Assembly (NCBI GenBank): GCA_017628025.1
Contig: JAGBZX010000001.1
Coordinates: 1,268-65,267 of the forward strand
DNA length: 64,000 bases
Source: Kiritimatiellia bacterium
Lineage (GTDB): Bacteria; Verrucomicrobiota; Kiritimatiellia; RFP12; UBA1067
Direction of reading: 5' to 3'
Shown here: positions 1 to 64,000 of the stretch, piece after piece
How positions within the stretch are numbered: the first letter of the stretch is position 1
Layout of the letters: the number at the start of each line of letters is the position of its first letter
Notes under the pieces: model-generated
Database searches by the model: none
The model's input: only the letters and a program-made list of their open reading frames with translations
What the model was told of the DNA's origin: nothing
Program-made: the position numbers and the translations under genes

Positions 1-644
1 TTAGGAACTGAAAGATACCCTGTAACTGGTCTGACACCAGCGCAATCAATACGCACAGCATAATAGCGAACTTTATCATTGATGCTAGGTATTTCAATAA
101 GAACCTCTCTAAATGGCACATTGTCTAAACGCTTAAACTGCTTCGCCCAAAATTCATCAAAATCCTCTGGCTCTCCTTTGGCTGTTAAAGTATCAATCTC
201 TACGCCAGCTCCACCATCAAAGAAAATATAATTGCTCTTACGTTCGAACCTATTTCTCGCGCGCTGCCCCTCCGGTGTCGTGTCATCGCCCTGAAATTTC
301 CTTTTATAGCGTTCGCCTTTTTTATCTTGCACATATGCCTCTATCCGCACAAAGCCTGGTTTGTCCAAACTAGTTGTATAAACAAACGGCTCTTTTGTAA
401 GCGGCACTACTCCAGTAACAAATGGCGTGCCAATATCATCGGTACGCTTCCACTTAATAAAATACTCTCCTTCTGGTATTTGGCCATCCACATCCATAAG
501 CTCTAGCGTGAATGTCATCTTCTCGCCTGGCTTATAAAAAAGTGGGTTTTTATCTGTAGTGCCTTTTATCCACGCATTATCAAGTGGACCAGAAAATAAA
601 GAAAAAGTTGTCGCTAATACACTAAGCAATATCGCTAGTTTCAT
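1..644 (-). CDS. Secreted acetyl-xylan-esterase-like (AXE1/CE7-type) hydrolase, N-terminal part; C-terminus lies beyond the window edge
   Basis: Absent from the ORF track because no stop lies in the window. ATG at 644..642 has a GGGGGAGGG Shine-Dalgarno 4-5 nt upstream, and the frame stays open to nt 3. My translation: MKLAILLSVLATTFSLFSG (signal peptide) ... GEPEDFDEFWAKQFKRLDNVPFREVLIEIPSINDKVRYYAVRIDCAGVRPVTGYLSVP. This matches the start of AXE1-family esterases (DFDxFW, then a strand ending I/V-x-G-[WY]-L-x-x-P). The catalytic part is not in the window. Confidence 0.5.
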   Translation of the reverse strand, partial: MKLAILLSVLATTFSLFSGPLDNAWIKGTTDKNPLFYKPGEKMTFTLELMDVDGQIPEGEYFIKWKRTDDIGTPFVTGVVPLTKEPFVYTTSLDKPGFVRIEAYVQDKKGERYKRKFQGDDTTPEGQRARNRFERKSNYIFFDGGAGVEIDTLTAKGEPEDFDEFWAKQFKRLDNVPFREVLIEIPSINDKVRYYAVRIDCAGVRPVTGYLSVP

Positions 645-666
645 ATTACCCTCCCCCACTTTCGTT

Positions 667-1647
667 TTAAAGATTACTTGTCTTTGCAGCTTTCTCTCGG
701 GCAGAAGCTACACGCTCAGCAAGCTTTTGAGCCTCTTCTTGATTAGGCGCCTGTCTAAAGCAATTATAATTCAGAACCCAGCATGATGGGTTGCGCCTAA
801 TAATTCGCTCTAGCCCTGTTAAACAGCGTTGGGTAGTTCGCCAAATATCACGAGCCTCAGAAGGCTCAATAAAATCAACAAATTCACAGCGATATCGGCC
901 ATCCTTAAGAGGACGCGACCACGCCACAACTACTGGCACTTTAGCTTTTGCCGCAAAAAACGCTGGAGCAGAAGACACGGGATGTGGGCGGCCAAAAAAC
1001 TCTACCCACATACCTCCATCTGATGGCGAAACTACTTGATCTACCAACAACCCAAGCGACATCCCTGAGCGCATTCCCGCCATAAGCGACTTAAATGCGC
1101 CATTAGCAGGAACTATTTCCTGACCAATTGATCTACGCGACCACATCAAAAGTCGCGTCATACCATTTGTGCCGATATTTTTGGCAACTGACATCATGCT
1201 ATGCCCATGAAGAAATGCTAACTGCGAAAGTATCTCCCAGCATCCTATATGCCCAGAGACTGTCACTAACGGTTTATAATTAGCTAAAATTTCCATGCAT
1301 TTTTTATCTACTTCCCCAGCTATTGCTACGCGGCGCTTTGCATTAAACGATGTCCAAAAAGCATGAGCCACCGTTCGTGCCATATTACGATAACTACGGC
1401 GCACAATTAATTCTGCACGGCGATCAGGCGGCAACCTACCCCCGCAAACAATCGCCAAGTTTTTATAAGCATGAGCTTTGCCGCGAGTATCAAATTTGTA
1501 CATTACAAACGAAATAAAATCTGCTAGTTTAAGCATCATGAAGCGCGGCAGAATTGCAAAAAGAACTAAAGCTAGCGCAATACCAACCCATTCAAATGGA
1601 ATACGAATAACGCGCTTAACTCGCTTAATAGTCCGCTGGAATTTCAT
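667..1647 (-). CDS. Lipid A late acyltransferase family protein (LpxL/HtrB-like lysophospholipid acyltransferase)
   Basis: 326-aa ORF with an N-terminal membrane anchor (IPFEWVGIALALVLFAILP). H-x4-[DE] acyltransferase motif in SGHIGCWEILSQ, with an LpxL-like downstream layout (LLVDQ...GGMWVEFFGRP...APAFFA). ATG 1647 overlaps the upstream stop (ATGA). Confidence 0.75.
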   Translation of the reverse strand: MKFQRTIKRVKRVIRIPFEWVGIALALVLFAILPRFMMLKLADFISFVMYKFDTRGKAHAYKNLAIVCGGRLPPDRRAELIVRRSYRNMARTVAHAFWTSFNAKRRVAIAGEVDKKCMEILANYKPLVTVSGHIGCWEILSQLAFLHGHSMMSVAKNIGTNGMTRLLMWSRRSIGQEIVPANGAFKSLMAGMRSGMSLGLLVDQVVSPSDGGMWVEFFGRPHPVSSAPAFFAAKAKVPVVVAWSRPLKDGRYRCEFVDFIEPSEARDIWRTTQRCLTGLERIIRRNPSCWVLNYNCFRQAPNQEEAQKLAERVASAREKAAKTSNL

Positions 1648-2783
1648 TTGCTAGCTAATTCTCTATAAACATCTAACGAACTTGACACCATCCGCTCAAA
1701 AGAAAATTTTTCTAATGCCGCTGCACGCAAATCTCCAAAGTCGGAATGTGCTACATATCTAATGGCATTACCAAAGGCAATAGCTCTTTCTTCTGGCGTG
1801 TCGTTTTTTTGCCACGCAACTAGCGCACCATTTACGCCGTCTTGCACGATATCAAGAGCTCCGCCAAACGCTGTTGCCACAACTGGTTTATTCATTGCTA
1901 GAGCCTCTGCCATTGATCGACCAAATGCTTCAGGCTTTTGCCAATTAGCACTTACTACAACATCTGCCAGCGAAAGACACTCTGCAACCTTACTTTGAGC
2001 ACCAGCGAAAACAACGCTATCAGTCACACCCAACTCTGCCGCCAGTTGATGAAGCGAGTCTTCGTATTTTTTGCGTAACGCTTCTGCCTCACCTACTATA
2101 ACAAGTTTGTAGTTAGGCGTACTTCTGCGGGCGTTAGCATGAGTCTGACGCAAATACTTAATAGCTCTAATAAGCACATCATAGCCCTTAAGCTGTGTTA
2201 TACGCCCTAACCCCATCACGACTCGGTGACCCTCAAGCCCCCATTCTTCGCGCTTTTCTTCAATAAAATCCTTATCGAGATTTTCGATATTAAATTTTTC
2301 TTTGTCGATGGCTCTTGGGATTATTCGAAGCTTTTCGTCTTTAATGGCATATGCTGCTTTCAAATAATCCGCGATATACTTTGAAGGCGTAACCGTAAGG
2401 TCGCCAGCTGTCATTATGCGAGAATAGCGCGATATTGAGTTAGCACCATGAGCAAATGTTATCCATTTTATACCCAGTGTCTTATTTGCTTGTAAAAAGA
2501 GCCATGCTGGCACGCGTGAATGCACGCACACAACATCAGGGGCTTCTTTTTTGAGAACTTCTTTTAGAATAGCCGCGCGACGAAAGAAGGTAAAAGGGTT
2601 TTTGCTTTTAACATCAACTCTAATATGTCTACCACCAGCCAATGTGATTTGATCTACGAGGCGACCACCAGCCGATACAACGACATTTTCCCATCCCTCG
2701 GATGAGATAGCGCGATTCATTTCAACCACACCGCGCTCAACCCCGCCTTGATCTAGCGCGGGCAGTATCTGCAAAGTCTTCAC
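1644..2783 (-). CDS. Glycosyltransferase family 4 (GT-B fold)
   Basis: 379 aa if started at GTG 2783 (VKTLQILPALDQGGVERGV..., a typical GT4 N-terminus). The longer track ORF (to 2837) would run through the tRNA gene. E-x7-E motif in PEAFGRSMAEALAMNKPVVATAFGGALDIV. Confidence 0.8.
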   Translation of the reverse strand: MKTLQILPALDQGGVERGVVEMNRAISSEGWENVVVSAGGRLVDQITLAGGRHIRVDVKSKNPFTFFRRAAILKEVLKKEAPDVVCVHSRVPAWLFLQANKTLGIKWITFAHGANSISRYSRIMTAGDLTVTPSKYIADYLKAAYAIKDEKLRIIPRAIDKEKFNIENLDKDFIEEKREEWGLEGHRVVMGLGRITQLKGYDVLIRAIKYLRQTHANARRSTPNYKLVIVGEAEALRKKYEDSLHQLAAELGVTDSVVFAGAQSKVAECLSLADVVVSANWQKPEAFGRSMAEALAMNKPVVATAFGGALDIVQDGVNGALVAWQKNDTPEERAIAFGNAIRYVAHSDFGDLRAAALEKFSFERMVSSSLDVYRELASK

Positions 2784-2794
2784 GTGTATTAATG

Positions 2795-2879
2795 TGCCGG
2801 GAGCGGGACTCGAACCCGCACGCCAAAAACCTGGCAAGGGATTTTAAGTCCCTGGTGTCTGCCATTCCACCATCCCGGC
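2795..2879 (-). tRNA. tRNA-Leu (anticodon UAA), class II with long variable arm
   Basis: Hand-folded 85-nt cloverleaf: acceptor GCCGGGA/TCCCGGC, D stem GTG/CAC, anticodon stem AGGGA/TCCCT with loop CTTAAAA (anticodon TAA). Variable arm is 17 nt (TGCCAGGTTTTTGGCGT), T arm GCGGG-TTCGAGT-CCCGC, discriminator A. CCA is not encoded. Confidence 0.93.
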
Positions 2880-2890
2880 GATTAGGGAGT

Positions 2891-2919
2891 ATTATATCAA
2901 AATAATTAAAAAAAGTGAA
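2891..2919 (-). promoter_or_regulatory. Sigma70-type promoter for tRNA-Leu (extended -10)
   Basis: Minus strand reads TTCACT (2919..2914), 17-nt spacer, TGA-TATAAT (-10 at 2896..2891). The -10 ends 11 nt before the mature tRNA 5' end. Confidence 0.45.
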
Positions 2920-2999
2920 TATGCGTAATTTCTCCAATCTAGGTAACTGACTAGATAGAGGCTTTATGTAAAGATTCTATTTGCAGGATTAAATAACTG

Positions 3000-5579
3000 T
3001 TATGGGCGCTTCTTTGAGCGCGGCATCTTTTTGAATGCATCAAACCAGCGACATGGGCGAGTAATCTCTATTCTGTTTGTCTGCCAATTACCGCAAATTA
3101 TCCCTGGGAAACGCTCGCCAGGAACCTTTGTCTCTCGCCAAATCGGTGAGCCATCTACAGCACAATCAGAAGCATAGTTACTAGCCTTAACATTCTCTTC
3201 AAGATTAAATTTCGCAATTGAAGGGAAATATGCGTCAAATTTAATTTTCATCGCCGCTAAATCATTATTCTTACGCTGAGCATATTTTTCAAAAAATATT
3301 TTCCATTTCGCTTCATCCCACCTTGCAGAACCGAAAGGACGGATGCAATCAATAAACTTACAGTAGCTAACATAGTTTCCAAATCCACCGTGAGAGAAAA
3401 CCGTGCCAAAATTGCTCCGACCCGGGAAACCGCATTTAACAAAGAGATTGCTAAAAACAACATTCCCGCAATCTCCATCATCAAAATATACTCCAGCATT
3501 ACCATGCCTGAATTCTGTTCCAGTATCAATAAAAACATTATTCTTTAATACATTGCCGCGGTCTGTAGCGTTGCGCCCTTGGTAAAAAGCACCATTATCA
3601 TCAACTACTGTGCAGATATTGGAAATCCAACAACTCTCTAGTGCTAAATTACAACCTCTAAAATAAATGCCTATATCTGGAATATTATATATTTTACAAT
3701 TTCTAATTGCATTTCCTACTCCCTGAAGCCTTATGGCATTCCCAGTTTTGGCAATCCCCTGCGATGTATTTCTTATTACAGACGAGATAACTTCATTGTT
3801 GCCATTTTTCAAAACAGTTTTATCTCCACCATCAATTACCGCGGCAGCAAAACCAAAGTTTTCAAAAACGCAATTATCAATAACGCAATCCTGACAACTC
3901 TTGTCGATATCTACTCCTTCTCGCATCATGTTTCTAAAGACGCAATTTTTGAAAACAACATTTTCGCAATTTGTCAGAATGACGCCTTTTGTTGGACTCT
4001 CCTCAAATACTATATTTCTAAATTCCACATCTTTTAGCCCATCACATACATAAAGGGCATTAGTGCCTGCTGCAATGGAAATGCGCGTGTCTTTTGAAAA
4101 CTCCAATGGCGGAAGAAAATATAGTTTCTTCGTCTTGCGATTTATCGCATACTCATATGGCTGATCTATCTCTTCAATCAAATTATAAACGCGCCATCTG
4201 CGATCTTTCGAATTGCCATTTATTATTCCAAACGATGTTGGATGAGTCAAAGTAATAATCTTTTTCTCTGTATCTATGCTGTCAAGTCTAACCACAGAAT
4301 CATGCCAGTCATAAGCCCAAAAACCATTTACTAAAACTTCTTCTGCTTTAACCCACCGTGAAGGTCTATCGCCAGAATAATAGAACGACGGTTTGCTGAT
4401 TTCTTCAACAACAGCATTAGTCGATAAGTTGACTAATGCTATTGGCCTATATTTGCCTGGGTTGTCAAAACCTGCAATGATAGCCCAGTCGTCATTAGGC
4501 CATGTTGAGAGCTTCATTGGCTCAGAATTTACATAGAGACGGGGAACTAGGCTATTCCAGTTAATCTTCCTAGGAGGAGAAAGAAGACTAAACTCATTAG
4601 TAGGCGCGCACCAATACGACAAATCTATATGCGAAAGATCTAACTCCAAAATCCTAGAAGCAACCTCAGGGCATAATCTTTCTTTTATGCTCTTATCTTC
4701 TACTTTCTTTGCTTGACTAAAATCAAGTGTTATAGAACCATTAATAATCGCCTTGCCATTAATTGTTTCTTGTATGCGCCTACGGGCAGAAAGAATATCT
4801 TTTTTACAACCGCGAGGAAAGATATCAAGACAATTTGTGCGCTGCCTCCAACCATCTCGTAAATCTTTGCCTATTAAGTAGCATGCCCATGTTCCATTAA
4901 ATTTGCGAACTTCTCCAGGCTTTAAAAAATCGCCTTTTTTCATTGGAGAAAAACTAGTTAGAGCATCACCTGTATGCGTAAGATTCTCTACTGAACCATA
5001 ATCAATCTTCTTAAGTGTAGAAGCCGATGACACAACTCCCATAAACCGCCCGTCTTCGGCAAGGCGAACCGCGCGCTGCGCTTTACCCGTCAGCGCTTCT
5101 GATTCATCAGGCAAGTCAGGAGAAGAAAATGGCGAGATTTGATGAAACTCTAGCTCCGTTACTGTAAGAGGGGTATCTGTAATATTTTTTATGTATTTTA
5201 ATTCTACCGAAATTGCATTTTCAAATTTACCTATTTCATATCCACACTCAATCTCACGAGTAGAAATTACAACAGTTGTCTTATCGCCGGAATCTAATAC
5301 TTTCTGAACTCTTGCACCAGTACTTGAACAAAGTGTAGCGTCCTTATTTTCAAGTTTATATGATATTGCAATTTTACCAAACTCATCTCGCCCAAATTTG
5401 ATATTATCCACTAAAAACTCTGAACCTTTTAAGATGCTATACTGATTAAGACTCTCGCGAGTCAAAGGCTTAAATGAGGAGGGCTTGAGAAACTGTTGTA
5501 AATCTACAACCTTAAAAGTTGCAAATCCATTTTGACAAATAAGCACAGCAAGCAGAAACGAAAATAATACTTTCAACAT
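3000..5579 (-). CDS. Secreted right-handed parallel beta-helix repeat protein (pectate-lyase fold; probable polysaccharide-active enzyme)
   Basis: Start moved to ATG 5579 (GGAGG 5 nt upstream); the track start 5585 is a GTG 2 codons earlier. Signal peptide MLKVLFSFLLAVLICQNGFA. C-terminal half holds PbH1-like repeats (NCENVVFKNCVFRNMMREGVDID, CQDCVIDNCVFENFGFAAAVIDGG, GNAIRNCKIYNIPDIGIYFRG, NVLKNNVFIDTG). Confidence 0.8.
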   Translation of the reverse strand: MLKVLFSFLLAVLICQNGFATFKVVDLQQFLKPSSFKPLTRESLNQYSILKGSEFLVDNIKFGRDEFGKIAISYKLENKDATLCSSTGARVQKVLDSGDKTTVVISTREIECGYEIGKFENAISVELKYIKNITDTPLTVTELEFHQISPFSSPDLPDESEALTGKAQRAVRLAEDGRFMGVVSSASTLKKIDYGSVENLTHTGDALTSFSPMKKGDFLKPGEVRKFNGTWACYLIGKDLRDGWRQRTNCLDIFPRGCKKDILSARRRIQETINGKAIINGSITLDFSQAKKVEDKSIKERLCPEVASRILELDLSHIDLSYWCAPTNEFSLLSPPRKINWNSLVPRLYVNSEPMKLSTWPNDDWAIIAGFDNPGKYRPIALVNLSTNAVVEEISKPSFYYSGDRPSRWVKAEEVLVNGFWAYDWHDSVVRLDSIDTEKKIITLTHPTSFGIINGNSKDRRWRVYNLIEEIDQPYEYAINRKTKKLYFLPPLEFSKDTRISIAAGTNALYVCDGLKDVEFRNIVFEESPTKGVILTNCENVVFKNCVFRNMMREGVDIDKSCQDCVIDNCVFENFGFAAAVIDGGDKTVLKNGNNEVISSVIRNTSQGIAKTGNAIRLQGVGNAIRNCKIYNIPDIGIYFRGCNLALESCWISNICTVVDDNGAFYQGRNATDRGNVLKNNVFIDTGTEFRHGNAGVYFDDGDCGNVVFSNLFVKCGFPGRSNFGTVFSHGGFGNYVSYCKFIDCIRPFGSARWDEAKWKIFFEKYAQRKNNDLAAMKIKFDAYFPSIAKFNLEENVKASNYASDCAVDGSPIWRETKVPGERFPGIICGNWQTNRIEITRPCRWFDAFKKMPRSKKRP

Positions 5580-5602
5580 TAACACCTCCGAACATTTTTC
5601 AA

Positions 5603-5634
5603 ATAGGCCCCACGCGTCACCACGTAGGACCTAT
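5603..5634 (-). terminator. Weak hairpin downstream of the 126-aa gene (possible intrinsic terminator)
   Basis: Minus strand ATAGGTCCTACG-TGGTGACG-CGTGGGGCCTAT. This is a 12-bp stem with 2 mismatches, followed only by TTTG, so the U-tract is poor. Confidence 0.3.
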
Positions 5635-5657
5635 CAAACCGCGCCTTAGAAAACATC

Positions 5658-6038
5658 TTACTTGCCGGCGCCAAACATCGTCTTATCGAAGTTAAAGAAA
5701 ACGAATACTGGCAAGAAACCACCTTCGTTAAAGCAAACAAGGCCAAACTGAAGAGCTGCCTTGCGAGCCTTTGTTATAAACCCTGCTTGAGCTCCATTAG
5801 CTAGAGTATCAACTTCAGAGTAGCCTATTGCCACCTGAGCACCCTTTTTGACTTCTTTGGCCTTGTTTGCGCAAAGGCTGACTTGTGCTCCAACTACTGA
5901 TTTATTTGCAGAGGCAATACCAAGCGCACAACCGGTAATGTCCTTGCTACCATTCTTAAACCACCAGTCCCATGTGCAATCAGCACTAGCAGTTGACGCA
6001 AAGGCTACGAGAGCAATTGCTACGAGTAACTTTTTCAT
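5658..6038 (-). CDS. Small secreted repeat protein (hypothetical)
   Basis: Signal peptide MKKLLVAIALVAFASTASA. Four ~16-residue repeats are centred on G-A-Q (Q52, Q68, Q84, Q97). Hydrophobic tail GGFLPVFVFFNF. SD AAAGGAAA upstream of ATG 6038. Confidence 0.6.
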   Translation of the reverse strand: MKKLLVAIALVAFASTASADCTWDWWFKNGSKDITGCALGIASANKSVVGAQVSLCANKAKEVKKGAQVAIGYSEVDTLANGAQAGFITKARKAALQFGLVCFNEGGFLPVFVFFNFDKTMFGAGK

Positions 6039-6062
6039 TTGTTTTTCCTTTCTTTTGTTTAA

Positions 6063-6353
6063 TTAAATTTTACTCAAAATCTGCTGTAACTGAGATACAG
6101 TCACACCAGAAAGCATCAATCGTTTTGTTTTTGAAGTTTCACCTGATTTAAAAGCGACTCTTGATTTCGCCAATCCCAAAGCATCAGCAACAACCTCTAT
6201 TATTTCTTTGTTTGCCCGTCCATCAACAGGCGCGCTTTTAACTCGCACTTTTACCGCGTCAGCGATTACTGAATCAAGACCGGGACGAGATGAACGCGGT
6301 TGGGCGCGCACATTTAAAATCACCCCACCATCTACTTCTGTAAAAACACTCAC
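6063..6353 (-). CDS. YggU/DUF167 (UPF0235) family protein
   Basis: 96 aa: ILNVRAQPRSSRPGL...VKVRVKSAPVDGRANKEIIEVVADALGLAKSRVAFKSGETSKTKRL matches the YggU family pattern. GTG start overlaps the upstream stop (GTGA). Confidence 0.88.
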   Translation of the reverse strand: MSVFTEVDGGVILNVRAQPRSSRPGLDSVIADAVKVRVKSAPVDGRANKEIIEVVADALGLAKSRVAFKSGETSKTKRLMLSGVTVSQLQQILSKI

Positions 6354-6769
6354 TTAAGCATCTCCAAAAATTCCTGCGGTGGCAATATTGGTCTAAAAGT
6401 CTGAGTCGAAACAAAGCAATGTATCGTAAAGCCTTTTGCCAAAACAGCCTCTTCACCAGAGCGACGAACTTCACATGCGATTTCTAATCGCACGCCGCGG
6501 CACTCCTTAACGTAGGCTGTAACTTCAAGCAAATCATCGTATCTTGCAGGAGACTTATAATCAACTTCAGCGTGAACTACTGGCAACATCCAGCCGCTAG
6601 CCTCGCACTCTTTGTATGTCCAGCCAAGCGAACGCATAAGCTCATTTCGTGCACGCTCAAATAAAGTCAAATAATTACCATAATATACAACACCCATTTG
6701 ATCAGTGTCAGCATATGGGACTCTGTACTTAAATACATTACTTATTCGTTTTTCTAATTGTTCGCTCAT
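6350..6769 (-). CDS. Acyl-CoA thioesterase, YbgC/4HBT (hotdog) family
   Basis: 139 aa with N-terminal YRVPYADTDQMGVVYYGNYLTLFERARNELMRSLG, typical of YbgC/FadM-type hotdog thioesterases. ATGA overlap with the upstream gene. Confidence 0.88.
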   Translation of the reverse strand: MSEQLEKRISNVFKYRVPYADTDQMGVVYYGNYLTLFERARNELMRSLGWTYKECEASGWMLPVVHAEVDYKSPARYDDLLEVTAYVKECRGVRLEIACEVRRSGEEAVLAKGFTIHCFVSTQTFRPILPPQEFLEMLK

Positions 6770-7305
6770 GAAAGAGATTCCTCTGAACTTCTAATAAACT
6801 CTGTTGCTAAAGTCAAACCGTCTATCGTATCAAAGCCACCGACTGCTTCACCTAACTCATTGCGTGAAATAGTATACGATTCTTGTTCTCTCTGGTGCGT
6901 AAAGATAAGCTCAAACCCACCAGGGTAATTCATTAGCATAACAATAGTTTTCGGTAAATCACCCCATGGCGGAAGATCTATGCTTTTAGCATCAAAAGAA
7001 TACTTCAATGTGGTTCCTACTCCAAGCGTTGATTCTAGCGTGACAAAACCTCCACAGGCATCACATATTTGTTTTAGTATCGGTAGCCCCAGTCCAACTT
7101 TGCGCGCATCATGCTTACCTGGCTCAGTATAAAAAGGATCAAATGCGCGCTTTAAAATCGCCTCATCCATCCCTTTGCCATTATCAGCAATTGAAACTGA
7201 AATTTTTCCAAGAGCCTCTGTTATTTCTACAGATACTTCAGTTGCGCCAGCCTCTATTGAGTTTTGCACTGTATCTGCTAATACATCACATATCGTTGCG
7301 TGCAT
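6766..7305 (-). CDS. Stand-alone GHKL (HATPase_c) ATP-binding protein
   Basis: 179 aa with N box QNSIEAGA, G1 box IADNGKGM and G2 box GLGLPI. No DHp/His-phosphotransfer region or receiver domain. Confidence 0.8.
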   Translation of the reverse strand: MHATICDVLADTVQNSIEAGATEVSVEITEALGKISVSIADNGKGMDEAILKRAFDPFYTEPGKHDARKVGLGLPILKQICDACGGFVTLESTLGVGTTLKYSFDAKSIDLPPWGDLPKTIVMLMNYPGGFELIFTHQREQESYTISRNELGEAVGGFDTIDGLTLATEFIRSSEESLS

Positions 7306-7310
7306 TACAA

Positions 7311-8168
7311 TTAAACCCTAGAAAAATGTTCTACGAAAAATGGCGTAACATCCACAAGCGAAGTTACACGCGTGCGGAAGTTTTTACCATTAGGCCCAGA
7401 AACGATAAACGGCACCTTATTAAGCGTATGAGAACGCCCTGACATGCATTCAATATTTCCGTGATCTGCTGTTATGACTACTGTAATACCAGATGTTTCA
7501 GCGTATCGGCAAACAGCACCGAGAAATCTATCGTATATTCTCAACACAGCACAAGCGCGGGCGTAATCTAATGAATGACCCGATACATCCGTCTGAAAGA
7601 ATTCAAAAAAGGTAAAGTCATTTTCGCGAGCTATTGAAACGAGATGCTCCGCAGCTTTCTGTGGCGAAACAATTGGAATATCAGGATAATGATCTTGAAT
7701 AGTCTCTCGTGTAATATCCTGAACTACTGCACAATTGTCATAAAGATCATCGATTGTCCTTATTACATTGGGCATAGTTAGTGACATAACCGTGGTAACA
7801 GATTTAAAGCGCTGAAGCCTTAACTCGTCTGGAGTATCAACAAGAAAAGCATTTGCAAAAGCGACGCTATGCCCCATACGCTCCAACATTAAAAACAGAT
7901 TATCTTTTTCGATTATTTCTCTCAAAGCGGGGCCAGGGAAACCTTCACAATGCCTACCCATACGCTCAGCACAATTGATACCCGTAAAAATTGTCGCCTG
8001 CCCGGTTGCAGATTGGGGGATGCCGTCAACACCTAACCTAGCATCTATTGCAACGGAATTCCTCTGTATCAAACGACACAACACAGGACACACCTCGGGA
8101 TTTACCGGGTTATCTGGAGCTGGGTCGCTTATGCCGACGCCATCGATAAAGAGGAATAAAAACTTCAT
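7311..8168 (-). CDS. Alkaline-phosphatase-superfamily metalloenzyme (iPGM/phosphopentomutase-like Metalloenzyme domain)
   Basis: 285 aa with N-terminal metal-site strand FLFLFIDGVG and C-terminal ITADHGN motif. Shorter than bona fide iPGM/ApgM, so the substrate is unknown. Confidence 0.65.
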   Translation of the reverse strand: MKFLFLFIDGVGISDPAPDNPVNPEVCPVLCRLIQRNSVAIDARLGVDGIPQSATGQATIFTGINCAERMGRHCEGFPGPALREIIEKDNLFLMLERMGHSVAFANAFLVDTPDELRLQRFKSVTTVMSLTMPNVIRTIDDLYDNCAVVQDITRETIQDHYPDIPIVSPQKAAEHLVSIARENDFTFFEFFQTDVSGHSLDYARACAVLRIYDRFLGAVCRYAETSGITVVITADHGNIECMSGRSHTLNKVPFIVSGPNGKNFRTRVTSLVDVTPFFVEHFSRV

Positions 8169-8178
8169 ATTTCAAAGT

Positions 8179-8208
8179 ATTATAACTTATGAGTTCTCTA
8201 CTTGTCAA
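8179..8208 (-). promoter_or_regulatory. Consensus sigma70 promoter giving a near-leaderless transcript
   Basis: Minus strand TTGACA (8208..8203), 18-nt spacer, TATAAT (8184..8179). Only 10 nt (ACTTTGAAAT) separate the -10 from ATG 8168, and no Shine-Dalgarno fits. Confidence 0.5.
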
Positions 8209-8211
8209 TCA

Positions 8212-9342
8212 TTACTTTCCTCTGCCGCGAGTAGCATACTTAATCAACAAATCAAGCGCTTTTCTATCTAGCTTATGACCGCGGTAATCTTCAAATTCAC
8301 AATCTGTTCTAAAATTATCCATAATACCAAATTGTCCATCTATATTCCACAATGCCCAACCCCATGAATGCCTTTCAAACATCTTTAAGGCATCTTCAAG
8401 CCAAGCTAAAAATGTTTTATGCGGCACTGTAGGCTGATAACAGCCAAATTCACCAACAAAAAGAAATGTCTTATCTTCAATAGCTTTATACCAAGACTTC
8501 GCAAATTTATTCTCCAACCATTCTACACCGTTTGTACATCCAACCGGTGGCCATGGAGGACACGGCTCTAAAGTATTTTTCTTAAACACTTTGTAATGCG
8601 TAACGCTATTAGGAGTATAACAATGAATCGATTCCCCAGAGGCTGGATCGAACGGATGAAGCTCCATAACAGGCTTATTCCCCCATTCCCACCCATCTGA
8701 CATAACAAAGCGATTTGGATCTATCGCGCGGATAGCGTGAAGCGCAGCACGAGCAACCACTGCATAGTTCGAAGGTGTCGCACCATAAAAATCAATAGGC
8801 GCTGGTTCATTTAAAAGATCAAACGAAAGCTCCTCATTTGGTATTCCTTTATATCTTCCAGCTAATATTGCCCATAAATTAGTAAAGGCAATTAACGGCT
8901 CTTTATCACGGAAAAGCGACATCTTCTCCTCTGGCGGATTACAACAATAACCAGGAGCACGATGAAAATTTATTTGAACATGAATACCATATTCCTTACC
9001 ATACTTTACAGCATCATCTAACTTTCTTAACTCCGATTCGTTAACCTTCAGCCAATCTTCATCATTAACAAAAAAGCGATAATCTAATGGGAGCCTAGCA
9101 AAGTTAAACCCCCACTCGTGCATCCAAAGAAAACGATCTAATGGGAAATATCCAAAAACTCTCTTACTACCTGCCTCTAGTCTTGTCTTACAAAACATCC
9201 CCAAAAGATTAAACCCATACCACTTCTCTTTAGGGCGCCAAACATTAGTTTTAAATTGAATATCCTTCGAAGCGCTCTCAGATTCTACCCCGAGAGCAAA
9301 AAATGCAATCACAACAAAGAATAGAAAAAAATATTTTTTCAT
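8212..9342 (-). CDS. Secreted glycoside hydrolase family 5 (cellulase-type)
   Basis: Signal peptide MKKYFFLFFVVIAFFALG. Acid/base motif DLLNEP and nucleophile motif LFVGEFG. ATGA overlap with cysK. Confidence 0.85.
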   Translation of the reverse strand: MKKYFFLFFVVIAFFALGVESESASKDIQFKTNVWRPKEKWYGFNLLGMFCKTRLEAGSKRVFGYFPLDRFLWMHEWGFNFARLPLDYRFFVNDEDWLKVNESELRKLDDAVKYGKEYGIHVQINFHRAPGYCCNPPEEKMSLFRDKEPLIAFTNLWAILAGRYKGIPNEELSFDLLNEPAPIDFYGATPSNYAVVARAALHAIRAIDPNRFVMSDGWEWGNKPVMELHPFDPASGESIHCYTPNSVTHYKVFKKNTLEPCPPWPPVGCTNGVEWLENKFAKSWYKAIEDKTFLFVGEFGCYQPTVPHKTFLAWLEDALKMFERHSWGWALWNIDGQFGIMDNFRTDCEFEDYRGHKLDRKALDLLIKYATRGRGK

Positions 9343-10271
9343 GCTTTTGCGTCATTATTTTCTTCAGCAACAATTCCAGATGATAAATATCTCTCGCCTG
9401 TATCTGGCAATATAGTTACGATTGTCTTGCCTTTATTTTCTGGATTCTCCGAAAGACTAAGCGCCGCTGCGAGCGCCGCGCCAGACGAGATACCTGCAAA
9501 AATTCCTTCTCTTGAAGCCAAACTCCGCGCTGTCAACAAGGCTCTTTCGTATGAAACCTTAATAACGCCATCCATTAAAGAAACATCCATTGTCTTTGGT
9601 ATAAACCCAGCTCCTATTCCTTGGATTTTATGAAGACCTGGCTGTCTGCCTGATAAAACAGCTGACTCTTCCGGCTCGACAGCATAGAGCTTTATATTAG
9701 GATTTTGCTCTTTTAAATATTTGCCCGTACCACTAAATGTGCCACCTGTGCCAACTGCTGCGACAAAAATATCTACTTTGCCTGATACCCCCGACCAAAT
9801 TTCAGGTCCTGTAGTTAGATAATGACTTTCTGGGTTAGCCGGATTTTCAAATTGCTGCAAAACTACAGATCCTTCAATTGACCTATTTAATTCATTAGCC
9901 TTGTCTATCGACCCTTTCATACCTTTTGATGATTCCGTTAAAACGATTTTAGCTCCATATGCCATTGCTAGCCTTCGCCTTTCAATGCTCATAGACTCCG
10001 GCATAACAAGAATCAATTTGTAACCCTTAACGGCAGAAACCATCGCTAATCCCACACCGGTATTGCCGCTAGTCGGCTCAATTATAACCGAACCTGGTTG
10101 TAACTTTCCGCCAGCCTCTGCTGCTTCAATCATTGAAAGTGCAACTCTATCTTTAACACTACCACCAGGATTAAAGAACTCAATCTTAGCTAAAACGCGC
10201 GCGTATCCAGCATTTAACTTTGGAGAAATCTCTATTAGAGGAGTAGCGCCTATCAATTTAAGAATATGCAT
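9339..10271 (-). CDS. cysK: Cysteine synthase A (O-acetylserine sulfhydrylase)
   Basis: 310 aa with PLP-lysine motif NPGGSVKDR, TSGNTG loop and GTGGTFSG. SD AAGGAG upstream. Confidence 0.95.
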   Translation of the reverse strand: MHILKLIGATPLIEISPKLNAGYARVLAKIEFFNPGGSVKDRVALSMIEAAEAGGKLQPGSVIIEPTSGNTGVGLAMVSAVKGYKLILVMPESMSIERRRLAMAYGAKIVLTESSKGMKGSIDKANELNRSIEGSVVLQQFENPANPESHYLTTGPEIWSGVSGKVDIFVAAVGTGGTFSGTGKYLKEQNPNIKLYAVEPEESAVLSGRQPGLHKIQGIGAGFIPKTMDVSLMDGVIKVSYERALLTARSLASREGIFAGISSGAALAAALSLSENPENKGKTIVTILPDTGERYLSSGIVAEENNDAKA

Positions 10272-10297
10272 TTTTATCTCCTTTTTAATCCTGGCTT

Positions 10298-12472
10298 TTA
10301 CATCATATTGTGCGCATCCATGTCAAATGTGACGCGAAGTTGAGACGGGTTTGGCCTAATTGATTTAAGCCATTTCCACGACGATGAAAGTAAGGCTGGG
10401 CGTTTTGCGCGAAGCACGATTTGCCACCTATAATTGCCATCTGCTTTTTCTAATATTGAAGGAGTCGCCTCTCCAACCATCATATCCTTACCTTTGGCAA
10501 AAGACTCAAGGCTCTTAGCATACATCTCGGCCCACGCAGCAACCAATTTGATATCTTTTGATGATAGCGAAATAACAGAGAGATGATAATACGGCGGAAA
10601 ACCCCATTCTCTTCGCTCTGCTAATTCTTCAGAGGCGAAACCCTCATAGTCTGCTTTTGCTGCCAACCGTATTGCCCTTGCATTTGGATCACGCGTTTGA
10701 AATATAGCTTCACCAGAAAGTTCTGCTCGTCCCGCACGACCAGCAACTTGAGAAAGAAGTTGGAATGTGCGTTCTGCCGCGCGAAAATCAGGCTGATTTA
10801 ACGAAGCGTCGGCATTTAACACTCCCACTAATGTAACATTAGGAAAATCTAACCCCTTTGCAACCATTTGTGTGCCTATAAGTATATCGGCTTCACCGCG
10901 CGCAAAAGCGCCTAAAATATCATCATGAGAAAACTTGCGAGAAACAGAATCTGAATCCATCCTTAAAATATTTGCACGCGGAAAACATTTCTTTAGCGCA
11001 GCCTCTGCTTTTTGAATACCTAGGCCTTTCATATCAAAATCATTCGCACCACACTCTGGGCACTTCTGCGGCACAAGACACCACTTGCCACATATATGAC
11101 ATCTTAAACACGAATCAACTTTATGGTATGTGTACGGCACCGAACAACTAGGACACTCTAGCGTAACACCACACGAAGAACACATCATGCTTTTTGAGTA
11201 TCCGCGGCGATTTATAAGGAGAATCGTTTGCTCATGCCTATCGAGTCGATCGGAAATTGCATCTAGCAACTGCTTACTAAATATCCCGCTCTCTCCAGAT
11301 GAAATATCAACTAGACCAACAGCTGGCGTAGTTCCTGCTCCTGCGCGCTTTGACATCCGCACAAGATTATATTTACCATTTTCAACATTAACCCAACTCT
11401 CAAGCGATGGCGTAGCGCTACCTAATACAACTTTAGCGCCTTCTATTGAGCCTCTTAAAACAGCTACATCTCGCGCATTATATCGCGGCATCTCTTCTTG
11501 CTTATAGCTAGATTCATGCTCTTCATCTACCACTATAAGACCGAGATTTGACAAAGGAGCAAAAACGGCACTTCTTGGCCCTACGACGACTTTCGCTTCG
11601 CCATTACGTATGCGGTGCCACTCGTCGTATCGCTCACCATCAGAAAGAGCTGAATGAAGCAGCGCTACTTTATCACCAAAACGCTGTGCAAAACGACGCA
11701 TAGTTTGAGGCGTTAATGAAATCTCTGGCACCATCACTATAGCCGTGCGCCCCTTCTCAAGTTCTGCTGCGATAGCTTGGAGATAAACCTCAGTCTTACC
11801 GGAGCCAGTAACTCCAAAAAGGAGAACGGGCAATGTCGACGAGTTTATACTTTCTAATGCAGAAGATTGCACATCATTTAATTGCAAGGGCTTTGTTGGC
11901 AAGAACTTACGCCCTGCCATTGGATCTCGTCGAAATTGCCTAGCATAAACTTTAACGAGTTTGGCTTTTTGTAAGGCTTTTATTGTTTGCGGAGAAGTCT
12001 CAAGTTCTTCTGCTAGCTTATTAAGCCAACCTCCGTCTAATCTTACTATCTGCTCATAAAGCCATTTTTGCCTTTTTGTCAATTTTTCGTAATCTGCGCT
12101 GTTAGCTTTTTCATCACATTCAACATATAAAAGTTCTTTTGGCCGCATATTCTTCTTTAGAACTGCCGCTGGAACTGCCGCCTTAAGTACGCTCTCAAGA
12201 GGGGCTGCAGTATATGCAGAAATTAGTTTAACTAACTTTAGAAGCTCTGGTGAAAAAAAAGGCTTCTCATCAATTATTTCAATTACTTGCTTTAGTTTTA
12301 CATCACCCTTGTATGGCTCATTACTTATAGCCATCGCAAAGCCTCGAGCATTACGATGCCCGAATGGAATTAAAAGAAGCTGCCCTATGGACAGCTTCTT
12401 TTGTAGCTCTGGACTAACCGAGTAATCAAACAAACGGTCAAGCGCCAGATCTATGGCGACTTTAACCGTCAC
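10298..12472 (-). CDS. priA: Primosomal protein N' (replication-restart helicase)
   Basis: 724 aa with Walker A GVTGSGKTEVY, DEEH box and a Cys-rich zinc region (CSSCG...CPSC...CHICG...CPECG). GTG start lies 1 nt after the upstream stop. Confidence 0.95.
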   Translation of the reverse strand: MTVKVAIDLALDRLFDYSVSPELQKKLSIGQLLLIPFGHRNARGFAMAISNEPYKGDVKLKQVIEIIDEKPFFSPELLKLVKLISAYTAAPLESVLKAAVPAAVLKKNMRPKELLYVECDEKANSADYEKLTKRQKWLYEQIVRLDGGWLNKLAEELETSPQTIKALQKAKLVKVYARQFRRDPMAGRKFLPTKPLQLNDVQSSALESINSSTLPVLLFGVTGSGKTEVYLQAIAAELEKGRTAIVMVPEISLTPQTMRRFAQRFGDKVALLHSALSDGERYDEWHRIRNGEAKVVVGPRSAVFAPLSNLGLIVVDEEHESSYKQEEMPRYNARDVAVLRGSIEGAKVVLGSATPSLESWVNVENGKYNLVRMSKRAGAGTTPAVGLVDISSGESGIFSKQLLDAISDRLDRHEQTILLINRRGYSKSMMCSSCGVTLECPSCSVPYTYHKVDSCLRCHICGKWCLVPQKCPECGANDFDMKGLGIQKAEAALKKCFPRANILRMDSDSVSRKFSHDDILGAFARGEADILIGTQMVAKGLDFPNVTLVGVLNADASLNQPDFRAAERTFQLLSQVAGRAGRAELSGEAIFQTRDPNARAIRLAAKADYEGFASEELAERREWGFPPYYHLSVISLSSKDIKLVAAWAEMYAKSLESFAKGKDMMVGEATPSILEKADGNYRWQIVLRAKRPALLSSSWKWLKSIRPNPSQLRVTFDMDAHNMM

Positions 12473-12473
12473 T

Positions 12474-13223
12474 TTACTTGTTGCTGGTCGGCTTGATGTA
12501 TTCGAACTTAACCGACTGAGGTATCACGAAGCTCTGACGGTTGAAAACGAGATAGAGCTTGCTATACTTAGCCTTAACAACCTTCGCCGCGCCACCCTTG
12601 TGGATGATGATGAAAGCCTTGTTACCAAATGGCGTGTCACTAGAGCCACCGTTAGCCTTACCCATCTTAATTTCTTGAGAGTCCTGAGACATATCGTGAG
12701 GGCCAGAGCTTACAGGAAGAGACTCAACGTCGGCGTTACGTGTAACGAGAGCGGGAATGACATCTTCCATTTCATCGGTAAGACCCTTTGCAACGCACCA
12801 CGCAACGTTATCACCCTTAAGAGTGCTACCACCGTTGAAAGCAGGAACGCCAGAACCAGAAAGAACTGAAATATCAACGCCGGTTACATAAGGAGCCCAC
12901 TCTTCTTTACCGTAGTTCTGAATATCGAAGAGTTCTTCGAAGTATTCTTCAGACGTGCCAGGAGTCATGCCGGCAATGTCGTCGTTGTCGTCAGACTTCT
13001 GAGAATCATCCTTTGGCCAAACGCTCGTAAGACCAGCAGCTTCACGCTCTGTGTTAGCCTGCGTAATACCAACGAAAAGATTACGACCACGCATTGAGCA
13101 CGCACTTGTATTTGCTGCAAGCATAGCTGCGGTAATTGCAGGGAAGAGAGCACCCATAAGAATACCGAGAATGCCGATAACTACGAGAAGTTCGACGAGC
13201 GTAAAACCTTTTTTATTTTTCAT
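12474..13223 (-). CDS. Prepilin-type N-terminal cleavage/methylation domain protein (pseudopilin/type IV pilin-like)
   Basis: N-terminus MKNKKGFTLVELLVVIGILGILMGALFPAI is the class III signal (G|FTLxE). The rest is acidic and unrecognised. Confidence 0.85.
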   Translation of the reverse strand: MKNKKGFTLVELLVVIGILGILMGALFPAITAAMLAANTSACSMRGRNLFVGITQANTEREAAGLTSVWPKDDSQKSDDNDDIAGMTPGTSEEYFEELFDIQNYGKEEWAPYVTGVDISVLSGSGVPAFNGGSTLKGDNVAWCVAKGLTDEMEDVIPALVTRNADVESLPVSSGPHDMSQDSQEIKMGKANGGSSDTPFGNKAFIIIHKGGAAKVVKAKYSKLYLVFNRQSFVIPQSVKFEYIKPTSNK

Positions 13224-13264
13224 ATTAACAGAACCAACCTTTCTTTGTTTGATAGATGTGAAAT

Positions 13265-13293
13265 ATTATCTCAAAAATAAGACTATTTATCAA
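13265..13293 (-). promoter_or_regulatory. Candidate extended -10 promoter for the pilin-like gene
   Basis: Minus strand TTGATA (13293..13288, overlapping the pgsA-like stop), 17-nt spacer, TGA-GATAAT (-10 at 13270..13265). Confidence 0.4.
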
Positions 13294-13906
13294 GTGCTTT
13301 TTTTATGTACGGCATATAGACTTTAGTGTAAGTGAAAAGACTTATGAGGTTTAATAAACTCATAAGAATTTCCAGTACAAAACAGCTTATTAACCATACA
13401 TCACTTAACGCTTGCGGAACGATACTTCCGAGAAAGAGAAATAAGTACACCCAACCTGCTGTTGGAAACGATAACGCTGTTCGCACTTTCCCCATCGCCA
13501 TCGCGGCAACTGGCGCGCCATACACCGAGCCAACTGCTCGCATAAACGTCACCCAAAGATCTCTAATGATATAAAGAACGGTAAATGCAAGTAACATTAA
13601 AGAATGAGCCTCTGAACGCCCTGAGCGCATAGCAAGCCACAGAAGCGTAGGAAATGCTACTACATAAAATATCTTATCCATCAAAGGGTCAGCCAATTTG
13701 CCGAACGTAGAGACCACCTTCCACCTTCTGGCTAATTGCCCATCCCAAAGATCCGTAAGACCAGAAAGAAGCATCGCCAGCACTCCTATGGAGCCTAATA
13801 CGAAACCTCCGCTATACTCTTCTGCGATTGCGAAAAACATCCACATAACTACGAGAGGAACTCTCGCAATCGTCATCATATTAACTAATTTGGCGCGACT
13901 TGTCAC
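13283..13906 (-). CDS. pgsA: CDP-alcohol phosphatidyltransferase (PgsA-like)
   Basis: Exact D-x2-D-G-x2-A-R-x8-G-x3-D-x3-D motif in DLWDGQLARRWKVVSTFGKLADPLMDK. Multi-pass membrane protein of ~207 aa. GTG start overlaps the upstream stop (GTGA). Confidence 0.7.
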   Translation of the reverse strand: MTSRAKLVNMMTIARVPLVVMWMFFAIAEEYSGGFVLGSIGVLAMLLSGLTDLWDGQLARRWKVVSTFGKLADPLMDKIFYVVAFPTLLWLAMRSGRSEAHSLMLLAFTVLYIIRDLWVTFMRAVGSVYGAPVAAMAMGKVRTALSFPTAGWVYLFLFLGSIVPQALSDVWLISCFVLEILMSLLNLISLFTYTKVYMPYIKKALDK

Positions 13907-14256
13907 TTCTCTGAAATGCCTTCTGCAACAACTTCCTGCATAACTGCAAGCGTCTCTTTCATCTGCTTAAGACAAGCTTTAAGTTTCTGTATCTCAAGCT
14001 CCGCACGCATGTAGTTGCGCCTAGTTGCGAACAGCTGCATAAGTATCTCGCCCTTGTCTAAATCAAGATCGGCTAACTTCATGCCGTCAGGAATTGGAAC
14101 AAGCGCGCTACCGCCGCACTTTGTACACTTTATTTCAAGCCCTGCACCGCGATAATCTATAACAAGATTTTCGCCGCAATGCGGGCAAGCAAACTCAATA
14201 TCAGTATCGAGGATTTCAGTCTCGTGCGATTCAGTTGTATCATTTATATTCGCCAT
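13903..14256 (-). CDS. Zinc-ribbon plus coiled-coil protein (hypothetical)
   Basis: CPHCG...CTKCG Cys4 ribbon followed by a heptad-like C-terminus (LEIQKLKACLKQMKETLAVMQE). Strong SD GAGGAGG. Confidence 0.6.
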   Translation of the reverse strand: MANINDTTESHETEILDTDIEFACPHCGENLVIDYRGAGLEIKCTKCGGSALVPIPDGMKLADLDLDKGEILMQLFATRRNYMRAELEIQKLKACLKQMKETLAVMQEVVAEGISEK

Positions 14257-14259
14257 AAC

Positions 14260-14619
14260 TCAAGCCTCCTCATTTTGTTCAAGTTTGCTAATTATTGCAA
14301 GAACTTCATCACCCTTTTCAAGACTATTATCTAGCTTAAAAAGAAGTCTAGGCGTATACTTCAAACGCACTTCGCGATTAATGACGGCTTGAAAACGAGG
14401 CGCCGCCTTTTTTAACCGTTCAAGAGCTTTGCGCTTTAAAGCGTCATCGCCAAAGACTGAAATACCAACAGTTGCGTCGCGCAAATCGCTACCGCAAGAA
14501 ACACCCGTTACCGTTATAAGCCCAGGCGTCACCTCGCCTCCTTGCATAATCGAGAACATCGACTCTGCAATAACGCGCCTTAAAAGCGAATTGACTCTCT
14601 CCATGCGGCTTACTGACAT
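14260..14619 (-). CDS. rbfA: Ribosome-binding factor A
   Basis: 119 aa; MERVNSLLRRVIAE...ITVTGV..S.DLRDATV.. pattern. Located directly after infB. SD AAGGAG. Confidence 0.9.
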   Translation of the reverse strand: MSVSRMERVNSLLRRVIAESMFSIMQGGEVTPGLITVTGVSCGSDLRDATVGISVFGDDALKRKALERLKKAAPRFQAVINREVRLKYTPRLLFKLDNSLEKGDEVLAIISKLEQNEEA

Positions 14620-14630
14620 CGATTGCTCCT

Positions 14631-16961
14631 TTACAGTGTCTTAGGTAGTTCTTCGTGAGCAAAGCACTCAATGACATCGCCAACAGCGAAGCCTTCGTAG
14701 CCAGCAAAACACACGCCGCATTCCTGCTGACCTGTAATTTCCTTGACCTCATCCTTGAAGTGTCTAAGTGTTTGAACTTTACCTGTCCAAATTACCTTAG
14801 AAGCACGAATGATGCGATACTCTTCTTTAGCTATCAACCTACCATCAAGCATCTGAGAGCCAGCAATCTTGCCGAGATGACCAATGTCATAAATCGCCTT
14901 GATTTCAGCGTGGCCCAAGACAACCTCCTTGTATTCAGGAGGCAATTGGTCGAGCATGCAGTTTTTGACATGATCTAAAAGTTCGTAAATAATGCGGAAA
15001 GAATTAATTCTTACGCCATCGTGACGAGCTTGGCTCTGAACACCTGAATCATTAGAGATATTAAAGCCGACAACTATTGCCCTACCTGCCGCGGCAGTTT
15101 TGACATCAGTAAGCGACACATTACCTGTGCCAGTGCCAATAACATTCATCGACACCTTTTCGCTCTTTATCTCATTAAGTGCAGCAACAATAGCTTCAAG
15201 AGAGCCTTGTGTATCAGACTTAACAATTACGTTAAGCTCCTTACGACCCTCGGCGGCCATCCTACGCATAAGAGCATCGAGAGAAGCTGCCTTATTAGCA
15301 GAAAGCGCTTCTTCCTTCTTCTCCTGAGAAACCTTCTCAGCCAACACACGAGCACGCTTTTCATCAAGCATAACGCGGAATTCACTGCCTGCTTCAGGAA
15401 CGCCAGACAAGCCAGTAACCTTAACTGGTGTTGCAGGACCTGCTTCTTTTATGCGGCGACCGCGATCGTCAATAAGAGCGCGAACCTTACCGAAATGCTC
15501 TCCAAGAAGTATCGCATCTCCTACCTTGAGTGTGCCGCCAGTAACAAGAACTGTCGCGCACGGACCAAGACCCTGCTGCAATTCAGACTCGATTACGAAA
15601 CCATTAGCACGGCGAGCAGGATTTGCCTGAAGTTCAAGAACTTCTGCCTGAACGAGAATATTCTCAAGTAAAGAATCTACGCCGGCGCCAGTTTTGCCAG
15701 AAACAGGACAGCAGATAATGTCTCCGCCCCAATCCTCAGGAGTAAGACCTGCCTTTTGAAGCTGCTGTTTGACTCTATCAACATTTGCAGTTGGTTTATC
15801 TGCCTTAGTGATAGCAACCATCACCTGAACACCAGTTTGACGAGTTACGCGTATGCATTCCTCTGTCTGTGGCATAATACCGTCGTCCGCAGCGATAATC
15901 AAAACTGCGATATCTGTAATTTGAGCGCCGCGCGCACGCATTGCGGAGAATGCTGCGTGACCAGGAGTATCAAGGAACGTAATCTTTCTACCTGCGGCAT
16001 CAACCTGATAAGCACTAATCTGCTGAGTAATACCACCAGCTTCACCATCAGCAACATGTTCGCGGCGAATAAAGTCCATAAGTGTTGTCTTGCCGTGGTC
16101 GACGTGACCAAGGAACGTAACAACAGGCGCACGCGGACGAAGCGACTCTGGCGAATCTTCCGGAATAAGATCGTCAGCATCGATGGCTTTCAAAACAGGT
16201 TTAGCAGCTGACTTGTCGCGCGCTTGTTCAATAGTTACCTTAAAGCCATACTTCATAGCTACCTTCGTAGCTACATCTGGCTCTACACGCTGGTTAATGG
16301 AAGCTAGAATCTTAAGCTCCATCAAATCTGCAATAAGCCTATTTGGTTTAATATTAAGCTTAGCGGCAAGATCTTTAACTATCACCGCTCCACGGATAGA
16401 TATCTCGCCTTCCTTTACGGAAATACGACCGCCTTGCTGTGGCACCTGAGGTGCAACGCGAGCAGGAGGTGCCTTCTGCTTATCAAAAGCCTTCTGCCCT
16501 TCGCGGCTCTTCTTACCCTTGCGCGAACGATCTGTCTCTTCGTCATCGATAATAACAACAGGCTTTTTAGGCTGAACAGCGGCTACAGAAATCGTAATAC
16601 CGGCGTCTCTATGCGCAGTGCGCTGAAGAGGCTTAAAGCCAGGACGATGACTTGTTGTAAGAACAAGTTTCGGGCTAGGCTTGGCAGCTGGAGTAACTTG
16701 AATTGTAGGAGCAGAACTCTTACGCTGCGAAGCAGTTTTTGCTGCAGACGAAGATTTAGATGGCGACTTAGCCGCAGCAGGAGCAACGGGTTTTGCCGCT
16801 ACTACTGGCATCTTAAAGCCCTTACCTTCAGCTGCGGCACGGGCAATTTTTAGATGCTCATCTAACTTAGCTTTCTGCTCTGCAAAAAACTTCGCGTTGA
16901 GCTCTGCTGCGCGAGCTCTTTTAGCTTCGCGCATTTTCAGTTTTTCTTCAGAAATTTGCAT
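14631..16961 (-). CDS. infB: Translation initiation factor IF-2
   Basis: GTPase motifs [15 protein letters not shown] and TKADK after a low-complexity A/K/P-rich N-terminus. ATG 16961 is preferred (AAGG 8 nt upstream) over the track's GTG 16967. Confidence 0.96.
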
Positions 16962-16997
16962 ATGCACTACCTTAAAATGACTTTCTTACAGCTGATT

Positions 16998-18269
16998 TTA
17001 TATTAGTTCCAACTCAGATACAGCCTTTGCTGCTGCGTAAATGCCCTTAGCAGAAACCTCATCAAGACCTGTCATTGCGATAAATGTCGACTCATCTTCA
17101 TTTACGATACCGTCAACAGTCAAGAAGCCAGCGTCAGCAATCTGCGTAGCAACGGCCGTCGAAACAGAGAACATCTCCGCCAACTCTCGTATGGCTTCAG
17201 CCTTTTGATCTTCGAACGACGCAGTGGCCATAGATTTCTTAACATCGATATGCCACCCTGTTAGCCATGTAGTAAGGCGAATATTTTGACCACGCTTACC
17301 AATCGTAAGCGAGTATTGGTCGGCTGCTACTACTACTTGAACAGTATTTGGTTGCACTGGGTCAATCTCAACGAGCTCAAGCTTAGCGGGAGCGAGCGCT
17401 TGAGTTACATACTGACGAATATCTTCATTCCAACGAACAATATCAATTTTCTCACCAGAAAGCTCAGTAACAATTGCGCGAACTCTGCTACCTTTTTGAC
17501 CGACGCAAGCGCCTACCGGGTCAACGGAATCGTTAGAAGTGCGAACTGCAAGCTTAGCTCTATAACCAGGGTCTCTACTTACGCCCATAATCTCAACTAC
17601 ACCATCAGCAATCTCGCTAACTTCAAGACGGAAGAGCGCTTCGACAAACTTATTGCTGGCGCGTGAAACAGTAACTGTTGGGCCTTTTGACTTTGAATCA
17701 GACTCAACCTTAAGGACGATAGCCTTAATTGGATCACCTATTTTATAGTCTTCTGTCGGGATGCGCTCTTTAGCAGGCATAATCATCTCTGTTTTACCGA
17801 CAGTAATGTATAAATCGCGATGGACAATACTGCTAACGGTACCTGAAACAATGTCACCTACACGATCTTTATATTCAGCAAGAGTGTTTGTGCGTTCAGC
17901 ATCACGGATTTTCTCGAAAATTTTCTGACGCGAGGTTTGAGCAACAATTCTGCCGAGTTTAGAAGCTGGCATTTCTATCTCAATTGTCTCACCTTCTGGG
18001 ACATCTACGCCATTATTAAAGCGCTTAGCCATTTTAGTGGTAATAAACCCTGGACCAACGTCAGAGTCACTTACGACAAATGTGTCATAGACATGAAGAG
18101 AGTAATCAGTTCTATCGATTGAAACGCGGATATCTTTAGTAAAATCGCGATTTTTCTTTGCTGCATGTTCAATAGCCTGCGCAATTGCCGTAAGAACTAC
18201 TTCACGGCTTACGCCACGCTCCGCCTCAATATGCTGAACCACCGCCAGTAGCTGATTGTTAATCGCCAT
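16998..18269 (-). CDS. nusA: Transcription termination/antitermination factor NusA
   Basis: Start set at the internal ATG 18269 (MAINNQLLAVVQHIEAERGV..., a typical NusA N-terminus). S1 and KH regions are present (GACVGQKGSRVRAI; LTIGKRGQNIRL). No rimP lies upstream. Confidence 0.93.
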   Translation of the reverse strand: MAINNQLLAVVQHIEAERGVSREVVLTAIAQAIEHAAKKNRDFTKDIRVSIDRTDYSLHVYDTFVVSDSDVGPGFITTKMAKRFNNGVDVPEGETIEIEMPASKLGRIVAQTSRQKIFEKIRDAERTNTLAEYKDRVGDIVSGTVSSIVHRDLYITVGKTEMIMPAKERIPTEDYKIGDPIKAIVLKVESDSKSKGPTVTVSRASNKFVEALFRLEVSEIADGVVEIMGVSRDPGYRAKLAVRTSNDSVDPVGACVGQKGSRVRAIVTELSGEKIDIVRWNEDIRQYVTQALAPAKLELVEIDPVQPNTVQVVVAADQYSLTIGKRGQNIRLTTWLTGWHIDVKKSMATASFEDQKAEAIRELAEMFSVSTAVATQIADAGFLTVDGIVNEDESTFIAMTGLDEVSAKGIYAAAKAVSELELI

Positions 18270-18345
18270 TGTCTGCCTTACCCTTCCTTTCAAATCTATA
18301 ACAAAGAACATCGGCGAATCCTAAGGACCGCCGTAAATACTATGT

Positions 18346-18373
18346 ATAATATCAAAAAAACGCCAAAAGTCAA
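18346..18373 (-). promoter_or_regulatory. Extended -10 promoter for nusA-infB-rbfA
   Basis: Minus strand TTGACT (18373..18368), 16-nt spacer, TGA-TATTAT (-10 at 18351..18346). About 76 nt of leader precede ATG 18269. Confidence 0.5.
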
Positions 18374-18426
18374 CCCCTTAGCTAATTTTATAAATTATTA
18401 AGAACCTTTACCGCTACTCTTACCTT

Positions 18427-18852
18427 CTACTTCTTAGCCTCTCTCTTCTCGCTTGGGAGCCATGTCTGATTACGACCTAAAAAGGCAATCTTTCCTCTTA
18501 CAACAAGGTTTTCTCCATCGCGCCAAATTTCACAGCTATAGGTCTTTCCTTTTTTAGGATCGGTAATCTTACCTCCATTAAGGCCCTTTCCGCCGCGCTT
18601 CATATCGCTGATAATTTTTAGACCTAATATTTTTGGGCTTCCTGGCAATTTCGCTACGGCATCTTCATTTTTAAACAAATGAACTATCTTACCAGAATAA
18701 ACACCATTGTCTACTGTGATTTCAACTACACTTTTCTGCTCTTTCGTTTCGTCGTCAATCGTAGTCCAGCAACCAATAAACTCTTTAGCTGAAACTGCCG
18801 TCGCAACACTAACTGCTGCTATGCAAATAAAGCTCTTAATTAAATAATTCAT
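18427..18852 (-). CDS. DUF2147 domain protein (secreted)
   Basis: Signal peptide, then GCWTTIDDETKEQKSVVEI...GKIVHL and GGKITDPKKGKTYSCEIW..GENLVVRG, matching the DUF2147 pattern. Confidence 0.72.
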   Translation of the reverse strand: MNYLIKSFICIAAVSVATAVSAKEFIGCWTTIDDETKEQKSVVEITVDNGVYSGKIVHLFKNEDAVAKLPGSPKILGLKIISDMKRGGKGLNGGKITDPKKGKTYSCEIWRDGENLVVRGKIAFLGRNQTWLPSEKREAKK

Positions 18853-18863
18853 ATCTCGCCTTT

Positions 18864-20525
18864 TTACTCGTCAAGTTTACCTTTGTAAGCTACACGGCGA
18901 ATTTTGCCCACCGATGTGCGCTCTAATGGCTCACGATAAACAACAACTTTACGTATACGCTTATAATCAGCCAGCTCCGCACTACGCTCCTGAACACGCT
19001 TGATAATAGTCTTCTCCATTTCATCCCACGAAGGCTTAACGCCACCATTTTCAGAGGCAAACCACTCCTCGTTTGGATAAACAATCGAGCCTACACGCTC
19101 ACCTGGCACGCCTCCTTGCGTATAGCCTATCACGATAATATCCTGCACTGAGGGGTCTTTAGAGACTACATTTTCAACCTCCTCTGGGTAAATATTCTTG
19201 CCTTCACGATTTACAATAAGCGCTTTCTTTCTACCGCGAATTGTAATAAGCCCATCTTCATCTTGCGAAGCTAAGTCTCCTGTCTTGAACCAATCTCCAT
19301 CAAACGACTCTTTAGTTGCTGCTTCATTGTGATAATAGCCCTTCATTACGATAGGACCTTTAACCTGCAATTCTCCAACTCCTTGCTCGTTTTGGTCTGC
19401 TAAACGCACCTCACAGCCATCAATAGCATACCCAATCGTGCCAATTTTACGACAATCAAAGCTAGTAACCGACACAACAGGCGAGCATTCCGTTAATCCA
19501 TAGCCTTCATAAAATGCAACATGAAGCTTGCGAAAACCTTCTAAAACATGTTTTGGACAAGGCGCACCACCAGTTACCATGATTCTTAGGCACCCACCAA
19601 GTTTCAGCTTAACCATATGCATCACTGGCCCACGCAAGCCAATCTTGAGAAGGAATTGCGCTACCTTTGATTTCTTAAGCCCTTCTTCAATCTTCTCGTG
19701 GAGCTTTTCCGCTAAAAGAGGCACCGCCATTAAAATCGTAGGCTTTAGCTCTTTAACATCGCGCCCAACAGTGCGTAACGATTCAATAAACTTCATTTCA
19801 ACTGAAAGCATCAACGCCAACATAAAGTTAGCTGTAAATGAGAATGCGTGGAAAAGCGGAAGAACAATCATCAACGAGTCTTTTTCATTGATCTCCACAT
19901 TGAATGTCTTAAGCGCACCTTCAATATCACTTACAAAATTTTGATGCGTAAGCATCGCGCCTTTAGGCTTGCCTGTCGTGCCTGACGTATAAATAATAGA
20001 TGCTACATCCTCTTCTTTTGCCTTATTTGCGTCATACCATGCACCACCGCCCTTAACACGAAGCTTTTCGTAACCTATTACATCAACATTACCTATTTTT
20101 TGACCATCAGAAATAATACCATCAACAATTATAATAGCCTTGAGCTTTGGCAGATTGCCCGCTATCTGCATCATCATCTTAAGATGCTGCGTATCTGTTG
20201 TAACGACAGTTGTATCAGAATCTTTAAGGATATATTCAACTTCTTCATTATGAAGTTTAGGATCAAGCGGCGCAACCGACACACCGGCACCTGCCTGAGC
20301 AAGATAGGACTCCATCCAATAAGGAGAGTTTCCTAGAATAATAGCTGCATTATCCTCCCTAGGCTTAATACTAAGTATCGTTCCATAGCCTTCTGCAATT
20401 TCACGAACGCCCTTAAGAAAATCAGCCCAGTTACGAGTCTTCCATACTTTATCCTCGTACCATTTTAACGCGTTCAAAGTAGGATGACGTTCTGCACTGC
20501 GTTCTAAAAAACCTCTGATTGTCAT
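18864..20525 (-). CDS. Long-chain-fatty-acid--CoA ligase (AMP-dependent synthetase)
   Basis: AMP-binding signature IIYTSGTTGKPKGAMLTHQN, GYGLTE, and a C-terminal ...TGDL...DEDGLITIRGRKK...GKNIYPEEVE pattern. Confidence 0.9.
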   Translation of the reverse strand: MTIRGFLERSAERHPTLNALKWYEDKVWKTRNWADFLKGVREIAEGYGTILSIKPREDNAAIILGNSPYWMESYLAQAGAGVSVAPLDPKLHNEEVEYILKDSDTTVVTTDTQHLKMMMQIAGNLPKLKAIIIVDGIISDGQKIGNVDVIGYEKLRVKGGGAWYDANKAKEEDVASIIYTSGTTGKPKGAMLTHQNFVSDIEGALKTFNVEINEKDSLMIVLPLFHAFSFTANFMLALMLSVEMKFIESLRTVGRDVKELKPTILMAVPLLAEKLHEKIEEGLKKSKVAQFLLKIGLRGPVMHMVKLKLGGCLRIMVTGGAPCPKHVLEGFRKLHVAFYEGYGLTECSPVVSVTSFDCRKIGTIGYAIDGCEVRLADQNEQGVGELQVKGPIVMKGYYHNEAATKESFDGDWFKTGDLASQDEDGLITIRGRKKALIVNREGKNIYPEEVENVVSKDPSVQDIIVIGYTQGGVPGERVGSIVYPNEEWFASENGGVKPSWDEMEKTIIKRVQERSAELADYKRIRKVVVYREPLERTSVGKIRRVAYKGKLDE

Positions 20526-20570
20526 TCGTTTCTCTCCTTGATAAAATACCCAAAAGCAATGTTTTTGAGT

Positions 20571-20598
20571 ATTATATCATAGAAGAGGACAAAATCAA
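20571..20598 (-). promoter_or_regulatory. Extended -10 promoter for the acyl-CoA ligase gene
   Basis: Minus strand TTGATT (20598..20593), 16-nt spacer, TGA-TATAAT-ACTC (-10 at 20576..20571). The leader contains AAGGAGAG before ATG 20525. Confidence 0.5.
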
Positions 20599-20662
20599 AC
20601 TCTTTTTTGACAAAATTTAAAAAAGTGTCATTGACCCTTGTTTGGTCGTTTGCGCTTTGATA

Positions 20663-21070
20663 TTAAATACTGCTTCTTATTTTTGCTGCAAGCTCCTCTA
20701 ATTCAGACATCTCGCACTTACCATTTTCAAAGATAATTGGGCCGCTAGAATAGCGAGGCACAATATGAAAATGAATATGCATTACTGTTTGACCTGCAGC
20801 TTCTCCATTATTTTGAAGAATATTAAACCCAGCACAGCCAAGCGCTTTTTTAACTCCTAATGCAACTTTCTTTACTGCTACCATCAAAGAACTAAGTGTC
20901 TCATCGCTCGTTTCAATAAGATTTGCAGAATGCTCTTTTGGAATTACAAGCACATGCCCTTTTGAAAAAGGATTTATATCAAGAAATGCAAATATATTTT
21001 CGTCTTCAAAAACCTTAAAACTCGGTATCTCGCCTGCGGCAATTGCACAAAATACACAGTTATTTTTCAT
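20663..21070 (-). CDS. HIT family nucleotide hydrolase/transferase
   Basis: Start set at ATG 21070 (AAGGAGG upstream), giving MKNNCVFCAIAAGEIP... Histidine triad HIHFHIVPR. The track's longer start would overlap birA. Confidence 0.9.
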   Translation of the reverse strand: MKNNCVFCAIAAGEIPSFKVFEDENIFAFLDINPFSKGHVLVIPKEHSANLIETSDETLSSLMVAVKKVALGVKKALGCAGFNILQNNGEAAGQTVMHIHFHIVPRYSSGPIIFENGKCEMSELEELAAKIRSSI

Positions 21071-21083
21071 CTTATCCCTCCTT

Positions 21084-21794
21084 TTATAGTTTAACATGAG
21101 CTTCGCCGGCATATATGACATGCTCTCCGACTTGAAGCGAGCCATCTATCATTATCCCGACGCATAGTCCAGTAATAGCATTTTTATCATCATCTACTTG
21201 GCAAATCGTAACCTCTCTACCCTTTAAAAAATCAATCTCAGATATCTTCTGCCAAAGAGAGGCAAAACCGTACTCTCGCCACTGACAATAAAGAGAAGAG
21301 AGCCATTTTAAAACACCATCTCTTACTTGATGTATTTTAGTCTCTCCTCCTAAATATGTAGCTCGCAAGGCTATCTCTTTGGGGAAATCTTGTTTTAAAA
21401 CATTTATCCCTATGCCGACTATTACCTTATCTGACTTCCTCTCACAAAGAATCCCCGCAACTTTTTGAGAATCTATTAGAATATCATTTGGCCATTTAAG
21501 TTTCACGTCTCTATTGTAACCAATGATATCTCTAATAGCCATCGCCACTGAAAGACCAGCAACTAACGGAAGAGTGCACACCTCTTCTGGAGCCATATCT
21601 GTAACATCAAGGACTGCCGACATCAATAGATTCACCCCAGAAGGAGATTGCCACTTGTGACCTATCCTACCTCGCCCTGAGAGTTGATAATCTGCAGTGT
21701 ACACATCTCCATGCACACCTAAGGCAGCATCATCATTCGTAGATTCAGTTACGCCACGATGGATAATATTCCATTTAATAGCCATACTGATCAA
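21084..21794 (-). CDS. birA: Biotin--[acetyl-CoA-carboxylase] ligase (no HTH domain)
   Basis: GRGRIGHKWQSPSG biotin-binding motif. The track start is a TTG overlapping the upstream stop; ATG 21785 is an alternative. Confidence 0.88.
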   Translation of the reverse strand: MISMAIKWNIIHRGVTESTNDDAALGVHGDVYTADYQLSGRGRIGHKWQSPSGVNLLMSAVLDVTDMAPEEVCTLPLVAGLSVAMAIRDIIGYNRDVKLKWPNDILIDSQKVAGILCERKSDKVIVGIGINVLKQDFPKEIALRATYLGGETKIHQVRDGVLKWLSSLYCQWREYGFASLWQKISEIDFLKGREVTICQVDDDKNAITGLCVGIMIDGSLQVGEHVIYAGEAHVKL

Positions 21795-23071
21795 AGCGGG
21801 CGTAAGAAGAATGCGTCATGTGTTATTGCGAAAGCCCAATCTTCTGGCATACGCTTTAGTTCATGCCCTGCACCCCACGTATCAGAATAAAGAATTTCCT
21901 TCGTCTTCTTATTGTAGCCAATAATCAAACGCATATGGCCACCCATTGTTTGTGGCAGCCCTGGCTCTGGGAAAATACCAATAGTCACACCCCAAATAAT
22001 TGGAACGCCTTGATCTATCTGTGTTTCTACATTTGAAAGAAACTTTTTATATCTGGAATCTTTTACGCGCATCTTCTTTATGACTTTAGGCTTCATCGCC
22101 TCTTTGATGCGCCCTACCTGAATGAGATTACCAGTAATAAAATCACCCATTCGAATCTCTGGCTCTTTCTCAGCCTTTGCCGCCTTGTTATACATCTCAA
22201 TCTCTTTTTGAATATCTCCTAATGAGCCATTCATAGAAACGACTTGCTGATAAGCCAAATGATACTTCGAGCCCATTAGTCTTACTGTTTCAACCATTCT
22301 TTTCGTTGAAGTTCCGCCGCGAGCTTCTGTGCCAGCAAGCTGCGCTATTTCATGTTCATCAACCTTATGGCCATAATATCGCATAACGCGTTCAGCAACT
22401 GCCGCGGCACAATAGCCCTTCTGGCCTTGATCTACCATTGGGACGTTCTGAATCCAAACATCGCCTTCAGAATTTTTTGTCACATTCTCTTTAATTTTTT
22501 TCTTGGAGATTCCTTTTGGAGAAGAACGCAATATATCACGCGCGCGCTTCTGAGTTTTTGGATAAATCGTTACGCGAATAAATTGCGCAACCATCTCCTT
22601 CGCCTTTGCGCCATTAACACCCCAAGTAAGCTCAACGCTTGGATCGAGATTTGTCCACTTCTTAATATACTTATATCCACCTGTTGGCAGTTTCGTCTTA
22701 TCCACTCGTCCAAACTTAAAACCAGGCTCGATTTTAGAAGCAATCTCAGAAAGCATGGCTTTTAGCTTTTCATGACCAACATTCTCTCCTGTTTTATCAT
22801 CGCCGCGATTATATAAGCTCATCTCGATTCGCTTAGCGCCGTCATGAGCATAATAAATACGAGCTTCCCACACATCTAAGCCATGCCATTTACACATCCC
22901 GCGTTTTAAGCAATTTACAATATCACGCTTTTGAGAAGCAAACTCAAAACCGTAGCGGGCATTATCAACAGTAAAATCAACCGCACTTTCTGACCATGCG
23001 TCCTTCTCGGAAAAAATAACTCCGAGGTCGCAGACTGCGAATAAAAGTGCGGTTAAAATTGATGCCAGCAT
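21791..23071 (-). CDS. Exported protein with C-terminal papain-fold (C39-like) cysteine peptidase domain
   Basis: N-terminal hydrophobic signal/anchor. Putative catalytic Gln/Cys in DQGQKGYCAAAVAERVMRYYG, and His/Asp in GGHMRLIIGYN...ILYSDTWG. The ATG shares a base with the recA stop (TAATG). Confidence 0.5.
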   Translation of the reverse strand: MLASILTALLFAVCDLGVIFSEKDAWSESAVDFTVDNARYGFEFASQKRDIVNCLKRGMCKWHGLDVWEARIYYAHDGAKRIEMSLYNRGDDKTGENVGHEKLKAMLSEIASKIEPGFKFGRVDKTKLPTGGYKYIKKWTNLDPSVELTWGVNGAKAKEMVAQFIRVTIYPKTQKRARDILRSSPKGISKKKIKENVTKNSEGDVWIQNVPMVDQGQKGYCAAAVAERVMRYYGHKVDEHEIAQLAGTEARGGTSTKRMVETVRLMGSKYHLAYQQVVSMNGSLGDIQKEIEMYNKAAKAEKEPEIRMGDFITGNLIQVGRIKEAMKPKVIKKMRVKDSRYKKFLSNVETQIDQGVPIIWGVTIGIFPEPGLPQTMGGHMRLIIGYNKKTKEILYSDTWGAGHELKRMPEDWAFAITHDAFFLRPL

Positions 23072-24102
23072 TATTTCTTCTTCGCCAAAACTGGAGTTGC
23101 AGGAGCTTCTTTTACAAGTTTGGCAATTTCTTCTGTGACTTCAGGATGGGCTTTAAGGTACTCAATTGTACCAAGCGAACCTTGAGCAAGGTTACTGTCC
23201 CCATAAACAAGCCAGCTGCCGCGCTTCTCAACGATACCACGCGTTAATGCCGCATCAAGAACAGAGCCCTCGTAAGAAATGCCACATGTGTAAAGAATAT
23301 CAAACTCTGCTTCTGTGAAGGGAGGTGCAACTTTGTTTTTAACTACCTTAACGCGCGTTCTATTGCCTACAACCTGGTTAGCCGTATTTTTAATGGCACC
23401 AATTCTTTGAACTTGCAAACGACATGACGCGTAAAACTTAAGAGCTTTACCACCAGGCGTAGTCTCTGGATTGCCAAACATTACACCAATCTTATCACGC
23501 ACCTGATTAGTGAAAATTAAAAGCGTCTTCGTTTGCGCAATTACAGAAGTAAGCTTACGCATAGCCTGCGACATAAGACGAGCCTGAAGCCCCATGTGGC
23601 TATCACCCATATTACCATCAATTTCAGCTTGAGGCGTAAGCGCGGCAACAGAGTCAACAACAACAACATCTAGCGCGCCAGATTTCACAAGCTGCTCACA
23701 AATAGTCAACGCTTCCTCGCCAGAATTTGGCTGAGAGACTATCAAGTTATCTAAATCTACACCAATCTTTTTAGCATACTGTGGATCGAGCGCATGCTCT
23801 GCGTCAATGAACGCAGCAACTCCGCCGTTCTTTTGCGCATTGGCAACTACATGAAGAGCAAGCGTAGTTTTGCCGGAAGATTCTTGACCATAGCATTCAA
23901 CGATTCTGCCGCGAGGAAGACCGCCGACACCTAAAGCTAAGTCAAGAGAAAGAGCGCCTGTGGAAATAACTGGAATATCTTCAACCTTTTGATCGCCAAG
24001 GCGAACAATCGACATCTCGCCAAACTCCTTGCGGATCTGGCTCATCACTGCATCAAGAGCTGTATTACCTTTTTTTTGAGCGGCTTCCTTCTTCTCTGCC
24101 AT
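23071..24102 (-). CDS. recA: Recombinase A
   Basis: Walker [13 protein letters not shown]; FIDAEHALD; the L1/L2 region is conserved throughout. Confidence 0.98.
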
Positions 24103-24133
24103 ACGAAAATTCCTTTCCTAAAACTTCATAAGT

Positions 24134-24162
24134 ATTATATCAAATTCAAATAGCCATTGCAC
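24134..24162 (-). promoter_or_regulatory. Extended -10 promoter for recA (weak -35)
   Basis: Minus strand GTGCAA (24162..24157), 17-nt spacer, TGA-TATAAT-ACT (-10 at 24139..24134), 31 nt before ATG 24102 with SD AAAGGAA. Confidence 0.4.
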
Positions 24163-24178
24163 TAACATTGAAAATCTT

Positions 24179-25702
24179 TTAGCGCTGAAGTTTACTTAAA
24201 TCGAGCGCTAGAAGAAACTCGGGATTCGAATTTGTCTTCTTAAGTGAATTTAAAACTGATCTCATTGCCGATTCAGAACCAGCTGAAGCTAATACTCTTC
24301 TTAAGCCCCAGGTCTTTTCCAATTCAAGAGGATCTAAAAGGAGATCTTCCTTTCTAGTTCCTGATTTTTCAATATCAATCGCTGGAAATATTCTCTTATC
24401 AGCTAGAGCCCGATCAAGGACAATTTCCATATTACCAGTTCCCTTGAACTCTTCAAAGATAACTTCGTCCATGCGAGAACCAGTATCAATAAGTCCTGTT
24501 GCGATAATAGTAAGAGAGCCAGCCCCTTCTATATTACGCGCGGCACCAAAGAAACGCTTTGGTCTATGCATCGCTAAAGCATCAACACCACCTGTAAGAA
24601 TCTTACCCGAATGAGGTTGGACCGTATTGTAAGCTCTAGCCATACGAGTTATAGAGTCCATAAGAATAATAACGTCACGCCCATTTTCAACTTGACGCTT
24701 GGACATCTCAAGAACCATCTCCGTTACGTTAACATGGTGCTGCGGCTCTTCGTCAAATGTAGAGGAAAGAACCATCGCCTTCGTGTTGCGCTGCATATCG
24801 GTAACTTCTTCTGGACGCTCGTCAATAAGAAGAATAATAAGCATCGCTTCTGGATGATTCTCTGAAATGGCATTTGCCATCTTCTGCAGAAGAACAGTTT
24901 TACCTACGCGAGGAGGAGCGATAATTAAGCCGCGCTGGCCAAACCCGATAGGCGAAAACAAATCAATTACTCTAGTTGAATATTCTTTAGGATTCGTCTC
25001 AAGAATAATTCGTCGCGTTGGAAATGTCGCTGTTAAGTTTTCGAAATGAACAACGCGCGCGGCAACAGAAGGCTCCTTGCCATTGACAGTATTAACATTG
25101 CCAAGGCAGAAAAAGCGGTCACGATCGCGAGGGTCGCGAATAGGCCCTTCAATAATGTCACCTGTTCTTAATGCATGACGACGAATTTGCTGCTGTGTTA
25201 CAAAGACATCTTCTGGACAAGCTAAAAAATTATTCTTAGCAGACCTAAGAAAACCATGACCCTCTCGAACAATCTCTAAGCAACCAGACGCGAGAACCGC
25301 GCCACCTTTTGAAAGATAATGACGGATGGCAGCAAAAATAAGCTCGTGCTTTCTATATGTGCCCAATTCTTCTGGGTCAGCCCCAGGCATCATACGTTCA
25401 ACAACTAAATGAGCACCCCATGTTTGAATATCTGCCAAGCGATACTCCGGCAATGACGCGTCACGATTTGGATTAACCTGAACTTCAGATTCTCGCTCTT
25501 TTTGTTCTTGTGGCAGTGGAGCATTTAAAAGTGGATTAACACTTTCTTCTCCATTAGCTCCTCTTATTGGAGAATTATTTTGCTTTGGCGCAGGATTATG
25601 ATTATGCGGTTTCTTAAAAAACTTCTTCTGAACAGGCATCTTTTTATTCGAAGTTGATGCCGGCTTTACAGATTGTGCGAAGACGTCAAATTCATCAGCC
25701 AT
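24179..25702 (-). CDS. rho: Transcription termination factor Rho with N-terminal low-complexity extension
   Basis: Walker A PPRVGKTVLLQ and Q/R-loop regions. The first ~85 aa are K/N/P/Q-rich. ATG 25702 (AAGGAAA upstream) overlaps the coaE 3' end by 37 nt. Confidence 0.94.
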   Translation of the reverse strand: MADEFDVFAQSVKPASTSNKKMPVQKKFFKKPHNHNPAPKQNNSPIRGANGEESVNPLLNAPLPQEQKERESEVQVNPNRDASLPEYRLADIQTWGAHLVVERMMPGADPEELGTYRKHELIFAAIRHYLSKGGAVLASGCLEIVREGHGFLRSAKNNFLACPEDVFVTQQQIRRHALRTGDIIEGPIRDPRDRDRFFCLGNVNTVNGKEPSVAARVVHFENLTATFPTRRIILETNPKEYSTRVIDLFSPIGFGQRGLIIAPPRVGKTVLLQKMANAISENHPEAMLIILLIDERPEEVTDMQRNTKAMVLSSTFDEEPQHHVNVTEMVLEMSKRQVENGRDVIILMDSITRMARAYNTVQPHSGKILTGGVDALAMHRPKRFFGAARNIEGAGSLTIIATGLIDTGSRMDEVIFEEFKGTGNMEIVLDRALADKRIFPAIDIEKSGTRKEDLLLDPLELEKTWGLRRVLASAGSESAMRSVLNSLKKTNSNPEFLLALDLSKLQR

Positions 25703-26205
25703 AATAGGAATTTCCTTGTTTCTTTTTCAAGTTCTTCTGGGGTTGTATCATTGCGGATAACATAATCAGCTAACTTTGCTTTCTTTTCAACTGGCCATTG
25801 GGCAGCCAAACGAGCAAGCGCCTCTTCTTCTGAGTATCCGCGATTTTTCATCATGCGCGCTATTTGATTTTCACGCGTTGATGAGATGCAGCATATTATA
25901 TCAAAATTACCGTTCCAATTCACCTCAAATAATAACGGAACTATAGCAATTCTTAATACCCCATTAGGAGCATGGCTTAGAAACTCATCTATCCTTGCTT
26001 TTACAATGGGGTGTACGCGCGCTTCTAGCTGCTTGCGCTTTCTCTCGTCTTGGAAAATCTCTCTTGCGATTCTCTTACGTTCCTCTTCAGGTATAATCTC
26101 ATGAACTATATTATCGGCGTCGAGAGTCTCGACGCCGTTTAATTCAAGATACCTTGAGAAGAGAGATTTCCCGCAGGCGATACCGCCCGTCACAACTACT
26201 CTCAT
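25666..26205 (-). CDS. coaE: Dephospho-CoA kinase
   Basis: P-loop VVVTGGIACGKS and overall CoaE length and layout. Confidence 0.88.
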   Translation of the reverse strand: MRVVVTGGIACGKSLFSRYLELNGVETLDADNIVHEIIPEEERKRIAREIFQDERKRKQLEARVHPIVKARIDEFLSHAPNGVLRIAIVPLLFEVNWNGNFDIICCISSTRENQIARMMKNRGYSEEEALARLAAQWPVEKKAKLADYVIRNDTTPEELEKETRKFLLWLMNLTSSHNL

Positions 26206-26238
26206 CGTTATTTAAGCCTAAAGCCTACGCTAAAGAGA

Positions 26239-29200
26239 TTACTCTACTTCAGCGGAGAGCTCAGGCGCTGCTTTTACTTCAGCGTTAGTTTTATCTTCTG
26301 CGTTAATTTCAACTTCGCGGCCACGTGTATCAACAAGGCGCGTAGTTACGAAAATAAGAAGGTTACGCTTAGAGGTTAATTCAGAGTGGCTACGGAAGAA
26401 CCTACCAATAATCGGAATATCGCCTAAGAATGGAATCTTATCGTCCATCGCCTTACGAGCCTCGGTAATAAGACCACCCATGACAATCGTGGCACCAGGA
26501 TATACAGATACCTTAGTATTAATCTGACGCGTATGGAAGAAGGGCTGTTCCATCGGCACGTCATAGTACGTCATGTTGCCATCGGTATTGCTGAGACTCT
26601 GCATAGCAGCAGTAGCAGAATCCGTAGCCTGCTGTGCCATTGATTGCTTAAGATCAGGACTAATAGCAGAACCAAGAACACTAAAGATTGAGGCCAAGCC
26701 ACCGAAGATTTCACCAAGACCCTGGAAACTCGTAAGTGAGCTGTTGCCAGAGTAAGGTATCTTCATACCGTAGTTCTTCCATGTTGGCTCGTCAACAACT
26801 TGAGTATCAAGTTCAAGGTCAATAAGGTTGCCGTCATCTGTAAGAGTTGGCGTAACATCTAGGATAACACCAACCTCACGAGTCGAGAAGCTCTGTGGTT
26901 CAACGATCGCCAAGACTGACGAATTACCTGAAGAACTACTACCATAACCGCTAGAGCCAGATGAAGAGCTAGAAAGCTGCACATCGTAGTCAGTTGGGTA
27001 GATATATTCAGTAACGACCTTGATAATAGCCTCTTCGCCAGGGCGAGTTAAAACCTTTGGTGAGGAGAGTAGGTCAGTATCGCTACGCTGTGAAAGCATA
27101 TGAAGAATCATAGATACGTCAGCGCTGCCGAGGAAGGCATTAACACGCATGAACTGGTCGTTGTTGGAATTCGACTGACCAGAAATGTGATTGCCAACAG
27201 TTGAAAGATAACGGTTGCCGTTAGAGTAATCAGTGCCATTGATGGCGTTAATGCCCATATTGCGACCGCCGCCTTCACCAGTAGTCCACCTGTTACCGGC
27301 AAACTGACCGTTGTAAATCGTAGAATTGTTATTAATTGTCGTCGTATTCTGACCATCAAACTTTGTAAGCGTGCTACCATTTAACGTAGTCTGACCTGTC
27401 GTCTCGCTCTGAGTAAGCTGCGTTGAGCTCGTTCTTTCGCCCCAAGCACCATTCTGAAGACCTAAAATACGTCCGAGTTTACGGTTAACACCGAGCGTAT
27501 AGTCAGAATTTAACAACCATTCAAAGCCAAGCGAATTAAGGTCATCCTGGCAGACTTCAACAAAGCGAGTCTCAATTTCGATAAGGCGCTGGTCAACATT
27601 GAGTTCATTAAGCGCATCTTCGAAATCAACGAGGTTGTCGCGAGTATTCTTAACGCGAAGTTTACCGAGCGTCTTGAGATAGAAAATCGAGCTGCCTTCT
27701 GGCCAATCAACACCCATCATACGGAAGAATTCTTTCCAGTCACGCTCTTGATTTTCTTCGCCTTCGTCGTTCTTCTTAGTACCGCCGCCAAACGCGCCAG
27801 CCGCCTGCATTTCGCGCATTTCGCTAGCTGCGTTGCCCATCTTATCAAGGAAGGACGCCAAAACTGGATAACTACGAGTTACCATCTCGTCACTTGTCAT
27901 GCTCTTCTCCATAACTGTAACGATGGAACCCTGAACCTTGAACTTGTAGCCAACAGATTCGCAAACAAGTTTCAAAGCTTCGTAGAACGAAATATTATTA
28001 ACTGCGATATTAGGAATTACTGGCAAGCCTTGCGCCTGAGCAGTTTCCTGTGTATCGTTACCCTCGTCAGAGAAGTCATCGCTACCACCATCGTCTGTAG
28101 CTGTTTGTGCAAACATCTGCTTAGGTGTACGAAGAATCATACCAAAGCCGCGCTTTTCAATCGGGATCTCGGGGTTATCGTAGTCACGAGCAGCATCACG
28201 GAAGAAGTCAACGGCGTCACTGATTGTTGCCGGTGGCTTAAACTCAACAGTAGGAAGAATCATATCCTGCATGCGCTTGGTAAGCACCTGCTCTGGAGAG
28301 CGCTCATCGTCTGCGCCGAGGATTTTCTTAATTGTCTTAGACTCGACCTCTTCAAGCTGACGAGCATTAGGAGCATACACTGGACGCCACTTTTCATCAA
28401 CGTCATCAATCATGCCCTTACGAGTTATTTCGCGCTCTTTCTTAAGAATAACGCCACGCTTTTTAAGGATAGACTGTCTAACAGCGAGAGCTTCTTTGTT
28501 ATAAGGATCAGCCTTTAAGACGATTTCACACTCAACAAGAGCCTTTTCAATTTCGTAAGTTGCCAAAAACTGTCTAGCTCTACGCAAATGTGCACGTTGT
28601 TCATCGCGCATCTTCTTGTAATCGTCATCATTCTGACGGTGCTTAATTTCAGAAATATCTGTCTTATATGCGTCAGGATCATCTGCGTTAAGCCATACTT
28701 CGAGCTGACGGCGAGCCTTGGGGTGGCGATAATCAACAGCCTTCTCCATAAGCTTAATCGCCTTCTCGCGACGACCAACTCTATCTTCTTCTATAGCATA
28801 ACGGAAAAGACCCTCTGCGATACCTTGGTCGGCCTCGGTGAGGAAGCTCTTCATACGTGGAGAATCGTTGAGGAACTGCTGCGCGTTTACATAGTGGCGA
28901 ATTGCATCAGCATACTGTTCCTTGAACATCGCCTGACGAGCTGCTTCAACCTCTCTTTTGGCCTGGGCGTCGAAAGCATCACGGCGCTGTTTTTCGGTCT
29001 CGTAAATATTGCGGAGAAGTTCTGCGTCAGCACCGCCATCGACAATTTGAACTGAGGAGCTAACTGGAGCAGCTTGAGAGGCTACACTTACTGGAGATTT
29101 AGGTTCTTTAGCGGCAACTTGAGGTGCGGCAACTTTTTCTTCAGGTTCTGCTTTAACTTGTTCGCCTTCATTTTTAAGCTCATCAAGTAATGAAATTACA

Positions 29201-29628
29201 GCCTCTGCGCTATTAGCTTCAGCTTTTACCTCAGTAGCAGCAACCTCTTCTACTTTAGGAGCAGGCTCTTCAGAAGCTTGAACTGCTTGAGTAGCAACGG
29301 CTTCAGGCGCCTTCTCAACTAAAGGCTCGGAAGCTACTGCTTCTTGAGCAGGAACTTCTTCTACCTTCTGTGCGACTTGAGTTTCTGCAGGAGCAGCAAC
29401 TTGCTCAACAGCAACTTCTTGAGCAGGAGCCTCTGCCTGAGGCTTAGCAGCTGTCTCCTCCGCAACTTGTGCGGCAGGCTGAGGCGCAGCTTCTTGCGCC
29501 TTTTCTGCAGGCTTGCCCTCTAAATCTTTAAGTAAATCGTCAAGGTCATCTTGAGCGAAAATACAATGCGTAACTACCAAGCCGAACGCGGCTGCGGCAA
29601 CTGCACTTATGTTCCTAAGGTTTGTCAT
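26239..29628 (-). CDS. Outer-membrane secretin (PilQ/GspD family), unusually long
   Basis: C-terminal secretin signature IPFLGDIPIIGRFFRSHSELTSKRNLLIFVTTRLV. Signal peptide from ATG 29628 (MTNLRNISAVAAAAFGLVVTHCIFA); the track start is GTG 29637. An A/E/P/Q/V-rich ~160-aa N-terminal region is followed by TPR-like helices and N/T/G/S-rich insertions. Confidence 0.9.
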   Translation of the reverse strand: MTNLRNISAVAAAAFGLVVTHCIFAQDDLDDLLKDLEGKPAEKAQEAAPQPAAQVAEETAAKPQAEAPAQEVAVEQVAAPAETQVAQKVEEVPAQEAVASEPLVEKAPEAVATQAVQASEEPAPKVEEVAATEVKAEANSAEAVISLLDELKNEGEQVKAEPEEKVAAPQVAAKEPKSPVSVASQAAPVSSSVQIVDGGADAELLRNIYETEKQRRDAFDAQAKREVEAARQAMFKEQYADAIRHYVNAQQFLNDSPRMKSFLTEADQGIAEGLFRYAIEEDRVGRREKAIKLMEKAVDYRHPKARRQLEVWLNADDPDAYKTDISEIKHRQNDDDYKKMRDEQRAHLRRARQFLATYEIEKALVECEIVLKADPYNKEALAVRQSILKKRGVILKKEREITRKGMIDDVDEKWRPVYAPNARQLEEVESKTIKKILGADDERSPEQVLTKRMQDMILPTVEFKPPATISDAVDFFRDAARDYDNPEIPIEKRGFGMILRTPKQMFAQTATDDGGSDDFSDEGNDTQETAQAQGLPVIPNIAVNNISFYEALKLVCESVGYKFKVQGSIVTVMEKSMTSDEMVTRSYPVLASFLDKMGNAASEMREMQAAGAFGGGTKKNDEGEENQERDWKEFFRMMGVDWPEGSSIFYLKTLGKLRVKNTRDNLVDFEDALNELNVDQRLIEIETRFVEVCQDDLNSLGFEWLLNSDYTLGVNRKLGRILGLQNGAWGERTSSTQLTQSETTGQTTLNGSTLTKFDGQNTTTINNNSTIYNGQFAGNRWTTGEGGGRNMGINAINGTDYSNGNRYLSTVGNHISGQSNSNNDQFMRVNAFLGSADVSMILHMLSQRSDTDLLSSPKVLTRPGEEAIIKVVTEYIYPTDYDVQLSSSSSGSSGYGSSSSGNSSVLAIVEPQSFSTREVGVILDVTPTLTDDGNLIDLELDTQVVDEPTWKNYGMKIPYSGNSSLTSFQGLGEIFGGLASIFSVLGSAISPDLKQSMAQQATDSATAAMQSLSNTDGNMTYYDVPMEQPFFHTRQINTKVSVYPGATIVMGGLITEARKAMDDKIPFLGDIPIIGRFFRSHSELTSKRNLLIFVTTRLVDTRGREVEINAEDKTNAEVKAAPELSAEVE

Positions 29629-29657
29629 ACGATACACTTCTCCAATAAGATTTTGTT

Positions 29658-29686
29658 ATTATACTATTATTTCCCTCAAGTTTCAA
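29658..29686 (-). promoter_or_regulatory. Internal sigma70-type promoter in front of the secretin gene
   Basis: Minus strand TTGAAA (29686..29681, overlapping the upstream stop codon), 17-nt spacer, TATAAT (29663..29658), 29 nt before ATG 29628. Confidence 0.5.
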
Positions 29687-30770
29687 GTGTCTTTAATGTT
29701 TTAACCTCTTTGGTTAGCACATCCTCAAGCTCTACAATAGCCTCTTTTGAAGCCCTTTTTACAGCTTTGATTCTATATTTTGCACCATTAAGATTTATTA
29801 TATCTCCTGGCACAACAATAAACTCTTTTATCCCTCGCCTATCATAAACGAGTTTCGCCTGCACATCAACGGGCTTCTTCTTCTCGCCAACACGAAGAAC
29901 AATTATGCGTTTATCAGCGATTCTTTCGATAGTTGTTTCGGAAATATCGATCTCGCGTTCCATCTTATTACCACCTTTAATGGTGCGTCTTTCGCTCTTC
30001 TTTTCGTAGCTCTTAACGATAAAGCCTGTTTTGCCAATTTCTTGATCCTGAAGTACTTTATACTCCAAACCCTTCTGGCCATACGCGCCCTTCTTTGATG
30101 GATCACGGAAGTAGAATCTATACTTGCCGCCAGGGATTGGTAGAACCTTCTCGAAATAAAACGGCAGAACCGTCTCTCTAAGAGGAGATTCAAGCCTGAG
30201 CGAATCGAGATAGTCTGGATGAGACAACTTGCCGGAAGGATCAGTCTTTGCAAGAAACTCCTCATAATTTGAAAAGCCGTCACCATCTAAATCGAGATCT
30301 CGGTCATCGAGATTAGGATTGAGCGAGTGCTTCTTTTCATAATCATCTGTCATGCCGTCGTTATCAGTATCAGAGGGCGCGGCAACAACTTTGGGCTGCT
30401 CTTTACCGCAAAACGAACAGATGTCACTACCTGGGACTATCGGCTTTTGGCAAAGCTCGCAATAGACTCTGGCTGCGGAGACGAGGTAGCTGCCGCGCTG
30501 GTCGTCAACCTCTGTAAGTTTCTGAGGAGAAACAAAGTTCTTGACTGCGCGCGTGTAAGGCTGCATATCAAGCGCTTTCACCCCTGTCTTGGTTTTAGCG
30601 CGGATTGTATCAAGGCGACGAAGCGTAGAAGCGGCTTCCTCATCAGGATTCTTATCTACACTTGAAATATAAAACACTAAAGCACCCGCAACCAGAGCAA
30701 ACGCTCCAGCGGCAACAAGCCAGTGCCACTGCTTTGAAACAAAACTTTCTGAAGCACCACGGTTTATCAT
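29676..30770 (-). CDS. Membrane-anchored zinc-ribbon / TSP3-motif protein of the secretin cluster (hypothetical; Amuc_1099 position)
   Basis: TM helix WHWLVAAGAFALVAGALVFYISS. Zn ribbon CELCQKPIVPGSDICSFCG. Calcium-type motifs DTDNDGMTDDYE and DLDGDGFSNYEEFL. ATG shares a base with the upstream stop (TAATG). Confidence 0.7.
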   Translation of the reverse strand: MINRGASESFVSKQWHWLVAAGAFALVAGALVFYISSVDKNPDEEAASTLRRLDTIRAKTKTGVKALDMQPYTRAVKNFVSPQKLTEVDDQRGSYLVSAARVYCELCQKPIVPGSDICSFCGKEQPKVVAAPSDTDNDGMTDDYEKKHSLNPNLDDRDLDLDGDGFSNYEEFLAKTDPSGKLSHPDYLDSLRLESPLRETVLPFYFEKVLPIPGGKYRFYFRDPSKKGAYGQKGLEYKVLQDQEIGKTGFIVKSYEKKSERRTIKGGNKMEREIDISETTIERIADKRIIVLRVGEKKKPVDVQAKLVYDRRGIKEFIVVPGDIINLNGAKYRIKAVKRASKEAIVELEDVLTKEVKTLKTLET

Positions 30771-31801
30771 TACTCAACCTCCTGCTTTTCTTCGCTTAAT
30801 TCAGCAGCCTTTGGAGCGCCTGCAGTACCAAAATCACACGTTACTAGCGTAAGTTTAACTGTAAATGGCGTCTCTGTGCGAGGCTCGATAACAAAGCCTT
30901 TTTTCTTTATGGGAGTTGCACCCTCGTTAACAGCTTCTGCCTCAACTGCCTGACGGCGGCCACGTCTTGATTTGCGAGCCCCCTTACCGTCTGCTGGCTT
31001 AGCGCTGTCACCTGCGATGGCAGCCGCGATTAAATCTGTCTGCCTAGCAAACTCTAGGCTATCAACTATTACAAATCTCTTTGACGCTTGGAGTTCGTTA
31101 AGAATCTTAATTAGTGAGTTTGGCTTTGCAGTAAGCTCAATCATATATTTCTCTTCTACACAAAGAGGAACTTCTTGAACGCTCTTGTCCTTGCCACGAG
31201 CCTGACGACGAGGCTGCTCGTCCTGAACTTGTGGGGCAGGAGCCTGACTAAGAACATCAATTCTTAAAATTTCAGAAACTTCTGCACGAGCAAAGATTCC
31301 AATGAAAAGCGTAATATCTGCCCACTGCTTTTGAAGCGCGGCAAGCCTCTCGCGTGGAGGGAGGTTGCCTTCTGTAATATACTGAGGGAAACCAAATCCA
31401 AATCCGCTTTTAACAAGCGCACCCTTCGCACCATCCTCTAACCCGGCAATTCCAGGAAGCTTTGAAAACTCCCTGGCATCATCTACCATCTTCTGCTTGA
31501 ACGATGCTTCATTCATAGCAGAGTTTGCAGACATATCACCGACCGAAGCCTCTGCGCGTGCCGACTCAAACCAATTTGATAAGACAGTATAGTTTTCTTT
31601 TAACGCTTTCTCTGATTCCTGCGTAGGAGAGATTTCCGCCTTTGAGTATTTGCGGAAAGTCCCTTCAGCCATCATAAGCGACTCATCGAGCTCAGCCTTC
31701 TCGGAAAGTGCCGAAAGAACCATTACTATCGCCACCACTACGACAACAGCAACGATGCCGCCAATCGAAAGCATTATAATTTTATTTTTTGTAAATTTCA
31801 T
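30770..31801 (-). CDS. Amuc_1100-like pilus-associated membrane protein (PilO-position)
   Basis: N-terminal TM (IIMLSIGGIVAVVVVVAIVMVLSAL). Strings SEKAELDESL...KAEISPTQESEKALKEN, RFVIVDSLEFARQ and FTVKLTLVTCDF resemble my recollection of A. muciniphila Amuc_1100. It sits between a PilM-like gene and the secretin. Confidence 0.5.
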   Translation of the reverse strand: MKFTKNKIIMLSIGGIVAVVVVVAIVMVLSALSEKAELDESLMMAEGTFRKYSKAEISPTQESEKALKENYTVLSNWFESARAEASVGDMSANSAMNEASFKQKMVDDAREFSKLPGIAGLEDGAKGALVKSGFGFGFPQYITEGNLPPRERLAALQKQWADITLFIGIFARAEVSEILRIDVLSQAPAPQVQDEQPRRQARGKDKSVQEVPLCVEEKYMIELTAKPNSLIKILNELQASKRFVIVDSLEFARQTDLIAAAIAGDSAKPADGKGARKSRRGRRQAVEAEAVNEGATPIKKKGFVIEPRTETPFTVKLTLVTCDFGTAGAPKAAELSEEKQEVE

Positions 31802-33462
31802 TTCGACTCTCCTTCCGCGGATTTGCCGAACTCAAGAGTCACGACGAACTGCGAGATTGTATCGCCAATCATGCTCATTTCGGCTATTTTCACAGATTGA
31901 GCGACTACTTCGTTTGAGGCTTTAAGACGCTCTAAAACTATCTCGGAGGCTGTTGACTTGCCAGTGCCTTTTGTCTTATCGACTATCGCCTTCATGTCGT
32001 CTGCCCAGCCGCGCACAGTTACGCGAGCTGCTCTGCGCGTCGAAGACTTAACAGGAGACGAAGCCCATTTCTCTATCCACATACCATCAGAGAGAGCTCT
32101 TCTAAAGACTGCAATATCAGATACTGCACTTGCGCGGCGAGTAAGAAGCTCATTAAAATCTGATGCTTTCTTTGCCATCACGTCAAGTTCTTCTTTAGCC
32201 TTTGTAACTTTTAAATCTACCTTTTTGATAGTGCTAGCTCTATTTAAAACATTCTGGAGAGTAACATCGGCTACTTCCTTTGAATGATTAACTGCCATAA
32301 TGCACAACACAGATGCTGTTATAGCCAACACTCCTGCAATTGCAACAATTGGAAGTTTAGCTACATCTGCTCTAGCACTTACAAGAGAAGGTGGCAAAAG
32401 ATTAACAGTTCCAGCCTTTGAAGTTTGCGCTTTAATAGCTAGACCAGTTACTGGACCTAACTGCAATGCGTCAGCGGCAAGCTGATCTTCGTCTGCATTA
32501 GTTGGCGACTGAACGATACTAAATGGATTAAAGAGTTCTACTTCTATTTGAAGAGATTCCGCAAAGAACTCATCTATCTGCGGCAAAAGCGCCGTTCCAC
32601 CAGTAAGATAAAACTTAACTGGCACGCCGCCGCCTTGCTGACTACGATAGAAGTTTATTGAGCGCGAAATTTCCGCTGTAAGACGAGTTAACACAGAGCG
32701 GCAAATCTTTGAAAGTTTATCTACGCTCTCGTCTTCATCTTCAGCGACACCGCCCAAAGATACATATGCTCTCTCACGCTTAAAAGCTTCTGCCTCTTCA
32801 ATTGAACAACCAAAAGCAGAGGCTATCTCGCGTGTAATGGTGTTGCCTGCTACGGGAATTGATCTATCGTAAATCTTATCTCCCTCAGCAATAACTAGTG
32901 AAGAGGTCTTGGCGCCGATATCAAGAATAACGACACAACCTTCTTCTGACAGGCTGGCATTAACTGCATTAGTTAGAGCCAATGAAGATACTTCAACAGA
33001 TTCTGCTTGAAAACCTGCCGCATTTACCGCCGCGCAGACTGCTTCTGATAAATCAGTTTTAACTGCAACAATAATTACATTCTTATCTCCGCTAGCGCTT
33101 TCGCCAAGAACTTGATAATCGCAGACCATCTCGTCGATTGGGAAGGGAATGTTCTGCTCAATTTCGTAACGAACTAATTGATCAAAGCGATCTTGACCGC
33201 CTGTAAACGGGATAGACGCAAATTTTGTAAATGCAGCCTGTCCTGATAAGGATATTGAAACTGGCCCGGGCTTAATGCCGCGCGCTTTACACATCTCTTC
33301 AAGGACAGATGTTAGTAGAACCGCATCTTCTACCGTATCTGCCGGACCTGGCAACTGCTCAATAGCATAATTCACAAGTTGAGCGCCATTAGCGCCCACA
33401 TTGAATTCGGCGAGCTTGAGCGTCGACGCGCCGATATCAAGTATCAATTTTCTTTTAGCCAT
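31798..33462 (-). CDS. pilM: Type IV pilus assembly protein PilM fused to a PilN-like transmembrane/periplasmic region
   Basis: Start at ATG 33462 (MAKRKLILDIGASTLKLAEF), 1 nt after the upstream stop. Actin-like ATPase motifs VILDIGAKTSSLVI and FYLTGGTALLPQIDEFF. TM LPIVAIAGVLAITASVLCIMAV, then ~170 aa. Confidence 0.85.
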   Translation of the reverse strand: MAKRKLILDIGASTLKLAEFNVGANGAQLVNYAIEQLPGPADTVEDAVLLTSVLEEMCKARGIKPGPVSISLSGQAAFTKFASIPFTGGQDRFDQLVRYEIEQNIPFPIDEMVCDYQVLGESASGDKNVIIVAVKTDLSEAVCAAVNAAGFQAESVEVSSLALTNAVNASLSEEGCVVILDIGAKTSSLVIAEGDKIYDRSIPVAGNTITREIASAFGCSIEEAEAFKRERAYVSLGGVAEDEDESVDKLSKICRSVLTRLTAEISRSINFYRSQQGGGVPVKFYLTGGTALLPQIDEFFAESLQIEVELFNPFSIVQSPTNADEDQLAADALQLGPVTGLAIKAQTSKAGTVNLLPPSLVSARADVAKLPIVAIAGVLAITASVLCIMAVNHSKEVADVTLQNVLNRASTIKKVDLKVTKAKEELDVMAKKASDFNELLTRRASAVSDIAVFRRALSDGMWIEKWASSPVKSSTRRAARVTVRGWADDMKAIVDKTKGTGKSTASEIVLERLKASNEVVAQSVKIAEMSMIGDTISQFVVTLEFGKSAEGESK

Positions 33463-33463
33463 A

Positions 33464-34207
33464 TCACTGCACCACCTGCTCGTAGTCATTGGGGTTAACA
33501 AGTGCCCAGATTGTCTTGGATCTATCTAAGAGACCTTGACGTTGTTCAACGGTGCGTTCACCGTTTTCATTCTGGTGCTCCATAATGTTTTTATCATTCC
33601 AAAATGCCTCTTCAATTGATTTTGGATGTGCCTTGATGCCTTTAATTTCGCTGACAACATCACCAGCGACCATCTCGCCTTTTTGATTCGTCACAACAAT
33701 ACCGATTGCCTTTGGCTCACCAAAGCGCTCAAGGCATGCTGGTGGCAAGCAAACGGACGCTGCGTGCGTACCTCTGGGGATGTTCAAGTAAGAAACCGAA
33801 ACTGTGTAATACGAATAAGGTGCAATCTTTTGTGTATTATCTTTTTCTGTTGCACTCTTTGTCTCGAGCATCACGTGCCAAGTAAAGTTGAGCTGATCAG
33901 TCCATCTATCGAATGTCTGATACTTCGCCTCAAGAACAATCCACTTGCGAGATGATGCCTTTTGATAAACATTGTTACCGATGGATGTTGCTCCACCAAT
34001 TTGTGGAGCTGGTAACGTTGAAGCGCGTCCAGTTCTGGGGAATTGCTCAATACGAACAAGCCCAGCTTGAGGGCTTACCTGTTCGCGATAAGCTGCACCC
34101 GTACCATGGCGCCCTTTGACTTTGACGCTACGCGTCGAATTGGCATAGACATGCGCGGCCATCGCCACCGAGAGTATTATCACAATCGCTTTTTTCATAT
34201 GCTTCAT
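33464..34207 (-). CDS. Secreted protein, first gene of the secretin/PilM cluster (hypothetical; Amuc_1102 position)
   Basis: Signal peptide (M)KKAIVIILSVAMAAHVYA. ATG 34198 has better SD spacing than ATG 34207. I recognise no domain. Confidence 0.6.
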   Translation of the reverse strand: MKHMKKAIVIILSVAMAAHVYANSTRSVKVKGRHGTGAAYREQVSPQAGLVRIEQFPRTGRASTLPAPQIGGATSIGNNVYQKASSRKWIVLEAKYQTFDRWTDQLNFTWHVMLETKSATEKDNTQKIAPYSYYTVSVSYLNIPRGTHAASVCLPPACLERFGEPKAIGIVVTNQKGEMVAGDVVSEIKGIKAHPKSIEEAFWNDKNIMEHQNENGERTVEQRQGLLDRSKTIWALVNPNDYEQVVQ

Positions 34208-34235
34208 CTCCTTTTGCCAAGGGTCACCCCTATAC

Positions 34236-35312
34236 TTACAAAACTTTCATTTTTGGTAAATCCTGAATATCAACTAACCCGACAACTTTGCCGTCAGAAT
34301 TTACAACCGGCAAATCATCGATATGTTTCTTTTCAAATATCTTAAGAAGCTCCACCGCGAACACATCGTCTCTGACGAAAAGCGGCGAGGGCGTCATAAA
34401 TAAATTAATCGTCAATGATGTGAATTTCTCGCCTGACAAATCTTCTCTTGTAAGAGCGCGGCGGAAATCTCCATCTGTAAAAATACCTAAAAGCTTGCCG
34501 CTATCATCAATAACTATCGCCGAGCCTGATTGCGCTTTAGTCATCGCAACTGCCGCGTCCATAATCGTGGCCGACTGCTTAAGTAGAGCCAACCTCTGAC
34601 CGGTGCGCATAATATCAGTTACTTTCATAACTAACGCTCTACCTATGGCACCAGCTGGATGGTTCATCGCATAATCCTCGATAGGGAATTTCTGCGCCTC
34701 AATCATAACCATCGCCAGCGCATCACCCATCGCCATCGTAGATGTCGTGGAATTAGTAGGCGCCATACCGAATGGGCAAGCCTCTTTGCCACATGGTATT
34801 TCAAGATGAACATCGCTCATCCTGGCAATCGTAGAATTTGAGTTGCCTGTCAACGAGACGACCTTTAATGTGTGCCTTCTGATAGCAGGAATCAATTTGA
34901 TAATTTCATCTGACTCGCCACTAAAGGAAAGCGCGATTAAAAGATCTCGCGACGACACCATCCCCAAATCGCCGTGCATTGCTTGAACTGGATTAAGCAC
35001 AATTGACCTAGTTCCGGTCGATGAGAAAATTGCACTCATCTTTTCTGCCACATGGAAATTCTTACCAACTCCAGTGACAACAATAAGACCTCCCTTAGCA
35101 AGCGTTTCAAGCATCAATTTAATCGTTTTTACAAACGAATCGCCCAATGAATCGCGAACTGTCTTGAGGCCTTCAATCTCAACATCGAAAACCCTACGCG
35201 CCCGTGAAATCATTTCGTTTTCACTAAGCGCGAGGGTGCATGAATCTGAACATAACTTCTCCTGAAGGGCTTCGCCCTTCTTCGTGCTAAAGTTAGTATT
35301 GTTCAGACTCAT
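34236..35312 (-). CDS. kdsD: Arabinose-5-phosphate isomerase (KpsF/GutQ/KdsD family: SIS + 2 CBS)
   Basis: SIS motif VVTGVGKNFHVAEKMSAIFSSTG and tandem CBS C-terminus. Start set at ATG 35312 to avoid overlap with pta; the track start is a TTG at 35366. Confidence 0.85.
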   Translation of the reverse strand: MSLNNTNFSTKKGEALQEKLCSDSCTLALSENEMISRARRVFDVEIEGLKTVRDSLGDSFVKTIKLMLETLAKGGLIVVTGVGKNFHVAEKMSAIFSSTGTRSIVLNPVQAMHGDLGMVSSRDLLIALSFSGESDEIIKLIPAIRRHTLKVVSLTGNSNSTIARMSDVHLEIPCGKEACPFGMAPTNSTTSTMAMGDALAMVMIEAQKFPIEDYAMNHPAGAIGRALVMKVTDIMRTGQRLALLKQSATIMDAAVAMTKAQSGSAIVIDDSGKLLGIFTDGDFRRALTREDLSGEKFTSLTINLFMTPSPLFVRDDVFAVELLKIFEKKHIDDLPVVNSDGKVVGLVDIQDLPKMKVL

Positions 35313-35319
35313 TTTTGCT

Positions 35320-36357
35320 TTACTTGCTTTGGCTCTGCAAAAGTGTAACGCACGCCGTGCCAACAATGTCCTCGGCAGAACAACCGCGAGAAAGGTCGTT
35401 CATCGCTTTTGCCAAACCTTGAAGGTTCGGTCCAATAGCATCTGCTTCTCCAAGACGCTGTGCAATCTTGTAGCCGATGTTGCCGGCCTGGAGGTCCGGG
35501 AAAATAAAGACATTTGCATTGCCCTTAACTTCGCCATTAGGATTTTTTAGCTCACCAACCTGAGGAACAATCGCGGCATCAAACTGAAGCTCGCCGTCCA
35601 TCTTGATGCCCTTCTCAGCAAAGATAGGTTTGGCTAGTTCGACTGCCTTTTGAACCTTTTCAACCAATGGACCGCCTGCGGAACCCTTTGTAGAGAATGA
35701 AAGGTATGCTACTCTAGGTTCATTGCCGGTAAGGTCGCGATATGTCTCTGCTGTTGCTAGCCCAATATCCACGAGCTGTTCTGCTGTTGGATCAGGAATA
35801 ACCGCGCAGTCACCAAACGCTAAAACACTATCACCTGCAGGCGTAGGCTTTTTAAGATCCATAATAAAGCAGGACGAAGCAGTCTTGACGCCCTTCTGTG
35901 TGCCGAGCGTGTGGAATGCCGCGCGAAGCATATCGCCTGTAGAAGCAATAGAGCCAGCCACTAAACCGTTAACCTTGCCGAGCTTTACCATCATGCCACC
36001 AAAGTAAATGCGCTTAGTGCGAAGCGTATTTTCCGCAGTAGCAAGATCAATAATTTTCTGCTTTTCTGCTGGCTTTTTTGATTCCTTTGCATTCCAAGCT
36101 TCAAGATAAGCGCTTTCAAGTTCCGCATCACCTTTTGTGTAATCGATAACTTTGATATCGCGCTCAGCAAGTGAAAGACCTGCCTTGGCTTGAGCCGCTT
36201 CGATTTCTTCCGGAGTGCCAAGAACGATTGGCGTGCAGATTTTGCGGTCTACTAGCGCACAAGCTGCCGTAATAACGCGAGCATCCTGGCCCTCAGGAAG
36301 AACTATACTCCCATTAAGCTTCGACGCCTTTTCAATAATATTTTTTATAGCATCCAT
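35320..36357 (-). CDS. pta: Phosphate acetyltransferase (short form)
   Basis: 345 aa; PTA_PTB pattern including LSFSTKGSAGGP and GNANVFIFPDLQAGNIGYKIAQRL. Confidence 0.93.
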   Translation of the reverse strand: MDAIKNIIEKASKLNGSIVLPEGQDARVITAACALVDRKICTPIVLGTPEEIEAAQAKAGLSLAERDIKVIDYTKGDAELESAYLEAWNAKESKKPAEKQKIIDLATAENTLRTKRIYFGGMMVKLGKVNGLVAGSIASTGDMLRAAFHTLGTQKGVKTASSCFIMDLKKPTPAGDSVLAFGDCAVIPDPTAEQLVDIGLATAETYRDLTGNEPRVAYLSFSTKGSAGGPLVEKVQKAVELAKPIFAEKGIKMDGELQFDAAIVPQVGELKNPNGEVKGNANVFIFPDLQAGNIGYKIAQRLGEADAIGPNLQGLAKAMNDLSRGCSAEDIVGTACVTLLQSQSK

Positions 36358-36423
36358 AACTCCTAACTCCTAACTCTTAACTCCCAACTCCTAACTCTTA
36401 ACTCCTAACTCCTAACTTCTAGC
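36354..36423 (-). repeat. Tandem heptanucleotide repeat (GTTAGGA)n, 10 units, ackA-pta spacer
   Basis: Minus strand: GCTAGAA GTTAGGA GTTAGGA GTTAAGA GTTAGGA GTTGGGA GTTAAGA GTTAGGA GTTAGGA GTTATGG. The last unit contains the pta ATG (36357..36355). Confidence 0.92.
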
Positions 36424-36425
36424 CC

Positions 36426-37562
36426 CTACCCAAGCACTCTAACAGTGTCTTTAGCAATCATAAGCTCTTCATTAGTAGGAAGAACAATAACTGGGATCTT
36501 TGAAGACTTAGCAGAAATGACAGCAATAACGCCGTGAGATTTCTTATTGGCAGTCTTATCAAGTTTAATACCAAGGCCCTGAAGGCGATTGATAATGCGT
36601 TCGCGCACCTCAGTTGAGTTTTCACCGATACCGCCAGTCATAATAATGGCATCAGCGCCACCGATAATAGCATTGTAGCCACCAACATAAAACGCAACGC
36701 GGTATGCGAGCATTTCAAGGGCAAGCTCTGCTGCCTTATCGCCCTTGGCGGCCTTGGCACAAATATCGCGGCAGTCACCGCCAGGAACGCCAGAAAGCGC
36801 CTGAAGACCAGATTGCTTGTTGAGAAGCTTGTCCATTTCAGCTGGCGTCTGACCTTCTGCTTCCATTATTGAAAGAACTGCTGCTGTATCAATGTCACCG
36901 CAACGCGTACCCATTACCATACCTGCAAGAGGAGTAAGTCCCATTGAAGTATCTACAACTTCGCCATTTTTAATAGCAGCCAATGAGCTACCATTGCCAA
37001 GATGGCAAGTGACGAGGTTAAGCTTAGATAATGGCTTCTTAATCAACTTTGCCGCAGCCTGTGTTACAAACTTGTGGCTCGTGCCATGGAAACCATACTT
37101 ACGAATGCCGTACTTCTTGTAGTACTTTGGATCAATGGCATACATAGCTGCGCAGTCAGGCATCGTCTGATGGAAAGCCGTGTCAAAAACTGCAACATTA
37201 GGAACGCCCTTGAAGATTTTTTCGCAAGCCTCAATACCACCAAGATTAGGTGGCATATGAAGTGGACCAAACTTAACGAGCTTTTTGAGCTTTGCCATAA
37301 TTGGCTTTGTGACCTTAACAGAGTCTTTGAACTCTTCAGCACCATGGAGGACGCGGTGTCCAATAGCGTCAATGTCCTTGGGGTTGCCAAGATCGGCGAC
37401 TACTTGCTTGAGCGCTTCTGCATGGTTAGCAGGACCGCCTGCACCGATTCTCTCCACGAGGCCCTTTGCGAGCCTCGTTTCAGTTTCCATATCGAAAAGC
37501 TGGTACTTAAGAGAACTCGAGCCCGAATTCACTACCAGCACTTTTCTAATCTTATTCTTCAT
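36426..37562 (-). CDS. ackA: Acetate kinase
   Basis: N-terminal VLVVNSGSSSLKYQLF signature, FHGTSH, and overall acetate-kinase layout. Confidence 0.97.
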   Translation of the reverse strand: MKNKIRKVLVVNSGSSSLKYQLFDMETETRLAKGLVERIGAGGPANHAEALKQVVADLGNPKDIDAIGHRVLHGAEEFKDSVKVTKPIMAKLKKLVKFGPLHMPPNLGGIEACEKIFKGVPNVAVFDTAFHQTMPDCAAMYAIDPKYYKKYGIRKYGFHGTSHKFVTQAAAKLIKKPLSKLNLVTCHLGNGSSLAAIKNGEVVDTSMGLTPLAGMVMGTRCGDIDTAAVLSIMEAEGQTPAEMDKLLNKQSGLQALSGVPGGDCRDICAKAAKGDKAAELALEMLAYRVAFYVGGYNAIIGGADAIIMTGGIGENSTEVRERIINRLQGLGIKLDKTANKKSHGVIAVISAKSSKIPVIVLPTNEELMIAKDTVRVLG

Positions 37563-37580
37563 TTTGACTTTCTTTAATGA

Positions 37581-40500
37581 TTATTGAACAACTTCAACTT
37601 TATAATATCCAGACTTGCAGTCAAGTGTTTCCGTAAGAGGCACTTCTACAACTGCTTCATCAGCACCGATGTTTACAGTAATCTCGCTCTTAAGCGTCCA
37701 GTCCGCCTCGGCAAGTGTTGCCTTGGTGTAGATCTTGAGCGTTACTGTTGCATAGTTCTTGCCAGATTCGATACCGAAGATGTCACGGAGCTTAATACCT
37801 GCAATCGTATCAGCGACAGAAGCATCAACGCCAAGTATGACCTTCTTGCCGGCAGTGTCAAGCGTCATAGAGGAGATCTTAAGCGTATCAGGAACAATCT
37901 TCTTTTCGATTGCATCGCGGATTGCGCTAATAGAGCTCATCTTGCTGACATCAAGACCGATGAGGGCCGCAGCAAAGTCTGCACTCTGGAAGACCGTAAG
38001 CGAGGCGCCCGGGAGACCAGCGGAAATTGCCGCGTCAAAGACACCAGAGGCGATCTTGTTGGTGATTGTTACAAAGCCTTCTGGAAGAATGACCTTGTCA
38101 GAACCAATAGATGTCTGAGACTTAACTTCCTTGACAGATTCCCACTTGCCTCTCCAGCCAGCGGAAGCATATTCCCAAGCATCAGGGAGCCAGTCGCCAT
38201 CAGTATCAGAGTCTTCAATCCAGACACCAACGATAGGTGACTTAACTAGTTCATTATTAAGGACAACCATCTCGCCAGCATAACCCCAAGGCTCGAATGC
38301 GCTAAGCTCGCCGTCGCCATCCATATCGATGAACGCACGAACAAAGAAGTCACCATTTGCAGGTAATCCCTTGAGCTTTGCATTAGCAGTATTGAGCGAA
38401 ATATTCTCAACATCATTCGTTGCGAATGTTTCAGCTACTGGCGTACCAGAGAAGTCTGCTGTCGTGAACGCCTGAACACGAACCGTTCCGTTTGTACCAG
38501 CGCCCTTATACTTAGCTAGAACAACAGAGGAGCCAGCGTACTTAACACTTACGTCAATAGCCGAGTAGCCGTGATCGTTAACGTCCTGCTGGGCATTGAC
38601 CATCGTAGCGAATGTCGAGTAGCTCGACCACTTGGTTGTTGACTCTGTTGAGAACTTAGCGTTGTACATGCTAACTCTCCACTTATATGAAGAGTCGGTA
38701 AGGAATGTCTTGCCGTTAGCAAGTTTCTCACCTGCGCAAATTGGAGCAGTCCAAACAAACTGACCAACCGAGTTCATCTGAGGTGCGCGGCAGATGCCAG
38801 AATCCCAAACAAGACCGTCAGAAGAGTCTGTAATCTGGAGCCTGAAGGCCGTGTACGTTGAGCCAAACTGCTTAGCCCATACCGACTCACCAGGCATTGA
38901 CCACTTGAATGTCGGCCTTGCGCCATAGACAATCTGCGAGACGTTATCGAGCTGAGGTGTCGCGCAAATGCGGTCAAAGCGTCTTGTCACGAGGAACTTC
39001 GAAGCTGCGATTTCTTCCATATCGTCTTCGCTTTCAAACGAGCTCTTGCCTTCACCGATGACAACGAGGTAAGAAACGTTCGTAATATTGAGTGCGTTAT
39101 AGTTAAACGCATCTGCAACATACTTGTTATTCATAACCTCAGCGTTAAACTTAGCCCAGTCAATATCGAATTGACCATTGCCGAGGAAGTCAGCCTCAGT
39201 AAGCATTGAACGAGCTGCTGTCGTGAAGTACTTATCCATCACAATCGTAGGCAATGCCCAGAGTTTGTAGCATGGGTAGCCGTTAATCGCATGTCTTGCA
39301 ACACGAACGCGCGTGCTCTGCTCAGAGATTGCTGCTTCAACTAGCATATTTGTCTCAGTGTTGATGCGGCTATCTGTTGTGTAATAACCCTCTGCGGCAA
39401 GATCAGGTCTGTCAGATGTACCTGCGGCAAGATCAATGCGAGGCGTTATTGCGCTATGCTCGCTAAGCTCGATTGTAACCTTCGCGCCCTGCCAGCCTAC
39501 TTCAACATTACGGACAACACCATAAACTGTTTTTGTAGCTGTAGCTGTTGCGCCCATGCCACCAATACCACCCATACCGCTACCGGCAGAAGGAGCATTA
39601 CCACCAGCAGAAGGTGTAAACTCTGCTGTGAAGGTCGTAAAGCCTTCCTTGATGCCAGCGTAGCCCTGATCAGGATCAGAGAGGTAGTAAGTACCGGCAG
39701 TATTTGCGCTTACAGACTTAGACTGCCACTTGATCTTGACATATGCAGAACCCAGACGAATAGACTGGTAATCTGTTACGTTGTTGTTACGATCAGAGGA
39801 GTTTTCATCTTGCTCTGCCATTTCTGGATCCCCAAGCCAAAGCTCGTTGAGCGCTGGGTTGGCGAAGTCGATGGTGACCTTACCTGTCTTGTAATCAATC
39901 GTGCCAACTTCCGTTTCGCCGCCAAATTCGCCGCCAAGCGTTACGAGCTTGCCTTCTTTATCAACGACGAAATAGTACCACTGAGCTTCTTCAACGAGAC
40001 CGATGGAAGTAGCCTCAAGCGTTTCAGGGTTGACCCAAACAAATCCGGTATCCTTGAAGAAGAGTCTAAATGTACCTGCCTGAACAACGCCAGGGCCAAG
40101 ATAGTACGTCTTTCTCACCTTCGGGTTGATACCGATGTACTTAGTTGAAGGTTCGACTTCAGTAGCGGTTGTCTGACCTAACTGTGTACTAGTCGTCATT
40201 TCAACGGTGTTACCGACAGTCCAAACTGCGTCTGGCTGCTTTGTCATATCAAAGTTGGCCTTTTCGTTCCACGCCTTGAATGTTACGCTGCCTGCGAGAT
40301 TTTCTGCGCCATTGTAGACGAGATTCATCTCAATAACAGGTACTGGATGCTCGATGCGGATAAATCCATCGATACCAGAAGATGCATCAACATCAGGATC
40401 AGTGTTCGAACGGAATTCAGCATAGTTAGACCAGCCGTCGTTGTCACGGTCAATCATTGGGTCATACTCGCCTGGATTTGCGTAGAGCATACCATCAACT

Positions 40501-43500
40501 CCTGCCATAGCGAACTGATATTCCCAATCATCGCCAACGCGGTCATGGTCAGTAAACATCTCACCGAGATACATCTCTCCGACCTTGCGGAAGTAGTCAA
40601 CTACAGAACCATCGGTCTTGGGATTGTTCGGGTCAAGCTTGACGAAGTTGAAGACTTCGCTTACGAGATATTCTGCGTAGTTCGAAAGACCATCACCGTC
40701 AGCGTCCTTACGCGCATCTTCACCCTTGAGGTGATAGTAGAACGCGTGCTTATCGGTTACGCCATCGCCATCAGTATCGACAGTATTTGGATCAGAAGGC
40801 GAGTTGCCGCGATCGAATTCGTTGTAGAGCGGCAATGAGTCGCTATCGTCGTCAGTCGTGCGGTCAGCAAAGTCCCATGGGCTGTAGCCAGTGTAAAGCT
40901 CCCAACCATCAGGCAAGCCATCACCGTAACGACCTTCGCTATCGCCCCAATCGCTGTCAATAATGCCAGGCTTGAGCGACCACGATGCCCAATCAGCAGC
41001 TGCGTTTACAACTCTTTCATCGCAAAGGCCCATCGCCTCGTAGTACCTAATAAGTAAGTACTTGTCAAGAGCGGTGAATTCCTTCGTGTTGATTCTATCT
41101 TCAGAAGCAATGTAACCGTTTGCCGTCTTAGAGTTGAAGCCATACTTGCGATAGACCTGGTTGTGGAGAAGCACAACCTTAGCCTCAGTATTGACCTCAA
41201 TTGCACGGTTTTCACCCAAGGTTACATCAACTGCTGTAACTGTCGAAACAACATTCGAAGATGTTGGCTCAATAATCGTTACATCGACGTTGAGGTTTGT
41301 GAGAGTGCCAAGCGTGTATATGCCACCATCAACAGAAGCGATTTCATAAGCCTGACGGCCAGTAACATTGTCGCCAACATTAATTGCCGCGTCCTCTGTG
41401 AAGAGGTAGCTAGAAACAACATTGTCTGTCGTGTTGCTAATACCAGCAAGTATGTACTTGGCCGTTGATGGAATCGTGACAGATGCACCAATGCCATACA
41501 TGCCACCAGCATACTCAAAGGCCTTGTTAAGAACTTTGTCGTTCATGTTGTCGCCAATGACAGGAAGTGCCGCGCCTTCCGGGAGCACGTAAATTTCTTC
41601 AGTGCCCGTAAGAGTTGAACGCGTTCTAACTGTCGTCATGACAACTTCGCTGTATGCCATCACATCGCCATCAACTACCGTATCTGCATCTTCTGCGTCG
41701 AGCGGATCGGTGCCAGCCCAAACTTCCCAGCCGTCCCACATTCCGTCGCCATCTGTGTCGACAGAGTCAGGATCTGTGCCGATTTCCTCTTCTTCAAAGC
41801 CCTTAAGACCATCACCATCGCGGTCAGAAGTGTCGTTTGAAGAGTCATCGTCAGACTCGCTAGAGATTGCCTCTTCGGCGGCCTTGAGGTCGTCCTCGTT
41901 ATCAAGAACGTCAACGATGAAGTTCTGGTTAATGTCAGTATCCTCAATATAGACAGTTGCCACTGCCGGATCAAAGACTGCATCAGCATTAATCGTCACG
42001 CTCACAGGCGTCCAAATCTCTGCGTCTTGAGTACCAACATTACATGCATAACCCCATGACTCGTAGCTCTGTCTTACGCCATCGCCGTTGCGGTCAATGA
42101 ACGCCAGGAGATAATACTCGCCATTAGGAAGACCTGAAAGCGTAATACTTGCAGCGCCATCAACAAGCGAGCTGCCAACTACGCGAGATTTGGCGATGCC
42201 GGCAAAATCAGGCGTTGAGTATGCCTCAACAACAATGTTGCCCGCTGTTGCGGAAGGTCCGTAGTACTTAACATTGGCAGTTGCCTCACCAGAGAGATCA
42301 ACCGTAAACTTGGCCGCTTCGCTCCAAACGACATCCTGAGAAGAAAGTTTCTCAAGTGAAGAGAACTTCGCGTTGAATAGTGCAACACGCCAGAAGTATG
42401 TAGCGCCATCTTCAGCAAAGAATCTTGGCTCAGCAGTTACAACACCCTTGACTGCGCCAGAGAGGAGGTTCGTCGTTGCGAAGACCACATCACCAAAGTT
42501 CTCGTCACGAGAAACTTGGAGCGCGTAAGCAGTGTAGGCCTGAGTATCAGCGTTAAACTCAAACGAAGGTCTAGCTGCAGTTACCACGCCGCGGGAATTT
42601 GCACTTGGCGCAATTGGCAATCCAGACGAACGAGTTGAAGGATATTCATTCTTGAATGTCGCAAAGACATTCTCGTTAGTCTGACCGGCTTTATACTTAG
42701 CATCGCCAAGAATGACTTCATACGTTGCATCAGCAATTGCCGAAGGAGCAAGACCCATTGACTTAGCATCAGCAGCCAGATATGGATCAATGTCATTCTT
42801 AAGAGCTGTATAGAAGTCGCCTTCGTGGATGAAGCTACGATTTGCAACCGTGTAGATACGGTTAAGGAGCGTGCGCTTCTTAGCAGTCGTATCGCCGTTG
42901 ATAGCAGTACGAACGATTCTTACGCGAATCTGCTCGCCATCAATCGAGCTTGTTGTACCGCCTGCAGTTCCAGCTGTCGCGCCAGGAGCGACTGGTGCAG
43001 CAGGAGTTGAGCCAAATACTACATTAGAAGTATTCGTTGTAGAGCCCTCAAGAACTGTCCTATCAGAGGTTGCAGCAAGAATATCAATACGAGGAACAAC
43101 AGGCGTTACGTCTGTAAGTTCAATCGTGAAGTCCGCTGCACGAGAGTAACCAACAGGGATGCTCTTAACGATACCGAATGGCTCTGCTGCGTTATACATG
43201 CCGTCACCATTGATATCTGCGTATGCCGCAAAGTGGATATCACCTTCCTTAAGGTAGCCGTGCTGTGGAATCTTAAGCGACATTGAGAGATAGCCGTTGT
43301 GAGCCATTGAGCCCTCATAATCACTCTGCGGGACGACCCACCAGCAAAGCTTCTTCTGCATATTGGCAGAAGCATAAGCCTCGATAACGAAGGCGCCAGC
43401 GTCAATATCCTTTTCGCCACTGTAGGCAAGCTTGACATTGATAGTTGGGTACGGGACGCCTGCGTAGTTGCTCTGTACACGCATCACTGTCTGGGTATCG

Positions 43501-46500
43501 AGATACCTAATGGAACCGGAGATCGACGATGTCCAGTTGCCTGCAGCATCCATCGAGGTCGAAACTGAAATATTGTCTTCAAGAACTGCGTAGTTGTTGC
43601 GGATGTAATCGTATTCCTCGCTCGAGATGTTACTGCGAATTACCTCATTCGAGATAACATCAGCAATATACGAGACACCAGTTTCTACGAACGAACGAAT
43701 CTCAGACCAGTTAGACCAGCCATCCTTATCAGTATCCTTCGTTGCATCATAGAGACCACGGTTATAACCAAAGTCAGACTCGATTGAATCTTCAATGAAG
43801 TCGTGATCGGCAACAACCTCACCAATGTAGTGCGTATTGCCAGCAACTACAACCTGACGGAAGTAATCGTTCGTGACAGTGTCAGTCATAAGCTTTCTGA
43901 CATCTAACACTAATCCGTACTCGCGAGCCTTGTATTCTTGGATGTTTGAAAGGCCATCGTTATCAACATCAGAGAACTGTGCCTCTGGCGTCTTGATATC
44001 ATAGAAGTATGCATCGCTGTCATTGAAGACACTTGAAACGGTGTGATCATTCCAAGGATCTGTAGGCATATTGCCGCGATCATATTCGTTGACGAGTTTG
44101 AGATTGTCAGCATCTTCGTCGATTTCACGATCATCAAACTTCCAGCAGCTAATTGCCTTACCGTTCGTGAACGATTCGAGATTCATGTCATTCTTGCCGA
44201 ACATGACATAGAGTTCCCAGCCATCTGGTACGCCATCTTCATCATAGTCGACGTTATAAGGCACAAGCGAGTAAGACTTCCAAAGATTCTTCTGATTTAC
44301 ATCTGCCTCCTCGCAAATACCGAGCGAAGCAAAGTAACGAAGAAGGAGGTACTTATCAAGCGCTGTGAACACCTTCGTGTTAACTGCGTTCGTAGCATTA
44401 ACCGCTGTAAGCGAATTAAAGCCGAACTCAGCATAGACCTGCGCGTGGAGAAGCGCGACCTTAGCGTCATAGACGTTGACGACTCTGTTGACATACTGTA
44501 CAACATTCGTAACATCGTCAACAATGTTAGTAATAGGTGCTGGGTCATCAATTGTGATAAGACCGCCGCGGCCAATATACTTAACCTCAACTCCGTCTTC
44601 AATGACGGGATACTCAAAGCTATTGTAGACCTCAAGGCCCTTAGCAAGGTCACCGCCAACAGGAAGCGTGTCATCCGTCTTCATGATGTACGTGACTAAT
44701 TCTGCATCAGGAGCATTTGACTTGATAGTAACAAGCTTTGCATCCATCGTAGCAAATGCCATCACATCGCCATCGGTGTATTCACCAGCGTCAGCAAAGA
44801 GCGGATCCATATCAGCGAAGATTGCTTCCCAGCCATCTGGCATGCCATCGCCATCAGAATCCCACATTGAAGGATCTGTGCCGAATGAAGCTTCGTCTTC
44901 ATCAGAAAGACCATCGCCATCACTGTCATTACCTACTACTTCTGCTGTGACAGATGTTGAGAAGAACTCTGCCTCAGTGCAGTCGGGAATTTCGTTGCGG
45001 TTAGTATCTGGATCTTCAATGTAAATAATCTTCTTCTCGAAAGCATTTACTTCGTCAGTTACCTGAATAGCATCTGGCGTGTAAATATCTACGGCGTCAG
45101 TGCCGACTCTATTAGCGTAACCCCATGGCTCCCACGCATCGCGGCGACCATTGTTATTAAGATCGATATACGCTCTTAAGTAAACCTCGCCAGGCTCAAT
45201 ACCACCAAGAACAACGTCTGTTGTTGTGATATCAGCAATGCTTGAGAGGCGCGAAACGTCAGTATAGCGCTTGCGATCAAGCGGCATACCTGTAAAGTCA
45301 GCGCTTGCAAATGCTTCAACAACAACAGCACCTGAAAGCTCGTTCGTGCGAGCGCAGCCAAAGTAGCGAACTACAGCGCCACACTTGCCATAACCAGTTG
45401 GAAGTAATGGGTAACGATTTACGTTGCTTACATCCATCTGGAATGCTGTCCACTTGCTCCAGTCAGAATCAAATTCAGCAGTATTGAACTTCGAGTTCAA
45501 AAGCGCTACTCTCCAATAGTAGTTAGAAGCGTCATGGACATAATACGAGCCGTTCGTCGTAACTGCACAGTTCCAATAGAACTCTGGCGTTACAGTATGG
45601 ACTAAAGTTCCAACTGTGTAACCAATTCTACCAGGTAGAATCTTAATACCGGAATCGTAAATGACATCTGTCTTGTTCGTCGAGGTTGCAATCTGGAGGC
45701 GATATGCCTTCATCGTTTCATCACCTGTCTGGAACGACATCGTTGGGTAAGCCCGATAAACTGGCGCAGTAGCAAGAGGCTCCTTAGCAATCGCAATTGA
45801 GCGAGAAGCTAAGAATTCATTTTCAAATGTGCTAATAACGTCATTAGTTACAGTGCCGTCAGTTAGAATAGAACGCTTAGTTATTTCATACCCTGCCGTG
45901 CGGAGGTCTTCAACTGCAATACCAAGCTTTGTTGCATCCTTTAAGAGCCACTTCCAGTCAAGGTCTGGAGTATTTGCTGAAATAACATCTGCTTCTGTAA
46001 TATATGAACGGTCGTCATTTACAAAAGTCTTCGTAAGAAGTGTTCTTACTGGGACCGTCTTATCATTGAAGATAGTGCTACCATTAATAGAAGTACGCCT
46101 TACTACAACAGTAGTTGTAATCTCGTCTTGGGTAGCCCCTTGTGCAGCATTGCCAGCACCCTGTGCGTCAGCAACATTAACACGAGCAATTGCAGAGCTT
46201 TCATCTTTAAGCTCAATAATAAGCTCTTTCGTCTTGTGCCAGCCTATCTCTACATCGTGTACTGCGCCATACGGATCAATACCAGGCGTAAAGACACCAT
46301 CTCCATCCATATCAATAAATGCCTCGACAGTATTCTTGCCTTCTTTTACACGGCCACTTACTGGCTCGCTAAGCCAGATTGCCTGAGGATATTCATTACC
46401 GATGCGGTACGACCAAATAACCTGGAAGATATTACCTTCAAACGATTCGCCTGTAGCAGACTCTACTGCCGCTAGGTCAATGCTGTATTCACCAGTACGA

Positions 46501-49500
46501 TAGTTAATCTTACCAATATTTACAGAAACAGAGTTTCCTGCGCTGTCTGTACCGGCAAACACAATATCACCCTTATTGCCGTCGGCATCGGACAATGTTT
46601 TACCGAACTCAACCCATTCTAAGACGATATCGTCAAGAATAAGCGCTGGATTAAAGAGTAACTGACGGCGATATTCTTCATATGTGCCACTGTACTCAAA
46701 TCTTTCACCTAGACCATCAACATAATGCCATCTGTATGTTCGCTCAGCAGACATACTTGCCCTTTCAAAGCGAACCTCAGCAGGGATGAGATTACCTGGC
46801 GTAAGGAAGCCGCGAATTACATTGTCGGCATAATAGCCACCAATTATCTTGCTGCGAGCAACACCATAAGCTGGTACTGTAAAGGTAGCATCTACACGAG
46901 GAGTATAGCCACTGAACGTTCTAACCACAAGTCCCTTACTAGAAGTATCCTGCACACCATTGTAAGAAAGTCTTACACCAATAGCCGGCTCTGGATAGCA
47001 GATAATGTGATTATCACCGTCAATGAACCTATCAACAACATCGGCTGCGAAGCTACCACGCCAAATAAAGGCACGAGCTTCCGCCCAGTTAGACCAGCCA
47101 TCTTCATCCTTATCGTAATCTGGGTCATACTTCTTAGAAGAGGCAAACGAATAGTTATACTTCTTCTCCCACCAGTTTTCTACAAAGTCAGTATCAGAGA
47201 CTATCTGACCAATATAGGAGTTGGGGCTTATGTGCCTGTCGCTGAGTAGTATTGCGTGATCTGGGCCAGAGAGATAATAGTCAGTTACGAGCTGATCTCT
47301 ACCTGTGCGATTCTTAAGAGGATTGAGAATCGGGAAGCCATTCTTAATACCATAGGGGCTTGAGCCAAACGAAATAAGATATTCGTTATAGTTCGAAAGG
47401 CCATCATTATCGTCGTCATCATCTGCGCCACCCTTAGTGCCGAAGAGATCTTCCCACCAATCAGGAAGGTTATTAGCATTAGTGTCAGCAGTTGAAACAA
47501 AGTCAGAATCAAACTGGCCATTAGGCTGGAGTCCCATCGCAAGGTCAATAAGGAATGCCTGATAAGCGGGCATTTCTGCGCCATGATAGATTATAAGCGT
47601 ATTCCAATTGATGTCTTGATCCCATGTGATATTGCCGTAGTTACCACGAGCATACTCTTCCCACCAATCAGAAATACCATTGGCGTTATCGTCAGCTGCA
47701 GTATATTCCCACGCATCAGCAGGTACTCCGTCCCACATCTCCTTAGCACGGCGTGCATACGCGCCACCCATCGGGAGTAAGTCGCTAGGTCCTACTAAGC
47801 GAGAGCGGACTTCATAACGGTAGAGATTTAAGATAGGCTCATACTTTGTGCCCATCTGCTCTACAAGGCGATTACGCCTAAAGAGCGTTAAGTATCTATC
47901 AGCACCGTAATTGAAGAACGAATATGGATTTGCCGCATTGGGGAAGATAAACCTCTCAACGCCAGAATCCGTTGGATCAACATACGATGCAGCAAGAGCT
48001 TCTGAATAGTATAAGCTATCCATCGTGCTGGAATCCATAGCTGGCAAGTGAGCAACGGTGTTCTCAACCCATGGAACTACCGTAATGTCATTGTAAACTC
48101 TGCTCTTCGTCTCACATTCATTCCACCAGCCATAGCTCAACGCAGTCTTTTCGCCAAGTTTGTATGTGCCGTAAGCGCCGCCCTTAAGGTTGCAGCTTAC
48201 TTCAACAAGGTTTGGTAATTCCGGTCTTGCTACGTCATAGCAGCCCGTGAAATCCATATCCTGCATCTTTGTATAATCGACTTCGGTAATGTCGAGAATC
48301 TGCTTATTAAAGCCAGATGGCGTCTTTGATACCCAAGCTGGGTCAGTTGCACCAGGAAGCGAAGTAAAGCTATAATGCATCAAAAGTTCTGGCGGCAACA
48401 TTGGAAGCCCATCGTTATCATTACGCGTGCCGCGGTTGAGCCAAACCTGATAAGCACTTATGCGATTATCCTTGGCGTCAGCCATCGTGAAGCGCTTGCG
48501 ATAATTGCCGAGGATCTCTGCGCTTGTACGGGCACCATCCCACACGCGAACTTCATCGATGTAACCGCCGAAGTATTCGCGTATCGTATTATACGAAACC
48601 TTGTCAACAACGAGCGGATCGCCGCGGTTTTCAAGGCTTGGAGTATGGATTGGTCTTGCGCCAAGATAGAGTGTCGTTGGCATAAAATCATAAAGACCAG
48701 TAAGTAAGCCAGAGCCAATATCCTGCTCGACAAATACTACACCGTTAGCAGGAATGAGCGTTGTCTCAGCAGAGTCTGCTATCTGACCATTGACATAGAG
48801 CGTAAGCTTCTTGCCGTTGTAAGTTAGAGCAATATGAACCCACTTACCAAGCTCGAGCATCTGGCCGGTAACTCTCTGGCAGCTTACAGGCTCGTTGCTG
48901 CCGGACTCGAGCGCGTCAGCGTTGTCAAAGAGACCAAAGACGCGGCCCTGTTCATCTATGCCGAGGCGGAAGTTCGAGCGGATAACAGCTCCTGGGTTAA
49001 CTGCAGTGTTACCGGAGTAAAGCACAGCACGATCAAGAATCGTCTGAACGATACCCTTGCGCTCTGGGCAAATCCACGCTTCAACTGTGAACTGCTTAAA
49101 CATATCATTAGCATCACTGCCGCGATAAGCCTGCGTTCTTGTCATCATAAACGAGTCAGTGCCGTCAAACCATGCAGCCTGATGACGCTCTGGGTCAGAG
49201 AAGTCGAGCGGGTCGGTAGCGACCTTTACGGTCTTGATGATTTCACGACCATCAGCCACCCAGTCGTTATCTGTATCGTAACCTTCATTCTCTTCGAACG
49301 AAGTGAGGAACGCCTGCTGAGGAGCAGCTGGGTCTTCGCGCATCGAACCCATGATAGCGTTTTGATAATACTCATCGCTCGTAGCAAGTGACGTGAGCTT
49401 GAACGGCAATTCACTATCAGGGAACATCACATTTCTAACTGGCGCGCCCTGTGTGTAATACTGAGCAGTAAAGCTCATAGGCATACCAGAGTCAGTAAAC

Positions 49501-52500
49501 CACCTTGGGGTCGGGTCGGTATGCGTTGGATTTGGCGATGTGAGGTTTGCCTTGAGCATTTCCTCATAGTTATTGATACCATCGCCATCAGGGTCAGCCT
49601 CAAGAGCACCGGCAAACCAAGGATACATCATCCAGTCGTAGATGAGAGGCAGCGTGATTGGCGTAGGACGAACCGCACTACCATTCTGCGGAGGATCCAT
49701 AAAGATCTTGGAACGATCGTAATCGGTATGAGTCCATTCATTGAATGCCGCGTTGAACAGTTCCGCTCTGCCGTAGGCCTCAGCAATAACGTCCTTAGAG
49801 CCTGCCTGGACAGAACCTAAAAGCGGGTTAAGACCATGGAACATTTCGTAGTAGTCGTCCATACCGTCACCGTCTGTATCCCAGTTGCGTGGGTCAGTAG
49901 AGACGTACGAAAGGTACGAAGGCATAAGGTAAATATCCGACATATTATCGGGCGTGGCAATCGGTGGCAAGAGGATTTCCTTCGCAGGGAGCGTAGGCTC
50001 GGTGTACGAGCGATCCCATGCGCACTCTGGTCTTGACATATAGCCGCAGAACTTCCAACCCATTTCGCTCCATGGCTGGCTGAATACGCCTGCTGCATTC
50101 ATTCTCTCCAATACGGCAGTTGCCTTGGAGCTGACGTTTGAAGTTACGACAGTGACGTAGTTTGTGACCATCACATTCGTAAGTTCATTCGTTGTAACAG
50201 CAATGCCGTTAGTGGTAACTACAACCTCAACACCCTCTGGGCCATAGACATAAGCAGCGACATTTACGCCATAACCAGAGCCGCTATGCGACATAGGCGC
50301 GTAGCCCATGAAGCCTTGAGCGTGACCAGCGCCGTTAGGACCTTCCTTGAGCATTCTGCCCATTAAGAGCGTCGTGCAATCGTCCCAACGGAAGTGACGA
50401 ACTGTCTGAATAAGATATTCCTGCCAGTTTTCAAGACCATCGTGGTCGAAGTCAACGTCACGAACAGTACCAAGGAGCGGGTCGAAGGAGTGAGCCGTCC
50501 ACTGATCACCTTCTACCTGTTCTTCAACTGGGTCGGTGTATGTATCGCCATACCATGTGCCGTCCATACCGCCAGCGAGGTAAACAACATTAAGCGTCTT
50601 GCCTGCGACACCGTCAGCAATCGATACCGTGTTAGAAGGCGCGCCTGTAGAGAGATCTGTTGGCGAACCAGCATACTGGCGTTCCCATGGGTCAGGAAGC
50701 GCGTCCTGGTCAGTGTCAACCGTGAGCGGGTTAAGACCACCGCCGCGGATACAACGCGAGCCGTCGTCAGTTGGCGTGCCGAAGATGAACGCTCTCATCT
50801 CAACGCCGCCTTCACCGAGAAGGTCATTACCTTCCTGACCGTCAGCGATAGAGTCGCGGTCAGTATCGGGCTGATTTGGATCTGTTGGGAAGAACTTGTT
50901 GAACCAACCCTTTGTGTTACCTGGGTGTCTGCTATAGATTGACTGGCAGCCACTGTAAGCATTGCAAGAATCTGTACCTGCGAATTCTGCCGCGTATACT
51001 AAGCCGTCATCATCTCTATCGAGTGGCAACATAAGGCCAAGAATTGGTGGCTCAAAGGCGGTTCTGGTTTCTTCATCGCCAGGAGCCTGACGAGGATTGC
51101 GATAGACGTAAAGTTCCCAGCCGTCTGGTACGCCGTCGCCATCACTATCTGCACCATGAGCTCTTACAACATTCTTGCCTTGATTTGCTGCTGCAAGCGC
51201 GTCAGCAAGAGCATTTGAAACTTCGGCGTCCGTCTTGTTATCAGTTTGATTTTGACCAGCCTGCGTTGTCGCATTCGAAGAGACATTTGTTGTCACATTA
51301 GTGCCAGTAGTATCAATAATCTCATCGTCTGTAACTTCTTCTTCAAGCGTTACAGTTGGAATAGTTGTCATAAGTCCGAGCCAACCCCATGTATTTTCTG
51401 GGTCCGGAGGCTCTTGCATGCCAGGATACATAATATTGAAGTGCTGACGGTAGCGCGCCAAGAGATACTCGTCATAAGTCGTGTATTCCTTCGTGCGCAT
51501 TGCCATACCAGCGATGTCAGAATCGCTAATTGGTTCCCAACGTGCGCCGACAAGTCCATCATCATTCATATACCACGCCGTGCGTGGATCAAAGCCATAG
51601 CGAGTATAAATCTGATCGTGGAGGAAGACGTAGCGATCAAGATAAAGTGGCGCGCCTGCTGGAATAAGGATGCCATCTCTTTCCTGAGGATAGCAAAGTG
51701 CCGCACCGAAAATCGTAGGATTTTGTGGATCATAATCATCCTCACGGCCATACTTAAGAGGCACTGGATTACCGCCATCAACCGTAGTCGTAAGCGATAC
51801 AACAGCTCTCTTAAGCTGGATACCATCAGCCTTAATGACATAGTATATGTTAGAAATTACTTCCATCTTGTCATTATAGACAGGCTCTTGCTTGTAGTCT
51901 TCACCTGCAACAAGCTGATTGTCGCAGTCAAAATACATAATACCTGTACTTGGATCGATGTAGGCGAGTCTTTGGAAGTGCTCGTAAGCCATGAAGTCGC
52001 CGTCCTCGTTTGTGTTCTTCGAGTTGGCAAGAGGATCAAGGCTCATCATAACTTCCCAACCATCGCACATATGGTCACCATCGGTGTCCCAGTGGCAGGG
52101 GTTCGTGCCGATAATAAGTTCTTCAATATCGGAAAGGCCGTCGTTATCGAAGTCGAACGTCTTTTCTGCCGCTTCATCAACGCGGCGTGAGCAAGGATTG
52201 AACTGCTCAACTACCAAACTTGCAGGAATTTCATCACCGGTTACAAGTCTAAGGTGATTGAAGCGTTCAAAGGGATATTTCTGACCTTCCTGAACCTTAT
52301 AAGCGCCACCTGGTACTAACACCTTAGCGGCATACCAGAAGAAATATTCCCAACCGTCATCAAAACCGTCAGAATCAGTATCTGCCTTAGTAGGATCAAG
52401 TCTTGATTGTTCGCCAGTTGGCTCTGGGCTCCACTTCTCAAGATCTTCTTTAGTAATAGTTGCCCAAGCTTCTCTTTCATCAACTGGCTTAGCAAGTTCC

Positions 52501-55500
52501 TCTGCGACTTCATCTGGAGTCTTGGAGTGAACTGTTGCGAAGTAAGCGTTAGTCTCAACTGGAGAGAACTCTGGATCGCTTGACGTAAGATCTGTAGCGT
52601 TAAGTCCTAAGCCATCGAGACCACGAATTTCTCTAAATGTTGTAAGAGCGACATTGCCAATTGGCGCATAGCTCCTCATAATACCGTCAACTCTCTGAAG
52701 CGTACCATTTGCCATATAGACACCGGGCATAAGGTCCTCATCAGGGTTGGAGGCTGCGATGTCGGTGAGGTCATTTTCGATTGAACTTAAGCCAAGAAGC
52801 TCAAGAAGCTTGCCGCCGCCCCATGTGCGGTGAACAAAGACGTCAGGAATGCCGTCTTGGTTAATATCACCAAGGTTATCCGCCGCGCGCCATTCGCGAG
52901 CGAAGATAGCCTCAATATGCGTATCGAGGTAGCTGCCGTCACCAGTGTATTCAGTAGGAAGTGTGACGCGGCCGCTCGAAACTGCACCAGGACGCTCTGG
53001 GAGAATTGCGCCATTGAGAACGGTGCTACCACCAGCGCCAGTATTGTCATTCTTATCCTGTGCTAGCCAGCAATAGAAGAAGCTGTCGTAACCCTCTCCG
53101 TCATACTTATAGCATGAGTCATCAGCAATATTAACAGTTGGATCAGTGTTATTGCCGCTGCCATCAATCTGCTGATCAAGCCCATTAGAAAGAGCTCCAT
53201 TATCAATGTCGCCGTCCTTATAACCAAAACCATAAACGGTCATGGTAATCTGCTTGCCGCAGTTCCACTTAAGCTGGAAGTTCTCAGCACTCGTGAAGCT
53301 TGCGCCAGAAACATAAGTGTGACCCTTGCCGATACCCTTAGCAAGAGCATACTTTTGAGAAAGCTGTGATGTTGAATCACCGCCGAAAGGACCAGTAGCA
53401 GTCGTGATAAGGAACTTAGAAGGCGTAACCTTAAATAGCCACGTATACGAGTGCGAGCCACCGTCCTTATCTTCAATCATAAGAGTGACGCTCTGCTCGC
53501 CTGCTGCCGCGCCAAAGTTCGGAACAAACGTGCCGCTTGCTGCGCCGGTAATATTCGTGGAGAACTGATTTGCGCACCCAGTGAACGTAACTTTAATACC
53601 ACCCTGTGTGCCATCTGCCCACTTGTTGGTGAAGTCGTCCATAACATCGCTCATGATCTTCCACGAAATCGGGTGACCAGTAGCAGCGCCACCGGCAACT
53701 TCCCAGTGGTTGGTGTTTTCTTCTGGTGTCACAGAGACAACAGGAGCTACGTTCTTAATATAAACACGGTGTGAGCTTGGCAGATAATAGTCATTTGCCT
53801 TCTCATTAGGTGTTGGTAGAAGATTCTCTGTTACAACGCTGGCCTTAATCTCAAAGCCGAAGATTTCAGCATTGTCTGTACCATCAAGCTCAATAGCGTT
53901 AATTACCTGCGTCTTCTTAGTTTTGCTGAGAGTTACGTAATAAACGCCTTCCTCCTCGCCTGGCTCAGTTGAAGCAAACGCGCTGTCAAGAAGCAGCTTA
54001 CCGGGGTTTGGCCTATTGCCTTCGCCATATTGAACGACTTCAAGTTTAACCTTCACATCGCCAGCATAGCGGTTATCAAAGTAATCTAAACTTACTGTGA
54101 ACCTGGCGCCGCGAGTATCGTTTTCATCAAGAAGCGTTTCATCAACTTCTGCTGTTGACCCTTCTGGACCAGTTACCATAACGTATGGCTGATTGAGAAC
54201 TTCAACACTTACCGACGAAGACTGGTCGGTATAACGCGACATATCTTTATCTTTTACTTTACACCTGAATGTATAAACACCAGCTTGAGTAAACGTGTAA
54301 TAGAAGTTCGTTGGGTTGTCGCCTGAGGGATTGCCTTGAATAATAAAGGGATCTTCTTCATAAAGTTCACCATCAAGATAAACAGACCACTGAACTCTGA
54401 ACTGCTCGTTTGTGTCAGTCGTTGTAAGGTCAAACTCACCTGGATCATCAACGAACGGACGGAAACGGCGCGTCATACCGACGGGAACCTTAGTAGGATA
54501 CGTTGAGCCGTCTTCGTATGCGTCAGCAGAATCGTTAACGTAAATACCTCTAATTACAGGCTCTACGTTGTAAACTCTAAAGTTAAGCTCTTCACTTGTT
54601 GGATAACCTTCGATCTTGTTATCGGGATTCCAAGACTTTGAAGTACAAAGAACAACCTGGAAACGGAATTTCGCGCCGTTCTTTGCGATATTGGCACCGT
54701 CAAGAGCGAGCATCGAGTTAGAAACCCAGCTCGTTACATTCTTGCCAATCTTGATGCCGCTAGTACCAGCTGCAGCAGTCTGCAGGTTAGTAATAATAAA
54801 GCTCTCGTCAAACTGCTTAAGATCGATTTCGTCTTCAGAGTAAAGGAACGCGTAAGCATCTTGACCAAGCTTAATCTGTTCATCACCAGAGAAGAAACCA
54901 ATCTGGAAGTTTACAGAATCACCTTCGTTGTATGTATTATCCTTGCCGTCAATCGTCTGGATAACAATCGTCGTTACATCCTTAACCGTAACATTAAAGG
55001 TGTAAATTTCACTCCACTGTTTACCGTAAGGTGAAAGAACCTGGATTGTGCCAGTCTTCTCGCCAGAAGTTGAATACGAAACAGAAGGAAGAGTTACGTT
55101 GCCTTCATCATCAATCGCAACAAGCTTCTCTTCCTTGTAAAAATACTTGCCGGGAAGAGTGCTACCATTAATCTTAAGCGTGTAGCCATTTTCCTCGTCA
55201 GTAATATCGGCAAAAATGTCAGAAAGCGTAATCGTAAGAGGCAATGAGGCGCCGCTTTCAACTGAATCTTCATGTTCAACGCCAGTAATAACTGGCTTTG
55301 CTGCCTTAATCGTGAAGCTTGCTGCATTTAGATTCTTAATGCCTGAGGCTTCCTGTTCGCCCGCCCCAAGCGAAGGAGTAAGGCGGATTGGCTTAGCCTT
55401 TGTACGAGTATATTCATCGCTCTTTAATGGGTAAATATACACATACTGCCTAGCAGTTGAGTTAGCTGTAAACTCTAGCGTGAGCGCCTGCTCAGACTCT

Positions 55501-56906
55501 TCTTTTGTAGGCGTCGTAGCTACGCTCTCGTCAGAAGCAAAGCGGAAATAATCTTCCCACTTGATATCAGCATCTGCAACACCATTAGTTGCATTGAAAG
55601 ATGGCGTAAGTGTTACGTGAATCGTCGTATCAACTGGCTGATTCAAGTAAACTGCAACCATGCTTTTAGAGTTTTCTAAATCGCCATCTGCAGTAACTTC
55701 AACTGGGTCAATTTCAAGATAAACTGAAGCCGACTCCTTCTCAGAGCACATTACCGGCACTTCGAGATAATCTTCCACGCGGTTGTTGTTCGTGTCATAC
55801 GTGTAATAGGGATAGGCGCTCAGGACGAGCTTAGCCTTATTCGGGTGCGCGACACCGTAAAGCTTAAATCCGCCAGTCGTGGAGCCGCGGCTAATCGTAA
55901 CCTTGGCCATCTGGACAGTCATCGTCTGCTTTTCAAGCTGCCCGCCCGCGCCGGCAACGATGTTCGTCACAATCGTAGTAGGCGTGCCGCCGCTGATCTT
56001 GACTGCCTTTTCGTCTGTTGACCAGACATAAAGCGTAATATTATCTTCTTCGACCGCGCTGTCCGCCACTAGGCTGGCTGTGCCGTAACCGATCTTTGTT
56101 GAAGCCTCATGAACTGTGCGCCACACGCCTTCCGAATCGTCGGTAGGCGGAATTTCCCACTCGGGATGGAAATCAACTGTCTGGACGTAGAAGCCGCATT
56201 TCTTGAGCGTGAAGTCGGTTTCACGACGACCCCATGGCTTCTGGTCAAGAACGTTATCGACATTTGAAGCGAAGACGAGATCAGCAAATTTGCTGTCATT
56301 GGCACCTGCAGAATCGTTGTTGCCATCACGAATCTGCCATTTGCCCTGATCGCCAACTTTAGTGGAAAGACGGTTGAAGACGTATTTTGAAGCACTTCCT
56401 GATTCCTGCGCGGGCATGTAGTTGCCGTCTTCATCTTCAACGGCCAACTTGATGGGCAGCGCGAAATCACCGGGCTTAGTGGTGTACTTAAAGACGAAAT
56501 CGCTGTAGATGTATCCGTCGTCCGGCTCATCAGGATTCACAGGAGTCAAGAACTGCGTTTCCACGAGATCCGCCCAGCGAAGCTCACCAGAAACATAGAT
56601 ACCGATCTGAAGCGGATACATAGCTTCGTCAAGCGTGGGTGAACCCCACGTGACATCGTTATGCACGAGCCTCCAGTGTGGATTATTAATCCCGTTTCTA
56701 ACAAGCCTCATGACGAAGTATAAGTCTTCACCAGCTTTTAGCGGCTCGCTTATTGTTGTGTAGGCGTCTGCCTGCACATACTGCAAGGTTCCTGCTTGTG
56801 TAGCTGGTTTACACGGACGGATTTCGTATATGTCCGCTCCGGTGGCAACTCCCGCCAGAGAAATAAGTCCAGCGAGTAATATTCCGGATTTCATTAGTGA
56901 TTTCAT
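37581..56906 (-). CDS. Giant secreted calcium-binding repeat protein (6441 aa): PKD-like + TSP3-like motifs + LamG + three super-repeats
   Basis: Uninterrupted 19,326-nt ORF. ATG 56906 has AAGGAG 8 nt upstream. Signal peptide MKSLMKSGILLAGLISLAGVATGA. About 30 DxDxDGxxDxWE-type motifs counted by eye. Residue numbering was checked against nucleotide coordinates at two points (V2679 = 48872; D5486 = 40451). Confidence 0.9.
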   Translation of the reverse strand: MKSLMKSGILLAGLISLAGVATGADIYEIRPCKPATQAGTLQYVQADAYTTISEPLKAGEDLYFVMRLVRNGINNPHWRLVHNDVTWGSPTLDEAMYPLQIGIYVSGELRWADLVETQFLTPVNPDEPDDGYIYSDFVFKYTTKPGDFALPIKLAVEDEDGNYMPAQESGSASKYVFNRLSTKVGDQGKWQIRDGNNDSAGANDSKFADLVFASNVDNVLDQKPWGRRETDFTLKKCGFYVQTVDFHPEWEIPPTDDSEGVWRTVHEASTKIGYGTASLVADSAVEEDNITLYVWSTDEKAVKISGGTPTTIVTNIVAGAGGQLEKQTMTVQMAKVTISRGSTTGGFKLYGVAHPNKAKLVLSAYPYYTYDTNNNRVEDYLEVPVMCSEKESASVYLEIDPVEVTADGDLENSKSMVAVYLNQPVDTTIHVTLTPSFNATNGVADADIKWEDYFRFASDESVATTPTKEESEQALTLEFTANSTARQYVYIYPLKSDEYTRTKAKPIRLTPSLGAGEQEASGIKNLNAASFTIKAAKPVITGVEHEDSVESGASLPLTITLSDIFADITDEENGYTLKINGSTLPGKYFYKEEKLVAIDDEGNVTLPSVSYSTSGEKTGTIQVLSPYGKQWSEIYTFNVTVKDVTTIVIQTIDGKDNTYNEGDSVNFQIGFFSGDEQIKLGQDAYAFLYSEDEIDLKQFDESFIITNLQTAAAGTSGIKIGKNVTSWVSNSMLALDGANIAKNGAKFRFQVVLCTSKSWNPDNKIEGYPTSEELNFRVYNVEPVIRGIYVNDSADAYEDGSTYPTKVPVGMTRRFRPFVDDPGEFDLTTTDTNEQFRVQWSVYLDGELYEEDPFIIQGNPSGDNPTNFYYTFTQAGVYTFRCKVKDKDMSRYTDQSSSVSVEVLNQPYVMVTGPEGSTAEVDETLLDENDTRGARFTVSLDYFDNRYAGDVKVKLEVVQYGEGNRPNPGKLLLDSAFASTEPGEEEGVYYVTLSKTKKTQVINAIELDGTDNAEIFGFEIKASVVTENLLPTPNEKANDYYLPSSHRVYIKNVAPVVSVTPEENTNHWEVAGGAATGHPISWKIMSDVMDDFTNKWADGTQGGIKVTFTGCANQFSTNITGAASGTFVPNFGAAAGEQSVTLMIEDKDGGSHSYTWLFKVTPSKFLITTATGPFGGDSTSQLSQKYALAKGIGKGHTYVSGASFTSAENFQLKWNCGKQITMTVYGFGYKDGDIDNGALSNGLDQQIDGSGNNTDPTVNIADDSCYKYDGEGYDSFFYCWLAQDKNDNTGAGGSTVLNGAILPERPGAVSSGRVTLPTEYTGDGSYLDTHIEAIFAREWRAADNLGDINQDGIPDVFVHRTWGGGKLLELLGLSSIENDLTDIAASNPDEDLMPGVYMANGTLQRVDGIMRSYAPIGNVALTTFREIRGLDGLGLNATDLTSSDPEFSPVETNAYFATVHSKTPDEVAEELAKPVDEREAWATITKEDLEKWSPEPTGEQSRLDPTKADTDSDGFDDGWEYFFWYAAKVLVPGGAYKVQEGQKYPFERFNHLRLVTGDEIPASLVVEQFNPCSRRVDEAAEKTFDFDNDGLSDIEELIIGTNPCHWDTDGDHMCDGWEVMMSLDPLANSKNTNEDGDFMAYEHFQRLAYIDPSTGIMYFDCDNQLVAGEDYKQEPVYNDKMEVISNIYYVIKADGIQLKRAVVSLTTTVDGGNPVPLKYGREDDYDPQNPTIFGAALCYPQERDGILIPAGAPLYLDRYVFLHDQIYTRYGFDPRTAWYMNDDGLVGARWEPISDSDIAGMAMRTKEYTTYDEYLLARYRQHFNIMYPGMQEPPDPENTWGWLGLMTTIPTVTLEEEVTDDEIIDTTGTNVTTNVSSNATTQAGQNQTDNKTDAEVSNALADALAAANQGKNVVRAHGADSDGDGVPDGWELYVYRNPRQAPGDEETRTAFEPPILGLMLPLDRDDDGLVYAAEFAGTDSCNAYSGCQSIYSRHPGNTKGWFNKFFPTDPNQPDTDRDSIADGQEGNDLLGEGGVEMRAFIFGTPTDDGSRCIRGGGLNPLTVDTDQDALPDPWERQYAGSPTDLSTGAPSNTVSIADGVAGKTLNVVYLAGGMDGTWYGDTYTDPVEEQVEGDQWTAHSFDPLLGTVRDVDFDHDGLENWQEYLIQTVRHFRWDDCTTLLMGRMLKEGPNGAGHAQGFMGYAPMSHSGSGYGVNVAAYVYGPEGVEVVVTTNGIAVTTNELTNVMVTNYVTVVTSNVSSKATAVLERMNAAGVFSQPWSEMGWKFCGYMSRPECAWDRSYTEPTLPAKEILLPPIATPDNMSDIYLMPSYLSYVSTDPRNWDTDGDGMDDYYEMFHGLNPLLGSVQAGSKDVIAEAYGRAELFNAAFNEWTHTDYDRSKIFMDPPQNGSAVRPTPITLPLIYDWMMYPWFAGALEADPDGDGINNYEEMLKANLTSPNPTHTDPTPRWFTDSGMPMSFTAQYYTQGAPVRNVMFPDSELPFKLTSLATSDEYYQNAIMGSMREDPAAPQQAFLTSFEENEGYDTDNDWVADGREIIKTVKVATDPLDFSDPERHQAAWFDGTDSFMMTRTQAYRGSDANDMFKQFTVEAWICPERKGIVQTILDRAVLYSGNTAVNPGAVIRSNFRLGIDEQGRVFGLFDNADALESGSNEPVSCQRVTGQMLELGKWVHIALTYNGKKLTLYVNGQIADSAETTLIPANGVVFVEQDIGSGLLTGLYDFMPTTLYLGARPIHTPSLENRGDPLVVDKVSYNTIREYFGGYIDEVRVWDGARTSAEILGNYRKRFTMADAKDNRISAYQVWLNRGTRNDNDGLPMLPPELLMHYSFTSLPGATDPAWVSKTPSGFNKQILDITEVDYTKMQDMDFTGCYDVARPELPNLVEVSCNLKGGAYGTYKLGEKTALSYGWWNECETKSRVYNDITVVPWVENTVAHLPAMDSSTMDSLYYSEALAASYVDPTDSGVERFIFPNAANPYSFFNYGADRYLTLFRRNRLVEQMGTKYEPILNLYRYEVRSRLVGPSDLLPMGGAYARRAKEMWDGVPADAWEYTAADDNANGISDWWEEYARGNYGNITWDQDINWNTLIIYHGAEMPAYQAFLIDLAMGLQPNGQFDSDFVSTADTNANNLPDWWEDLFGTKGGADDDDDNDGLSNYNEYLISFGSSPYGIKNGFPILNPLKNRTGRDQLVTDYYLSGPDHAILLSDRHISPNSYIGQIVSDTDFVENWWEKKYNYSFASSKKYDPDYDKDEDGWSNWAEARAFIWRGSFAADVVDRFIDGDNHIICYPEPAIGVRLSYNGVQDTSSKGLVVRTFSGYTPRVDATFTVPAYGVARSKIIGGYYADNVIRGFLTPGNLIPAEVRFERASMSAERTYRWHYVDGLGERFEYSGTYEEYRRQLLFNPALILDDIVLEWVEFGKTLSDADGNKGDIVFAGTDSAGNSVSVNIGKINYRTGEYSIDLAAVESATGESFEGNIFQVIWSYRIGNEYPQAIWLSEPVSGRVKEGKNTVEAFIDMDGDGVFTPGIDPYGAVHDVEIGWHKTKELIIELKDESSAIARVNVADAQGAGNAAQGATQDEITTTVVVRRTSINGSTIFNDKTVPVRTLLTKTFVNDDRSYITEADVISANTPDLDWKWLLKDATKLGIAVEDLRTAGYEITKRSILTDGTVTNDVISTFENEFLASRSIAIAKEPLATAPVYRAYPTMSFQTGDETMKAYRLQIATSTNKTDVIYDSGIKILPGRIGYTVGTLVHTVTPEFYWNCAVTTNGSYYVHDASNYYWRVALLNSKFNTAEFDSDWSKWTAFQMDVSNVNRYPLLPTGYGKCGAVVRYFGCARTNELSGAVVVEAFASADFTGMPLDRKRYTDVSRLSSIADITTTDVVLGGIEPGEVYLRAYIDLNNNGRRDAWEPWGYANRVGTDAVDIYTPDAIQVTDEVNAFEKKIIYIEDPDTNRNEIPDCTEAEFFSTSVTAEVVGNDSDGDGLSDEDEASFGTDPSMWDSDGDGMPDGWEAIFADMDPLFADAGEYTDGDVMAFATMDAKLVTIKSNAPDAELVTYIMKTDDTLPVGGDLAKGLEVYNSFEYPVIEDGVEVKYIGRGGLITIDDPAPITNIVDDVTNVVQYVNRVVNVYDAKVALLHAQVYAEFGFNSLTAVNATNAVNTKVFTALDKYLLLRYFASLGICEEADVNQKNLWKSYSLVPYNVDYDEDGVPDGWELYVMFGKNDMNLESFTNGKAISCWKFDDREIDEDADNLKLVNEYDRGNMPTDPWNDHTVSSVFNDSDAYFYDIKTPEAQFSDVDNDGLSNIQEYKAREYGLVLDVRKLMTDTVTNDYFRQVVVAGNTHYIGEVVADHDFIEDSIESDFGYNRGLYDATKDTDKDGWSNWSEIRSFVETGVSYIADVISNEVIRSNISSEEYDYIRNNYAVLEDNISVSTSMDAAGNWTSSISGSIRYLDTQTVMRVQSNYAGVPYPTINVKLAYSGEKDIDAGAFVIEAYASANMQKKLCWWVVPQSDYEGSMAHNGYLSMSLKIPQHGYLKEGDIHFAAYADINGDGMYNAAEPFGIVKSIPVGYSRAADFTIELTDVTPVVPRIDILAATSDRTVLEGSTTNTSNVVFGSTPAAPVAPGATAGTAGGTTSSIDGEQIRVRIVRTAINGDTTAKKRTLLNRIYTVANRSFIHEGDFYTALKNDIDPYLAADAKSMGLAPSAIADATYEVILGDAKYKAGQTNENVFATFKNEYPSTRSSGLPIAPSANSRGVVTAARPSFEFNADTQAYTAYALQVSRDENFGDVVFATTNLLSGAVKGVVTAEPRFFAEDGATYFWRVALFNAKFSSLEKLSSQDVVWSEAAKFTVDLSGEATANVKYYGPSATAGNIVVEAYSTPDFAGIAKSRVVGSSLVDGAASITLSGLPNGEYYLLAFIDRNGDGVRQSYESWGYACNVGTQDAEIWTPVSVTINADAVFDPAVATVYIEDTDINQNFIVDVLDNEDDLKAAEEAISSESDDDSSNDTSDRDGDGLKGFEEEEIGTDPDSVDTDGDGMWDGWEVWAGTDPLDAEDADTVVDGDVMAYSEVVMTTVRTRSTLTGTEEIYVLPEGAALPVIGDNMNDKVLNKAFEYAGGMYGIGASVTIPSTAKYILAGISNTTDNVVSSYLFTEDAAINVGDNVTGRQAYEIASVDGGIYTLGTLTNLNVDVTIIEPTSSNVVSTVTAVDVTLGENRAIEVNTEAKVVLLHNQVYRKYGFNSKTANGYIASEDRINTKEFTALDKYLLIRYYEAMGLCDERVVNAAADWASWSLKPGIIDSDWGDSEGRYGDGLPDGWELYTGYSPWDFADRTTDDDSDSLPLYNEFDRGNSPSDPNTVDTDGDGVTDKHAFYYHLKGEDARKDADGDGLSNYAEYLVSEVFNFVKLDPNNPKTDGSVVDYFRKVGEMYLGEMFTDHDRVGDDWEYQFAMAGVDGMLYANPGEYDPMIDRDNDGWSNYAEFRSNTDPDVDASSGIDGFIRIEHPVPVIEMNLVYNGAENLAGSVTFKAWNEKANFDMTKQPDAVWTVGNTVEMTTSTQLGQTTATEVEPSTKYIGINPKVRKTYYLGPGVVQAGTFRLFFKDTGFVWVNPETLEATSIGLVEEAQWYYFVVDKEGKLVTLGGEFGGETEVGTIDYKTGKVTIDFANPALNELWLGDPEMAEQDENSSDRNNNVTDYQSIRLGSAYVKIKWQSKSVSANTAGTYYLSDPDQGYAGIKEGFTTFTAEFTPSAGGNAPSAGSGMGGIGGMGATATATKTVYGVVRNVEVGWQGAKVTIELSEHSAITPRIDLAAGTSDRPDLAAEGYYTTDSRINTETNMLVEAAISEQSTRVRVARHAINGYPCYKLWALPTIVMDKYFTTAARSMLTEADFLGNGQFDIDWAKFNAEVMNNKYVADAFNYNALNITNVSYLVVIGEGKSSFESEDDMEEIAASKFLVTRRFDRICATPQLDNVSQIVYGARPTFKWSMPGESVWAKQFGSTYTAFRLQITDSSDGLVWDSGICRAPQMNSVGQFVWTAPICAGEKLANGKTFLTDSSYKWRVSMYNAKFSTESTTKWSSYSTFATMVNAQQDVNDHGYSAIDVSVKYAGSSVVLAKYKGAGTNGTVRVQAFTTADFSGTPVAETFATNDVENISLNTANAKLKGLPANGDFFVRAFIDMDGDGELSAFEPWGYAGEMVVLNNELVKSPIVGVWIEDSDTDGDWLPDAWEYASAGWRGKWESVKEVKSQTSIGSDKVILPEGFVTITNKIASGVFDAAISAGLPGASLTVFQSADFAAALIGLDVSKMSSISAIRDAIEKKIVPDTLKISSMTLDTAGKKVILGVDASVADTIAGIKLRDIFGIESGKNYATVTLKIYTKATLAEADWTLKSEITVNIGADEAVVEVPLTETLDCKSGYYKVEVVQ
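38139..47429 (-). repeat. Three diverged protein-level super-repeats of ~1090-1150 aa (SR1 ~43983..47429, SR2 ~40719..43982, SR3 ~38139..40718)
   Basis: Collinear landmark strings recur with periods of 1149 and 1088 aa. DNDGLSNYNEY / DNDGLSNIQEY / DGDGLSNYAEY occur at aa 3166, 4315 and 5403. The others are D.DGWSN[WY][AS]E; YYWRVALLNSKF / YFWRVALFNAKF / YKWRVSMYNAKF; and DAWEPWGYA / QSYESWGYA / SAFEPWGYA, each followed by [IV][YW]IED.D[TI]. No DNA-level identity is evident. Confidence 0.8.
48492..49184 (-). other. LamG / concanavalin-A-like lectin domain within the giant protein (aa ~2575-2805)
   Basis: FDGTDSFMM...FTVEAWICPERKG...LGKWVHIALTYNGKKLTLYVNGQ...LYLGARP...FGGYIDEVRVWDGARTSAEI follows the Laminin_G_3 pattern (F-T-x-E-x-W ... 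W-x-H-x-A-x-T-Y-x-G ... L-Y-V-N-G ... G-x-I-D-E-V-R-x-W). Confidence 0.8.
53418..53753 (-). other. PKD-like domain 2 within the giant protein (aa ~1052-1163)
   Basis: HPISWKIMSD...IKVTFTG...GEQSVTLMIEDKDGGSHSYTWLFKVTPS. Confidence 0.4.
54186..54566 (-). other. PKD-like domain 1 within the giant protein (aa ~781-907)
   Basis: QFRVQWSVYLDGELYEE...NPTNFYYTFTQAGVYTFRCKVKDKDMS...SVSVEVL resembles the PKD pattern (Y-x-F-x-x-x-G-x-Y-x-V-x-L-x-V-x-D). Confidence 0.45.
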
Positions 56907-56919
56907 TATTTTCGTCTCC

Positions 56920-57300
56920 TTACTTCGTCTTACCGTTCAAATCAATATCCTTAAGCATGCGATTGCGTACCGTCGCTTCACTTTTGCGGCGAAGCACGTC
57001 AAATTTCTTTGCATACTGAAGTTCCTGTGCTTTTAAAGCGCGTACTTCCTCGCCCTTGCCTTCAGGGTCTTTCTCTGAGGCAGCTTTGAGTTTAGCACGC
57101 AAAATCTGAAGCTCTTTAACTAACATCTTCTGCTCTTTCTGAAGAGCATCAAGTTCTTTTATATACTTTTTATCCTGCATTCTCTTCTCAACAGGCTCAC
57201 GCGTATCTGGAGCTTTGGGCGCTACCAAAATAGCCAAGAGTGCGCCAAGTATCGCTAGCGCAACTATAATAGCTATCGTTAGAATTTTCTTCTTACTCAT
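56920..57300 (-). CDS. Single-pass membrane coiled-coil protein (hypothetical), coupled to the giant gene
   Basis: 126 aa with TM ILTIAIIVALAILGALLAILVA, then a charged heptad-like segment KELDALQKEQKMLVKELQILRAKLKAA. Its ATG overlaps the upstream stop (ATGAGTAA), and its stop lies 13 nt before the giant ATG. Confidence 0.7.
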   Translation of the reverse strand: MSKKKILTIAIIVALAILGALLAILVAPKAPDTREPVEKRMQDKKYIKELDALQKEQKMLVKELQILRAKLKAASEKDPEGKGEEVRALKAQELQYAKKFDVLRRKSEATVRNRMLKDIDLNGKTK

Positions 57301-58771
57301 AAGTATTTTCCTTCTTCATCGGCTCAACCTCAATTGGCTGACGCTTTGTGTTGATGCCCCACGAATAAAACACAGGATACTCTAAGTACTTGTCCCAACC
57401 TGCTGTAGAACCAGGCGATTCGCTAGATCTCGGGTCGATAATTTCAATAACCGACTGGAATTCCTTCTCGTGACCCTTGGGGTAGAACGAGTTTTCATTA
57501 AATACAAACCACCTAAGCGGCACCCAGTTTGGTGAAGTGTGCGCAAAATCAGTCTTGCCGTTGCTAAGGATGCCGCGGACGTTGAACGTCGGGCCATTCC
57601 AATCAGAAGACTTAACGAAATTAAGCGAGTGCGAACCGACATCGCGCCCACGCATTACTCGCGGCGGATATGCTTCGTAAGCATATTCTGGTGAATTATT
57701 CGAAATGCACATATAAATAGTACCTATTTCATTACCACCTGTTGCGCCATTCTTAGGTTGAGGAACGGTAGAAAAGCCTGCCTTAAAATACATATTAGAC
57801 TTTGTAGGATCAATATCTAACCAGTACATCTGCGTAAGCGTAAGGTTAGTAACTATTGTTCCGCTATAATTTACAAACTTCGCTAGTTCAATCTCTTCGC
57901 TTTCTGGGTGCGCCCAATCTTGACCAAAGACATCCTTGCTATTTCTTAGCCAATCCATAACAGCAGGCGTAAAGGGATCATCAGGATCTAAGCCATAATC
58001 AAACAACTTCTTAGAAACACCAGCAAACGCCGTAACTGTAACATTGTTTGATGCGCCCTTACCAACTTCAACAGAGTATGTACGAGGCTCTGGCAGCGTC
58101 GTAAAGACAACTTCCTTGCCATTAGTAGTTACGCTCTTTAATTCATACCACTTGTCGACGGTATAAGTAATATTTGTGCCAGTAAGGCTACCCTTCTTAA
58201 AGACAATCATCACATTGGAGTTTGACTTAACAACATCGCCAAATGTCTGCTTGATGTAAGGCAATGTCTGGTCGAGATTTGAGAAAATAAAGATATCTTC
58301 ACCGTTTGGCGTTGGGTGATCAGAGCTAATCTGCTGACTAGCGTTGATTCTGCCAGGCGTCTGAGCCATGATATTATTCCAAGTTGCCGCGGTTTCACCG
58401 TGCGACTCAAACACACCTAACGAAGCACCAACTGGACCGTTGTCATAGCCCGCACCAAAGAACGCCGTCTGCTTGCCGGTCTTTTTAATAATTTCATTCA
58501 TACGCCCAGCTACATAATCAACATCACCATTAAGCGCATAACCTTCATACTCAGCCCAAAGGTTTGTGCCGGCTACGACTATTTCATGCTCGATAATGCC
58601 GCTAGGTCTTACGAGCTGAACTGCAAAAGGATAAATCGTGCTAGCTTCACCTGTCGCACCAAGAACGGAACCAGGCTTGGAGATATTCCAAACACCATCA
58701 AGTTTACCATTCTCGCGCGTAAGCTCCTTCTTGTTAAGAGTGTATGGGCTTGCAACTACATGGAATACATA
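57293..58771 (-). CDS. 3' segment (492 codons) of a large beta-rich protein; no start codon for the first 90 codons
   Basis: The track calls 57293..58501 from the first ATG. The frame is open for 90 more sense codons up to TAA 58774..58772, with no ATG/GTG/TTG (every triplet checked). The extension reads YVFHVVASPYTLNKKELTRENGKLDGVWNISKPGSVLGATGEASTIYPFAVQLVRPSGIIEHEIVVAGTNLWAEYEGYALNGDVDYVAGR. Confidence 0.7.
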   Translation of the reverse strand, partial: YVFHVVASPYTLNKKELTRENGKLDGVWNISKPGSVLGATGEASTIYPFAVQLVRPSGIIEHEIVVAGTNLWAEYEGYALNGDVDYVAGRMNEIIKKTGKQTAFFGAGYDNGPVGASLGVFESHGETAATWNNIMAQTPGRINASQQISSDHPTPNGEDIFIFSNLDQTLPYIKQTFGDVVKSNSNVMIVFKKGSLTGTNITYTVDKWYELKSVTTNGKEVVFTTLPEPRTYSVEVGKGASNNVTVTAFAGVSKKLFDYGLDPDDPFTPAVMDWLRNSKDVFGQDWAHPESEEIELAKFVNYSGTIVTNLTLTQMYWLDIDPTKSNMYFKAGFSTVPQPKNGATGGNEIGTIYMCISNNSPEYAYEAYPPRVMRGRDVGSHSLNFVKSSDWNGPTFNVRGILSNGKTDFAHTSPNWVPLRWFVFNENSFYPKGHEKEFQSVIEIIDPRSSESPGSTAGWDKYLEYPVFYSWGINTKRQPIEVEPMKKENTYE

Positions 58772-59015
58772 TTAGATGTAGACCACTTTGAGTCCTTTTT
58801 CGCCGGCAGGTTATCTGTGCCAAACCTTGCCGCGATATTCGTAACTATCACGTCATCTGCGCGCTCTAAAAGACGAACCTCCCAATCATCAAGCGCAGAC
58901 TCAACGGGAGCCGCAATCTCGACATACTGACACGTCGCGTCAGTATTTTCGTCAGTTACATTGTCAAACATACCAAAGACATTAACCTCGTTAATCCAAG
59001 CCCAATCGGGAGCGA
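58576..59015 (-). other. Lamin-tail-domain (LTD)-like region spanning the frame change
   Basis: The first half lies in the upstream frame (INEV ... QYVEIAAP ... DDWEVRL). The second half lies in the downstream frame (YVFHVVASP ... EASTIYPFAVQLVRPSGIIEHEIVV), matching the LTD pattern I-x-E-V ... [FY]-[VI]-E-[LI] ... L-x-G-W-x-L ... then a final strand pair. Confidence 0.45.
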
Positions 59016-62000
59016 CTGTATCAAGAATATTAAACGCGGCAAACGTTGCATCTTTGGTGACCTTGTCGCGGTTGTAATCAATTGGCGAGTACCACTCAGG
59101 CGCGCGCCACATCGAGTTATCAAGATAGTTTGTAATTGGCTGAGAGAGGTCTGACTTATTGTAATAAACAACTTCAAGCATATACTGAACAACCTCACCA
59201 GCGACAGTAGAAGCAGGAATTACATTATCACCCAATCCTAAGTTAGTTGAACGGAAGACTAAGTTAGTCCCCTCAACGCGAGTAAGCTGAACGCGGAACT
59301 TCTTCTTGCCTTGAGGAGCATCATAATCCTTCCAGTTATCGTATCCCCACGGAAGAATGCCCTTGTACCAGCTAAGGAACACCTGTGGCGGACGGGCAAC
59401 AAAATCAACTTCGTCTGGGAGCTGAGCTGCGTAAACTTCGCACTGAACACCCCAGCTCTCGTTGCAAAGCGGCTGCTCCTTAGCCGTTGGCACGCCTTCA
59501 ATTACCGTCAAATCGCTCATATGATTGCGGAAGGCGCCAACATTGCGGAACTTAACAGCAGGATCTACCGCCTCGCACACAAGGAACTCATCGATAATAA
59601 CGCGCTCAACATTATCACCGTAAAGTGGCACGCCTAGCCTAAATGCCGAGAAGGTGCTGCCTTGATTTGCCTTATAAGAATACGTCTCAAAGGCATTATT
59701 CGTAATTGAAAACGACTGTAAAGCCTCCCATGATTCATCTGCCGCGTCAGTAGTCTTGCCTTTACGAGCACCGTAGAGGACGAGCTTAGCAGCAGCTGGA
59801 CCATTTTTCGTCTTAAACTTACGAGCTTTAAACGAAACTTCACCAACGATATCGTCTGTAAACGTAGGCGACTGAATGAACGGCATATGGCGCTCGTAAA
59901 CAATCTCTTCCTCTTCGCTTTCGCCGTCAGGGAGAATCCTCGCCTCCGGGTTCTTATACGAGTTATTAATCGCCATTGAACGCCCAGCAAAAGCGAGATT
60001 TTCAGAGAAGTCAGGTAAATACGTGCGCCCCTCAGCATTTGCGCCGTCCCAATGCTCCCAATCGATATCTGCGCCCTCGGCGTTCTGGCCTACGCTACGA
60101 ATGTTCCAGCCCCACCAAGCGCGCTCATCAATGCGCGGCTCGTCAGAACAAGAAACCTCCGTAATGCGAACCTCACCAAACTCCGTCTTGTCAACGCTAT
60201 TGGCGACATTCGTAACTACAGTTGGGTCAACGACTAACCTAAACATACCCTGAACGCCATGTAAGCCGGTGTAAACTGTACGCGAGCCAGCCTTGCGTTC
60301 TTCATCTGAAAGAACTGAGAAGTTGAAGTTAGAAATCGTGTGCCAAATCTCGCTATTATGAATATCGAGGTTTGCCGGCGAAGCAGTAGTGTAGTTAATA
60401 TTCGTAGCAATCTGAAGAAGAATTACCGTGTTCTTCTGCGCATCAGCATAACTAAAGCTAAACTTACCCAAACCTTCGCCGCGGCCATACATTCCGTCAA
60501 AGAGCGGGCTCTTAATCGCTGAAGGTCTTGGGCCTGTCGTGCGACGAGCTGAAAGCAAGATACCCTTCTCTTTAATCCAAGATGAAGAGAAGGTGAAGTT
60601 AGTATAGTTGTACTGAGTATCTCCGACTGCGATTCTATTGTCTCCGCCGTTAACATAGTCGTATGCATTAGCCCAGTCATCGCCGCGCCACTGCGAAACA
60701 ACAATCTCGTCGATTACAACATCAACTCTAACATCATCAACCTCGCCACCGACCTGGAAGCGAATCTGCGAATCATCATTGAGATAAAAGTTCTTCGAGA
60801 AATCAAGCGTCGAGCCAGATGTACCAAACGAATTAAACTCATTCGTCCAAACTGTGCGCCACGCGCTTTCAGTGCCGTCGTAAGATGGGTTTCTAAGAGC
60901 AACATAAAGCTTTTGAGAAATTGGCGAAGCCCTAAAGCCGAAATCGTTGGCATCTGTTCCGTTAAACCTCTCCATGCGCCCATACTGATAATACCAATAC
61001 TCGTTAAGTATATCATCGCGGCACGAATACGATTCAGACGGCAATTGAACTTTACTCTTGTAATTACTCGTGGTAGCCTCTCTACTTACTACAGCAGCTG
61101 CTTCGTAGTAATAAGGAGCTAAAAAGATACCTTCAGAGTTTGCAGATAATAAACCATATGTACCATTTTTATGAACATTGCTACTGTCAGTATACTTCAA
61201 AGAATACCAAACCTCACTAGTCTGTGCAAAATCTGTTTGCACGGAACTGCCGCTCATCGCAGCTGCACCTAACCTTACACCAGCCCAAATAACAACAGAG
61301 TTTGCCGTGTTTGAAACTGAAACATACATCGGTAAATACTTTTGGTTGGAAATTGGCTGAGTGATATCGTTCTGGAAGTTATCACCGTCCTCATTGCTCT
61401 TCTGAAGCGAAACTACCGTATTTGTCCATGCCTTAAGCTCTTTAGAAGTATACTTACCGGTAGAGTCACAGCTCCACTTAAGAAGTACTAACCTCTGGCC
61501 CTTGTTACCGCGAGAATTATTCTTATTATGCACATAGTTGCCTTTGTCCTGCGGGTGATCTGCAATCTGCTCCCATCTTGCTTCATAGCAGCCACGCCCA
61601 GGGATATAGTGCGCTATGAGCGAGAGCGATGCATTACCGCGATATGCTTCGTTCTTCTTACCGTCAAAAGCGACACGAGCTGCGAACGTATAGTTCGTCA
61701 TATTCTGGCGTTCACGAGCACCTGCGTCGTAGTATGAGAAATTCTCGAATTCAATGCTTTGACCGAGTCTAGCGTTATAGCTAATAGTATCAATACCACG
61801 AGGCGTAGGAGTCTGAACATACTCTACTCCGCCGCGTCCACAGCCTTCCATCTGAAGTGCCGCGCCGCTCTTTGTATCACGATACTTCTCTGCTACCCAC
61901 ATACCCTGCTTGATATCCCAGCCGTTATACCAGTTATCAGCAAATGTCTCATATGCTGGATAACCAGAGGCAACAGTAAACTGATTGCCCGTCGGGAAGC

Positions 62001-64000
62001 TTAGCAACCACCTTGGGCTTTCTGATGGCATATCAAGCCATGTATCAAAGTTTTCAATATACGTCTTTTGCGTTGACGAAACGCCTAGTCTCTTGTCTGT
62101 TTCATCATCACGGCCAACGAAAAGCTGTAACTGGCTAGAAGCGGCGTCATTCCACTTGTTGAAGTCCTGATAATCAGCATGAACGATCGTAAGCCCATCT
62201 GTGCGATCGTCAATCTGGAACATCAAATAACCAGTCTTGGCATCATTAGGGACCTGGCTCCATTCTCCATCTTCACGAACAACAAGCGAGCCCGTCACTG
62301 GTACATTGTTAGTTGTGAACTGATCGCCCCATACTTCGATGTTTTGCTGATACTCAGTAGCTCCATTCTCCTGACGGTTCATCGCAAGAACCTTGTAGTA
62401 GAACTTACCAACGCTATTTGTCGGCGTCTGGACATAGCCGCGCCACGTATGGTTTTTAACTACTTCCATCACATTTGTAAGAGTTGTTCCCCCTTCGCTA
62501 AACTTATACTCAATCTTAAGCGCTTCATACTCACTTATGCCTTCTCTTAGGCGAATAAACCAATCTGCGCGCGCCTTTGAGTTACTCGACATCTTTGAAG
62601 TATAACCAGTCTTAAAGTCTGTAATCTCTTCAGTATATCCTGGCACCCCTAAGCCCGTACCAGAATAATCCACATACTCATAGTATGGGGCTTGGACAGT
62701 ACCTGAGAAGTAAAATTCAACATCACCTACGCCGCCGGGGAGATTTAACGGCTCAAACGCCTTAAAGCCATTACTTGGGTTAAGCTCAACGCTGTACCAT
62801 TCGCGGCCAAAATCAGGCGTTGCACGCTGCTCAAGGTAACGCCAGCGGTAATGCATCTTAGCACTTGTTATAAATTTCGTAGCGTCCGCTGTCTCTAACA
62901 TGCTATTAGTGTAGAACGAAAGAGCAGCGCGCCCATAAAGCTCATCAGTAGCTGAAGGATAAGCTACCGTCATTGCTCCTGCCCAACCAGTAATTTCTTT
63001 GCCAACCTTAGCCGTGTCGTTCGTTCCATACGGCATAAGTTCAGCATACATTGCAGGCGTAGAAACGATAATATTATCAAGAATAATAAAGTTACCATCG
63101 TCAGGCTGATACTCATTCGAAGCAGCCGCCTTAGTGCGCTCAATCTTAAAGCGCACCGGTCCCTTAATATTAAGCGGAACGTAAATACGGTAGAAATTGT
63201 TCGTTGTGCCGCCATTTCTTACTAAAAGCGCCAATTCATTCGTGCCGCCTCTTGAGTTTTGCGCTTCAGCCTTAAACTCTGTCGTTCCATCTCGCTTAAG
63301 TGCAAAAATTTGAGCTTCCTTCCAGTCGGCGTTTGAGTAACTATTAGTAAGCTCAACAGCTTCATCTGTCGGCATCGTTACGCCATCCTTGCAAGTAGTG
63401 GCATAATAAACCTTAATCGCGCAGTTCTCTGCCGTAGCTGCTGTTAATTGGTTAACCGCGTCAAAGTATATTGTGCCGATACCATCTTCAAAGCACTTTG
63501 AAAACACAACCGCGCCAAGACCGTCATAATCTGAAACCATATTGCGCATTACCAGGGTGCCGACGTTTCGAGCTTGAAGTCCAACCAAACCACTACCATT
63601 TATATTTCCAGATGTAGAACTCCAAGGCAAATAGTTTTCTGTACCTACTGTAGCTCCAAGAGCAATAGTATTTGCTCTAAAGGTATTACCATGGCGGCAA
63701 TTAATAAGATTCCAAAGTATCTCGCCCTTATCCTGCTCAGTACCTTTTGTACGAAGCATAAACTCATAACCTTTCTTCATATTCTTGTAATCTGAAGATG
63801 TTGGCGCAAAAGTATCATTCGAAGCATCAAAATCCCACCATGTTGAATATGATGGAGAAGATCTGTTATATCCCTGATTTGTAATCGGGCAACTAGTATT
63901 TCTATCATCATTCATCAAAAGTATTCGCCCATTATCACCGCCACCGCCAGAAAGAATATCTTGCTGGGGAGACCTATCGCGGATAATAAACTCAATTGTG
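58756..64000 (-). CDS. Large beta-rich protein, 5'-truncated by the window (at least 1747 aa here); jelly-roll-like modules and the start of a lamin-tail-like domain
   Basis: The track start (63918) is a TTG, but the frame is open to the window edge (...TIEFIIRDRSPQQDILSGGGGDNGRILL-MNDDRN). Repeated module boundaries: G-x-[IF]-x-F-x-[AY] openings (GIGTIYFDAV, GIDTISYNARL, GLGKFSFSYAD, VGEVSFKARKF) and hydrophobic-D-[EN]-hydrophobic closings (NFIILDNIIVS, VDVVIDEIVVS, ERVIIDEFLVCE). The C-terminus reads WINEVNVF...QYVEIAAPVESALDDWEVRL. Confidence 0.8.
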   Translation of the reverse strand, partial: TIEFIIRDRSPQQDILSGGGGDNGRILLMNDDRNTSCPITNQGYNRSSPSYSTWWDFDASNDTFAPTSSDYKNMKKGYEFMLRTKGTEQDKGEILWNLINCRHGNTFRANTIALGATVGTENYLPWSSTSGNINGSGLVGLQARNVGTLVMRNMVSDYDGLGAVVFSKCFEDGIGTIYFDAVNQLTAATAENCAIKVYYATTCKDGVTMPTDEAVELTNSYSNADWKEAQIFALKRDGTTEFKAEAQNSRGGTNELALLVRNGGTTNNFYRIYVPLNIKGPVRFKIERTKAAASNEYQPDDGNFIILDNIIVSTPAMYAELMPYGTNDTAKVGKEITGWAGAMTVAYPSATDELYGRAALSFYTNSMLETADATKFITSAKMHYRWRYLEQRATPDFGREWYSVELNPSNGFKAFEPLNLPGGVGDVEFYFSGTVQAPYYEYVDYSGTGLGVPGYTEEITDFKTGYTSKMSSNSKARADWFIRLREGISEYEALKIEYKFSEGGTTLTNVMEVVKNHTWRGYVQTPTNSVGKFYYKVLAMNRQENGATEYQQNIEVWGDQFTTNNVPVTGSLVVREDGEWSQVPNDAKTGYLMFQIDDRTDGLTIVHADYQDFNKWNDAASSQLQLFVGRDDETDKRLGVSSTQKTYIENFDTWLDMPSESPRWLLSFPTGNQFTVASGYPAYETFADNWYNGWDIKQGMWVAEKYRDTKSGAALQMEGCGRGGVEYVQTPTPRGIDTISYNARLGQSIEFENFSYYDAGARERQNMTNYTFAARVAFDGKKNEAYRGNASLSLIAHYIPGRGCYEARWEQIADHPQDKGNYVHNKNNSRGNKGQRLVLLKWSCDSTGKYTSKELKAWTNTVVSLQKSNEDGDNFQNDITQPISNQKYLPMYVSVSNTANSVVIWAGVRLGAAAMSGSSVQTDFAQTSEVWYSLKYTDSSNVHKNGTYGLLSANSEGIFLAPYYYEAAAVVSREATTSNYKSKVQLPSESYSCRDDILNEYWYYQYGRMERFNGTDANDFGFRASPISQKLYVALRNPSYDGTESAWRTVWTNEFNSFGTSGSTLDFSKNFYLNDDSQIRFQVGGEVDDVRVDVVIDEIVVSQWRGDDWANAYDYVNGGDNRIAVGDTQYNYTNFTFSSSWIKEKGILLSARRTTGPRPSAIKSPLFDGMYGRGEGLGKFSFSYADAQKNTVILLQIATNINYTTASPANLDIHNSEIWHTISNFNFSVLSDEERKAGSRTVYTGLHGVQGMFRLVVDPTVVTNVANSVDKTEFGEVRITEVSCSDEPRIDERAWWGWNIRSVGQNAEGADIDWEHWDGANAEGRTYLPDFSENLAFAGRSMAINNSYKNPEARILPDGESEEEEIVYERHMPFIQSPTFTDDIVGEVSFKARKFKTKNGPAAAKLVLYGARKGKTTDAADESWEALQSFSITNNAFETYSYKANQGSTFSAFRLGVPLYGDNVERVIIDEFLVCEAVDPAVKFRNVGAFRNHMSDLTVIEGVPTAKEQPLCNESWGVQCEVYAAQLPDEVDFVARPPQVFLSWYKGILPWGYDNWKDYDAPQGKKKFRVQLTRVEGTNLVFRSTNLGLGDNVIPASTVAGEVVQYMLEVVYYNKSDLSQPITNYLDNSMWRAPEWYSPIDYNRDKVTKDATFAAFNILDTVAPDWAWINEVNVFGMFDNVTDENTDATCQYVEIAAPVESALDDWEVRLLERADDVIVTNIAARFGTDNLPAKKDSKWSTSNMYSM

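What the first reader, a model, noticed from the sequence alone, without database searches (positions are those of the whole stretch)
26239..34207. Orphan secretin/PilM cluster with Akkermansia Amuc_1098-1102-like organisation and no ATPase, platform or peptidase
Seen: five coupled, codirectional genes. They are a 247-aa signal-peptide protein, a PilM-PilN fusion, a 343-aa TM protein, a 364-aa TM/Zn-ribbon/TSP3-motif protein and a 1129-aa secretin. Junctions are a 1-nt gap, an ATGA overlap, a TAATG overlap, and a 47-nt spacer with a TTGAAA-17-TATAAT promoter. No PilB/PilT/GspE ATPase, PilC/GspF platform or prepilin peptidase lies in the 64 kb. The only pilin-like gene (12474..13223) is 13 kb away. 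Established knowledge: the A. muciniphila locus Amuc_1102 / Amuc_1101 (PilM-like) / Amuc_1100 / Amuc_1099 / Amuc_1098 (secretin) has this order, and Amuc_1100 is a host-active outer-membrane pilus-like protein. Inference, from my recollection of the Amuc_1100 sequence: the 343-aa protein shares the N-terminal TM and several local strings. These are SEKAELDESL here vs SKRSELDKKI, KAEISPTQESEKALKEN vs AAEITPSRSSNEELEKE, and C-terminal FTVKLTLVTCDF vs VFVQVSLNLVHF. The cluster sits 3.4 kb downstream of the giant gene on the same strand.
Basis: partly seen in the sequence, partly recalled or inferred. Interest (0 to 1): 0.6.

Follow-up and report, generated by a model that had tools for sequence, protein, structure and literature searches.

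The report
Akkermansia-type pilus scaffold operon, Kiritimatiellia
These five genes are a distant copy, in an uncultured gut Kiritimatiellia bacterium, of the well-known Akkermansia Amuc_1098-1102 (MUL2) cluster. They encode the membrane scaffold and outer-membrane pore of a type IV pilus-like machine, and its motor genes lying elsewhere in the genome is normal, so this is an ordinary member of a known kind.

Summary
Five co-directional minus-strand genes lie at 34207..26239, with the stated junctions, and the whole 68-kb contig has no pilus ATPase, platform or prepilin peptidase.

All five proteins are remote homologues of Akkermansia Amuc_1102, 1101, 1100, 1099 and 1098, in the same order. 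Even the downstream coaE-rho pair is shared. Evidence comes from NCBIfam HMMs, profile-profile alignments (E 1e-9 to 1e-12) and a Foldseek hit to Amuc_1100 crystal structures (E 1e-7).

"Orphan" overstates it. The cluster is a pilM(N)-O-P-Q-type alignment and secretin operon, which usually stands apart from its motors. This 71%-complete MAG encodes seven PilB/PilT-type ATPases, five loci with platform-protein (T2SSF) matches, one prepilin peptidase, many pilins and two more secretins on other contigs. In some relatives a PilB or PilT gene sits directly after the secretin.

The organism is a gut or rumen Kiritimatiellia. The arrangement ackA-pta-kpsF-[module]-coaE-rho recurs in 80 related loci, and the Amuc_1101-type PilM fusion occurs in 265 of 301 sampled genomes of the phylum.

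Two small additions. A TTGAA-17-TATAAT promoter in front of the secretin is positionally conserved in 59 of 71 relatives. The Amuc_1100-like protein evolves fastest, and the Amuc_1102-like protein is the most conserved of the five (about level with the secretin). Verdict: new member of a known kind, low to moderate interest.

The parts
33464..34207 (-). Amuc_1102-like (MUL2A-like) exported beta-sandwich protein, 247 aa, with a Sec-type signal peptide by inspection
   Evidence: Profile A2 vs Amuc_1102: hhalign 81.7%, E 1e-5. A2 vs the Akkermansia-type family A6: 96.5%, E 9e-10, 123 columns. Intermediate Kiritimatiellia-class ORFs are hit by both the window and the Akkermansia query. AF2 core pLDDT about 90, beta-sandwich. 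565 homologues; precomputed Pfam PF28178. Foldseek did not return 7DSZ in its top 50.
31798..33462 (-). PilM-PilN fusion (Amuc_1101-like), 554 aa: actin-like PilM domain, one TM helix, periplasmic C-terminal domain
   Evidence: Pfam PilM_2 9e-45. TIGR01175 pilM 176.5 bits, above the 133 cut-off. NCBIfam Amuc_1101_fam 6e-110, residues 17-541, below the 650 cut-off. Best solved relatives are type IVa PilM: 3jc8_M 4e-33, 2ych, 5eou. tblastn to Akkermansia Amuc_1101 5e-52. The PilN part is inferred from topology only.
30770..31801 (-). Amuc_1100-like, PilO-like bitopic protein, 343 aa: N-terminal TM, helical region, ferredoxin-like core, disordered K/R-rich loop
   Evidence: NCBIfam Amuc_1100_fam 3.6e-12, below cut-off. 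AF2 model pLDDT 68. Foldseek top ten = Amuc_1100 (6laf, 6kny, 6lad; E 1e-7, TM up to 0.77), then PilO (3jc8_O, 2rjz; E 0.02-0.03). Profile chain A1-A5 5e-28, A5-A4 7e-32, A1-A4 1.4e-12.
29676..30770 (-). Amuc_1099-like bitopic protein, 364 aa: TM, Cys4 knuckle, two TSP3 calcium-type repeats, C-terminal beta-rich domain. It occupies the PilP/GspC position.
   Evidence: NCBIfam Amuc_1099_fam 2e-12 (47.3 bits, cut-off 50) and Pfam TSP3_bac 2e-9. Profile A3 vs Amuc_1099: 95.9%, E 6e-9, 203 columns. Cys4 is invariant in 29 homologues, and Akkermansia Amuc_1099 has no Cys. No PilP or GspC match was found.
29658..29686 (-). Conserved sigma-70-type promoter-like element TTGAAA-17-TATAAT. Its -35 box overlaps the last codons and stop of the 364-aa gene, and it lies just upstream of the secretin gene.
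   Evidence: 11 of 12 match in the window. The same element, at the same place and with 17-nt spacing, scores at least 10 of 12 in 59 of 71 related loci, against 13 of 1460 random 100-nt windows. No comparable conserved element lies upstream of the first gene.
26239..29628 (-). Secretin (Amuc_1098-like, PilQ/GspD superfamily), 1129 aa: signal peptide, about 170-aa A/E/P/Q-rich region, TPR-like region, and a secretin domain split by an N/T/G/S-rich insert
   Evidence: Pfam Secretin 7e-33 in two stretches. NCBIfam Amuc_1098_fam 6e-127, residues 196-1109, below the 750 cut-off. PilQ, GspD and MshL models score about equally, all below cut-off. tblastn to Akkermansia Amuc_1098 9e-65 over 947 aa.
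24179..26205 (-). coaE (25666..26205) and rho (24179..25702): conserved downstream neighbours of the module, not functional parts of it
   Evidence: The same secretin-coaE-rho order is seen in Akkermansia, in related Kiritimatiellia loci and in 9 of 20 sampled genomes of the phylum (a 10th has coaE before its contig ends). It is also named in the figure legend of PMC13174399.

Best explanation
The five genes are the Kiritimatiellia version of the Akkermansia Amuc_1102-1098 (MUL2-type) locus. They encode the envelope-spanning alignment subcomplex and outer-membrane channel of a type IV filament machine, most likely type IVa-pilus-like. Shown: the PilM domain, the secretin, the homology of all five proteins to the Akkermansia set, and the conserved order and flank. 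Inferred mechanism: the PilM-PilN fusion forms the cytoplasmic and inner-membrane ring. The Amuc_1100-like protein is its PilO-type periplasmic partner, anchored in the inner membrane by its N-terminal helix. The Amuc_1099-like bitopic protein takes the PilP/GspC position and links this ring to the secretin. The Amuc_1102-like beta-sandwich is an exported accessory subunit of unknown role. The filament, its platform and its extension and retraction ATPases are supplied by genes elsewhere: PilB-PilT-PilB on contig C17, platform genes on C29 and C35, the peptidase on C23, and pilins on C16, C29 and C1. The first four genes are read through from the upstream kpsF-like gene or beyond. The secretin, and perhaps coaE-rho, has its own conserved sigma-70-type promoter.
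For: Family and profile matches for every gene. The same order plus coaE-rho occurs in a genome whose ORF equals PDB 7DSZ Amuc_1102. The module is single copy in this genome. Motors, platforms, peptidase and pilins are encoded elsewhere. Physical linkage to T4P motors in relatives: in L052 a PilB 85% identical to this genome's C17 PilB starts 169 nt after the secretin; L129 has two ATPase genes (one PilT-sized, one 480 aa), both PilT-like by tblastn, after its secretins; L120 has a PilT-like gene. Synteny: 66 of the 80 related loci hold the Amuc_1102-like, PilM-PilN, Amuc_1099-like and secretin genes, and 18 of the 20 genomes sampled from the rest of the phylum show PilM-PilN, a gene in the Amuc_1100 position, the Amuc_1099-like gene and a secretin in that order. 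The Amuc_1101-type fusion occurs in 265 of 301 phylum genomes. The promoter before the secretin is conserved. Literature: MUL2 is needed for mucin acquisition, and Amuc_1100 resembles PilO/PilN (bioRxiv 10.64898/2025.12.30.696933). MUL2 synteny across Akkermansiaceae includes the secretin, dephospho-CoA kinase and rho (PMC13174399). [quoted passage not shown]
Against: All four NCBIfam scores are far below or just below the equivalog cut-offs, so function cannot be transferred automatically. The PilN, PilO and PilP assignments rest on topology, position and weak structural similarity (PilO Foldseek E 0.02), and no Pfam PilN, PilO or PilP model matches. Foldseek with the Amuc_1102-like model did not return 7DSZ among its top 50. 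Which of the genome's several ATPase, platform and pilin sets serves this module is unknown. The MAG is only 71% complete. The literature places Amuc_1100 at the outer surface, which does not fit an inner-membrane PilO-like role.
Confidence: 0.85

Rival explanations
1. The module is the GspL-GspM-GspC-GspD part of a type II secretion system. It would export folded enzymes such as glycoside hydrolases and sulfatases through the secretin, using the pseudopilin and platform cluster on contig C29 and/or C16.
For: The architecture and order mirror Xps-type L-M-N(C)-D (established knowledge). A fused cytoplasmic actin-like domain plus TM plus periplasmic domain is how GspL is built. The 343-aa protein gives weak hits to T2SSM_b (E 0.018) and GspM_XpsM (E 0.012) at residues 221-256. 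C29 and C16 carry GspG-K-like pseudopilin runs and a platform gene without their own secretin. The GspD model scores as well as the PilQ model.
Against: The cytoplasmic domain matches PilM above the curated cut-off, and its best solved relatives are type IVa PilM; no GspL hit appears. PilT-type retraction ATPases, absent from T2SS, sit next to the module in some relatives. The GspM hits are below threshold.
Confidence: 0.2
2. The module is an inward-acting uptake gate. A retractile pilus-like fibre would pull glycans (mucin or other polysaccharides) or DNA through the secretin into the periplasm, as proposed for MUL2-dependent mucin acquisition in Akkermansia.
For: MUL2 is reported as important for mucin acquisition. 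PilT-type ATPases are present in the genome and adjacent to the module in some relatives. The module is embedded among housekeeping genes and near-universal in the phylum.
Against: Nothing in the sequence shows directionality. No glycan-binding domain was detected in the five proteins. The Akkermansia papers with the primary data were not readable here. This is a functional sub-case of the best explanation rather than an exclusive alternative.
Confidence: 0.3
3. The cluster is a degenerate or non-functional remnant of a pilus system that has lost its motors.
For: No ATPase, platform or peptidase lies on the 68-kb contig.
Against: All five frames are intact. The same five genes are kept in order in 66 of 80 relatives, with 31-57% median identity and a conserved promoter. 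Motors exist elsewhere in the genome.
Confidence: 0.02

Closest known systems
Akkermansia muciniphila Amuc_1098-Amuc_1102 cluster (MUL2 locus; NCBIfam Amuc_1098_fam, Amuc_1099_fam, Amuc_1100_fam, Amuc_1101_fam; PDB 6KNY/6LAD/6LAF Amuc_1100, 7DSZ Amuc_1102)
   Same: It has the same five genes in the same order, the same PilM-PilN fusion, the same bitopic topology of the two middle proteins, a TSP3-type motif in the fourth protein, and the same downstream coaE-rho.
   Different: Pairwise identity is very low: PilM-PilN 29% and secretin 24%, while the Amuc_1100- and Amuc_1102-like proteins are undetectable by BLAST. All NCBIfam scores are below the equivalog cut-offs. The secretin here is about 220 aa longer, with a low-complexity N-terminal region and an insert in the secretin domain. 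The Amuc_1099-like protein has an extra TSP3 repeat and an invariant Cys4 motif that Akkermansia lacks. The Amuc_1100-like protein has a disordered K/R-rich loop. The host is a different class, Kiritimatiellia. Host-active (TLR2) properties are unknown here.
Type IVa pilus PilM-PilN-PilO-PilP-PilQ operon (Pseudomonas aeruginosa, Myxococcus xanthus; PDB 3JC8)
   Same: It is a five-gene alignment-plus-secretin operon that stands apart from pilB/pilC/pilD/pilT and the pilins. The PilM domain is clearly homologous. It has a PilO-like fold in third position and the secretin last.
   Different: PilM and PilN are fused. The PilP position is filled by a TM-anchored TSP3/Cys4 protein with no detectable PilP homology. 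No AMIN domains were detected in the secretin. An extra exported beta-sandwich gene comes first. The PilQ subfamily model scores below cut-off.
Type II secretion GspL-GspM-GspC-GspD (Xps-type order L-M-N-D)
   Same: The fused actin-like/TM/periplasmic architecture resembles GspL. Two bitopic partners follow, then the secretin. There are weak GspM-model hits.
   Different: No GspL, GspC or above-threshold GspM or GspD match was found. PilT-type ATPases are linked to the module in relatives.

Membership tests
Akkermansia Amuc_1098-1102 / MUL2-type locus | Gene order 1102-1101-1100-1099-1098 on one strand | tested here: met
   Window ORFs compared with Akkermansia genome region L113.
Akkermansia Amuc_1098-1102 / MUL2-type locus | Homology of each of the five proteins to its Akkermansia counterpart | tested here: met
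   1101: 6e-110 HMM, 5e-52 tblastn. 1098: 6e-127 HMM, 9e-65 tblastn. 1099: hhalign 95.9%, E 6e-9. 1100: HMM 3.6e-12, Foldseek 1e-7, hhalign 97.7%, E 1.4e-12. 1102: hhalign 96.5%, E 9e-10.
Akkermansia Amuc_1098-1102 / MUL2-type locus | Scores above NCBIfam's curated equivalog cut-offs (same function by annotation rules) | tested here: not met
   368.8 vs 650; 46.3 vs 180; 47.3 vs 50; 424.8 vs 750. There is no NCBIfam hit for the 247-aa protein.
Akkermansia Amuc_1098-1102 / MUL2-type locus | Structure of the first protein resembles Amuc_1102 (7DSZ) | tested here: inconclusive
   The AF2 model is a beta-sandwich, but Foldseek's top 50 PDB hits are generic Ig-like domains without 7DSZ.
Akkermansia Amuc_1098-1102 / MUL2-type locus | Role in mucin acquisition; TLR2 activation by the Amuc_1100 protein | not testable with these tools
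   These are experimental properties, known only for Akkermansia.
Type IVa pilus PilMNOPQ alignment/secretin subcomplex | PilM actin-like domain | tested here: met
   PF11104 9e-45; TIGR01175 176.5 bits, above 133; 3jc8_M 4e-33.
Type IVa pilus PilMNOPQ alignment/secretin subcomplex | PilN and PilO bitopic proteins with ferredoxin-like periplasmic domains | tested here: inconclusive
   No Pfam PilN or PilO hit. PilO is the next-best fold after Amuc_1100 at E 0.02-0.03, prob 0.94. The PilN part is judged by topology only.
Type IVa pilus PilMNOPQ alignment/secretin subcomplex | PilP lipoprotein with a secretin-binding HR domain | tested here: not met
   The fourth protein has a TM anchor rather than a lipobox. 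It has no PilP or GspC match in Pfam, or in the PDB by profile.
Type IVa pilus PilMNOPQ alignment/secretin subcomplex | Secretin of the PilQ subfamily | tested here: inconclusive
   The secretin domain is met (7e-33). TIGR02515 scores 112 bits against a 284 cut-off, about equal to the GspD and MshL models.
Type IVa pilus PilMNOPQ alignment/secretin subcomplex | PilB, PilT, PilC, PilD and pilins present in the genome | tested here: met
   Seven T2SSE hits, eight T2SSF domain hits in five proteins, one A24 peptidase and seven or more pilin-motif ORFs on other contigs.
Type II secretion system (GspL-M-C-D) | GspL, GspM, GspC and GspD family matches | tested here: not met
   No T2SSL or GspC hit. 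GspM models reach only E 0.012-0.018. GspD scores 108.6 bits against a 351 cut-off.

The most novel reading that the evidence does not exclude
The Amuc/MUL2-type pilM(N)-O-P-Q module may be an ancestral, vertically inherited core envelope machine of the whole phylum Verrucomicrobiota in the broad sense, including Kiritimatiellia. It would be locked next to coaE-rho, with a dedicated conserved promoter for its secretin. In gut Kiritimatiellia it is spliced behind ackA-pta-kpsF, which would make it a constitutively expressed housekeeping gate for macromolecule (glycan) uptake rather than an adhesive pilus. On this reading, Amuc_1100-family proteins are fast-evolving inner-membrane PilO analogues, not surface pilins. 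The strongly conserved Amuc_1102-like protein, with its invariant predicted-disordered C-terminal tail, would be the key specific component.
Probability: 0.2. Interest if true: 0.55.

Novelty: new member of a known kind. Interest (0 to 1): 0.27.

Why it matters
Amuc_1100 and its neighbours are among the most studied proteins of a next-generation probiotic, yet their native role is still debated. This locus shows that the whole five-gene unit, with its coaE-rho flank, exists in a sister class at 11-30% identity. That gives a comparative frame: the Amuc_1100 family behaves like a PilO-type scaffold component and is the fastest-evolving part, while the Amuc_1102-like protein and the secretin are the most conserved of the five. 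The secretin has its own conserved promoter. Relatives with adjacent PilB or PilT genes point to the motors that drive the machine. The published survey read here (PMC13174399) reports its survey only for orders of Verrucomicrobiae and never mentions Kiritimatiellia, so this modestly widens the known distribution. It does not reveal a new kind of system.

Tried and rejected
- Direct phmmer of the 343-aa and 247-aa proteins, and hmmsearch of their family profiles, against PDB sequences found neither Amuc_1100 nor Amuc_1102. Sequence-to-sequence search is too insensitive at this distance, so profile-profile and fold comparison were needed.
- Single-sequence hhalign of A1 against Amuc_1100 was weak (8%, E 0.004). 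It became convincing only with a family profile and intermediates.
- Foldseek with the 247-aa model gave only generic Ig-like hits.
- The profile of the 364-aa family against the PDB found only calmodulin-like calcium loops, and no PilP or GspC.
- A search for a conserved promoter upstream of the first gene found nothing above background.
- Paralogues of the five genes in the genome: none, apart from a weak match (E 1e-5) of the secretin's C-terminal domain to the C43 secretin.
- Davey et al. 2023 and Hughes et al. 2025 are not held in the library.
- PF28178 and PF28028 are not in the local Pfam, so their names are unknown.
- The idea of a truly motor-less 'orphan' machine was considered and rejected, because the genome encodes the motors.

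Full report
**Observation.** The five ORFs are real and lie on the minus strand.
- 34207..33464: 247 aa, with an N-terminal signal-peptide-like sequence.
- 33462..31798: 554 aa from the ATG one base after the preceding stop.
- 31801..30770: 343 aa.
- 30770..29676: 364 aa.
- 29628..26239: 1129 aa.

The spacer and the end of the 364-aa gene carry TTGAAA-17-TATAAT at 29686..29658. This is the best sigma-70-like match in the surrounding 10 kb.

Pfam finds PilM_2 (9e-45) in the second protein, bacterial TSP3 repeats (2e-9) in the fourth and Secretin (7e-33) in the fifth.

Whole-genome searches put the window on contig C1 (68 kb) of a 1.45-Mb MAG with 45 contigs that is 71% complete. No T2SSE ATPase, T2SSF platform or A24 prepilin peptidase lies on that contig. 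The pilin-like gene at 12474..13223 has an N-terminal methylation motif (4e-10). It sits between priA and a CDP-alcohol phosphatidyltransferase gene. Every credible gene in the window is on the minus strand, so co-directionality is not specific to the cluster.

**Identity of the proteins.** NCBIfam has dedicated models for the Akkermansia cluster, and four of them are the top hits:
- Amuc_1101_fam, 6e-110
- Amuc_1100_fam, 3.6e-12
- Amuc_1099_fam, 2e-12
- Amuc_1098_fam, 6e-127

All four score below the curated equivalog cut-offs.

I then fetched the cluster from a complete 2.65-Mb genome of the same phylum. Its PilM-fusion passes the Amuc_1101 cut-off, and its upstream ORF equals PDB 7DSZ, Amuc_1102, at 4e-138. 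That genome has 238-, 612-, 317-, 337- and 907-aa genes in the same order, followed by coaE and rho, exactly as in the window.

By tblastn only the PilM-fusion (29% identity, 5e-52), the secretin (24%, 9e-65) and the TSP3 segment are detectable. The three small proteins therefore needed more sensitive tests.

*The 343-aa protein.* An AlphaFold2 model built from 12 homologues has mean pLDDT 68 and a core of about 90. Its ten best PDB matches are all Amuc_1100 (6LAF, 6KNY, 6LAD; E about 1e-7; target TM up to 0.77). PilO of M. xanthus and P. aeruginosa follow at E 0.02-0.03. Profile-profile comparison links three groups:
- the window's clade to the proteins in the same gene position in other Kiritimatiellia-class and phylum genomes (99.8%, E 5e-28);
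- those proteins to the Akkermansia-type family (99.9%, E 7e-32);
- the window's clade directly to the Akkermansia-type family (97.7%, E 1.4e-12, 298 columns).

*The 364-aa protein.* The family profile against Amuc_1099 gives 95.9%, E 6e-9 over 203 columns.

*The 247-aa protein.* The family profile against Amuc_1102 gives 81.7%, E 1e-5. Against an Akkermansia-type family profile it gives 96.5%, E 9e-10. ORFs in the same position in other Kiritimatiellia-class genomes are hit by both the window query and the Akkermansia query. Foldseek with the model of this protein returned only generic Ig-like sandwiches, so structural confirmation is lacking.

**Organism and distribution.** The 80 best genomic loci encoding the 247-aa family come almost entirely from gut and rumen MAGs. 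Most are labelled Kiritimatiellia, Kiritimatiellae, Verrucomicrobia or Lentisphaerae.

Sixty-six of the 80 loci hold the 247-aa homologue, the PilM-PilN fusion, the Amuc_1099-like gene and the secretin, and the loci share the order ackA-pta-kpsF-[module]-coaE-rho. Median identity to the window is:

| Protein | Median identity |
|---|---|
| Amuc_1102-like | 57% |
| PilM-PilN | 48% |
| Amuc_1100-like | 31% |
| Amuc_1099-like | 40% |
| Secretin | 56% |
| Rho (for comparison) | 80% |

So the Amuc_1100-like protein is the fastest-evolving part, and the Amuc_1102-like protein is the most conserved of the five, about level with the secretin.

In a sample of 301 genomes of the phylum, 265 have an Amuc_1101-type match at E below 1e-10. 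Most of these extend well beyond the 340-residue PilM domain. Twelve also have a detectable Amuc_1102-like ORF upstream. Nine have coaE and rho downstream, and a tenth has coaE before its contig ends. Several carry two tandem secretins.

A 2026 ISME J paper (PMC13174399) reports MUL2 synteny across Akkermansiaceae and Verrucomicrobiales, including the channel protein, dephospho-CoA kinase and rho. It reports its survey only for orders of Verrucomicrobiae and never mentions Kiritimatiellia. No paper in the searchable library mentions Kiritimatiell* together with Amuc_1100.

**Why 'orphan' is misleading.** The genome encodes the following elsewhere:
- seven T2SSE-family ATPases, including a PilB-PilT-PilB run on C17;
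- five proteins with platform-protein (T2SSF) domains, on C29, C35, C8, C30 and C10;
- one prepilin peptidase on C23;
- runs of pilin and pseudopilin genes on C16, C29 and C8;
- two further secretin modules, on C43 and C8.

Stand-alone pilMNOPQ operons are the rule for type IVa pili (established knowledge).

Three relatives show direct physical linkage to motors:
- In L052, a PilB gene 85% identical to this genome's C17 PilB starts 169 nt after the secretin.
- In L129, two ATPase genes (353 aa and 480 aa), both PilT-like by tblastn, follow the tandem secretins.
- In L120, a PilT-like gene follows the secretin.

The PilM domain's closest solved relatives are type IVa PilM proteins, and no GspL appears. 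I therefore read the cluster as the alignment and secretin subcomplex of a type IVa-pilus-like machine, with a type II secretion reading as the main rival. The gene order resembles XpsL-M-N-D, and there are sub-threshold GspM hits.

**Transcription.** The promoter-like element before the secretin is not a chance match. At the equivalent position, overlapping the stop of the Amuc_1099-like gene, 59 of 71 related loci have TTGAA(A/C/T)-17-TATAAT with at least 10 of 12 matches. Only 13 of 1460 random 100-nt windows of the same loci reach that score. The -10 box lies in non-coding sequence that otherwise varies.

No comparable conserved element precedes the first gene. That gene follows the kpsF-like gene by about 28 nt with only a Shine-Dalgarno sequence between them. 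The likely units are (...kpsF-)1102-like/PilM-PilN/1100-like/1099-like, and separately secretin(-coaE-rho). [quoted passage not shown]

**Lineage-specific features.**
- The secretin is about 220 aa longer than Amuc_1098. It has an A/E/P/Q-rich region after the signal peptide and an insert that splits the secretin domain.
- The Amuc_1099-like protein has two TSP3 repeats and an invariant Cys4 motif. The Cys-free Akkermansia protein lacks this motif. By topology it would be periplasmic.
- The Amuc_1100-like protein has a predicted disordered K/R-rich loop before its last strand.
- The Amuc_1102-like protein ends in a nearly invariant tail that is predicted to be disordered.

**Verdict.** The thing is a remote member of an already described and annotated kind of locus. 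Other agents of this scan have reached the same reading for similar modules in other genomes. Those notes are leads, not independent evidence, and I re-tested the claims I use.

- The primary Akkermansia genetics paper was not readable.
- The MAG is incomplete.

Noticed in passing
window 29658-29686 and the equivalent position in L021-L100: A sigma-70-type promoter (TTGAA-17-TATAAT) overlaps the stop codon of the Amuc_1099-like gene. It is conserved in position and spacing in 59 of 71 related Kiritimatiellia loci. Its -35 box is encoded by the conserved C-terminal Leu-Glu codons.
   Followed up: yes
L052 17273-18565; L129 689-3192; L120 2655-3686: In a few relatives a PilB or PilT-type ATPase gene lies directly downstream of the secretin, where this genome has coaE-rho. 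The L052 PilB is 85% identical to this genome's PilB on contig C17.
   Followed up: partly
L125, L129, L130, L133 (genomes of other families of the phylum): In these loci the module carries two tandem secretin genes instead of one.
   Followed up: no
genome contigs C8 (1-9600), C43 (9400-15100), C17 (46600-51200), C29 (50300-60600), C16 (51900-54600): A genome of roughly 2 Mb carries three secretin modules. One of them (C8) appears self-contained, with two ATPases, a platform and pilins. There are also several scattered pseudopilin, platform and ATPase clusters.
   Followed up: partly
window 33464-33540 (C-terminal about 25 residues of the 247-aa protein): The tail RQGLxDRSKTIWALVNPNDYExVVQ is almost invariant across 32 homologues, yet it is predicted to be disordered (pLDDT below 50). 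It looks like a docking peptide, and a similar LLNKDETPF...W.DRYPE motif is visible in Amuc_1102.
   Followed up: partly
window 30408-30461 (Cys104-Cys121 of the 364-aa protein): A Cys4 zinc-ribbon-like motif is invariant in Kiritimatiellia homologues and absent from the Cys-free Akkermansia Amuc_1099. By topology it would face the periplasm, where disulfides are as likely as zinc binding.
   Followed up: partly
record titles of L022, L026, L029, L030, L033, L083, L094, L100: Several public 'cleanbin' MAG records that carry this Kiritimatiellia-type locus are titled as unrelated taxa (Azospirillum, Lachnospira, Barnesiella, Gemmiger, Faecalibacterium, Alistipes, a Methanomethylophilaceae archaeon). 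This suggests mislabelled or mis-binned records.
   Followed up: no
window 1-64000: All plausible genes of the 64-kb window are on the minus strand, and GC skew is negative throughout. The module sits inside a long one-directional run of housekeeping genes (infB, priA, recA, rho, coaE, pta, ackA).
   Followed up: no

Follow-up and report, generated by a model that had tools for sequence, protein, structure and literature searches.

Locus Layout and Translational Coupling

The window, that is, the whole stretch of 64,000 nucleotides that was analysed, carries on its minus strand three consecutive genes, here called A, S and G, which form a single conserved operon of gut and rumen Kiritimatiellia. 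The operon spans about 28 kb and encodes roughly 9.5 kaa of protein, with the following parts:

58756..64000, minus strand: gene A, main part; 1747 codons, frame open up to the window edge
58766..58771, minus strand: site of a 1-nt deletion (ATGGTA to ATGTA), which splits gene A into two reading frames
57293..58771, minus strand: gene A, C-terminal part; 492 codons in the -1 frame
56920..57300, minus strand: gene S; 126 aa
37581..56906, minus strand: gene G; 6441 aa

The chain of four minus-strand open reading frames described in a first-pass annotation of this DNA was recovered with identical coordinates, as were both junctions reported there: the stop codon of A (57295-57293) and the start codon of S (57300-57298) are joined in an ATGAGTAA overlap, and S is separated from G by a gap of 13 nt, with an AAGGAG that overlaps the S stop codon. 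With these two junctions, A, S and G are translationally coupled. At a GC content of 46-49%, a frame of 6441 codons cannot have arisen by chance. Promoter and terminator scans gave counts not above those in shuffled sequence. Literature searches returned no relevant description of the A-S-G cassette or of PF21722, so that the operon, annotated as undescribed, apparently is so.

A Single-Base Deletion in Gene A

The change of frame within A had initially been read as a boundary between separate genes. The two frames are indeed present, but DNA alignment with the near-identical metagenome contig L006 shows that a single G is missing near 58768, and the homologue encoded there, P0001 (2944 aa, 97% identical), is uninterrupted across the site (...STSNMVFHVVASPY...), which it reads through as STSNMVFHVV. 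Given this 1-nt deletion and the intact homologue, 58756..64000 and 57293..58771 are one gene, and the locus therefore holds three genes, not four. A programmed frameshift between the two parts is ruled out by the single missing G, the intact homologues and the outcome of a search for a slippery heptamer at the deletion site, where none was found. Another reading takes the frameshift as real, with an operon that is decaying in this strain and an A that is truncated at about residue 2452 or a pseudogene; one G is, after all, absent relative to L006, and the original frame meets a stop nine bases past the deletion. However, the 492 codons after the shift differ from the intact homologue by one synonymous and one non-synonymous change, the 26 kb show no other lesion, gene A is intact in all relatives examined, and a single-base indel is also typical of assembly or sequencing error, all of which makes decay somewhat unlikely.

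Conservation and Selection

Whether the genes co-occur in relatives had been proposed as a check on the system, and the neighbourhoods show a conserved order. Counting was restricted to loci of species-representative genomes whose sequence continues for 1.5 kb or more past the end of A: in 56 of these 67 informative loci a homologue of the N-terminal part of G (G_N) directly follows A, and in 53 of the 56 a small anchored ORF lies between the two. The hosts are nearly all gut or rumen Kiritimatiellia MAGs. In called-gene tables, the order A, S, G was likewise found at loci L001, L002/L003, L006, L007, L008 and L089, the L002/L003 cassette being located near dnaA and dnaN. For the A family, tblastn confirmed 168 stretches in the species-representative genomes of GTDB, and among 1.84 billion proteins the family forms 276 clusters at 50% identity. 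Judged by pN/pS (0.21 for A, 0.12 for G), both giant proteins are under purifying selection. A GH5 cellulase is encoded in the window, and GH9 and SASA genes lie near an A paralogue.

Protein A, a Secreted Chain of Jelly-Roll Domains

Taking P0001 as a guide, full-length A has 2944 aa, about 705 N-terminal residues of which lie outside the window and, in this homologue, comprise a signal peptide and a Gly_rich_2 head. The protein is predicted to combine a variable N-terminal head with a conserved chain of 2.2 kaa, made up of at least ten jelly-roll sandwiches of the MAM, discoidin, reelin-repeat and ConA-like types; in the C-terminal 492 codons, conservation across the family reaches the last residues. 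An AF2 model of residues 1-1150 of the main part (58756..64000) is all-beta (pLDDT 81.9), and Foldseek matched it to MAM, cleaved-adhesin (Kgp adhesin) and legume-lectin folds. The model of the last 1089 aa (pLDDT 82.4) consists of tandem discoidin-, reelin- and CBM-like sandwiches, and reelin, neuropilin b1b2, factor V/VIII C domains and CBM22 were also among the Foldseek matches of the A models.

Structure prediction thus bears out the jelly-roll half of the original “LTD/jelly-roll” label, while the LTD half finds no support. The INEVN...QYVE...W motif of A resembles an LTD; no LTD (PF00932) profile match was obtained at E<=5 in 17 A-family members, the PDB yielded no lamin-tail match (E<=1), and no lamin tail was found among the best 50 Foldseek matches. 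The 2200-aa core has no sequence match in Pfam, NCBIfam or the PDB, and a sequence profile of the A family searched against the PDB gave nothing at E<=1. No enzyme domain, barrel or anchor was found in A, and sequence comparison of A with G revealed no similarity. Both giants have a Sec-type signal peptide and no further hydrophobic segment. According to Foldseek, chains of jelly-roll or galactose-binding-like sandwiches such as that of A also occur in eukaryotic MAM, discoidin and reelin-repeat ectodomains and in bacterial CBM arrays, where they serve extracellular recognition; with 7-15% identity and low TM-scores over multi-domain models, this is a likeness of fold only and no sequence relationship.

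Protein G, a Giant With Calcium-Loop Motifs

The Sec signal peptide annotated on G is present, and the calcium binding attributed to the protein is consistent with its acidic composition (pI 4.37) and its 27 DxDxDG (TSP3) calcium-loop motifs. Four regions can be distinguished:

52407..56906, minus strand: G_N, residues 1-1500; conserved, a separate gene product in some relatives
47607..52406, minus strand: G_mid, residues 1501-3100; TSP3 loops and one Laminin_G_3 (48759..49100)
38157..47495, minus strand: G_C; three module copies of ~1.1 kaa at residues 3138-4200, 4313-5300 and 5374-6250 (self-comparison)
37584..38156, minus strand: C-terminal domain of about 190 aa; conserved, ends G[FY][FY]KVE

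TSP3_bac (PF18884) was matched in three tiles of G at 25.9, 33.8 and 50.6 bits (Pfam gathering cut-off 25), and Laminin_G_3 (PF13385) at 66.5 bits (cut-off 27.6; 3.8e-18; residues about 2603-2716). G_N had no significant match in Pfam or the PDB, the latter searched with a G_N profile as well. The search for G_N homologues returned 10 proteins, none over 2400 aa, and giant orthologues were traced through gene neighbourhoods. The best-conserved part of G is G_mid, with 28-61% identity across loci. By Pfam, each G_C module combines a Rha78A-N-like Ig domain with a DUF2141-like sandwich and with TSP3 loops; G_C differs in extent between relatives, in which G can be as short as 4019 aa or exceed 8000 aa and is in some cases divided into two or three genes. 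Conservation of the C-terminal domain was assessed by aligning it with the C-terminal ends of G from L086, L087, L088 and L008. G and an upstream protein, U, which is present in many genomes, both end in [FY][FY][KR]-type strands. A sorting domain common to G and U was not established, since a joint HMM retrieved only its seeds and a few orthologues among 1724 ORF tails, and the two groups align poorly.

NCBIfam matches to G were limited to the Myxococcus proteins CglD (a gliding adhesion lipoprotein) and MtsD (cell cohesion). Like G, these combine TSP3-type calcium loops with an envelope-associated adhesive role, presumed in the case of G; the matches cover the TSP3 loops only, and at 16-29 bits they lie far under the cut-offs, 400 and 800, and G belongs to neither family. 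In thrombospondins, the signature domain is a wire of type-3 repeats wrapped on an L-lectin-like domain, as summarized in a paper citing the structure (Kvansakul 2004, as cited in 10.1101/2023.11.21.568195). G_mid, with its DxDxDG type-3-like loops and a ConA/LamG lectin-fold domain, resembles it at the level of predicted modules; however, G has no EGF domains and no family membership beyond TSP3_bac.

Protein S, the Membrane-Tethered Component

S consists of an N-terminal signal-anchor TM helix, an RMxDxxY motif and a charged helix-loop-helix, and represents a small new family marked by a helical hairpin. Profile searches of Pfam and the PDB with S yielded only generic coiled coils or helical hairpins, with designed helical hairpins as the top matches. 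A small ORF occupies the S position in 53 of the 56 loci in which G follows A, and 38 of these 53 show a lipobox pattern; the anchor is thus a TM helix in the lineage of the window, and most relatives carry a lipobox instead. Where an A paralogue precedes leuS on its own, there is no S. The early suggestion that S acts as an anchor or chaperone is strengthened by two findings: it is the sole membrane-tethered component of A-S-G, and its orthologues are mostly lipoproteins.

Two known types of small envelope protein were considered for S. The identification as a Skp/OmpH chaperone found no support: profile searches gave generic matches only, OmpH is neither in the 11 families listed for the S of the window nor among the 25 commonest of the 101 families matched by 25 S sequences (E<=5), and the 60 PDB profile matches listed for S (E<=10) include no Skp structure. 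S also seems unlikely to be a classical secretin pilotin, given that TM-anchored variants exist and that the gene adjoins A and G rather than the secretin. Pilotins of the PulS/GspS type are small outer-membrane lipoproteins that are encoded together with a secretin and bind to it. Most S orthologues have a lipobox; the S of the window lineage, with its TM helix, is unfit for Lol transport to the outer membrane.

A switch between a TM helix, which is restricted to the inner membrane, and a lipobox would fit an inner-membrane protein that faces the periplasm, and such a placement speaks more for a chaperone or assembly role, or for a complex in the periplasm, than for anchoring at the surface. 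It has to be considered, then, that S might fix A and G to the inner membrane, where they would form a scaffold within the periplasm or across the envelope instead of a surface fibre, a location to which the uncleavable TM helix in the window lineage and the lipobox elsewhere jointly point. In OmpA-family outer-membrane proteins, TSP3 repeats are found on the periplasmic side. The occurrence of these repeats in that family (Dai 2017, as cited in 10.1101/2023.11.21.568195) is compatible with such a scaffold, as is the result of Pfam and NCBIfam scans, in which no outer-membrane sorting signal was found in A or G. However, about 9.5 kaa of lectin-like sandwiches and length-variable repeats are typical of exposed adhesins and would hardly fit into a normal periplasm, and the variation of the repeat region among close relatives (4-8 kaa) suggests diversifying exposure. 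A structure confined to the envelope is accordingly regarded as quite unlikely.

Known Export Classes and the Neighbouring Secretin Cluster

In A, S and G, no RTX, autotransporter, LPXTG, PEP-CTERM, T9SS-CTD, cadherin or VCBS domains were matched by Pfam or NCBIfam (E<=0.01), which upholds the absences on which the first-pass annotation had built its case, and by profile searches neither giant belongs to a characterised family of adhesins or S-layer proteins that has a dedicated exporter, again as it had claimed. A and G further lack autotransporter or POTRA/ShlB matches and a C-terminal hydrophobic segment, and the C-terminus of A was modelled by AF2 as sandwiches with no barrel. Pfam scans of the other large ORFs of the window revealed no genes for an ABC transporter, membrane-fusion protein or TolC. 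No known sorting tag or outer-membrane exporter was found in the operon. Very large size, acidic composition, calcium-stiffened beta-sandwich repeats and ligand-binding modules are familiar from T1SS adhesins of the LapA, SiiE and MpIBP class, in which repeat number varies and sets the reach. These proteins, however, have no Sec signal peptide, which A and G do have, and they possess RTX nonapeptides, a C-terminal T1SS signal and adjacent ABC/MFP/TolC genes, none of which were found here.

Downstream of G, the same strand encodes housekeeping genes and a secretin cluster:

34236..37562, minus strand: ackA, pta and kpsF-like (SIS/CBS); directly after G, housekeeping, position conserved
26239..34207, minus strand: PilMNOPQ-like cluster, 3.4 kb downstream of G
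33464..34207, minus strand: Amuc_1102-like; orthologues have precomputed Pfam matches
31798..33501, minus strand: PilM; PilM_2 match
30770..31801, minus strand: Amuc_1100-like; orthologues have precomputed Pfam matches
29676..30770, minus strand: TSP3 protein, 364 aa; TSP3_bac repeats
26239..29637, minus strand: secretin; Secretin match

The 18-nt gap between G and ackA contains no terminator-like site, and the order G, ackA, pta, kpsF also occurs in L008, L086, L087 and L088; the three genes between G and the cluster are conserved housekeeping backbone. The secretin/PilM cluster noted in the first reading of the DNA is present at the distance given there, and its proteins are 37-79% identical (BLASTP) to orthologues in L086-L088 with matches to PF28178, PF28028, PilM_2 and Secretin. 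phmmer searches of the PDB with the Amuc_1100-like and Amuc_1102-like proteins of the window retrieved nothing, their identity resting on the Pfam matches of the orthologues. By its sequences, the cluster is the counterpart of the pili-like cluster Amuc_1098-Amuc_1102 of Akkermansia muciniphila, with which it shares, in this order, the Amuc_1102-like, PilM/FtsA-like, Amuc_1100-like and secretin families (Ottman 2017, PMC5332112; PMC10688800); the likeness concerns this neighbouring cluster, not A-S-G. For Akkermansia, the nearby gene named in the papers examined is lgt (Amuc_1104), not ackA or pta, and giant genes are not among the neighbours that these papers mention (PMC5332112, PMC10688800).

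These neighbours raise the possibility that A and G serve the PilMNOPQ-like secretin as cargo or as structural partners, which would be compatible with a surface structure. Once exported by Sec, they would travel through this secretin or become attached to it. The order G, ackA, pta, kpsF, Amuc_1102-like, PilM, Amuc_1100-like, TSP3 protein, secretin is found in the window, L086, L087 and L088, and partly in L008, and it is kept despite identities of only 52-58% for PilM and of only 30% for the G_N of L008. There is no other exporter in the window, and giant Omnitrophota proteins likewise adjoin type II secretion-like loci (10.1101/2023.11.21.568195). The D-x-D-G-D-G motif that had been pointed out as shared with G does occur in the cluster, as TSP3_bac repeats of the 364-aa protein; since this repeat is generic and widespread, it provides weak evidence of a link. 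Moreover, with three housekeeping genes in between and coaE, rho and recA beyond the cluster, the arrangement resembles conserved chromosomal backbone, and the L002/L003 cassette lies near dnaA and dnaN. Neither pilins nor a secretion ATPase adjoin, the papers examined on the Akkermansia cluster name no giant-protein partner (PMC5332112, PMC10688800), and the informative loci downstream of G number only five. On balance, a cargo relationship seems unlikely. Distinctly improbable is the more far-reaching idea that A, S and G, joined in many genomes by U, constitute a dedicated giant-protein surface apparatus of Kiritimatiellia whose assembly passes through the adjacent Amuc_1098-1102-type secretin/PilMNOP machine or takes place on it. 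If it were true, multi-kiloresidue adhesins would have a Sec-dependent way of export and anchoring that relies on the envelope machine with which Akkermansia displays Amuc_1100.

Proposed Function

Most likely, A-S-G is a membrane-tethered, calcium-stabilised, glycan-binding surface structure. The translational coupling of the genes implies that their products would be made in fixed proportion. After Sec export, S might tether A and G at the envelope or aid their assembly there, giving rise to a calcium-stabilised, lectin-rich structure that could bind glycans on plant fibre, mucus or other cells, with a reach set by the repeat region of G. For the passage of A and G across the outer membrane, the neighbouring Amuc_1098-type secretin would be one candidate. 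Taken as a whole, this explanation, a conserved operon for a tethered, calcium-stabilised, lectin-rich and glycan-binding structure, is given about an even chance of being correct; the adhesive role, the location at the surface and the formation of a fibre are inferred. Jelly-roll and lectin folds are generic, and A is frameshifted in this sequence, two points that speak against it.

Alternatively, A and G could be released as non-anchored glycan-binding scaffolds for substrate capture or as part of a matrix or biofilm, with S as a transient export or folding helper. Neither A nor G is anchored, their predicted folds are lectin-like or CBM-like, and the host genomes are those of polysaccharide degraders, as indicated by the GH5, GH9 and SASA genes mentioned above. 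Yet the strict conservation of S between A and G, along with its tight coupling to each of them, suggests a stoichiometric partner and not a catalytic helper, and searches of A, S and G for cohesin, dockerin or enzyme modules found none. Release is therefore considered very unlikely.

As parts of a tethered surface structure, the proteins can be compared with the dockerin-type giants of Omnitrophota (West-Roberts et al. 2023, bioRxiv 10.1101/2023.11.21.568195), which are likewise giant secreted proteins of the PVC superphylum with many bacterial TSP3 calcium-binding repeats, a proposed role in attachment, and genes near type II or type IV secretion-like loci. The differences are nonetheless considerable: the proteins described here have 3-8 kaa compared to over 30 kaa, Pfam searches found no dockerin, EF-hand or discoidin matches in the A-S-G proteins, and the host is a gut or rumen member of another phylum-level lineage. 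Furthermore, that study describes no giant with two fixed partners, as G has in a second giant (A) and a small tethered protein (S).

Significance

Kiritimatiellia are abundant in the rumen and hindgut and almost entirely uncultured. About 28 kb of genome are spent on a conserved structure under purifying selection, two of whose three parts, the A core and S, are unannotated in Pfam, NCBIfam and the PDB, so that the operon defines two unannotated protein families. Should A-S-G prove to be merely another adhesin, the value of the finding would lie mainly in better annotation. Beyond that, one may ask whether in related lineages giant cargo is handled by the Amuc_1100-type secretin cluster, a cluster of medical interest in Akkermansia. 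For the biology of these bacteria, the observations suggest A-S-G as a candidate for attachment to fibre, mucus or other cells.

The A-S-G operon and a frameshift in A

A-S-G is a conserved, selected and translationally coupled operon. It encodes two giant beta-sandwich proteins that are Sec-exported and non-enzymatic, and a small helical protein that is tethered to a membrane. The minus-strand ORFs that the first-pass annotation had placed across 37581..64000 are present and fill the stretch:

58756..64000 and 57293..58771, minus strand, gene A
56920..57300, minus strand, gene S (126 aa)
37581..56906, minus strand, gene G (6441 aa)

The frame of 58756..64000 is free of stops to the window edge. 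Both junctions look as they had been described: the stop of A overlaps the start of S (in ATGAGTAA), and S and G are 13 nt apart, with an AAGGAG that overlaps the S stop codon. The “frame change” between the first two ORFs is not a gene boundary: a single G is missing that is present in the homologue. P0001, the A protein of the L006 contig and the closest database homologue (97% identical, 2944 aa), runs uninterrupted across the junction, reading ...KDSKWSTSNMVFHVVASPYTL..., and alignment with the L006 DNA places the lost G near 58768 (ATGGTA to ATGTA). Since there is no slippery heptamer at this site, and since only one synonymous and one non-synonymous difference separate the 492 codons downstream of the shift from those of the intact homologue, both ORFs belong to one gene, and the shift stems either from an assembly error or from a mutation of very recent date. 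Decay of A in the window strain is a rival explanation. Compared with L006, the window has a pN/pS of 0.21 in A and of 0.12 in the first 3200 codons of G. Synonymous divergence from the L006 strain is a mosaic: ~0.085 in the first part of A and 0.068 in G, against ~0.003 over the final 492 codons of A and a comparably low level in S, which has one synonymous change. The low values at 57293-58771 and 56920-57300, between higher ones in 58756-64000 and in G, suggest recent recombination across the A-S junction.

About 705 N-terminal residues of A fall outside the window; the same stretch of P0001 holds a signal peptide and a Gly_rich_2 domain (PF21722, 3.8e-22). The contigs of the two closest relatives with long contigs, L006 (68 kb; A starts at 691) and L089 (64 kb; A starts at 410), both break 400-700 bp upstream of A, which points to a repeat, or to another element that assembles poorly, just past the window's right edge. 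Upstream of A, 18 of 30 informative loci carry a further gene, U, on the same strand (~850-950 aa, signal peptide, no match to Pfam), which in L001 overlaps the A start and the product of which ends in a [FY][FY][KR]x[ILV] strand resembling the C-terminus of G:

L001 7483-10041, gene U
L010 5342-7903, gene U
L017 5236-8076, gene U
others, all outside the window

Conservation among relatives

The homologues and the locus titles, where named, refer to Kiritimatiellae/Kiritimatiellia MAGs from rumen, colon and human gut. An exhaustive phmmer search of 1.84 billion proteins with 1150 aa of the A core yields 276 clusters at 50% identity (198 at E<=1e-30), mostly of 2000-3700 aa and at most ~7000 aa; the A family is real, of moderate size and narrow in distribution. 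Short contigs with A homologues binned as Lachnospira, Azospirillum, Barnesiella, Methanomethylophilaceae or Faecalibacterium (L021, L023, L060, L065, L077) are most likely mis-binned Kiritimatiellia contigs.

According to called-gene tables, the common order is A (2500-2950 aa), a gene of 102-144 aa and a giant gene with Laminin_G_3 and TSP3_bac, as found in L001, L002/L003, L006, L007, L008 and L089. The co-occurrence of the genes, which had been proposed as a check, holds on a wider scale: when one genome per GTDB species was scanned with the A-family alignment, tblastn confirmed 168 stretches as coding for a relative, and the best 80 of these resolve into 77 loci, 67 of them with at least 1.5 kb after A. 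A homologue of G residues 1-1500 follows A in 56 of the 67, starting 80 to ~2100 nt after it (<800 nt in 55 of 56), with leuS in its place in five and neither in six. Because a small ORF occupies 53 of the 56 A-G gaps and is absent from the more distant A paralogues ahead of leuS (27-29% identity), which have neither S nor G, S accompanies the A-G pair. Lone paralogues directly upstream of leuS (27-32% identity) were seen in L004, L005, L067, L073, L080 and L083, the one in L004 near Wza/Wzy-type polysaccharide export genes.

The proteins A, S and G

In the strongly conserved 2200-aa core of A, dozens of W, R, D and G positions are invariant (34 sequences, ~30% identity). The two A ORFs of the window match nothing in Pfam or NCBIfam, the cores of 17 family members match nothing in Pfam at E<=5, and the family profile has no match in PDB; annotated parts are limited to variable N-terminal heads (Gly_rich_2, DUF2341, Laminin_G_3). 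Two AlphaFold2 models built with the family alignment span residues 1-1150 of the core and the C-terminal 1089 residues; they are essentially all-beta, with mean pLDDT of 81.9 and 82.4, respectively. In Foldseek searches against PDB they resemble MAM domains (meprin, RPTPmu), the Kgp cleaved-adhesin domain and legume lectins, and further reelin repeats, neuropilin b1b2, factor V/VIII discoidin domains, CBM22 and alpha-2-macroglobulin; as modelled, the folds are sandwiches of a generic jelly-roll, galactose-binding-like type, at 7-15% identity, and no enzyme fold, barrel or helical anchor was found. Of the earlier label “LTD/jelly-roll”, the second half is borne out, and the first is not confirmed, with no lamin-tail match in the Pfam (E<=5) and PDB-profile searches or among the top 50 Foldseek hits.

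Features of protein G
signal peptide: mature N-terminus DIYEIRPC... conserved
charge: pI 4.37
calcium loops: 27 DxDxDG; TSP3_bac above cut-off in three of three tiles
lectin-fold domain: one Laminin_G_3, 66.5 bits
weak Ig-like matches: Y_Y_Y, Ig_Rha78A_N, DUF2141
repeats: ~1.1-kaa module, three copies, residues 3138-6250

Residues 1-3100 of G are 24-68% identical in relatives, and the extent of the repeat region beyond residue 3100 differs among them, with single-gene lengths from 4019 to 7335 aa and split forms of 1867+2307 aa or 2073+1325+8076 aa. A conserved domain makes up the last ~190 residues, and its final residues are G[FY][FY]KVE. The only NCBIfam matches, CglD and MtsD, lie far under their cut-offs and are restricted to the TSP3 loops.

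In the window, S has a KKK n-region, a 22-residue hydrophobic helix without a signal-peptidase site and a charged helical remainder. A lipobox pattern, e.g., ...LAGC(S/G)..., is present in 38 of the 53 orthologous small ORFs, and in a few more by eye, while ~10 have a plain transmembrane helix as in the window. One MAG, SRR873601_bin.173, apparently holds two cassettes (L012 and L084; see also L072 and L085), one with a lipoprotein-type and one with a transmembrane-type S, so the two types may reflect paralogous lineages of the cassette and not just drift among orthologues. In the S alignment there are a conserved RMxDPxY motif and an NRxxxxxxVRxR motif, and a loop connects two long helices. 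Pfam and PDB profile searches return only compositional matches (designed helical hairpins, coiled coils); S is on these grounds a new small family of predicted membrane-tethered helical hairpins. An OmpH/Skp identity is not supported, as no such match was among those listed by the same searches. Since A and G lack any hydrophobic segment past their signal peptides, S is the sole component with a membrane anchor. Released scaffolds are listed as one rival, and a periplasmic scaffold is a plausible one, in favor of which speaks the switch between transmembrane helix and lipobox in S.

Genomic neighborhood and the secretin cluster

All large ORFs of the window lie on the minus strand. G is followed by ackA, pta, a kpsF-like SIS/CBS gene, a PilM-secretin cluster, coaE, rho, recA, nusA, infB and priA, and the window also holds lipid A and glycosyltransferase genes; these surroundings are chromosomal backbone, not a mobile island. 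Two further minus-strand genes, for a right-handed beta-helix protein of 861 aa (3000-5585) and a GH5 cellulase (8212-9342), fit a polysaccharide-degrading lifestyle. As ackA starts 18 nt after the G stop, and this gap (37563-37580) contains no terminator-like hairpin, ackA and pta, which are genes of central fermentation, may share a transcript with the 19-kb gene of a putative surface protein or have a promoter inside its 3' end; in L086, L087 and L088 the genes are 13-26 nt apart or overlap.

26239-34207, minus strand, PilM-secretin cluster: Amuc_1102-like (247 aa), PilM, Amuc_1100-like (343 aa), TSP3 protein (364 aa), unusually long secretin (1132 aa)

Around PilM homologues (52-58% identity) the order is G (2300+ to 6457 aa), ackA, pta, kpsF, PF28178 Amuc_1102, PilM, PF28028 Amuc_1100, TSP3 protein, secretin, coaE and rho, and the secretin of the window, together with its proteins of 247, 343 and 364 aa, shares 37-79% identity with the proteins found there. 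The Amuc-like genes stayed blank in the Pfam scan because the library used for the window proteins was without the PF28178 and PF28028 models. By gene order and identity, the cluster is the Kiritimatiellia counterpart of Amuc_1098-1102, a pili-like cluster of Akkermansia muciniphila (PMC5332112; PMC10688800). Its position relative to G is conserved, ackA-pta-kpsF likewise follow G in L008, and a functional link to A-S-G is possible; export via the Amuc_1098-type secretin might then be an addition to, not an alternative for, envelope assembly. This link is weakened, however, by the housekeeping nature of the intervening and following genes, by the L002/L003 cassette, which lies near dnaA and dnaN, and by the shared motif being a generic TSP3 repeat.

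Relation to known systems and putative role

The closest described analogues of A-S-G are the Omnitrophota “dockerin-type” giant proteins, which are TSP3-rich and adjoin T2SS-like loci (bioRxiv 10.1101/2023.11.21.568195), T1SS giant repeat adhesins and Myxococcus TSP3 proteins; the defining features of each were tested for and not found in A-S-G. Literature searches found no published description of the cassette. It is a new form within a known kind, the giant envelope or adhesin proteins with many domains that PVC bacteria make, and it includes two protein families without annotation; on present evidence it is not a categorically new mechanism. We give about an even chance to the reading that A, S and G assemble at the envelope, where S would act as tether or assembly factor for a calcium-stabilized, lectin-rich structure, which would bind glycans or cells and the length of which would be set by the repeat region of G.

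Follow-up and report, generated by a model that had tools for sequence, protein, structure and literature searches.

A single gene in the window (the whole 64-kb stretch of DNA that was analysed) encodes a giant, very acidic protein with a mature mass of 706 kDa and a pI of 4.4. From its sequence features, we give roughly an even chance to the reading that this giant is a Sec-exported, calcium-stabilised fibre of the envelope or surface, with a stalk of variable length. It is on record at NCBI as MBO5642418.1, named 'LamG domain-containing protein', from a Kiritimatiellae metagenome-assembled genome (MAG), and about 95% of it has no Pfam match. Kiritimatiellia are common yet uncultured in rumen, hindgut and human-gut communities.

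The giant is a member of a small, lineage-restricted and uncharacterised family: a tidy new family, with no new principle. Homologue searches used its first 1340 aa as the query. We counted 55 full-length members; the family occurs in animal-gut Kiritimatiellia, with relatives in MAGs of rumen, sheep colon and human gut. Family members share a plan of signal peptide, unique N-terminal region of about 1340 aa with one or two Ig/PKD-like modules, TSP3 core, one LamG module, one to four super-repeats and a terminal module. The giant shows the defining features, namely the (G)DIYEIRPC region, a single LamG, at least one super-repeat, the GF[FY]KVxV end and both upstream partners (Table 1). A literature search found nothing specific to this family.

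Table 1 Features of the giant gene and its upstream neighbours (positions in the window; aa, residues of the giant)
Feature	Residues	Position	Strand	Remarks
Giant gene		37581..56906	(-)	6441 codons, ATG start, one terminal stop
Shine-Dalgarno AAGGAG		56916..56921	(-)	9 nt before the giant's ATG
Sec-type signal peptide	aa 1-23	56838..56906	(-)	Read from sequence; no lipobox
Family-specific N-terminal region	aa 24-780	54567..56837	(-)	Begins with conserved (G)DIYEIRPC
Ig/PKD-like module 1	aa ~781-907	54186..54566	(-)	Y_Y_Y and PKD_4, both below cut-off
Putative Ig/PKD-like module 2	aa ~1052-1163	53418..53753	(-)	Faint PKD_4/Big_9 matches, in relatives only
TSP3-studded acidic core	aa ~1345-2555	49242..52874	(-)	~10 DxDxDGxxDxxE motifs, single or paired
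Single LamG (Laminin_G_3) module	aa ~2575-2805	48492..49184	(-)	Above Pfam cut-off
Conserved post-LamG region	aa 2806-3163	47418..48491	(-)	31-43% identity to one-repeat orthologues
Super-repeat 1	aa ~3164-4312	43971..47417	(-)	Self-BLAST, motifs
Super-repeat 2	aa ~4313-5400	40707..43970	(-)	Self-BLAST; holds DUF2141 match
Super-repeat 3	aa ~5401-6256	38139..40706	(-)	Self-BLAST; lacks TSP3-rich tail
Family-specific C-terminal module	aa 6257-6441	37584..38138	(-)	Ends in SGYYKVEVVQ
Small partner		56920..57300	(-)	126 aa; N-terminal membrane anchor, then charged coiled coil
Upstream partner giant		57293..64000	(-)	One ORF of 2944-2946 aa in other assemblies, with signal peptide

The initial annotation had described an uninterrupted ORF with a strong Shine-Dalgarno sequence and a signal peptide, and all three were borne out. 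The Shine-Dalgarno sequence overlaps the small upstream gene, falling within that gene's last codons. The N terminus, MKSLMKSGILLAGLISLAGVATG/ADIYEIRPC, shows the n-, h- and c-regions of a Sec signal peptide; this is the sole hydrophobic stretch in the giant, and an N terminus of the same kind is present in 55/55 full-length relatives. Residues 24-780, for which no recognisable motif had been reported, indeed matched nothing in Pfam, NCBIfam or PDB sequences, and a PDB sequence search with the N-terminal profile also found nothing; the N-terminal region is 29-39% identical to that of relatives. The two PKD-like modules proposed downstream of it are weakly supported. Module 1 stays below threshold in the giant, with Y_Y_Y at residues 831-904 (E = 1e-4, 22.6 bits against a cut-off of 26.6) and PKD_4 (PF18911; E = 0.009, 16.5 bits against 27), but the orthologous module passes the PKD (PF00801) cut-off in two of seven relatives (30.8 bits against 23.5). 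Module 2 yielded faint matches only.

The acidic core is the best conserved part of the giant (40-51% identity to a one-repeat orthologue), and the bacterial TSP3 profile PF18884 passes its cut-off of 25 bits several times in the protein (42.5-60.9 bits). Across the whole giant we counted 19 TSP3 motifs with a strict regular expression and 24 with a relaxed one, about 9-10 of them within the core. The TSP3 assignment made earlier stands, as does the motif-rich core, but the motifs are not limited to that core. In at least 12 of the motifs the acidic ligand positions are invariant across 12 relatives (31-56% identity), the pattern that selection on calcium sites would give. The DxDxDGxxDxxE calcium-site motif is also found in Myxococcus CglD and MtsD and in the Amuc_1099 family, whose NCBIfam models align over it; however, they score 14-32 bits on the giant against cut-offs of 50-800, cover the motif only and belong to unrelated architectures. 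TSP3 motifs of the bacterial type are also present where OmpA-like proteins span the periplasm, according to a passage of a preprint that cites such cases (doi 10.1101/2023.11.21.568195), so their presence is no proof of surface exposure.

The single LamG lectin-like domain proposed after the core was confirmed by Laminin_G_3 (PF13385), which scores 65-69 bits against a cut-off of 27.6, with its best stretch at residues 2603-2716 and a second stretch besides; all 55 full-length members carry exactly one copy. The family profile also matches LamG-like domains in PDB, from pappalysin (8sl1, 7y5q) and an S-layer-domain protein (4qvs), over about 100-135 residues with E values from 1.8e-10 (pappalysin, the best) to 1e-3. 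Such a match amounts to about 3% of the giant, the rest of which shows no homology to metalloproteases or S-layer proteins. The conserved region that follows LamG had no domain match, and no catalytic, dockerin, cohesin or discoidin domain was found anywhere in the giant.

Beyond this region, self-BLAST recovered the three super-repeats that the initial annotation had placed up to about residue 6256. The copies share 25-42% protein identity, and part of the unit also resembles residues 1585-2190. Super-repeat 1 runs from a TSP3 pair through DUF2141-like beta-sandwiches and an Ig domain like the N terminus of Rha78A to a TSP3-rich tail. Super-repeat 3, which contains a weak match to Ig_Rha78A_N (residues 5995-6101), is the counterpart of the single repeat in orthologues of 4.1 thousand aa. 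The DUF2141 (PF09912) profile gave one borderline match, at residues 4885-4944 (positions 42075-42254): a long fragment scored 32.3 bits and a short piece 24.2 bits, on either side of the cut-off of 24.4. Of about six segments that look alike, only this one scores. A 'beta-sandwich stalk' would accordingly be read from three weak Pfam matches (DUF2141, Ig_Rha78A_N and PKD) and from motifs identified by eye.

The super-repeats account for discrete steps in length across the family. Members carry one to four copies and are accordingly about 4.1, 5.3, 6.4 or 7.6 thousand aa long, and the copy number of landmarks climbs from one to four with protein length, in steps of about 1100 residues. The giant is a three-repeat member; one-repeat orthologues are collinear with its residues 1-3200, then with repeat 3 and finally with the C-terminal module. 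Periscope proteins likewise vary in length by whole repeat units between two conserved ends, and they do so through nearly identical tandem repeats in the DNA, which change within a strain. In the giant, by contrast, the copies are old and lack long DNA identity, and length variation in its family is seen only between species.

A distinct module at residues 6257-6441 had been proposed as the C terminus, and both its coordinates and its conservation in relatives proved correct. It consists of a helical half followed by a beta-sandwich (residues ~6343-6440, positions 37587-37880) whose last strand is conserved as G-[FY]-[FY]-K-V-x-[VL]. When the C-terminal 192 aa were modelled by AF2 from three sequences, pLDDT was 53 and the model was discarded; with 47 sequences, pLDDT reached 83-93 over the last ~110 aa, and it is in this model that the last ~100 aa form the beta-sandwich. 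The module's profile gave 132 matches, all at a C terminus, and detected the module in 50 of the 55 full-length members. Two proteins in which unrelated membrane proteins are joined to the module's last 85 aa (P0136 and P0098) were left aside as apparent chimeric gene calls. P0112, a profile match in seven stretches, is a false positive: it is a YWTD-type repeat protein unrelated to the family.

The C-terminal module had been suggested as an anchoring or recognition signal. Its invariable position at the extreme C terminus and its conserved end strand favour such a role, but a general sorting tag is contradicted. The module occurs in one family and once in the window, no sorting-signal model of Pfam or NCBIfam fits it, a PDB sequence search with it found nothing, and Foldseek of the beta-sandwich returned nothing at E <= 0.001 in PDB or BFVD; we therefore regard it as a family-specific terminal domain. 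For lack of a Foldseek match at that threshold, we gave up the idea of a T9SS-like or phage-like receptor domain.

We found no recognised outer-membrane translocation or anchoring device on the giant. Pfam and NCBIfam models of T1SS, autotransporter barrels, the T9SS CTD and sorting signals did not match. The C-terminal beta-barrel of a type V autotransporter is absent by these models, and the C terminus models as a beta-sandwich of about 100 aa instead; a T9SS CTD likewise found no NCBIfam or Pfam match and no PDB fold match at E <= 0.001, in a module confined to one family. PEP-CTERM or LPXTG-type tags had no model match, and the protein has no hydrophobic segment beyond the signal peptide. 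RTX nonapeptides (GGxGxDxUx) number zero, and ABC, MFP or TolC genes were not found in the 64-kb window. A secretin-containing cluster like Amuc_1098-1102 sits 3.4 kb downstream of the giant and is only a candidate for its export route. A metagenome scan with the PilM-like protein produced two short contigs, which confirmed the kdsD-to-coaE order and did not reach the giant.

Two genes precede the giant. The small partner takes the form of a lipoprotein in many relatives. The larger partner carries DUF2341, LamG and Gly-rich modules, and its N termini resemble signal peptides both in several relatives and in this contig's other assemblies; here, a frameshift near 58768 splits it into 57293..58501 and 58756..>64000, the latter extending beyond the window. 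The three-gene order is conserved: among related loci (L001-L023), the larger partner was found at 22/23 and the small ORF at 19/20 examined. Since every gene in the window lies on the same strand and is tightly packed, gene proximity means little here. The window also encodes a GH5 cellulase and a beta-helix protein.

The initial annotation's picture of a calcium-dependent extended surface protein with one central lectin module is partly supported. In the fibre reading, the TSP3 sites are predicted to bind calcium, which would make the chain a stiff, extended fibre. Its stalk would consist of the super-repeats, their copy number setting the reach, and a glycan or protein in the gut would be bound by the LamG-bearing N-terminal two-thirds. 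Docking to the envelope or to co-encoded partners might fall to the C-terminal module, although which end is anchored is a guess.

Alternatively, the giant could be released. It would then be a glycan-binding scaffold, soluble or matrix-forming, which traps polysaccharide or mucin or builds an extracellular matrix with its partner. A signal peptide in a protein with no recognisable anchor is consistent with release, many carbohydrate-active proteins that are secreted contain LamG and Ig-like modules, and the fold search gave only accessory beta-sandwiches of glycosidases (none at E <= 0.001). The module content of the larger partner and the presence of the cellulase and beta-helix genes would fit as well. 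However, we found no catalytic, dockerin or cohesin domain; the strictly terminal, conserved C-terminal domain and the membrane-anchored small partner fit attachment better, and a stalk that changes length stepwise makes more sense if one end is anchored. We consider release unlikely, while granting it some weight.

We hold it quite unlikely that the giant stays inside the envelope, as a periplasmic calcium-dependent scaffold tethered through the small inner-membrane or lipoprotein partner. That arrangement would suit a protein with a Sec signal only and no evident outer-membrane export device, a small partner that is a membrane anchor or lipoprotein, and the TSP3 repeats of OmpA-like periplasmic linkers, as far as the cited passage describes them (doi 10.1101/2023.11.21.568195). 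Yet 706 kDa and one to four optional units of 1100 aa far exceed what a normal periplasm needs, LamG and Ig/PKD-like modules typically belong to extracellular proteins, and restriction to gut lineages suggests an interface with the environment.

A more ambitious extension of the fibre reading, which we rate as improbable, is that the three genes constitute a new envelope-fibre system of PVC bacteria, comprising an exported partner of ~320 kDa, a small anchor or lipoprotein and the 706-kDa giant. Such a system would combine C-terminal docking with a repeat-tuned reach, perhaps with export through an Amuc_1098-type secretin, and its cassette might be traded with genomic islands. Super-repeat proteins encoded on such islands could be decoys, or host-binding proteins that exploit the giant's docking site.

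RTX adhesins such as LapA, SiiE and MpIBP are very large and acidic and carry calcium motifs along a repeated beta-sandwich extender. The giant resembles them in these respects, and also in having distinct end regions and one lectin-like module, but its unit is a multi-domain super-repeat of ~1100 aa (25-42% identity) instead of an Ig-like unit of ~100 aa. An RTX-type or other classical giant adhesin secreted by a type I, V or IX system is already contradicted, and extremely improbable, given the N-terminal Sec signal peptide, the lack of nonapeptides, of a C-terminal T1SS signal and of any T1SS, autotransporter or T9SS domain match, and the lack of T1SS (ABC, MFP or TolC) genes in the window.

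The giant ORF is real and not an assembly chimera. A stop-free run of 6441 codons has a chance of about 1e-168 at the window's base composition. The contig is metagenome-assembled and the neighbouring gene is frameshifted relative to other assemblies, as one might see with a chimeric or repeat-inflated ORF, but the longest internal DNA repeat is 62 nt (69-71% identity) and none exceeds 83% identity. The identical protein is on record from four contigs and a near-identical version of 6443 aa also exists; a 74%-identical orthologue of 6416 aa from another assembly is collinear with the giant over all 6441 aa, and ten further family members share three-repeat lengths. Together these observations leave an artefact with next to no probability.

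Other large proteins of the PVC superphylum offer a comparison. The 'dockerin-type' giants of Omnitrophota and other large PVC proteins are predicted to be extracellular, contain bacterial TSP3 repeats and are presumed to serve attachment (West-Roberts et al. 2023, doi 10.1101/2023.11.21.568195); the name Kiritimatiellia has zero occurrences in that preprint. Our giant shares their large size, predicted extracellular location, superphylum and TSP3 repeats. It differs in being much smaller, in lacking dockerin and discoidin domains and in having family-specific N- and C-terminal regions.

With this family, Kiritimatiellia possess a conserved exported structure that is very costly and whose length can be adjusted in evolution. 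None of the routes or anchors recognised for giant Gram-negative surface proteins is used, and almost all of the sequence is without family assignment. If the giant is surface-exposed, it would suggest that PVC bacteria have an unrecognised means to export and anchor a protein of this kind, and its C-terminal module or LamG head could become a handle for tracking or capturing Kiritimatiellia. If it is not, it would be one more large hypothetical protein with calcium motifs, commonplace in PVC genomes.

The super-repeat is also found outside the family's giants. Three islands (L024-L026) encode copies that stand alone or are fused to a 'head'. A 611-aa protein of island L024 seemed to carry a tail-fibre repeat motif, but none of Pfam, PHROGs, INPHARED and IMG/VR backed a phage origin, so we call these islands only integrase-bearing and prophage-like. 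The string 'GFFKATIE' in this 611-aa protein, considered as a terminal motif like that of the giant, is a coincidence, as the protein does not match the C-terminal module profile. The stand-alone copies are secreted proteins of 753-956 aa, which indicates that the super-repeat is an autonomous unit.

The giant gene comprises 6441 codons with an ATG start and one terminal stop, and from the composition of the window an open frame of this length was computed to arise by chance at about 1e-168. Its N-terminus, MKSLMKSGILLAGLISLAGVATG/ADIYEIRPC, looks like a Sec signal peptide without a lipobox cysteine and is the sole hydrophobic stretch of the whole protein. The single uninterrupted ORF with a Shine-Dalgarno sequence and signal peptide reported in the initial annotation was thus recovered exactly as described. 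The mature protein has a computed mass of 706 kDa and pI of 4.4; its NCBI record (MBO5642418.1, locus tags J6S51_, from a Kiritimatiellae MAG) names it only 'LamG domain-containing protein'.

Features of the giant, its surroundings and related island loci
Feature	Coordinates	Strand	Remarks
Giant gene	37581..56906	-
Shine-Dalgarno AAGGAG	56916-56921	-	9 nt 5' of the ATG
Super-repeat 1	aa ~3164-4312		self-comparison
Super-repeat 2	aa ~4313-5400		self-comparison
Super-repeat 3	aa ~5401-6256		self-comparison
Small partner	56920-57300		126 aa
Upstream partner, two parts	58756..>64000 and 57293..58501		split by frameshift
Frameshift in upstream partner	near 58768 (58501-58800)
Amuc_1098-1102-like cluster	26239-34207	-	3.4 kb downstream of giant; complete; Akkermansia pilus-like system
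Right-handed beta-helix protein	3000-5585		861 aa; envelope/glycan-related
GH5 cellulase-family protein	8212-9342		envelope/glycan-related
Protein with prepilin-type N-terminal methylation motif	12474-13223		249 aa; envelope/glycan-related
Head + super-repeat gene pair	L024 10001-13649		island locus
Head + super-repeat gene pair	L025 8317-11965		island locus
Head + super-repeat gene pair	L026 6643-10763		island locus

Assembly chimerism, a concern raised for so long a frame, is ruled out. Self-comparison of the DNA revealed no internal repeat exceeding 62 nt in length or 83% in identity in the ORF, in which only the short codons of TSP3 motifs recur. The identical protein is on record from four 68.1-kb contigs (NCBI and ENA), together with a near-identical version of 6443 aa, and P0012, an orthologue of 6416 aa from an independent assembly, aligns collinearly along its full length at 74% identity.

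Pfam and NCBIfam models covered only ~5% of the chain. Laminin_G_3 scored 65–69 bits against a cut-off of 27.6, with its best stretch at aa 2603–2716 and a second stretch completing the domain, and self-comparison resolved three super-repeats sharing 25–42% identity, confirming two central elements of the initial annotation. The TSP3 motifs it had placed in an acidic region were also real, with TSP3_bac above cut-off at several places, but they are not confined to that region: of 19 motifs by a strict regular expression (24 by a relaxed one), ~10 lie within aa 1345–2555 and the remainder in the super-repeats. Single motifs and pairs of motifs are spaced 50–400 aa apart, forming no tight array, and the TSP3-rich tail of the super-repeat unit also resembles aa 1585–2190. 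Of the two proposed PKD-like modules, the first gained indirect support, as the orthologous segment exceeded the PKD cut-off in two of seven relatives, and the second gave faint matches only. Sub-threshold matches were obtained for Y_Y_Y and PKD_4 (aa 831–904) and Ig_Rha78A_N (aa 5995–6101), and the suggested DUF2141 profile returned a single borderline match (aa 4885–4944).

To survey for relatives, we searched 5.8 billion proteins with the first 1340 aa of the giant; only nine matched, all of them unnamed and metagenomic, with identities no higher than 36%. Scanning a single genome for each GTDB species yielded 21 family loci. Those named by organism are MAGs labelled Kiritimatiellia/Kiritimatiellae, Lentisphaerae or Verrucomicrobia, five are labelled only 'uncultured bacterium' (RUG isolates), and record titles point to rumen, sheep colon and human gut. 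Most of these loci carry a single ORF of 3965–4220 aa; the splits in a few look like frameshifts, because adjacent open frames overlap. The shorter orthologues are collinear with aa 1–3200 of the giant, followed by one super-repeat, best matched by super-repeat 3, and then the C-terminal module.

The 54 full-length matches to a profile of the C-terminal module, together with the window protein (n = 55), fell into four length classes. A repeat landmark occurred once in proteins of 3964–4307 aa, twice in those of 5031–5602 aa, twice (6165–6213 aa and a 6429-aa member) or three times in those of 6165–6646 aa, and three or four times in those of 7312–7774 aa; the window protein belongs with the three-repeat members. 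All 55 have a signal peptide and exactly one LamG domain; the C-terminal module was picked up in 50 by a single-sequence screen. Across 12 aligned members (31–56% identity), at least 12 TSP3 motifs had invariant acidic ligand positions. The family profile matched solved structures over LamG only (pappalysin LamG-like domains, E 1.8e-10). At one locus, L001 (10001–26222), the family gene is represented by three neighbouring ORFs (2073, 1325 and at least 8076 aa); should they belong to a single frameshifted gene, this member would exceed 11,000 aa, with many more super-repeats than one to four.

The C-terminal module (aa 6257–6441) runs, across the family, from the last TSP3 motif through a helical A/S/L-rich half to a beta-rich half ending in G-[FY]-[FY]-K-V-x-[VL]-x. 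Against 1.84 billion representative proteins its profile gave 132 matches, and apart from one false positive the module was always the extreme C-terminus. Almost all matches shorter than 3900 aa are fragments of the giant family; P0136 and P0098, which fuse the last ~85 aa of the module to unrelated multi-pass membrane proteins, probably reflect chimerism of contigs or gene calls. AlphaFold2, with 47 sequences, modelled the last ~110 residues confidently (pLDDT 83–93) as a beta-beta-alpha-beta4 sandwich and left the helical half uncertain. Foldseek found nothing at E ≤ 0.001 in PDB or BFVD, the best matches being generic accessory beta-sandwiches. The distinct module of the initial annotation is therefore genuine, and its terminal position agrees with the anchoring or recognition role suggested there. 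However, because it is restricted to the giant family and occurs once in the window, its distribution argues for a family-specific terminal domain, unlike known sorting tags, which are common to many proteins per genome.

The super-repeat also occurs outside the giants. Two proteins, P0030 (1303 aa) and P0039 (1061 aa), combine a signal-peptide-like N-terminus and a different ~250-aa 'head' with one super-repeat and the C-terminal module. Homologues of the head are proteins of 265–456 aa, and those examined in context lie in co-oriented gene blocks with almost no family matches (L024–L026). There, a head gene of ~411–456 aa directly precedes one for a 753–956-aa protein with a signal-peptide-like N-terminus, a stand-alone super-repeat homologue (E 1e-58 to 7e-73); in one such protein the C-terminal module is represented by its helical half. 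P0030 and P0039 are fusions of a head and a super-repeat protein, plus the C-terminal module. An integrase gene ends two of the three islands (L024 and L025, near-identical copies of one element), and none was called in L026. The layout looks prophage-like and we suspect a phage origin, for which PHROGs, Pfam, INPHARED and IMG/VR gave no support. These arrangements do show the super-repeat to be a self-sufficient, transferable unit.

Genic-looking ORFs of at least 150 aa in the window all share the minus strand and lie close together, and the GC skew stays negative from end to end, a layout that fits a long gene stretch co-oriented with replication. With the whole window co-oriented, proximity is an unreliable guide to operons. 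Upstream of the giant lie a 126-aa membrane-anchored coiled-coil protein and then a large protein with no domain match in its in-window part. By tblastn, this upstream partner was found in 22 of 23 loci (L001–L023, including two metagenome contigs), missing only from a 2.4-kb fragment (L016), and in most it is one ORF of 2300–3300 aa. It is likewise continuous in the closest relative, L003 (~2945 aa), and in other assemblies of the window's contig (P0164 and P0166, 2944–2946 aa), where it has a signal peptide, a glycine-rich domain and a DUF2341-like segment; its frameshift in the window is probably a single-base assembly error or strain variant. Its N-terminus varies among relatives (DUF2341, LamG or Gly_rich_2), its C-terminal ~2150 aa are conserved, and it has no similarity to the giant. 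A small ORF separates the two giants in 19 of 20 loci examined. Many relatives have a lipobox cysteine in it (for example, LAGC or FAGC), whereas the window and its closest relatives have a plain hydrophobic, uncleaved-looking anchor without cysteine; a conserved RMxDPxY motif and then a coiled coil follow in both.

Downstream are ackA (starting 18 nt past the giant's stop), pta and kdsD, then the Amuc_1098-1102-like cluster, which encodes a 247-aa exported protein, an Amuc_1101-like PilM, Amuc_1100-like and TSP3-containing Amuc_1099-like proteins and a 1132-aa secretin, and beyond it coaE, rho and recA. The kdsD-to-coaE order is kept in two related metagenome contigs (L027 and L028), both of which end short of the giant. 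Type I, V or IX secretion genes are absent from the 64-kb window, and the secretin cluster is only a candidate outer-membrane route.

Taken across the family, sequence comparison portrays the giant as a predicted Sec-exported protein of fixed end-to-end plan, co-encoded with two conserved partners and bearing conserved putative calcium-site ligands, one LamG domain and autonomous super-repeats in variable number. Calcium-loaded TSP3 loops could rigidify a string of beta-sandwich domains to give a long fibre, in which the super-repeats would form the stalk, the N-terminal two-thirds with LamG the binding end, and the C-terminal module a dock to the envelope or to the partners. We give this fibre as a whole an even chance of being correct. 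Of the main rival readings, that the giant is released as a glycan-binding or matrix protein seems unlikely, and that it serves as a scaffold inside the envelope slightly more so.

By analogy, such a fibre may work like giant calcium-dependent repeat adhesins and variable-length stalk proteins. Unlike the former, the giant bears a Sec signal in place of T1SS features and lacks RTX repeats; a barrel, a CTD and a sorting tag are also absent. Unlike those of the latter, its repeats are old and diverged, not near-identical. The TSP3 motif is all that it has in common with CglD, MtsD and Amuc_1099. Large TSP3/LamG proteins are a familiar find in PVC genomes. The family, which is not described in the PVC giant-gene literature, is uncharacterised and lineage-restricted, has end domains and partners of its own and varies in length by steps, and offers a well-defined, testable case.

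G+C content is 40–50% in the window and 52–68% at the homologous loci of all relatives (L001–L023). Among these is L003, with 63% G+C and a giant 69% identical in protein to that of the window. The lineage of the window seems to have undergone a strong shift towards low G+C.

Follow-up and report, generated by a model that had tools for sequence, protein, structure and literature searches.

A one-nucleotide deletion found on a single contig splits a giant-protein gene of a gut Kiritimatiellia bacterium within a predicted lamin-tail-like fold

INTRODUCTION

In the 64,000-nucleotide (nt) stretch of Kiritimatiellia DNA analyzed here (the window), a very long reading frame on the minus strand stops just as a second frame opens, and the second frame continues for 90 codons without a start codon before the next annotated gene begins. 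This arrangement raises the question of whether the locus represents one gene broken by a deletion or by an error of assembly, one gene whose two frames are joined by programmed recoding, or two genes in their own right. A preliminary description of the locus, made from the sequence, had proposed the first two of these readings (i.e., a genuine 1-nt deletion or an assembly indel), and had argued against programmed −1 recoding. Here, we compare the window with conspecific contigs, with homologs from other species, and with a structural model of the region spanning the break.

RESULTS

A long open frame without a start codon follows the premature stop

Re-reading the sequence confirmed the layout given in the preliminary description, namely the TAG and TAA stops, the ATG at 58501, the 90 intervening codons, and the −1 relation of the two frames. 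The upstream ORF, which exits the window at 64000 after 1,747 codons, ends ...KDSKWSTSNMYSM* at a TAG stop (58758..58756), and the minus strand near the break reads TCT ACA TCT AAT ATG TAT TCC ATG TAG (S T S N M Y S M stop). The second frame opens after a TAA (58774..58772), begins YVFHVVASPYTL..., carries 90 sense codons without ATG, GTG, or TTG until ATG 58501, and runs on past that codon to a stop at 57293, for a total of 492 codons (Table 1). Relative to the first frame the second is shifted by −1, as a 1-nt deletion would produce. Across 37581..64000, the longest other off-frame stop-free run comprises 155 codons, and a 492-codon open frame is therefore not a product of chance. The lack of start codons is itself unremarkable for the interior of this gene, in which ATG, GTG, and TTG together make up 3% of the codons and five further stretches of at least 89 codons are likewise start-less. 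The earlier size of at least 1,747 amino acids (aa) for the upstream ORF holds inside the window, but the scale had to be corrected, since the full upstream piece is 2,458 aa long and the intact gene encodes 2,946 aa.

Table 1. Features of the split gene and its neighbors (positions are those of the window)
Feature	Positions	Strand	Description
Upstream fragment	58759..64000	-	Last 1,747 codons of the 2,458-aa truncated product MBO5642421.1 (J6S51_00200)
Premature TAG	58756..58758	-	Follows three out-of-frame codons, Y-S-M
Start-less 90 codons	58502..58771	-	Intact residues 2456-2544 plus one extra out-of-frame Tyr codon at the 5' end (58771..58769)
402-aa CDS	57293..58501	-	MBO5642420.1 (J6S51_00195); identical to the C-terminus of intact homolog P0055
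Deletion site	58768	-	Single G (C on the + strand) versus GG in every other conspecific contig
Lamin-tail-like beta-sandwich, seven strands	58571..58998	-	Intact residues about 2379-2521; AlphaFold2 model
126-aa ORF	56920..57300	-	N-terminal hydrophobic helix and charged coiled-coil-like tail; overlaps the end of the broken gene by 8 nt
6,441-aa giant protein	37581..56906	-	Laminin_G_3, TSP3 repeats

One G is missing relative to all conspecific contigs

Conspecific contigs were retrieved by means of the neighboring 126-aa ORF from independent ENA and Logan assemblies of ruminant gut metagenomes. Where the window reads AAT ATG TAT TCC, AAT ATG GTA TTC (N-M-V-F) is found in each of the seven conspecific contigs spanning the site, and blastn alignments placed the sole gap at window position 58768 against L001-L006, L011-L015, and L018. 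When the G is put back, the sequence becomes AAT ATG GTA TTC CAT GTA (N M V F H V), in agreement with the family consensus SNMVF.V. The missing G is one of the GG pair in ATG-GTA (codons 2455-2456) and lies inside the 19-nt overlap of the two frames. The one extra G in the conspecific contigs thus bears out the options of a 1-nt deletion or an assembly indel; the earlier remark that the overlap holds no homopolymer longer than 2 is true, with the refinement that the indel does sit in a 2-nt GG run.

More specifically, five of the seven spanning contigs represent the haplotype of the window (100% identical over the compared stretches), and the other two, about 97.6-97.9% identical over these stretches, come from a second strain that also carries GG. 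Contigs from ERZ27256945, SRR12529139, SRR12529145, and SRR12529112 showed 100% identity to the window over 8-17 kb, the one gap aside. Wherever the upstream gene is complete in conspecific contigs, it forms a single ORF of 2,944-2,946 aa. Over the full 64,000 nt, contig ERZ27256945:k141_555282 differs from the window at two positions, i.e., the gap at 58768 and a single-nucleotide polymorphism (SNP) at 25013; the latter is a synonymous third-position change in codon 230 of rho, at a site that varies between strains too. Three alleles occur at position 25013: the window has CGA, k141_555282 has CGT, and the second strain has a further variant accompanied by an adjacent change.

Two second-strain contigs end close to the deletion site: ERZ27256943:k141_425829 (L017/L008) at 58722, 46 nt downstream, and ERZ28653953:scaffold_1187 (L016/L007) at 58755, 13 nt downstream. 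The closest known strain SNP past the ends of these two contigs is at 58809, and the two ends could reflect coincidence or an assembly-graph branch arising from nearby heterogeneity.

Exact-sequence look-ups in a protein collection gave a consistent picture. The 2,458-aa product (ending STSNMYSM) and the 402-aa product were found on one contig only, that of an NCBI Kiritimatiellae metagenome-assembled genome (MAG), and the intact 2,946-aa product was found on four contigs; the window accordingly belongs to that MAG contig, to which the deletion allele is private within this collection. The same look-up returned no record of products from alternative downstream starts (373, 358, 323, 306, or 305 aa). 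An exact-pattern scan of the GTDB species-representative genomes for either allele returned no match, and the locus of this species is therefore absent from the representatives.

Homologs are continuous across the break

We used the conceptual fusion of the two frames (400 upstream plus 492 downstream residues) as the query of a protein search, which retrieved 54 proteins from Kiritimatiellae and Verrucomicrobia metagenome bins. Most of them span 97-100% of the fusion in one protein at 40-45% identity, and their alignment across the junction reads ...SN[M/Y]VF[R/H]V... unbroken. Over a 273-residue region centered on the junction, 53 of 53 homologs aligned without a break. Likewise, every one of the 80 loci kept from GTDB species representatives gave a single in-frame, stop-free match across the junction. 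The continuity of orthologs had been put forward earlier as the comparison to make, and all of them (53 proteins, 80 species loci, and 7 conspecific contigs) proved to lie in one frame with no gene boundary.

The protein family is widespread in gut Kiritimatiellia and Lentisphaerae MAGs. Members also occur on bins labeled Azospirillum sp., Lachnospira hominis, Faecalibacterium prausnitzii, Methanomethylophilaceae archaeon, and Gemmiger sp.; the oddly labeled GTDB loci (L060, L074, L108, L110, and L116) all come from "cleanbin" MAGs, and their contigs are probably mis-binned.

The break falls within a predicted lamin-tail-like fold

An AlphaFold2 model built from the intact 273-residue junction region together with 23 homologs (pLDDT 85.3, pTM 0.84) folds as one compact unit. 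Its strands lie at model residues 35-40 (WINEVN), 59-65 (QYVEIAA), 74-81, 84-92, 111-117 (MVFHVVA), 159-164 (AVQLVR), and 170-177, and the beta-sandwich is followed by a helical and strand (alpha/beta) subdomain, the whole forming a compact unit of 220 residues. The frameshift falls at model residues 111/112, the start of the fifth strand, and the truncated product therefore ends in half a domain. The proposal that one gene is broken inside a domain is hence upheld, every homolog being continuous and the break lying at the start of a beta-strand in a compact modeled domain.

The preliminary description had specifically taken the two frames for the two halves of a lamin-tail domain (LTD), a claim that finds some support in the fold but is not supported by sequence. 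In a Foldseek comparison against the PDB, the top 10 matches were all Ig-folds of lamin A/C or lamin B1 (E 1.2e-3 to 2.4e-2, probability 0.93-1.00), although these matches are modest (TM 0.45-0.61 normalized to the lamin chain, rmsd of 5-7 Å, 10-16% identity). The opening motif, INEVN ... QYVEIA.P ... L.GW, resembles the usual start of a bacterial LTD. However, Pfam searches of both pieces and of the fused junction detected no family at E<=1, so that the LTD profile, suggested earlier as a check on the fused sequence, gave no match at that threshold; nor did any of 24 family members match LTD at E<=10. Searching PDB sequences with a profile of the junction region returned no lamin; the only match, to dihydrodipicolinate reductase (E 0.38), was set aside as due to chance.

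The conserved block of this region reads AYNILDTVAPGWAWINEVN ... QYVEIA.P ... GW ... TN ... FG ... SNMVF.V ... DG.LDG.W ... QLVRPSGIVEHE ... GTN ... TPGRIN. It occupies intact residues ~2375-2600 (window ~58350..59010), is kept in more than 130 homologs, corresponds to no Pfam family, and is a candidate for a new domain model.

Elsewhere in the intact protein, homolog P0055 carries Gly_rich_2 (PF21722) at residues 72-316 (E 1.4e-20), and NCBIfam gave no match to the intact protein. The N-terminus, which lies beyond the window, appears signal-peptide-like when read by eye. The 347 residues that follow the junction unit were modeled as beta-rich domains (pLDDT 88.5). An adhesin- or pilin-like fold was considered for this C-terminal segment, but matches were weak (best E 1e-2) and no assignment was made. 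Overall, the intact 2,946-aa protein looks like a giant secreted or surface protein.

Neighboring genes

The 6,441-aa ORF starts 13 nt after the 126-aa ORF in the same orientation, and the segment 37581..57300 together with the broken gene looks like an operon of giant secreted proteins, in which case the premature stop could exert polar effects on the 126-aa and 6,441-aa genes. A segment in the N-terminal part of the 6,441-aa ORF (56072..56541) is indel-rich and strongly divergent between the two conspecific strains, with a net difference of 9 nt that keeps the frame, and the DNA on either side shows about 99.5% identity; the segment resembles a hypervariable patch of the giant protein.

Directly downstream of the acetate kinase, PTA, and giant genes, a minus-strand cluster (~26239..35366) has Pfam matches to Amuc_1102, PilM_2, Amuc_1100, a TSP3-repeat protein, and a secretin, and it resembles the Amuc_1098-1102 type IV pilus-like locus of Akkermansia.

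A private deletion, in cells or in the assembly

Taken together, the gene is almost certainly a single one that carries a private, nonprogrammed 1-nt deletion; it is an ordinary frameshift-disrupted gene, arising from recent mutation or from assembly error. Reading the window directly, translation would lose its frame after Met2455, proceed through Tyr-Ser-Met, and then stop, and the remaining 491 codons would stay open in the −1 frame with no initiation site of their own.

We lean toward the view that the deletion exists in cells, as a very recent truncation allele in the source Kiritimatiellae population, where it would be either fixed in the sampled population or segregating beside the intact allele. 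On this view, cells would produce a secreted protein of 2,458 aa that ends in half a lamin-tail-like beta-sandwich, without the ~490 conserved residues at the C-terminus; it would most likely represent a loss-of-function or altered-surface variant.

An appreciable chance, though short of even, falls to an assembly or consensus artefact, in which the cells carry ATGGTA and the G was lost in assembly, read pre-correction, bubble resolution, or co-assembly. The deletion occurs in a single assembly only, all other contigs of the same haplotype have GG, and per-run assemblies of three samples with an otherwise identical haplotype are intact; moreover, the lengths of the MAG contig (68,083 nt) and of the ENA contig (68,084 nt) suggest the same underlying graph. 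On the other hand, the run at the site is just 2 nt, with no long homopolymer, and the accompanying SNP in rho codon 230 looks like genuine population variation. In de Bruijn assemblers, a path becomes the consensus only with repeated read support, and random Illumina deletions at a single position are not known to enter the consensus. Apart from the deletion, comparison with ERZ27256945:k141_555282 revealed no indel in 64 kb of this short-read assembly, which also speaks against an artefact; the assembly is therefore not noisy, and a noisy long-read assembly as the source of the window was ruled out. The samples behind the conspecific contigs were sequenced with PCR-free Illumina NovaSeq 150-bp reads and assembled with MEGAHIT or IDBA-UD (PMC8199421), a design that favors a real allele. 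From the conspecific contigs we infer that the MAG itself derives from that study, which ran IDBA-UD with --pre_correction and also produced co-assemblies (PMC8199421); at these steps a G could have been lost. Finally, the 492 downstream codons show no differences, i.e., no secondary decay; this absence is consistent with an artefact but fits a very recent mutation equally well.

Natural on/off variation, recoding, and separate genes

It is unlikely, in our estimation, that the truncation allele segregates with the intact allele as natural on/off variation, maintained or repeatedly selected in a ruminant-gut Kiritimatiellae population (e.g., under phage or host pressure on a giant adhesin-like surface protein). 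A branch of the assembly graph near the site is a possible reason why two second-strain contigs end 13 and 46 nt from it. A repeat-mediated phase-variation locus was ruled out, as the indel is not accompanied by a simple-sequence repeat.

We regard as very improbable the possibility that programmed −1 ribosomal frameshifting or transcriptional slippage restores the full-length protein. Although the second frame is shifted by −1, is open throughout, and overlaps the first over a short distance, this 19-nt overlap (TAATATGTATTCCATGTAG) contains neither an X XXY YYZ heptamer nor a run longer than 2. Furthermore, the RNA of 58660..58790 folds in an ordinary manner (minimum free energy of −32.1 kcal/mol versus −27.5 on average for shuffled sequences, z = −1.28), and 21 of 200 shuffles reached a fold as stable. 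The split is also absent from the 7 conspecific contigs, the 53 homologs, and the 80 species loci, and no lineage therefore depends on recoding here. The earlier argument against recoding, made from the lack of a slippery heptamer, accordingly gains two more supports, namely the lack of significant structure and of conservation of the split.

Least probable of all, to the point of being negligible, is that two truly separate genes exist, the second starting from ATG 58501: although NCBI lists two CDSs (MBO5642421.1 and MBO5642420.1) and one weak promoter-like match occurs at 58737..58709, this reading is refuted because all orthologs are continuous, with a gene boundary here in no relative, and, in addition, the 90 codons before ATG 58501 are conserved protein sequence, that ATG lies inside the compact modeled unit, and the count of promoter-like matches around the junction is below the shuffle expectation. 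The promoter/terminator scan of this region found no terminator-like site within 1.2 kb of the break.

DISCUSSION

The main value of resolving this locus is an annotation correction for two GenBank proteins. In the public annotation, both halves are entered as independent hypothetical proteins, the 402-aa entry beginning at an internal Met of the intact protein. Since MBO5642421.1 (2,458 aa) and MBO5642420.1 (402 aa) both derive from a single 2,946-aa gene, the two entries need to be combined or given a frameshift flag; the 402-aa "protein" lacks a start codon that belongs to it. The break itself is nothing new. A real deletion would be a further case of lost function in a giant surface protein of an uncultured gut bacterium, a common kind of variant that causes no surprise. 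As a by-product, our analysis points to a conserved C-terminal module in this Kiritimatiellia/Lentisphaerae family that holds a predicted lamin-tail-like fold missed by the Pfam LTD model.

Three known systems invite comparison. The LTD (PF00932) occurs in bacterial surface proteins, and the region at the break resembles it in its predicted Ig-like beta-sandwich, for which lamin Ig-folds are the 10 best PDB matches. It differs from the LTD in that none of the 24 family members matches the Pfam model, in its modest TM scores and its identities of 10-16%, and in that an additional alpha/beta subdomain packs against the sandwich within the 220-residue unit.

Phase-variable contingency loci switch on and off by slipped-strand mispairing. 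The locus resembles them in that a large gene for a surface protein is frameshifted, and in that nearly identical genomes carry either the intact or the broken allele. In contrast to such loci, it has no repeat tract or long homopolymer, the intact allele offering only GG; the off allele was seen once, and no relative carries an indel here.

An ordinary frameshift-disrupted gene in a MAG, either an incipient pseudogene or a null allele, shares with this locus a 1-base indel relative to intact orthologs, a stop a few codons on, an open but start-less remainder, and an annotation as two CDSs. Unlike a typical gene of that kind, the locus described here shows no further decay at all, and the event that split it is therefore either extremely recent or not biological.
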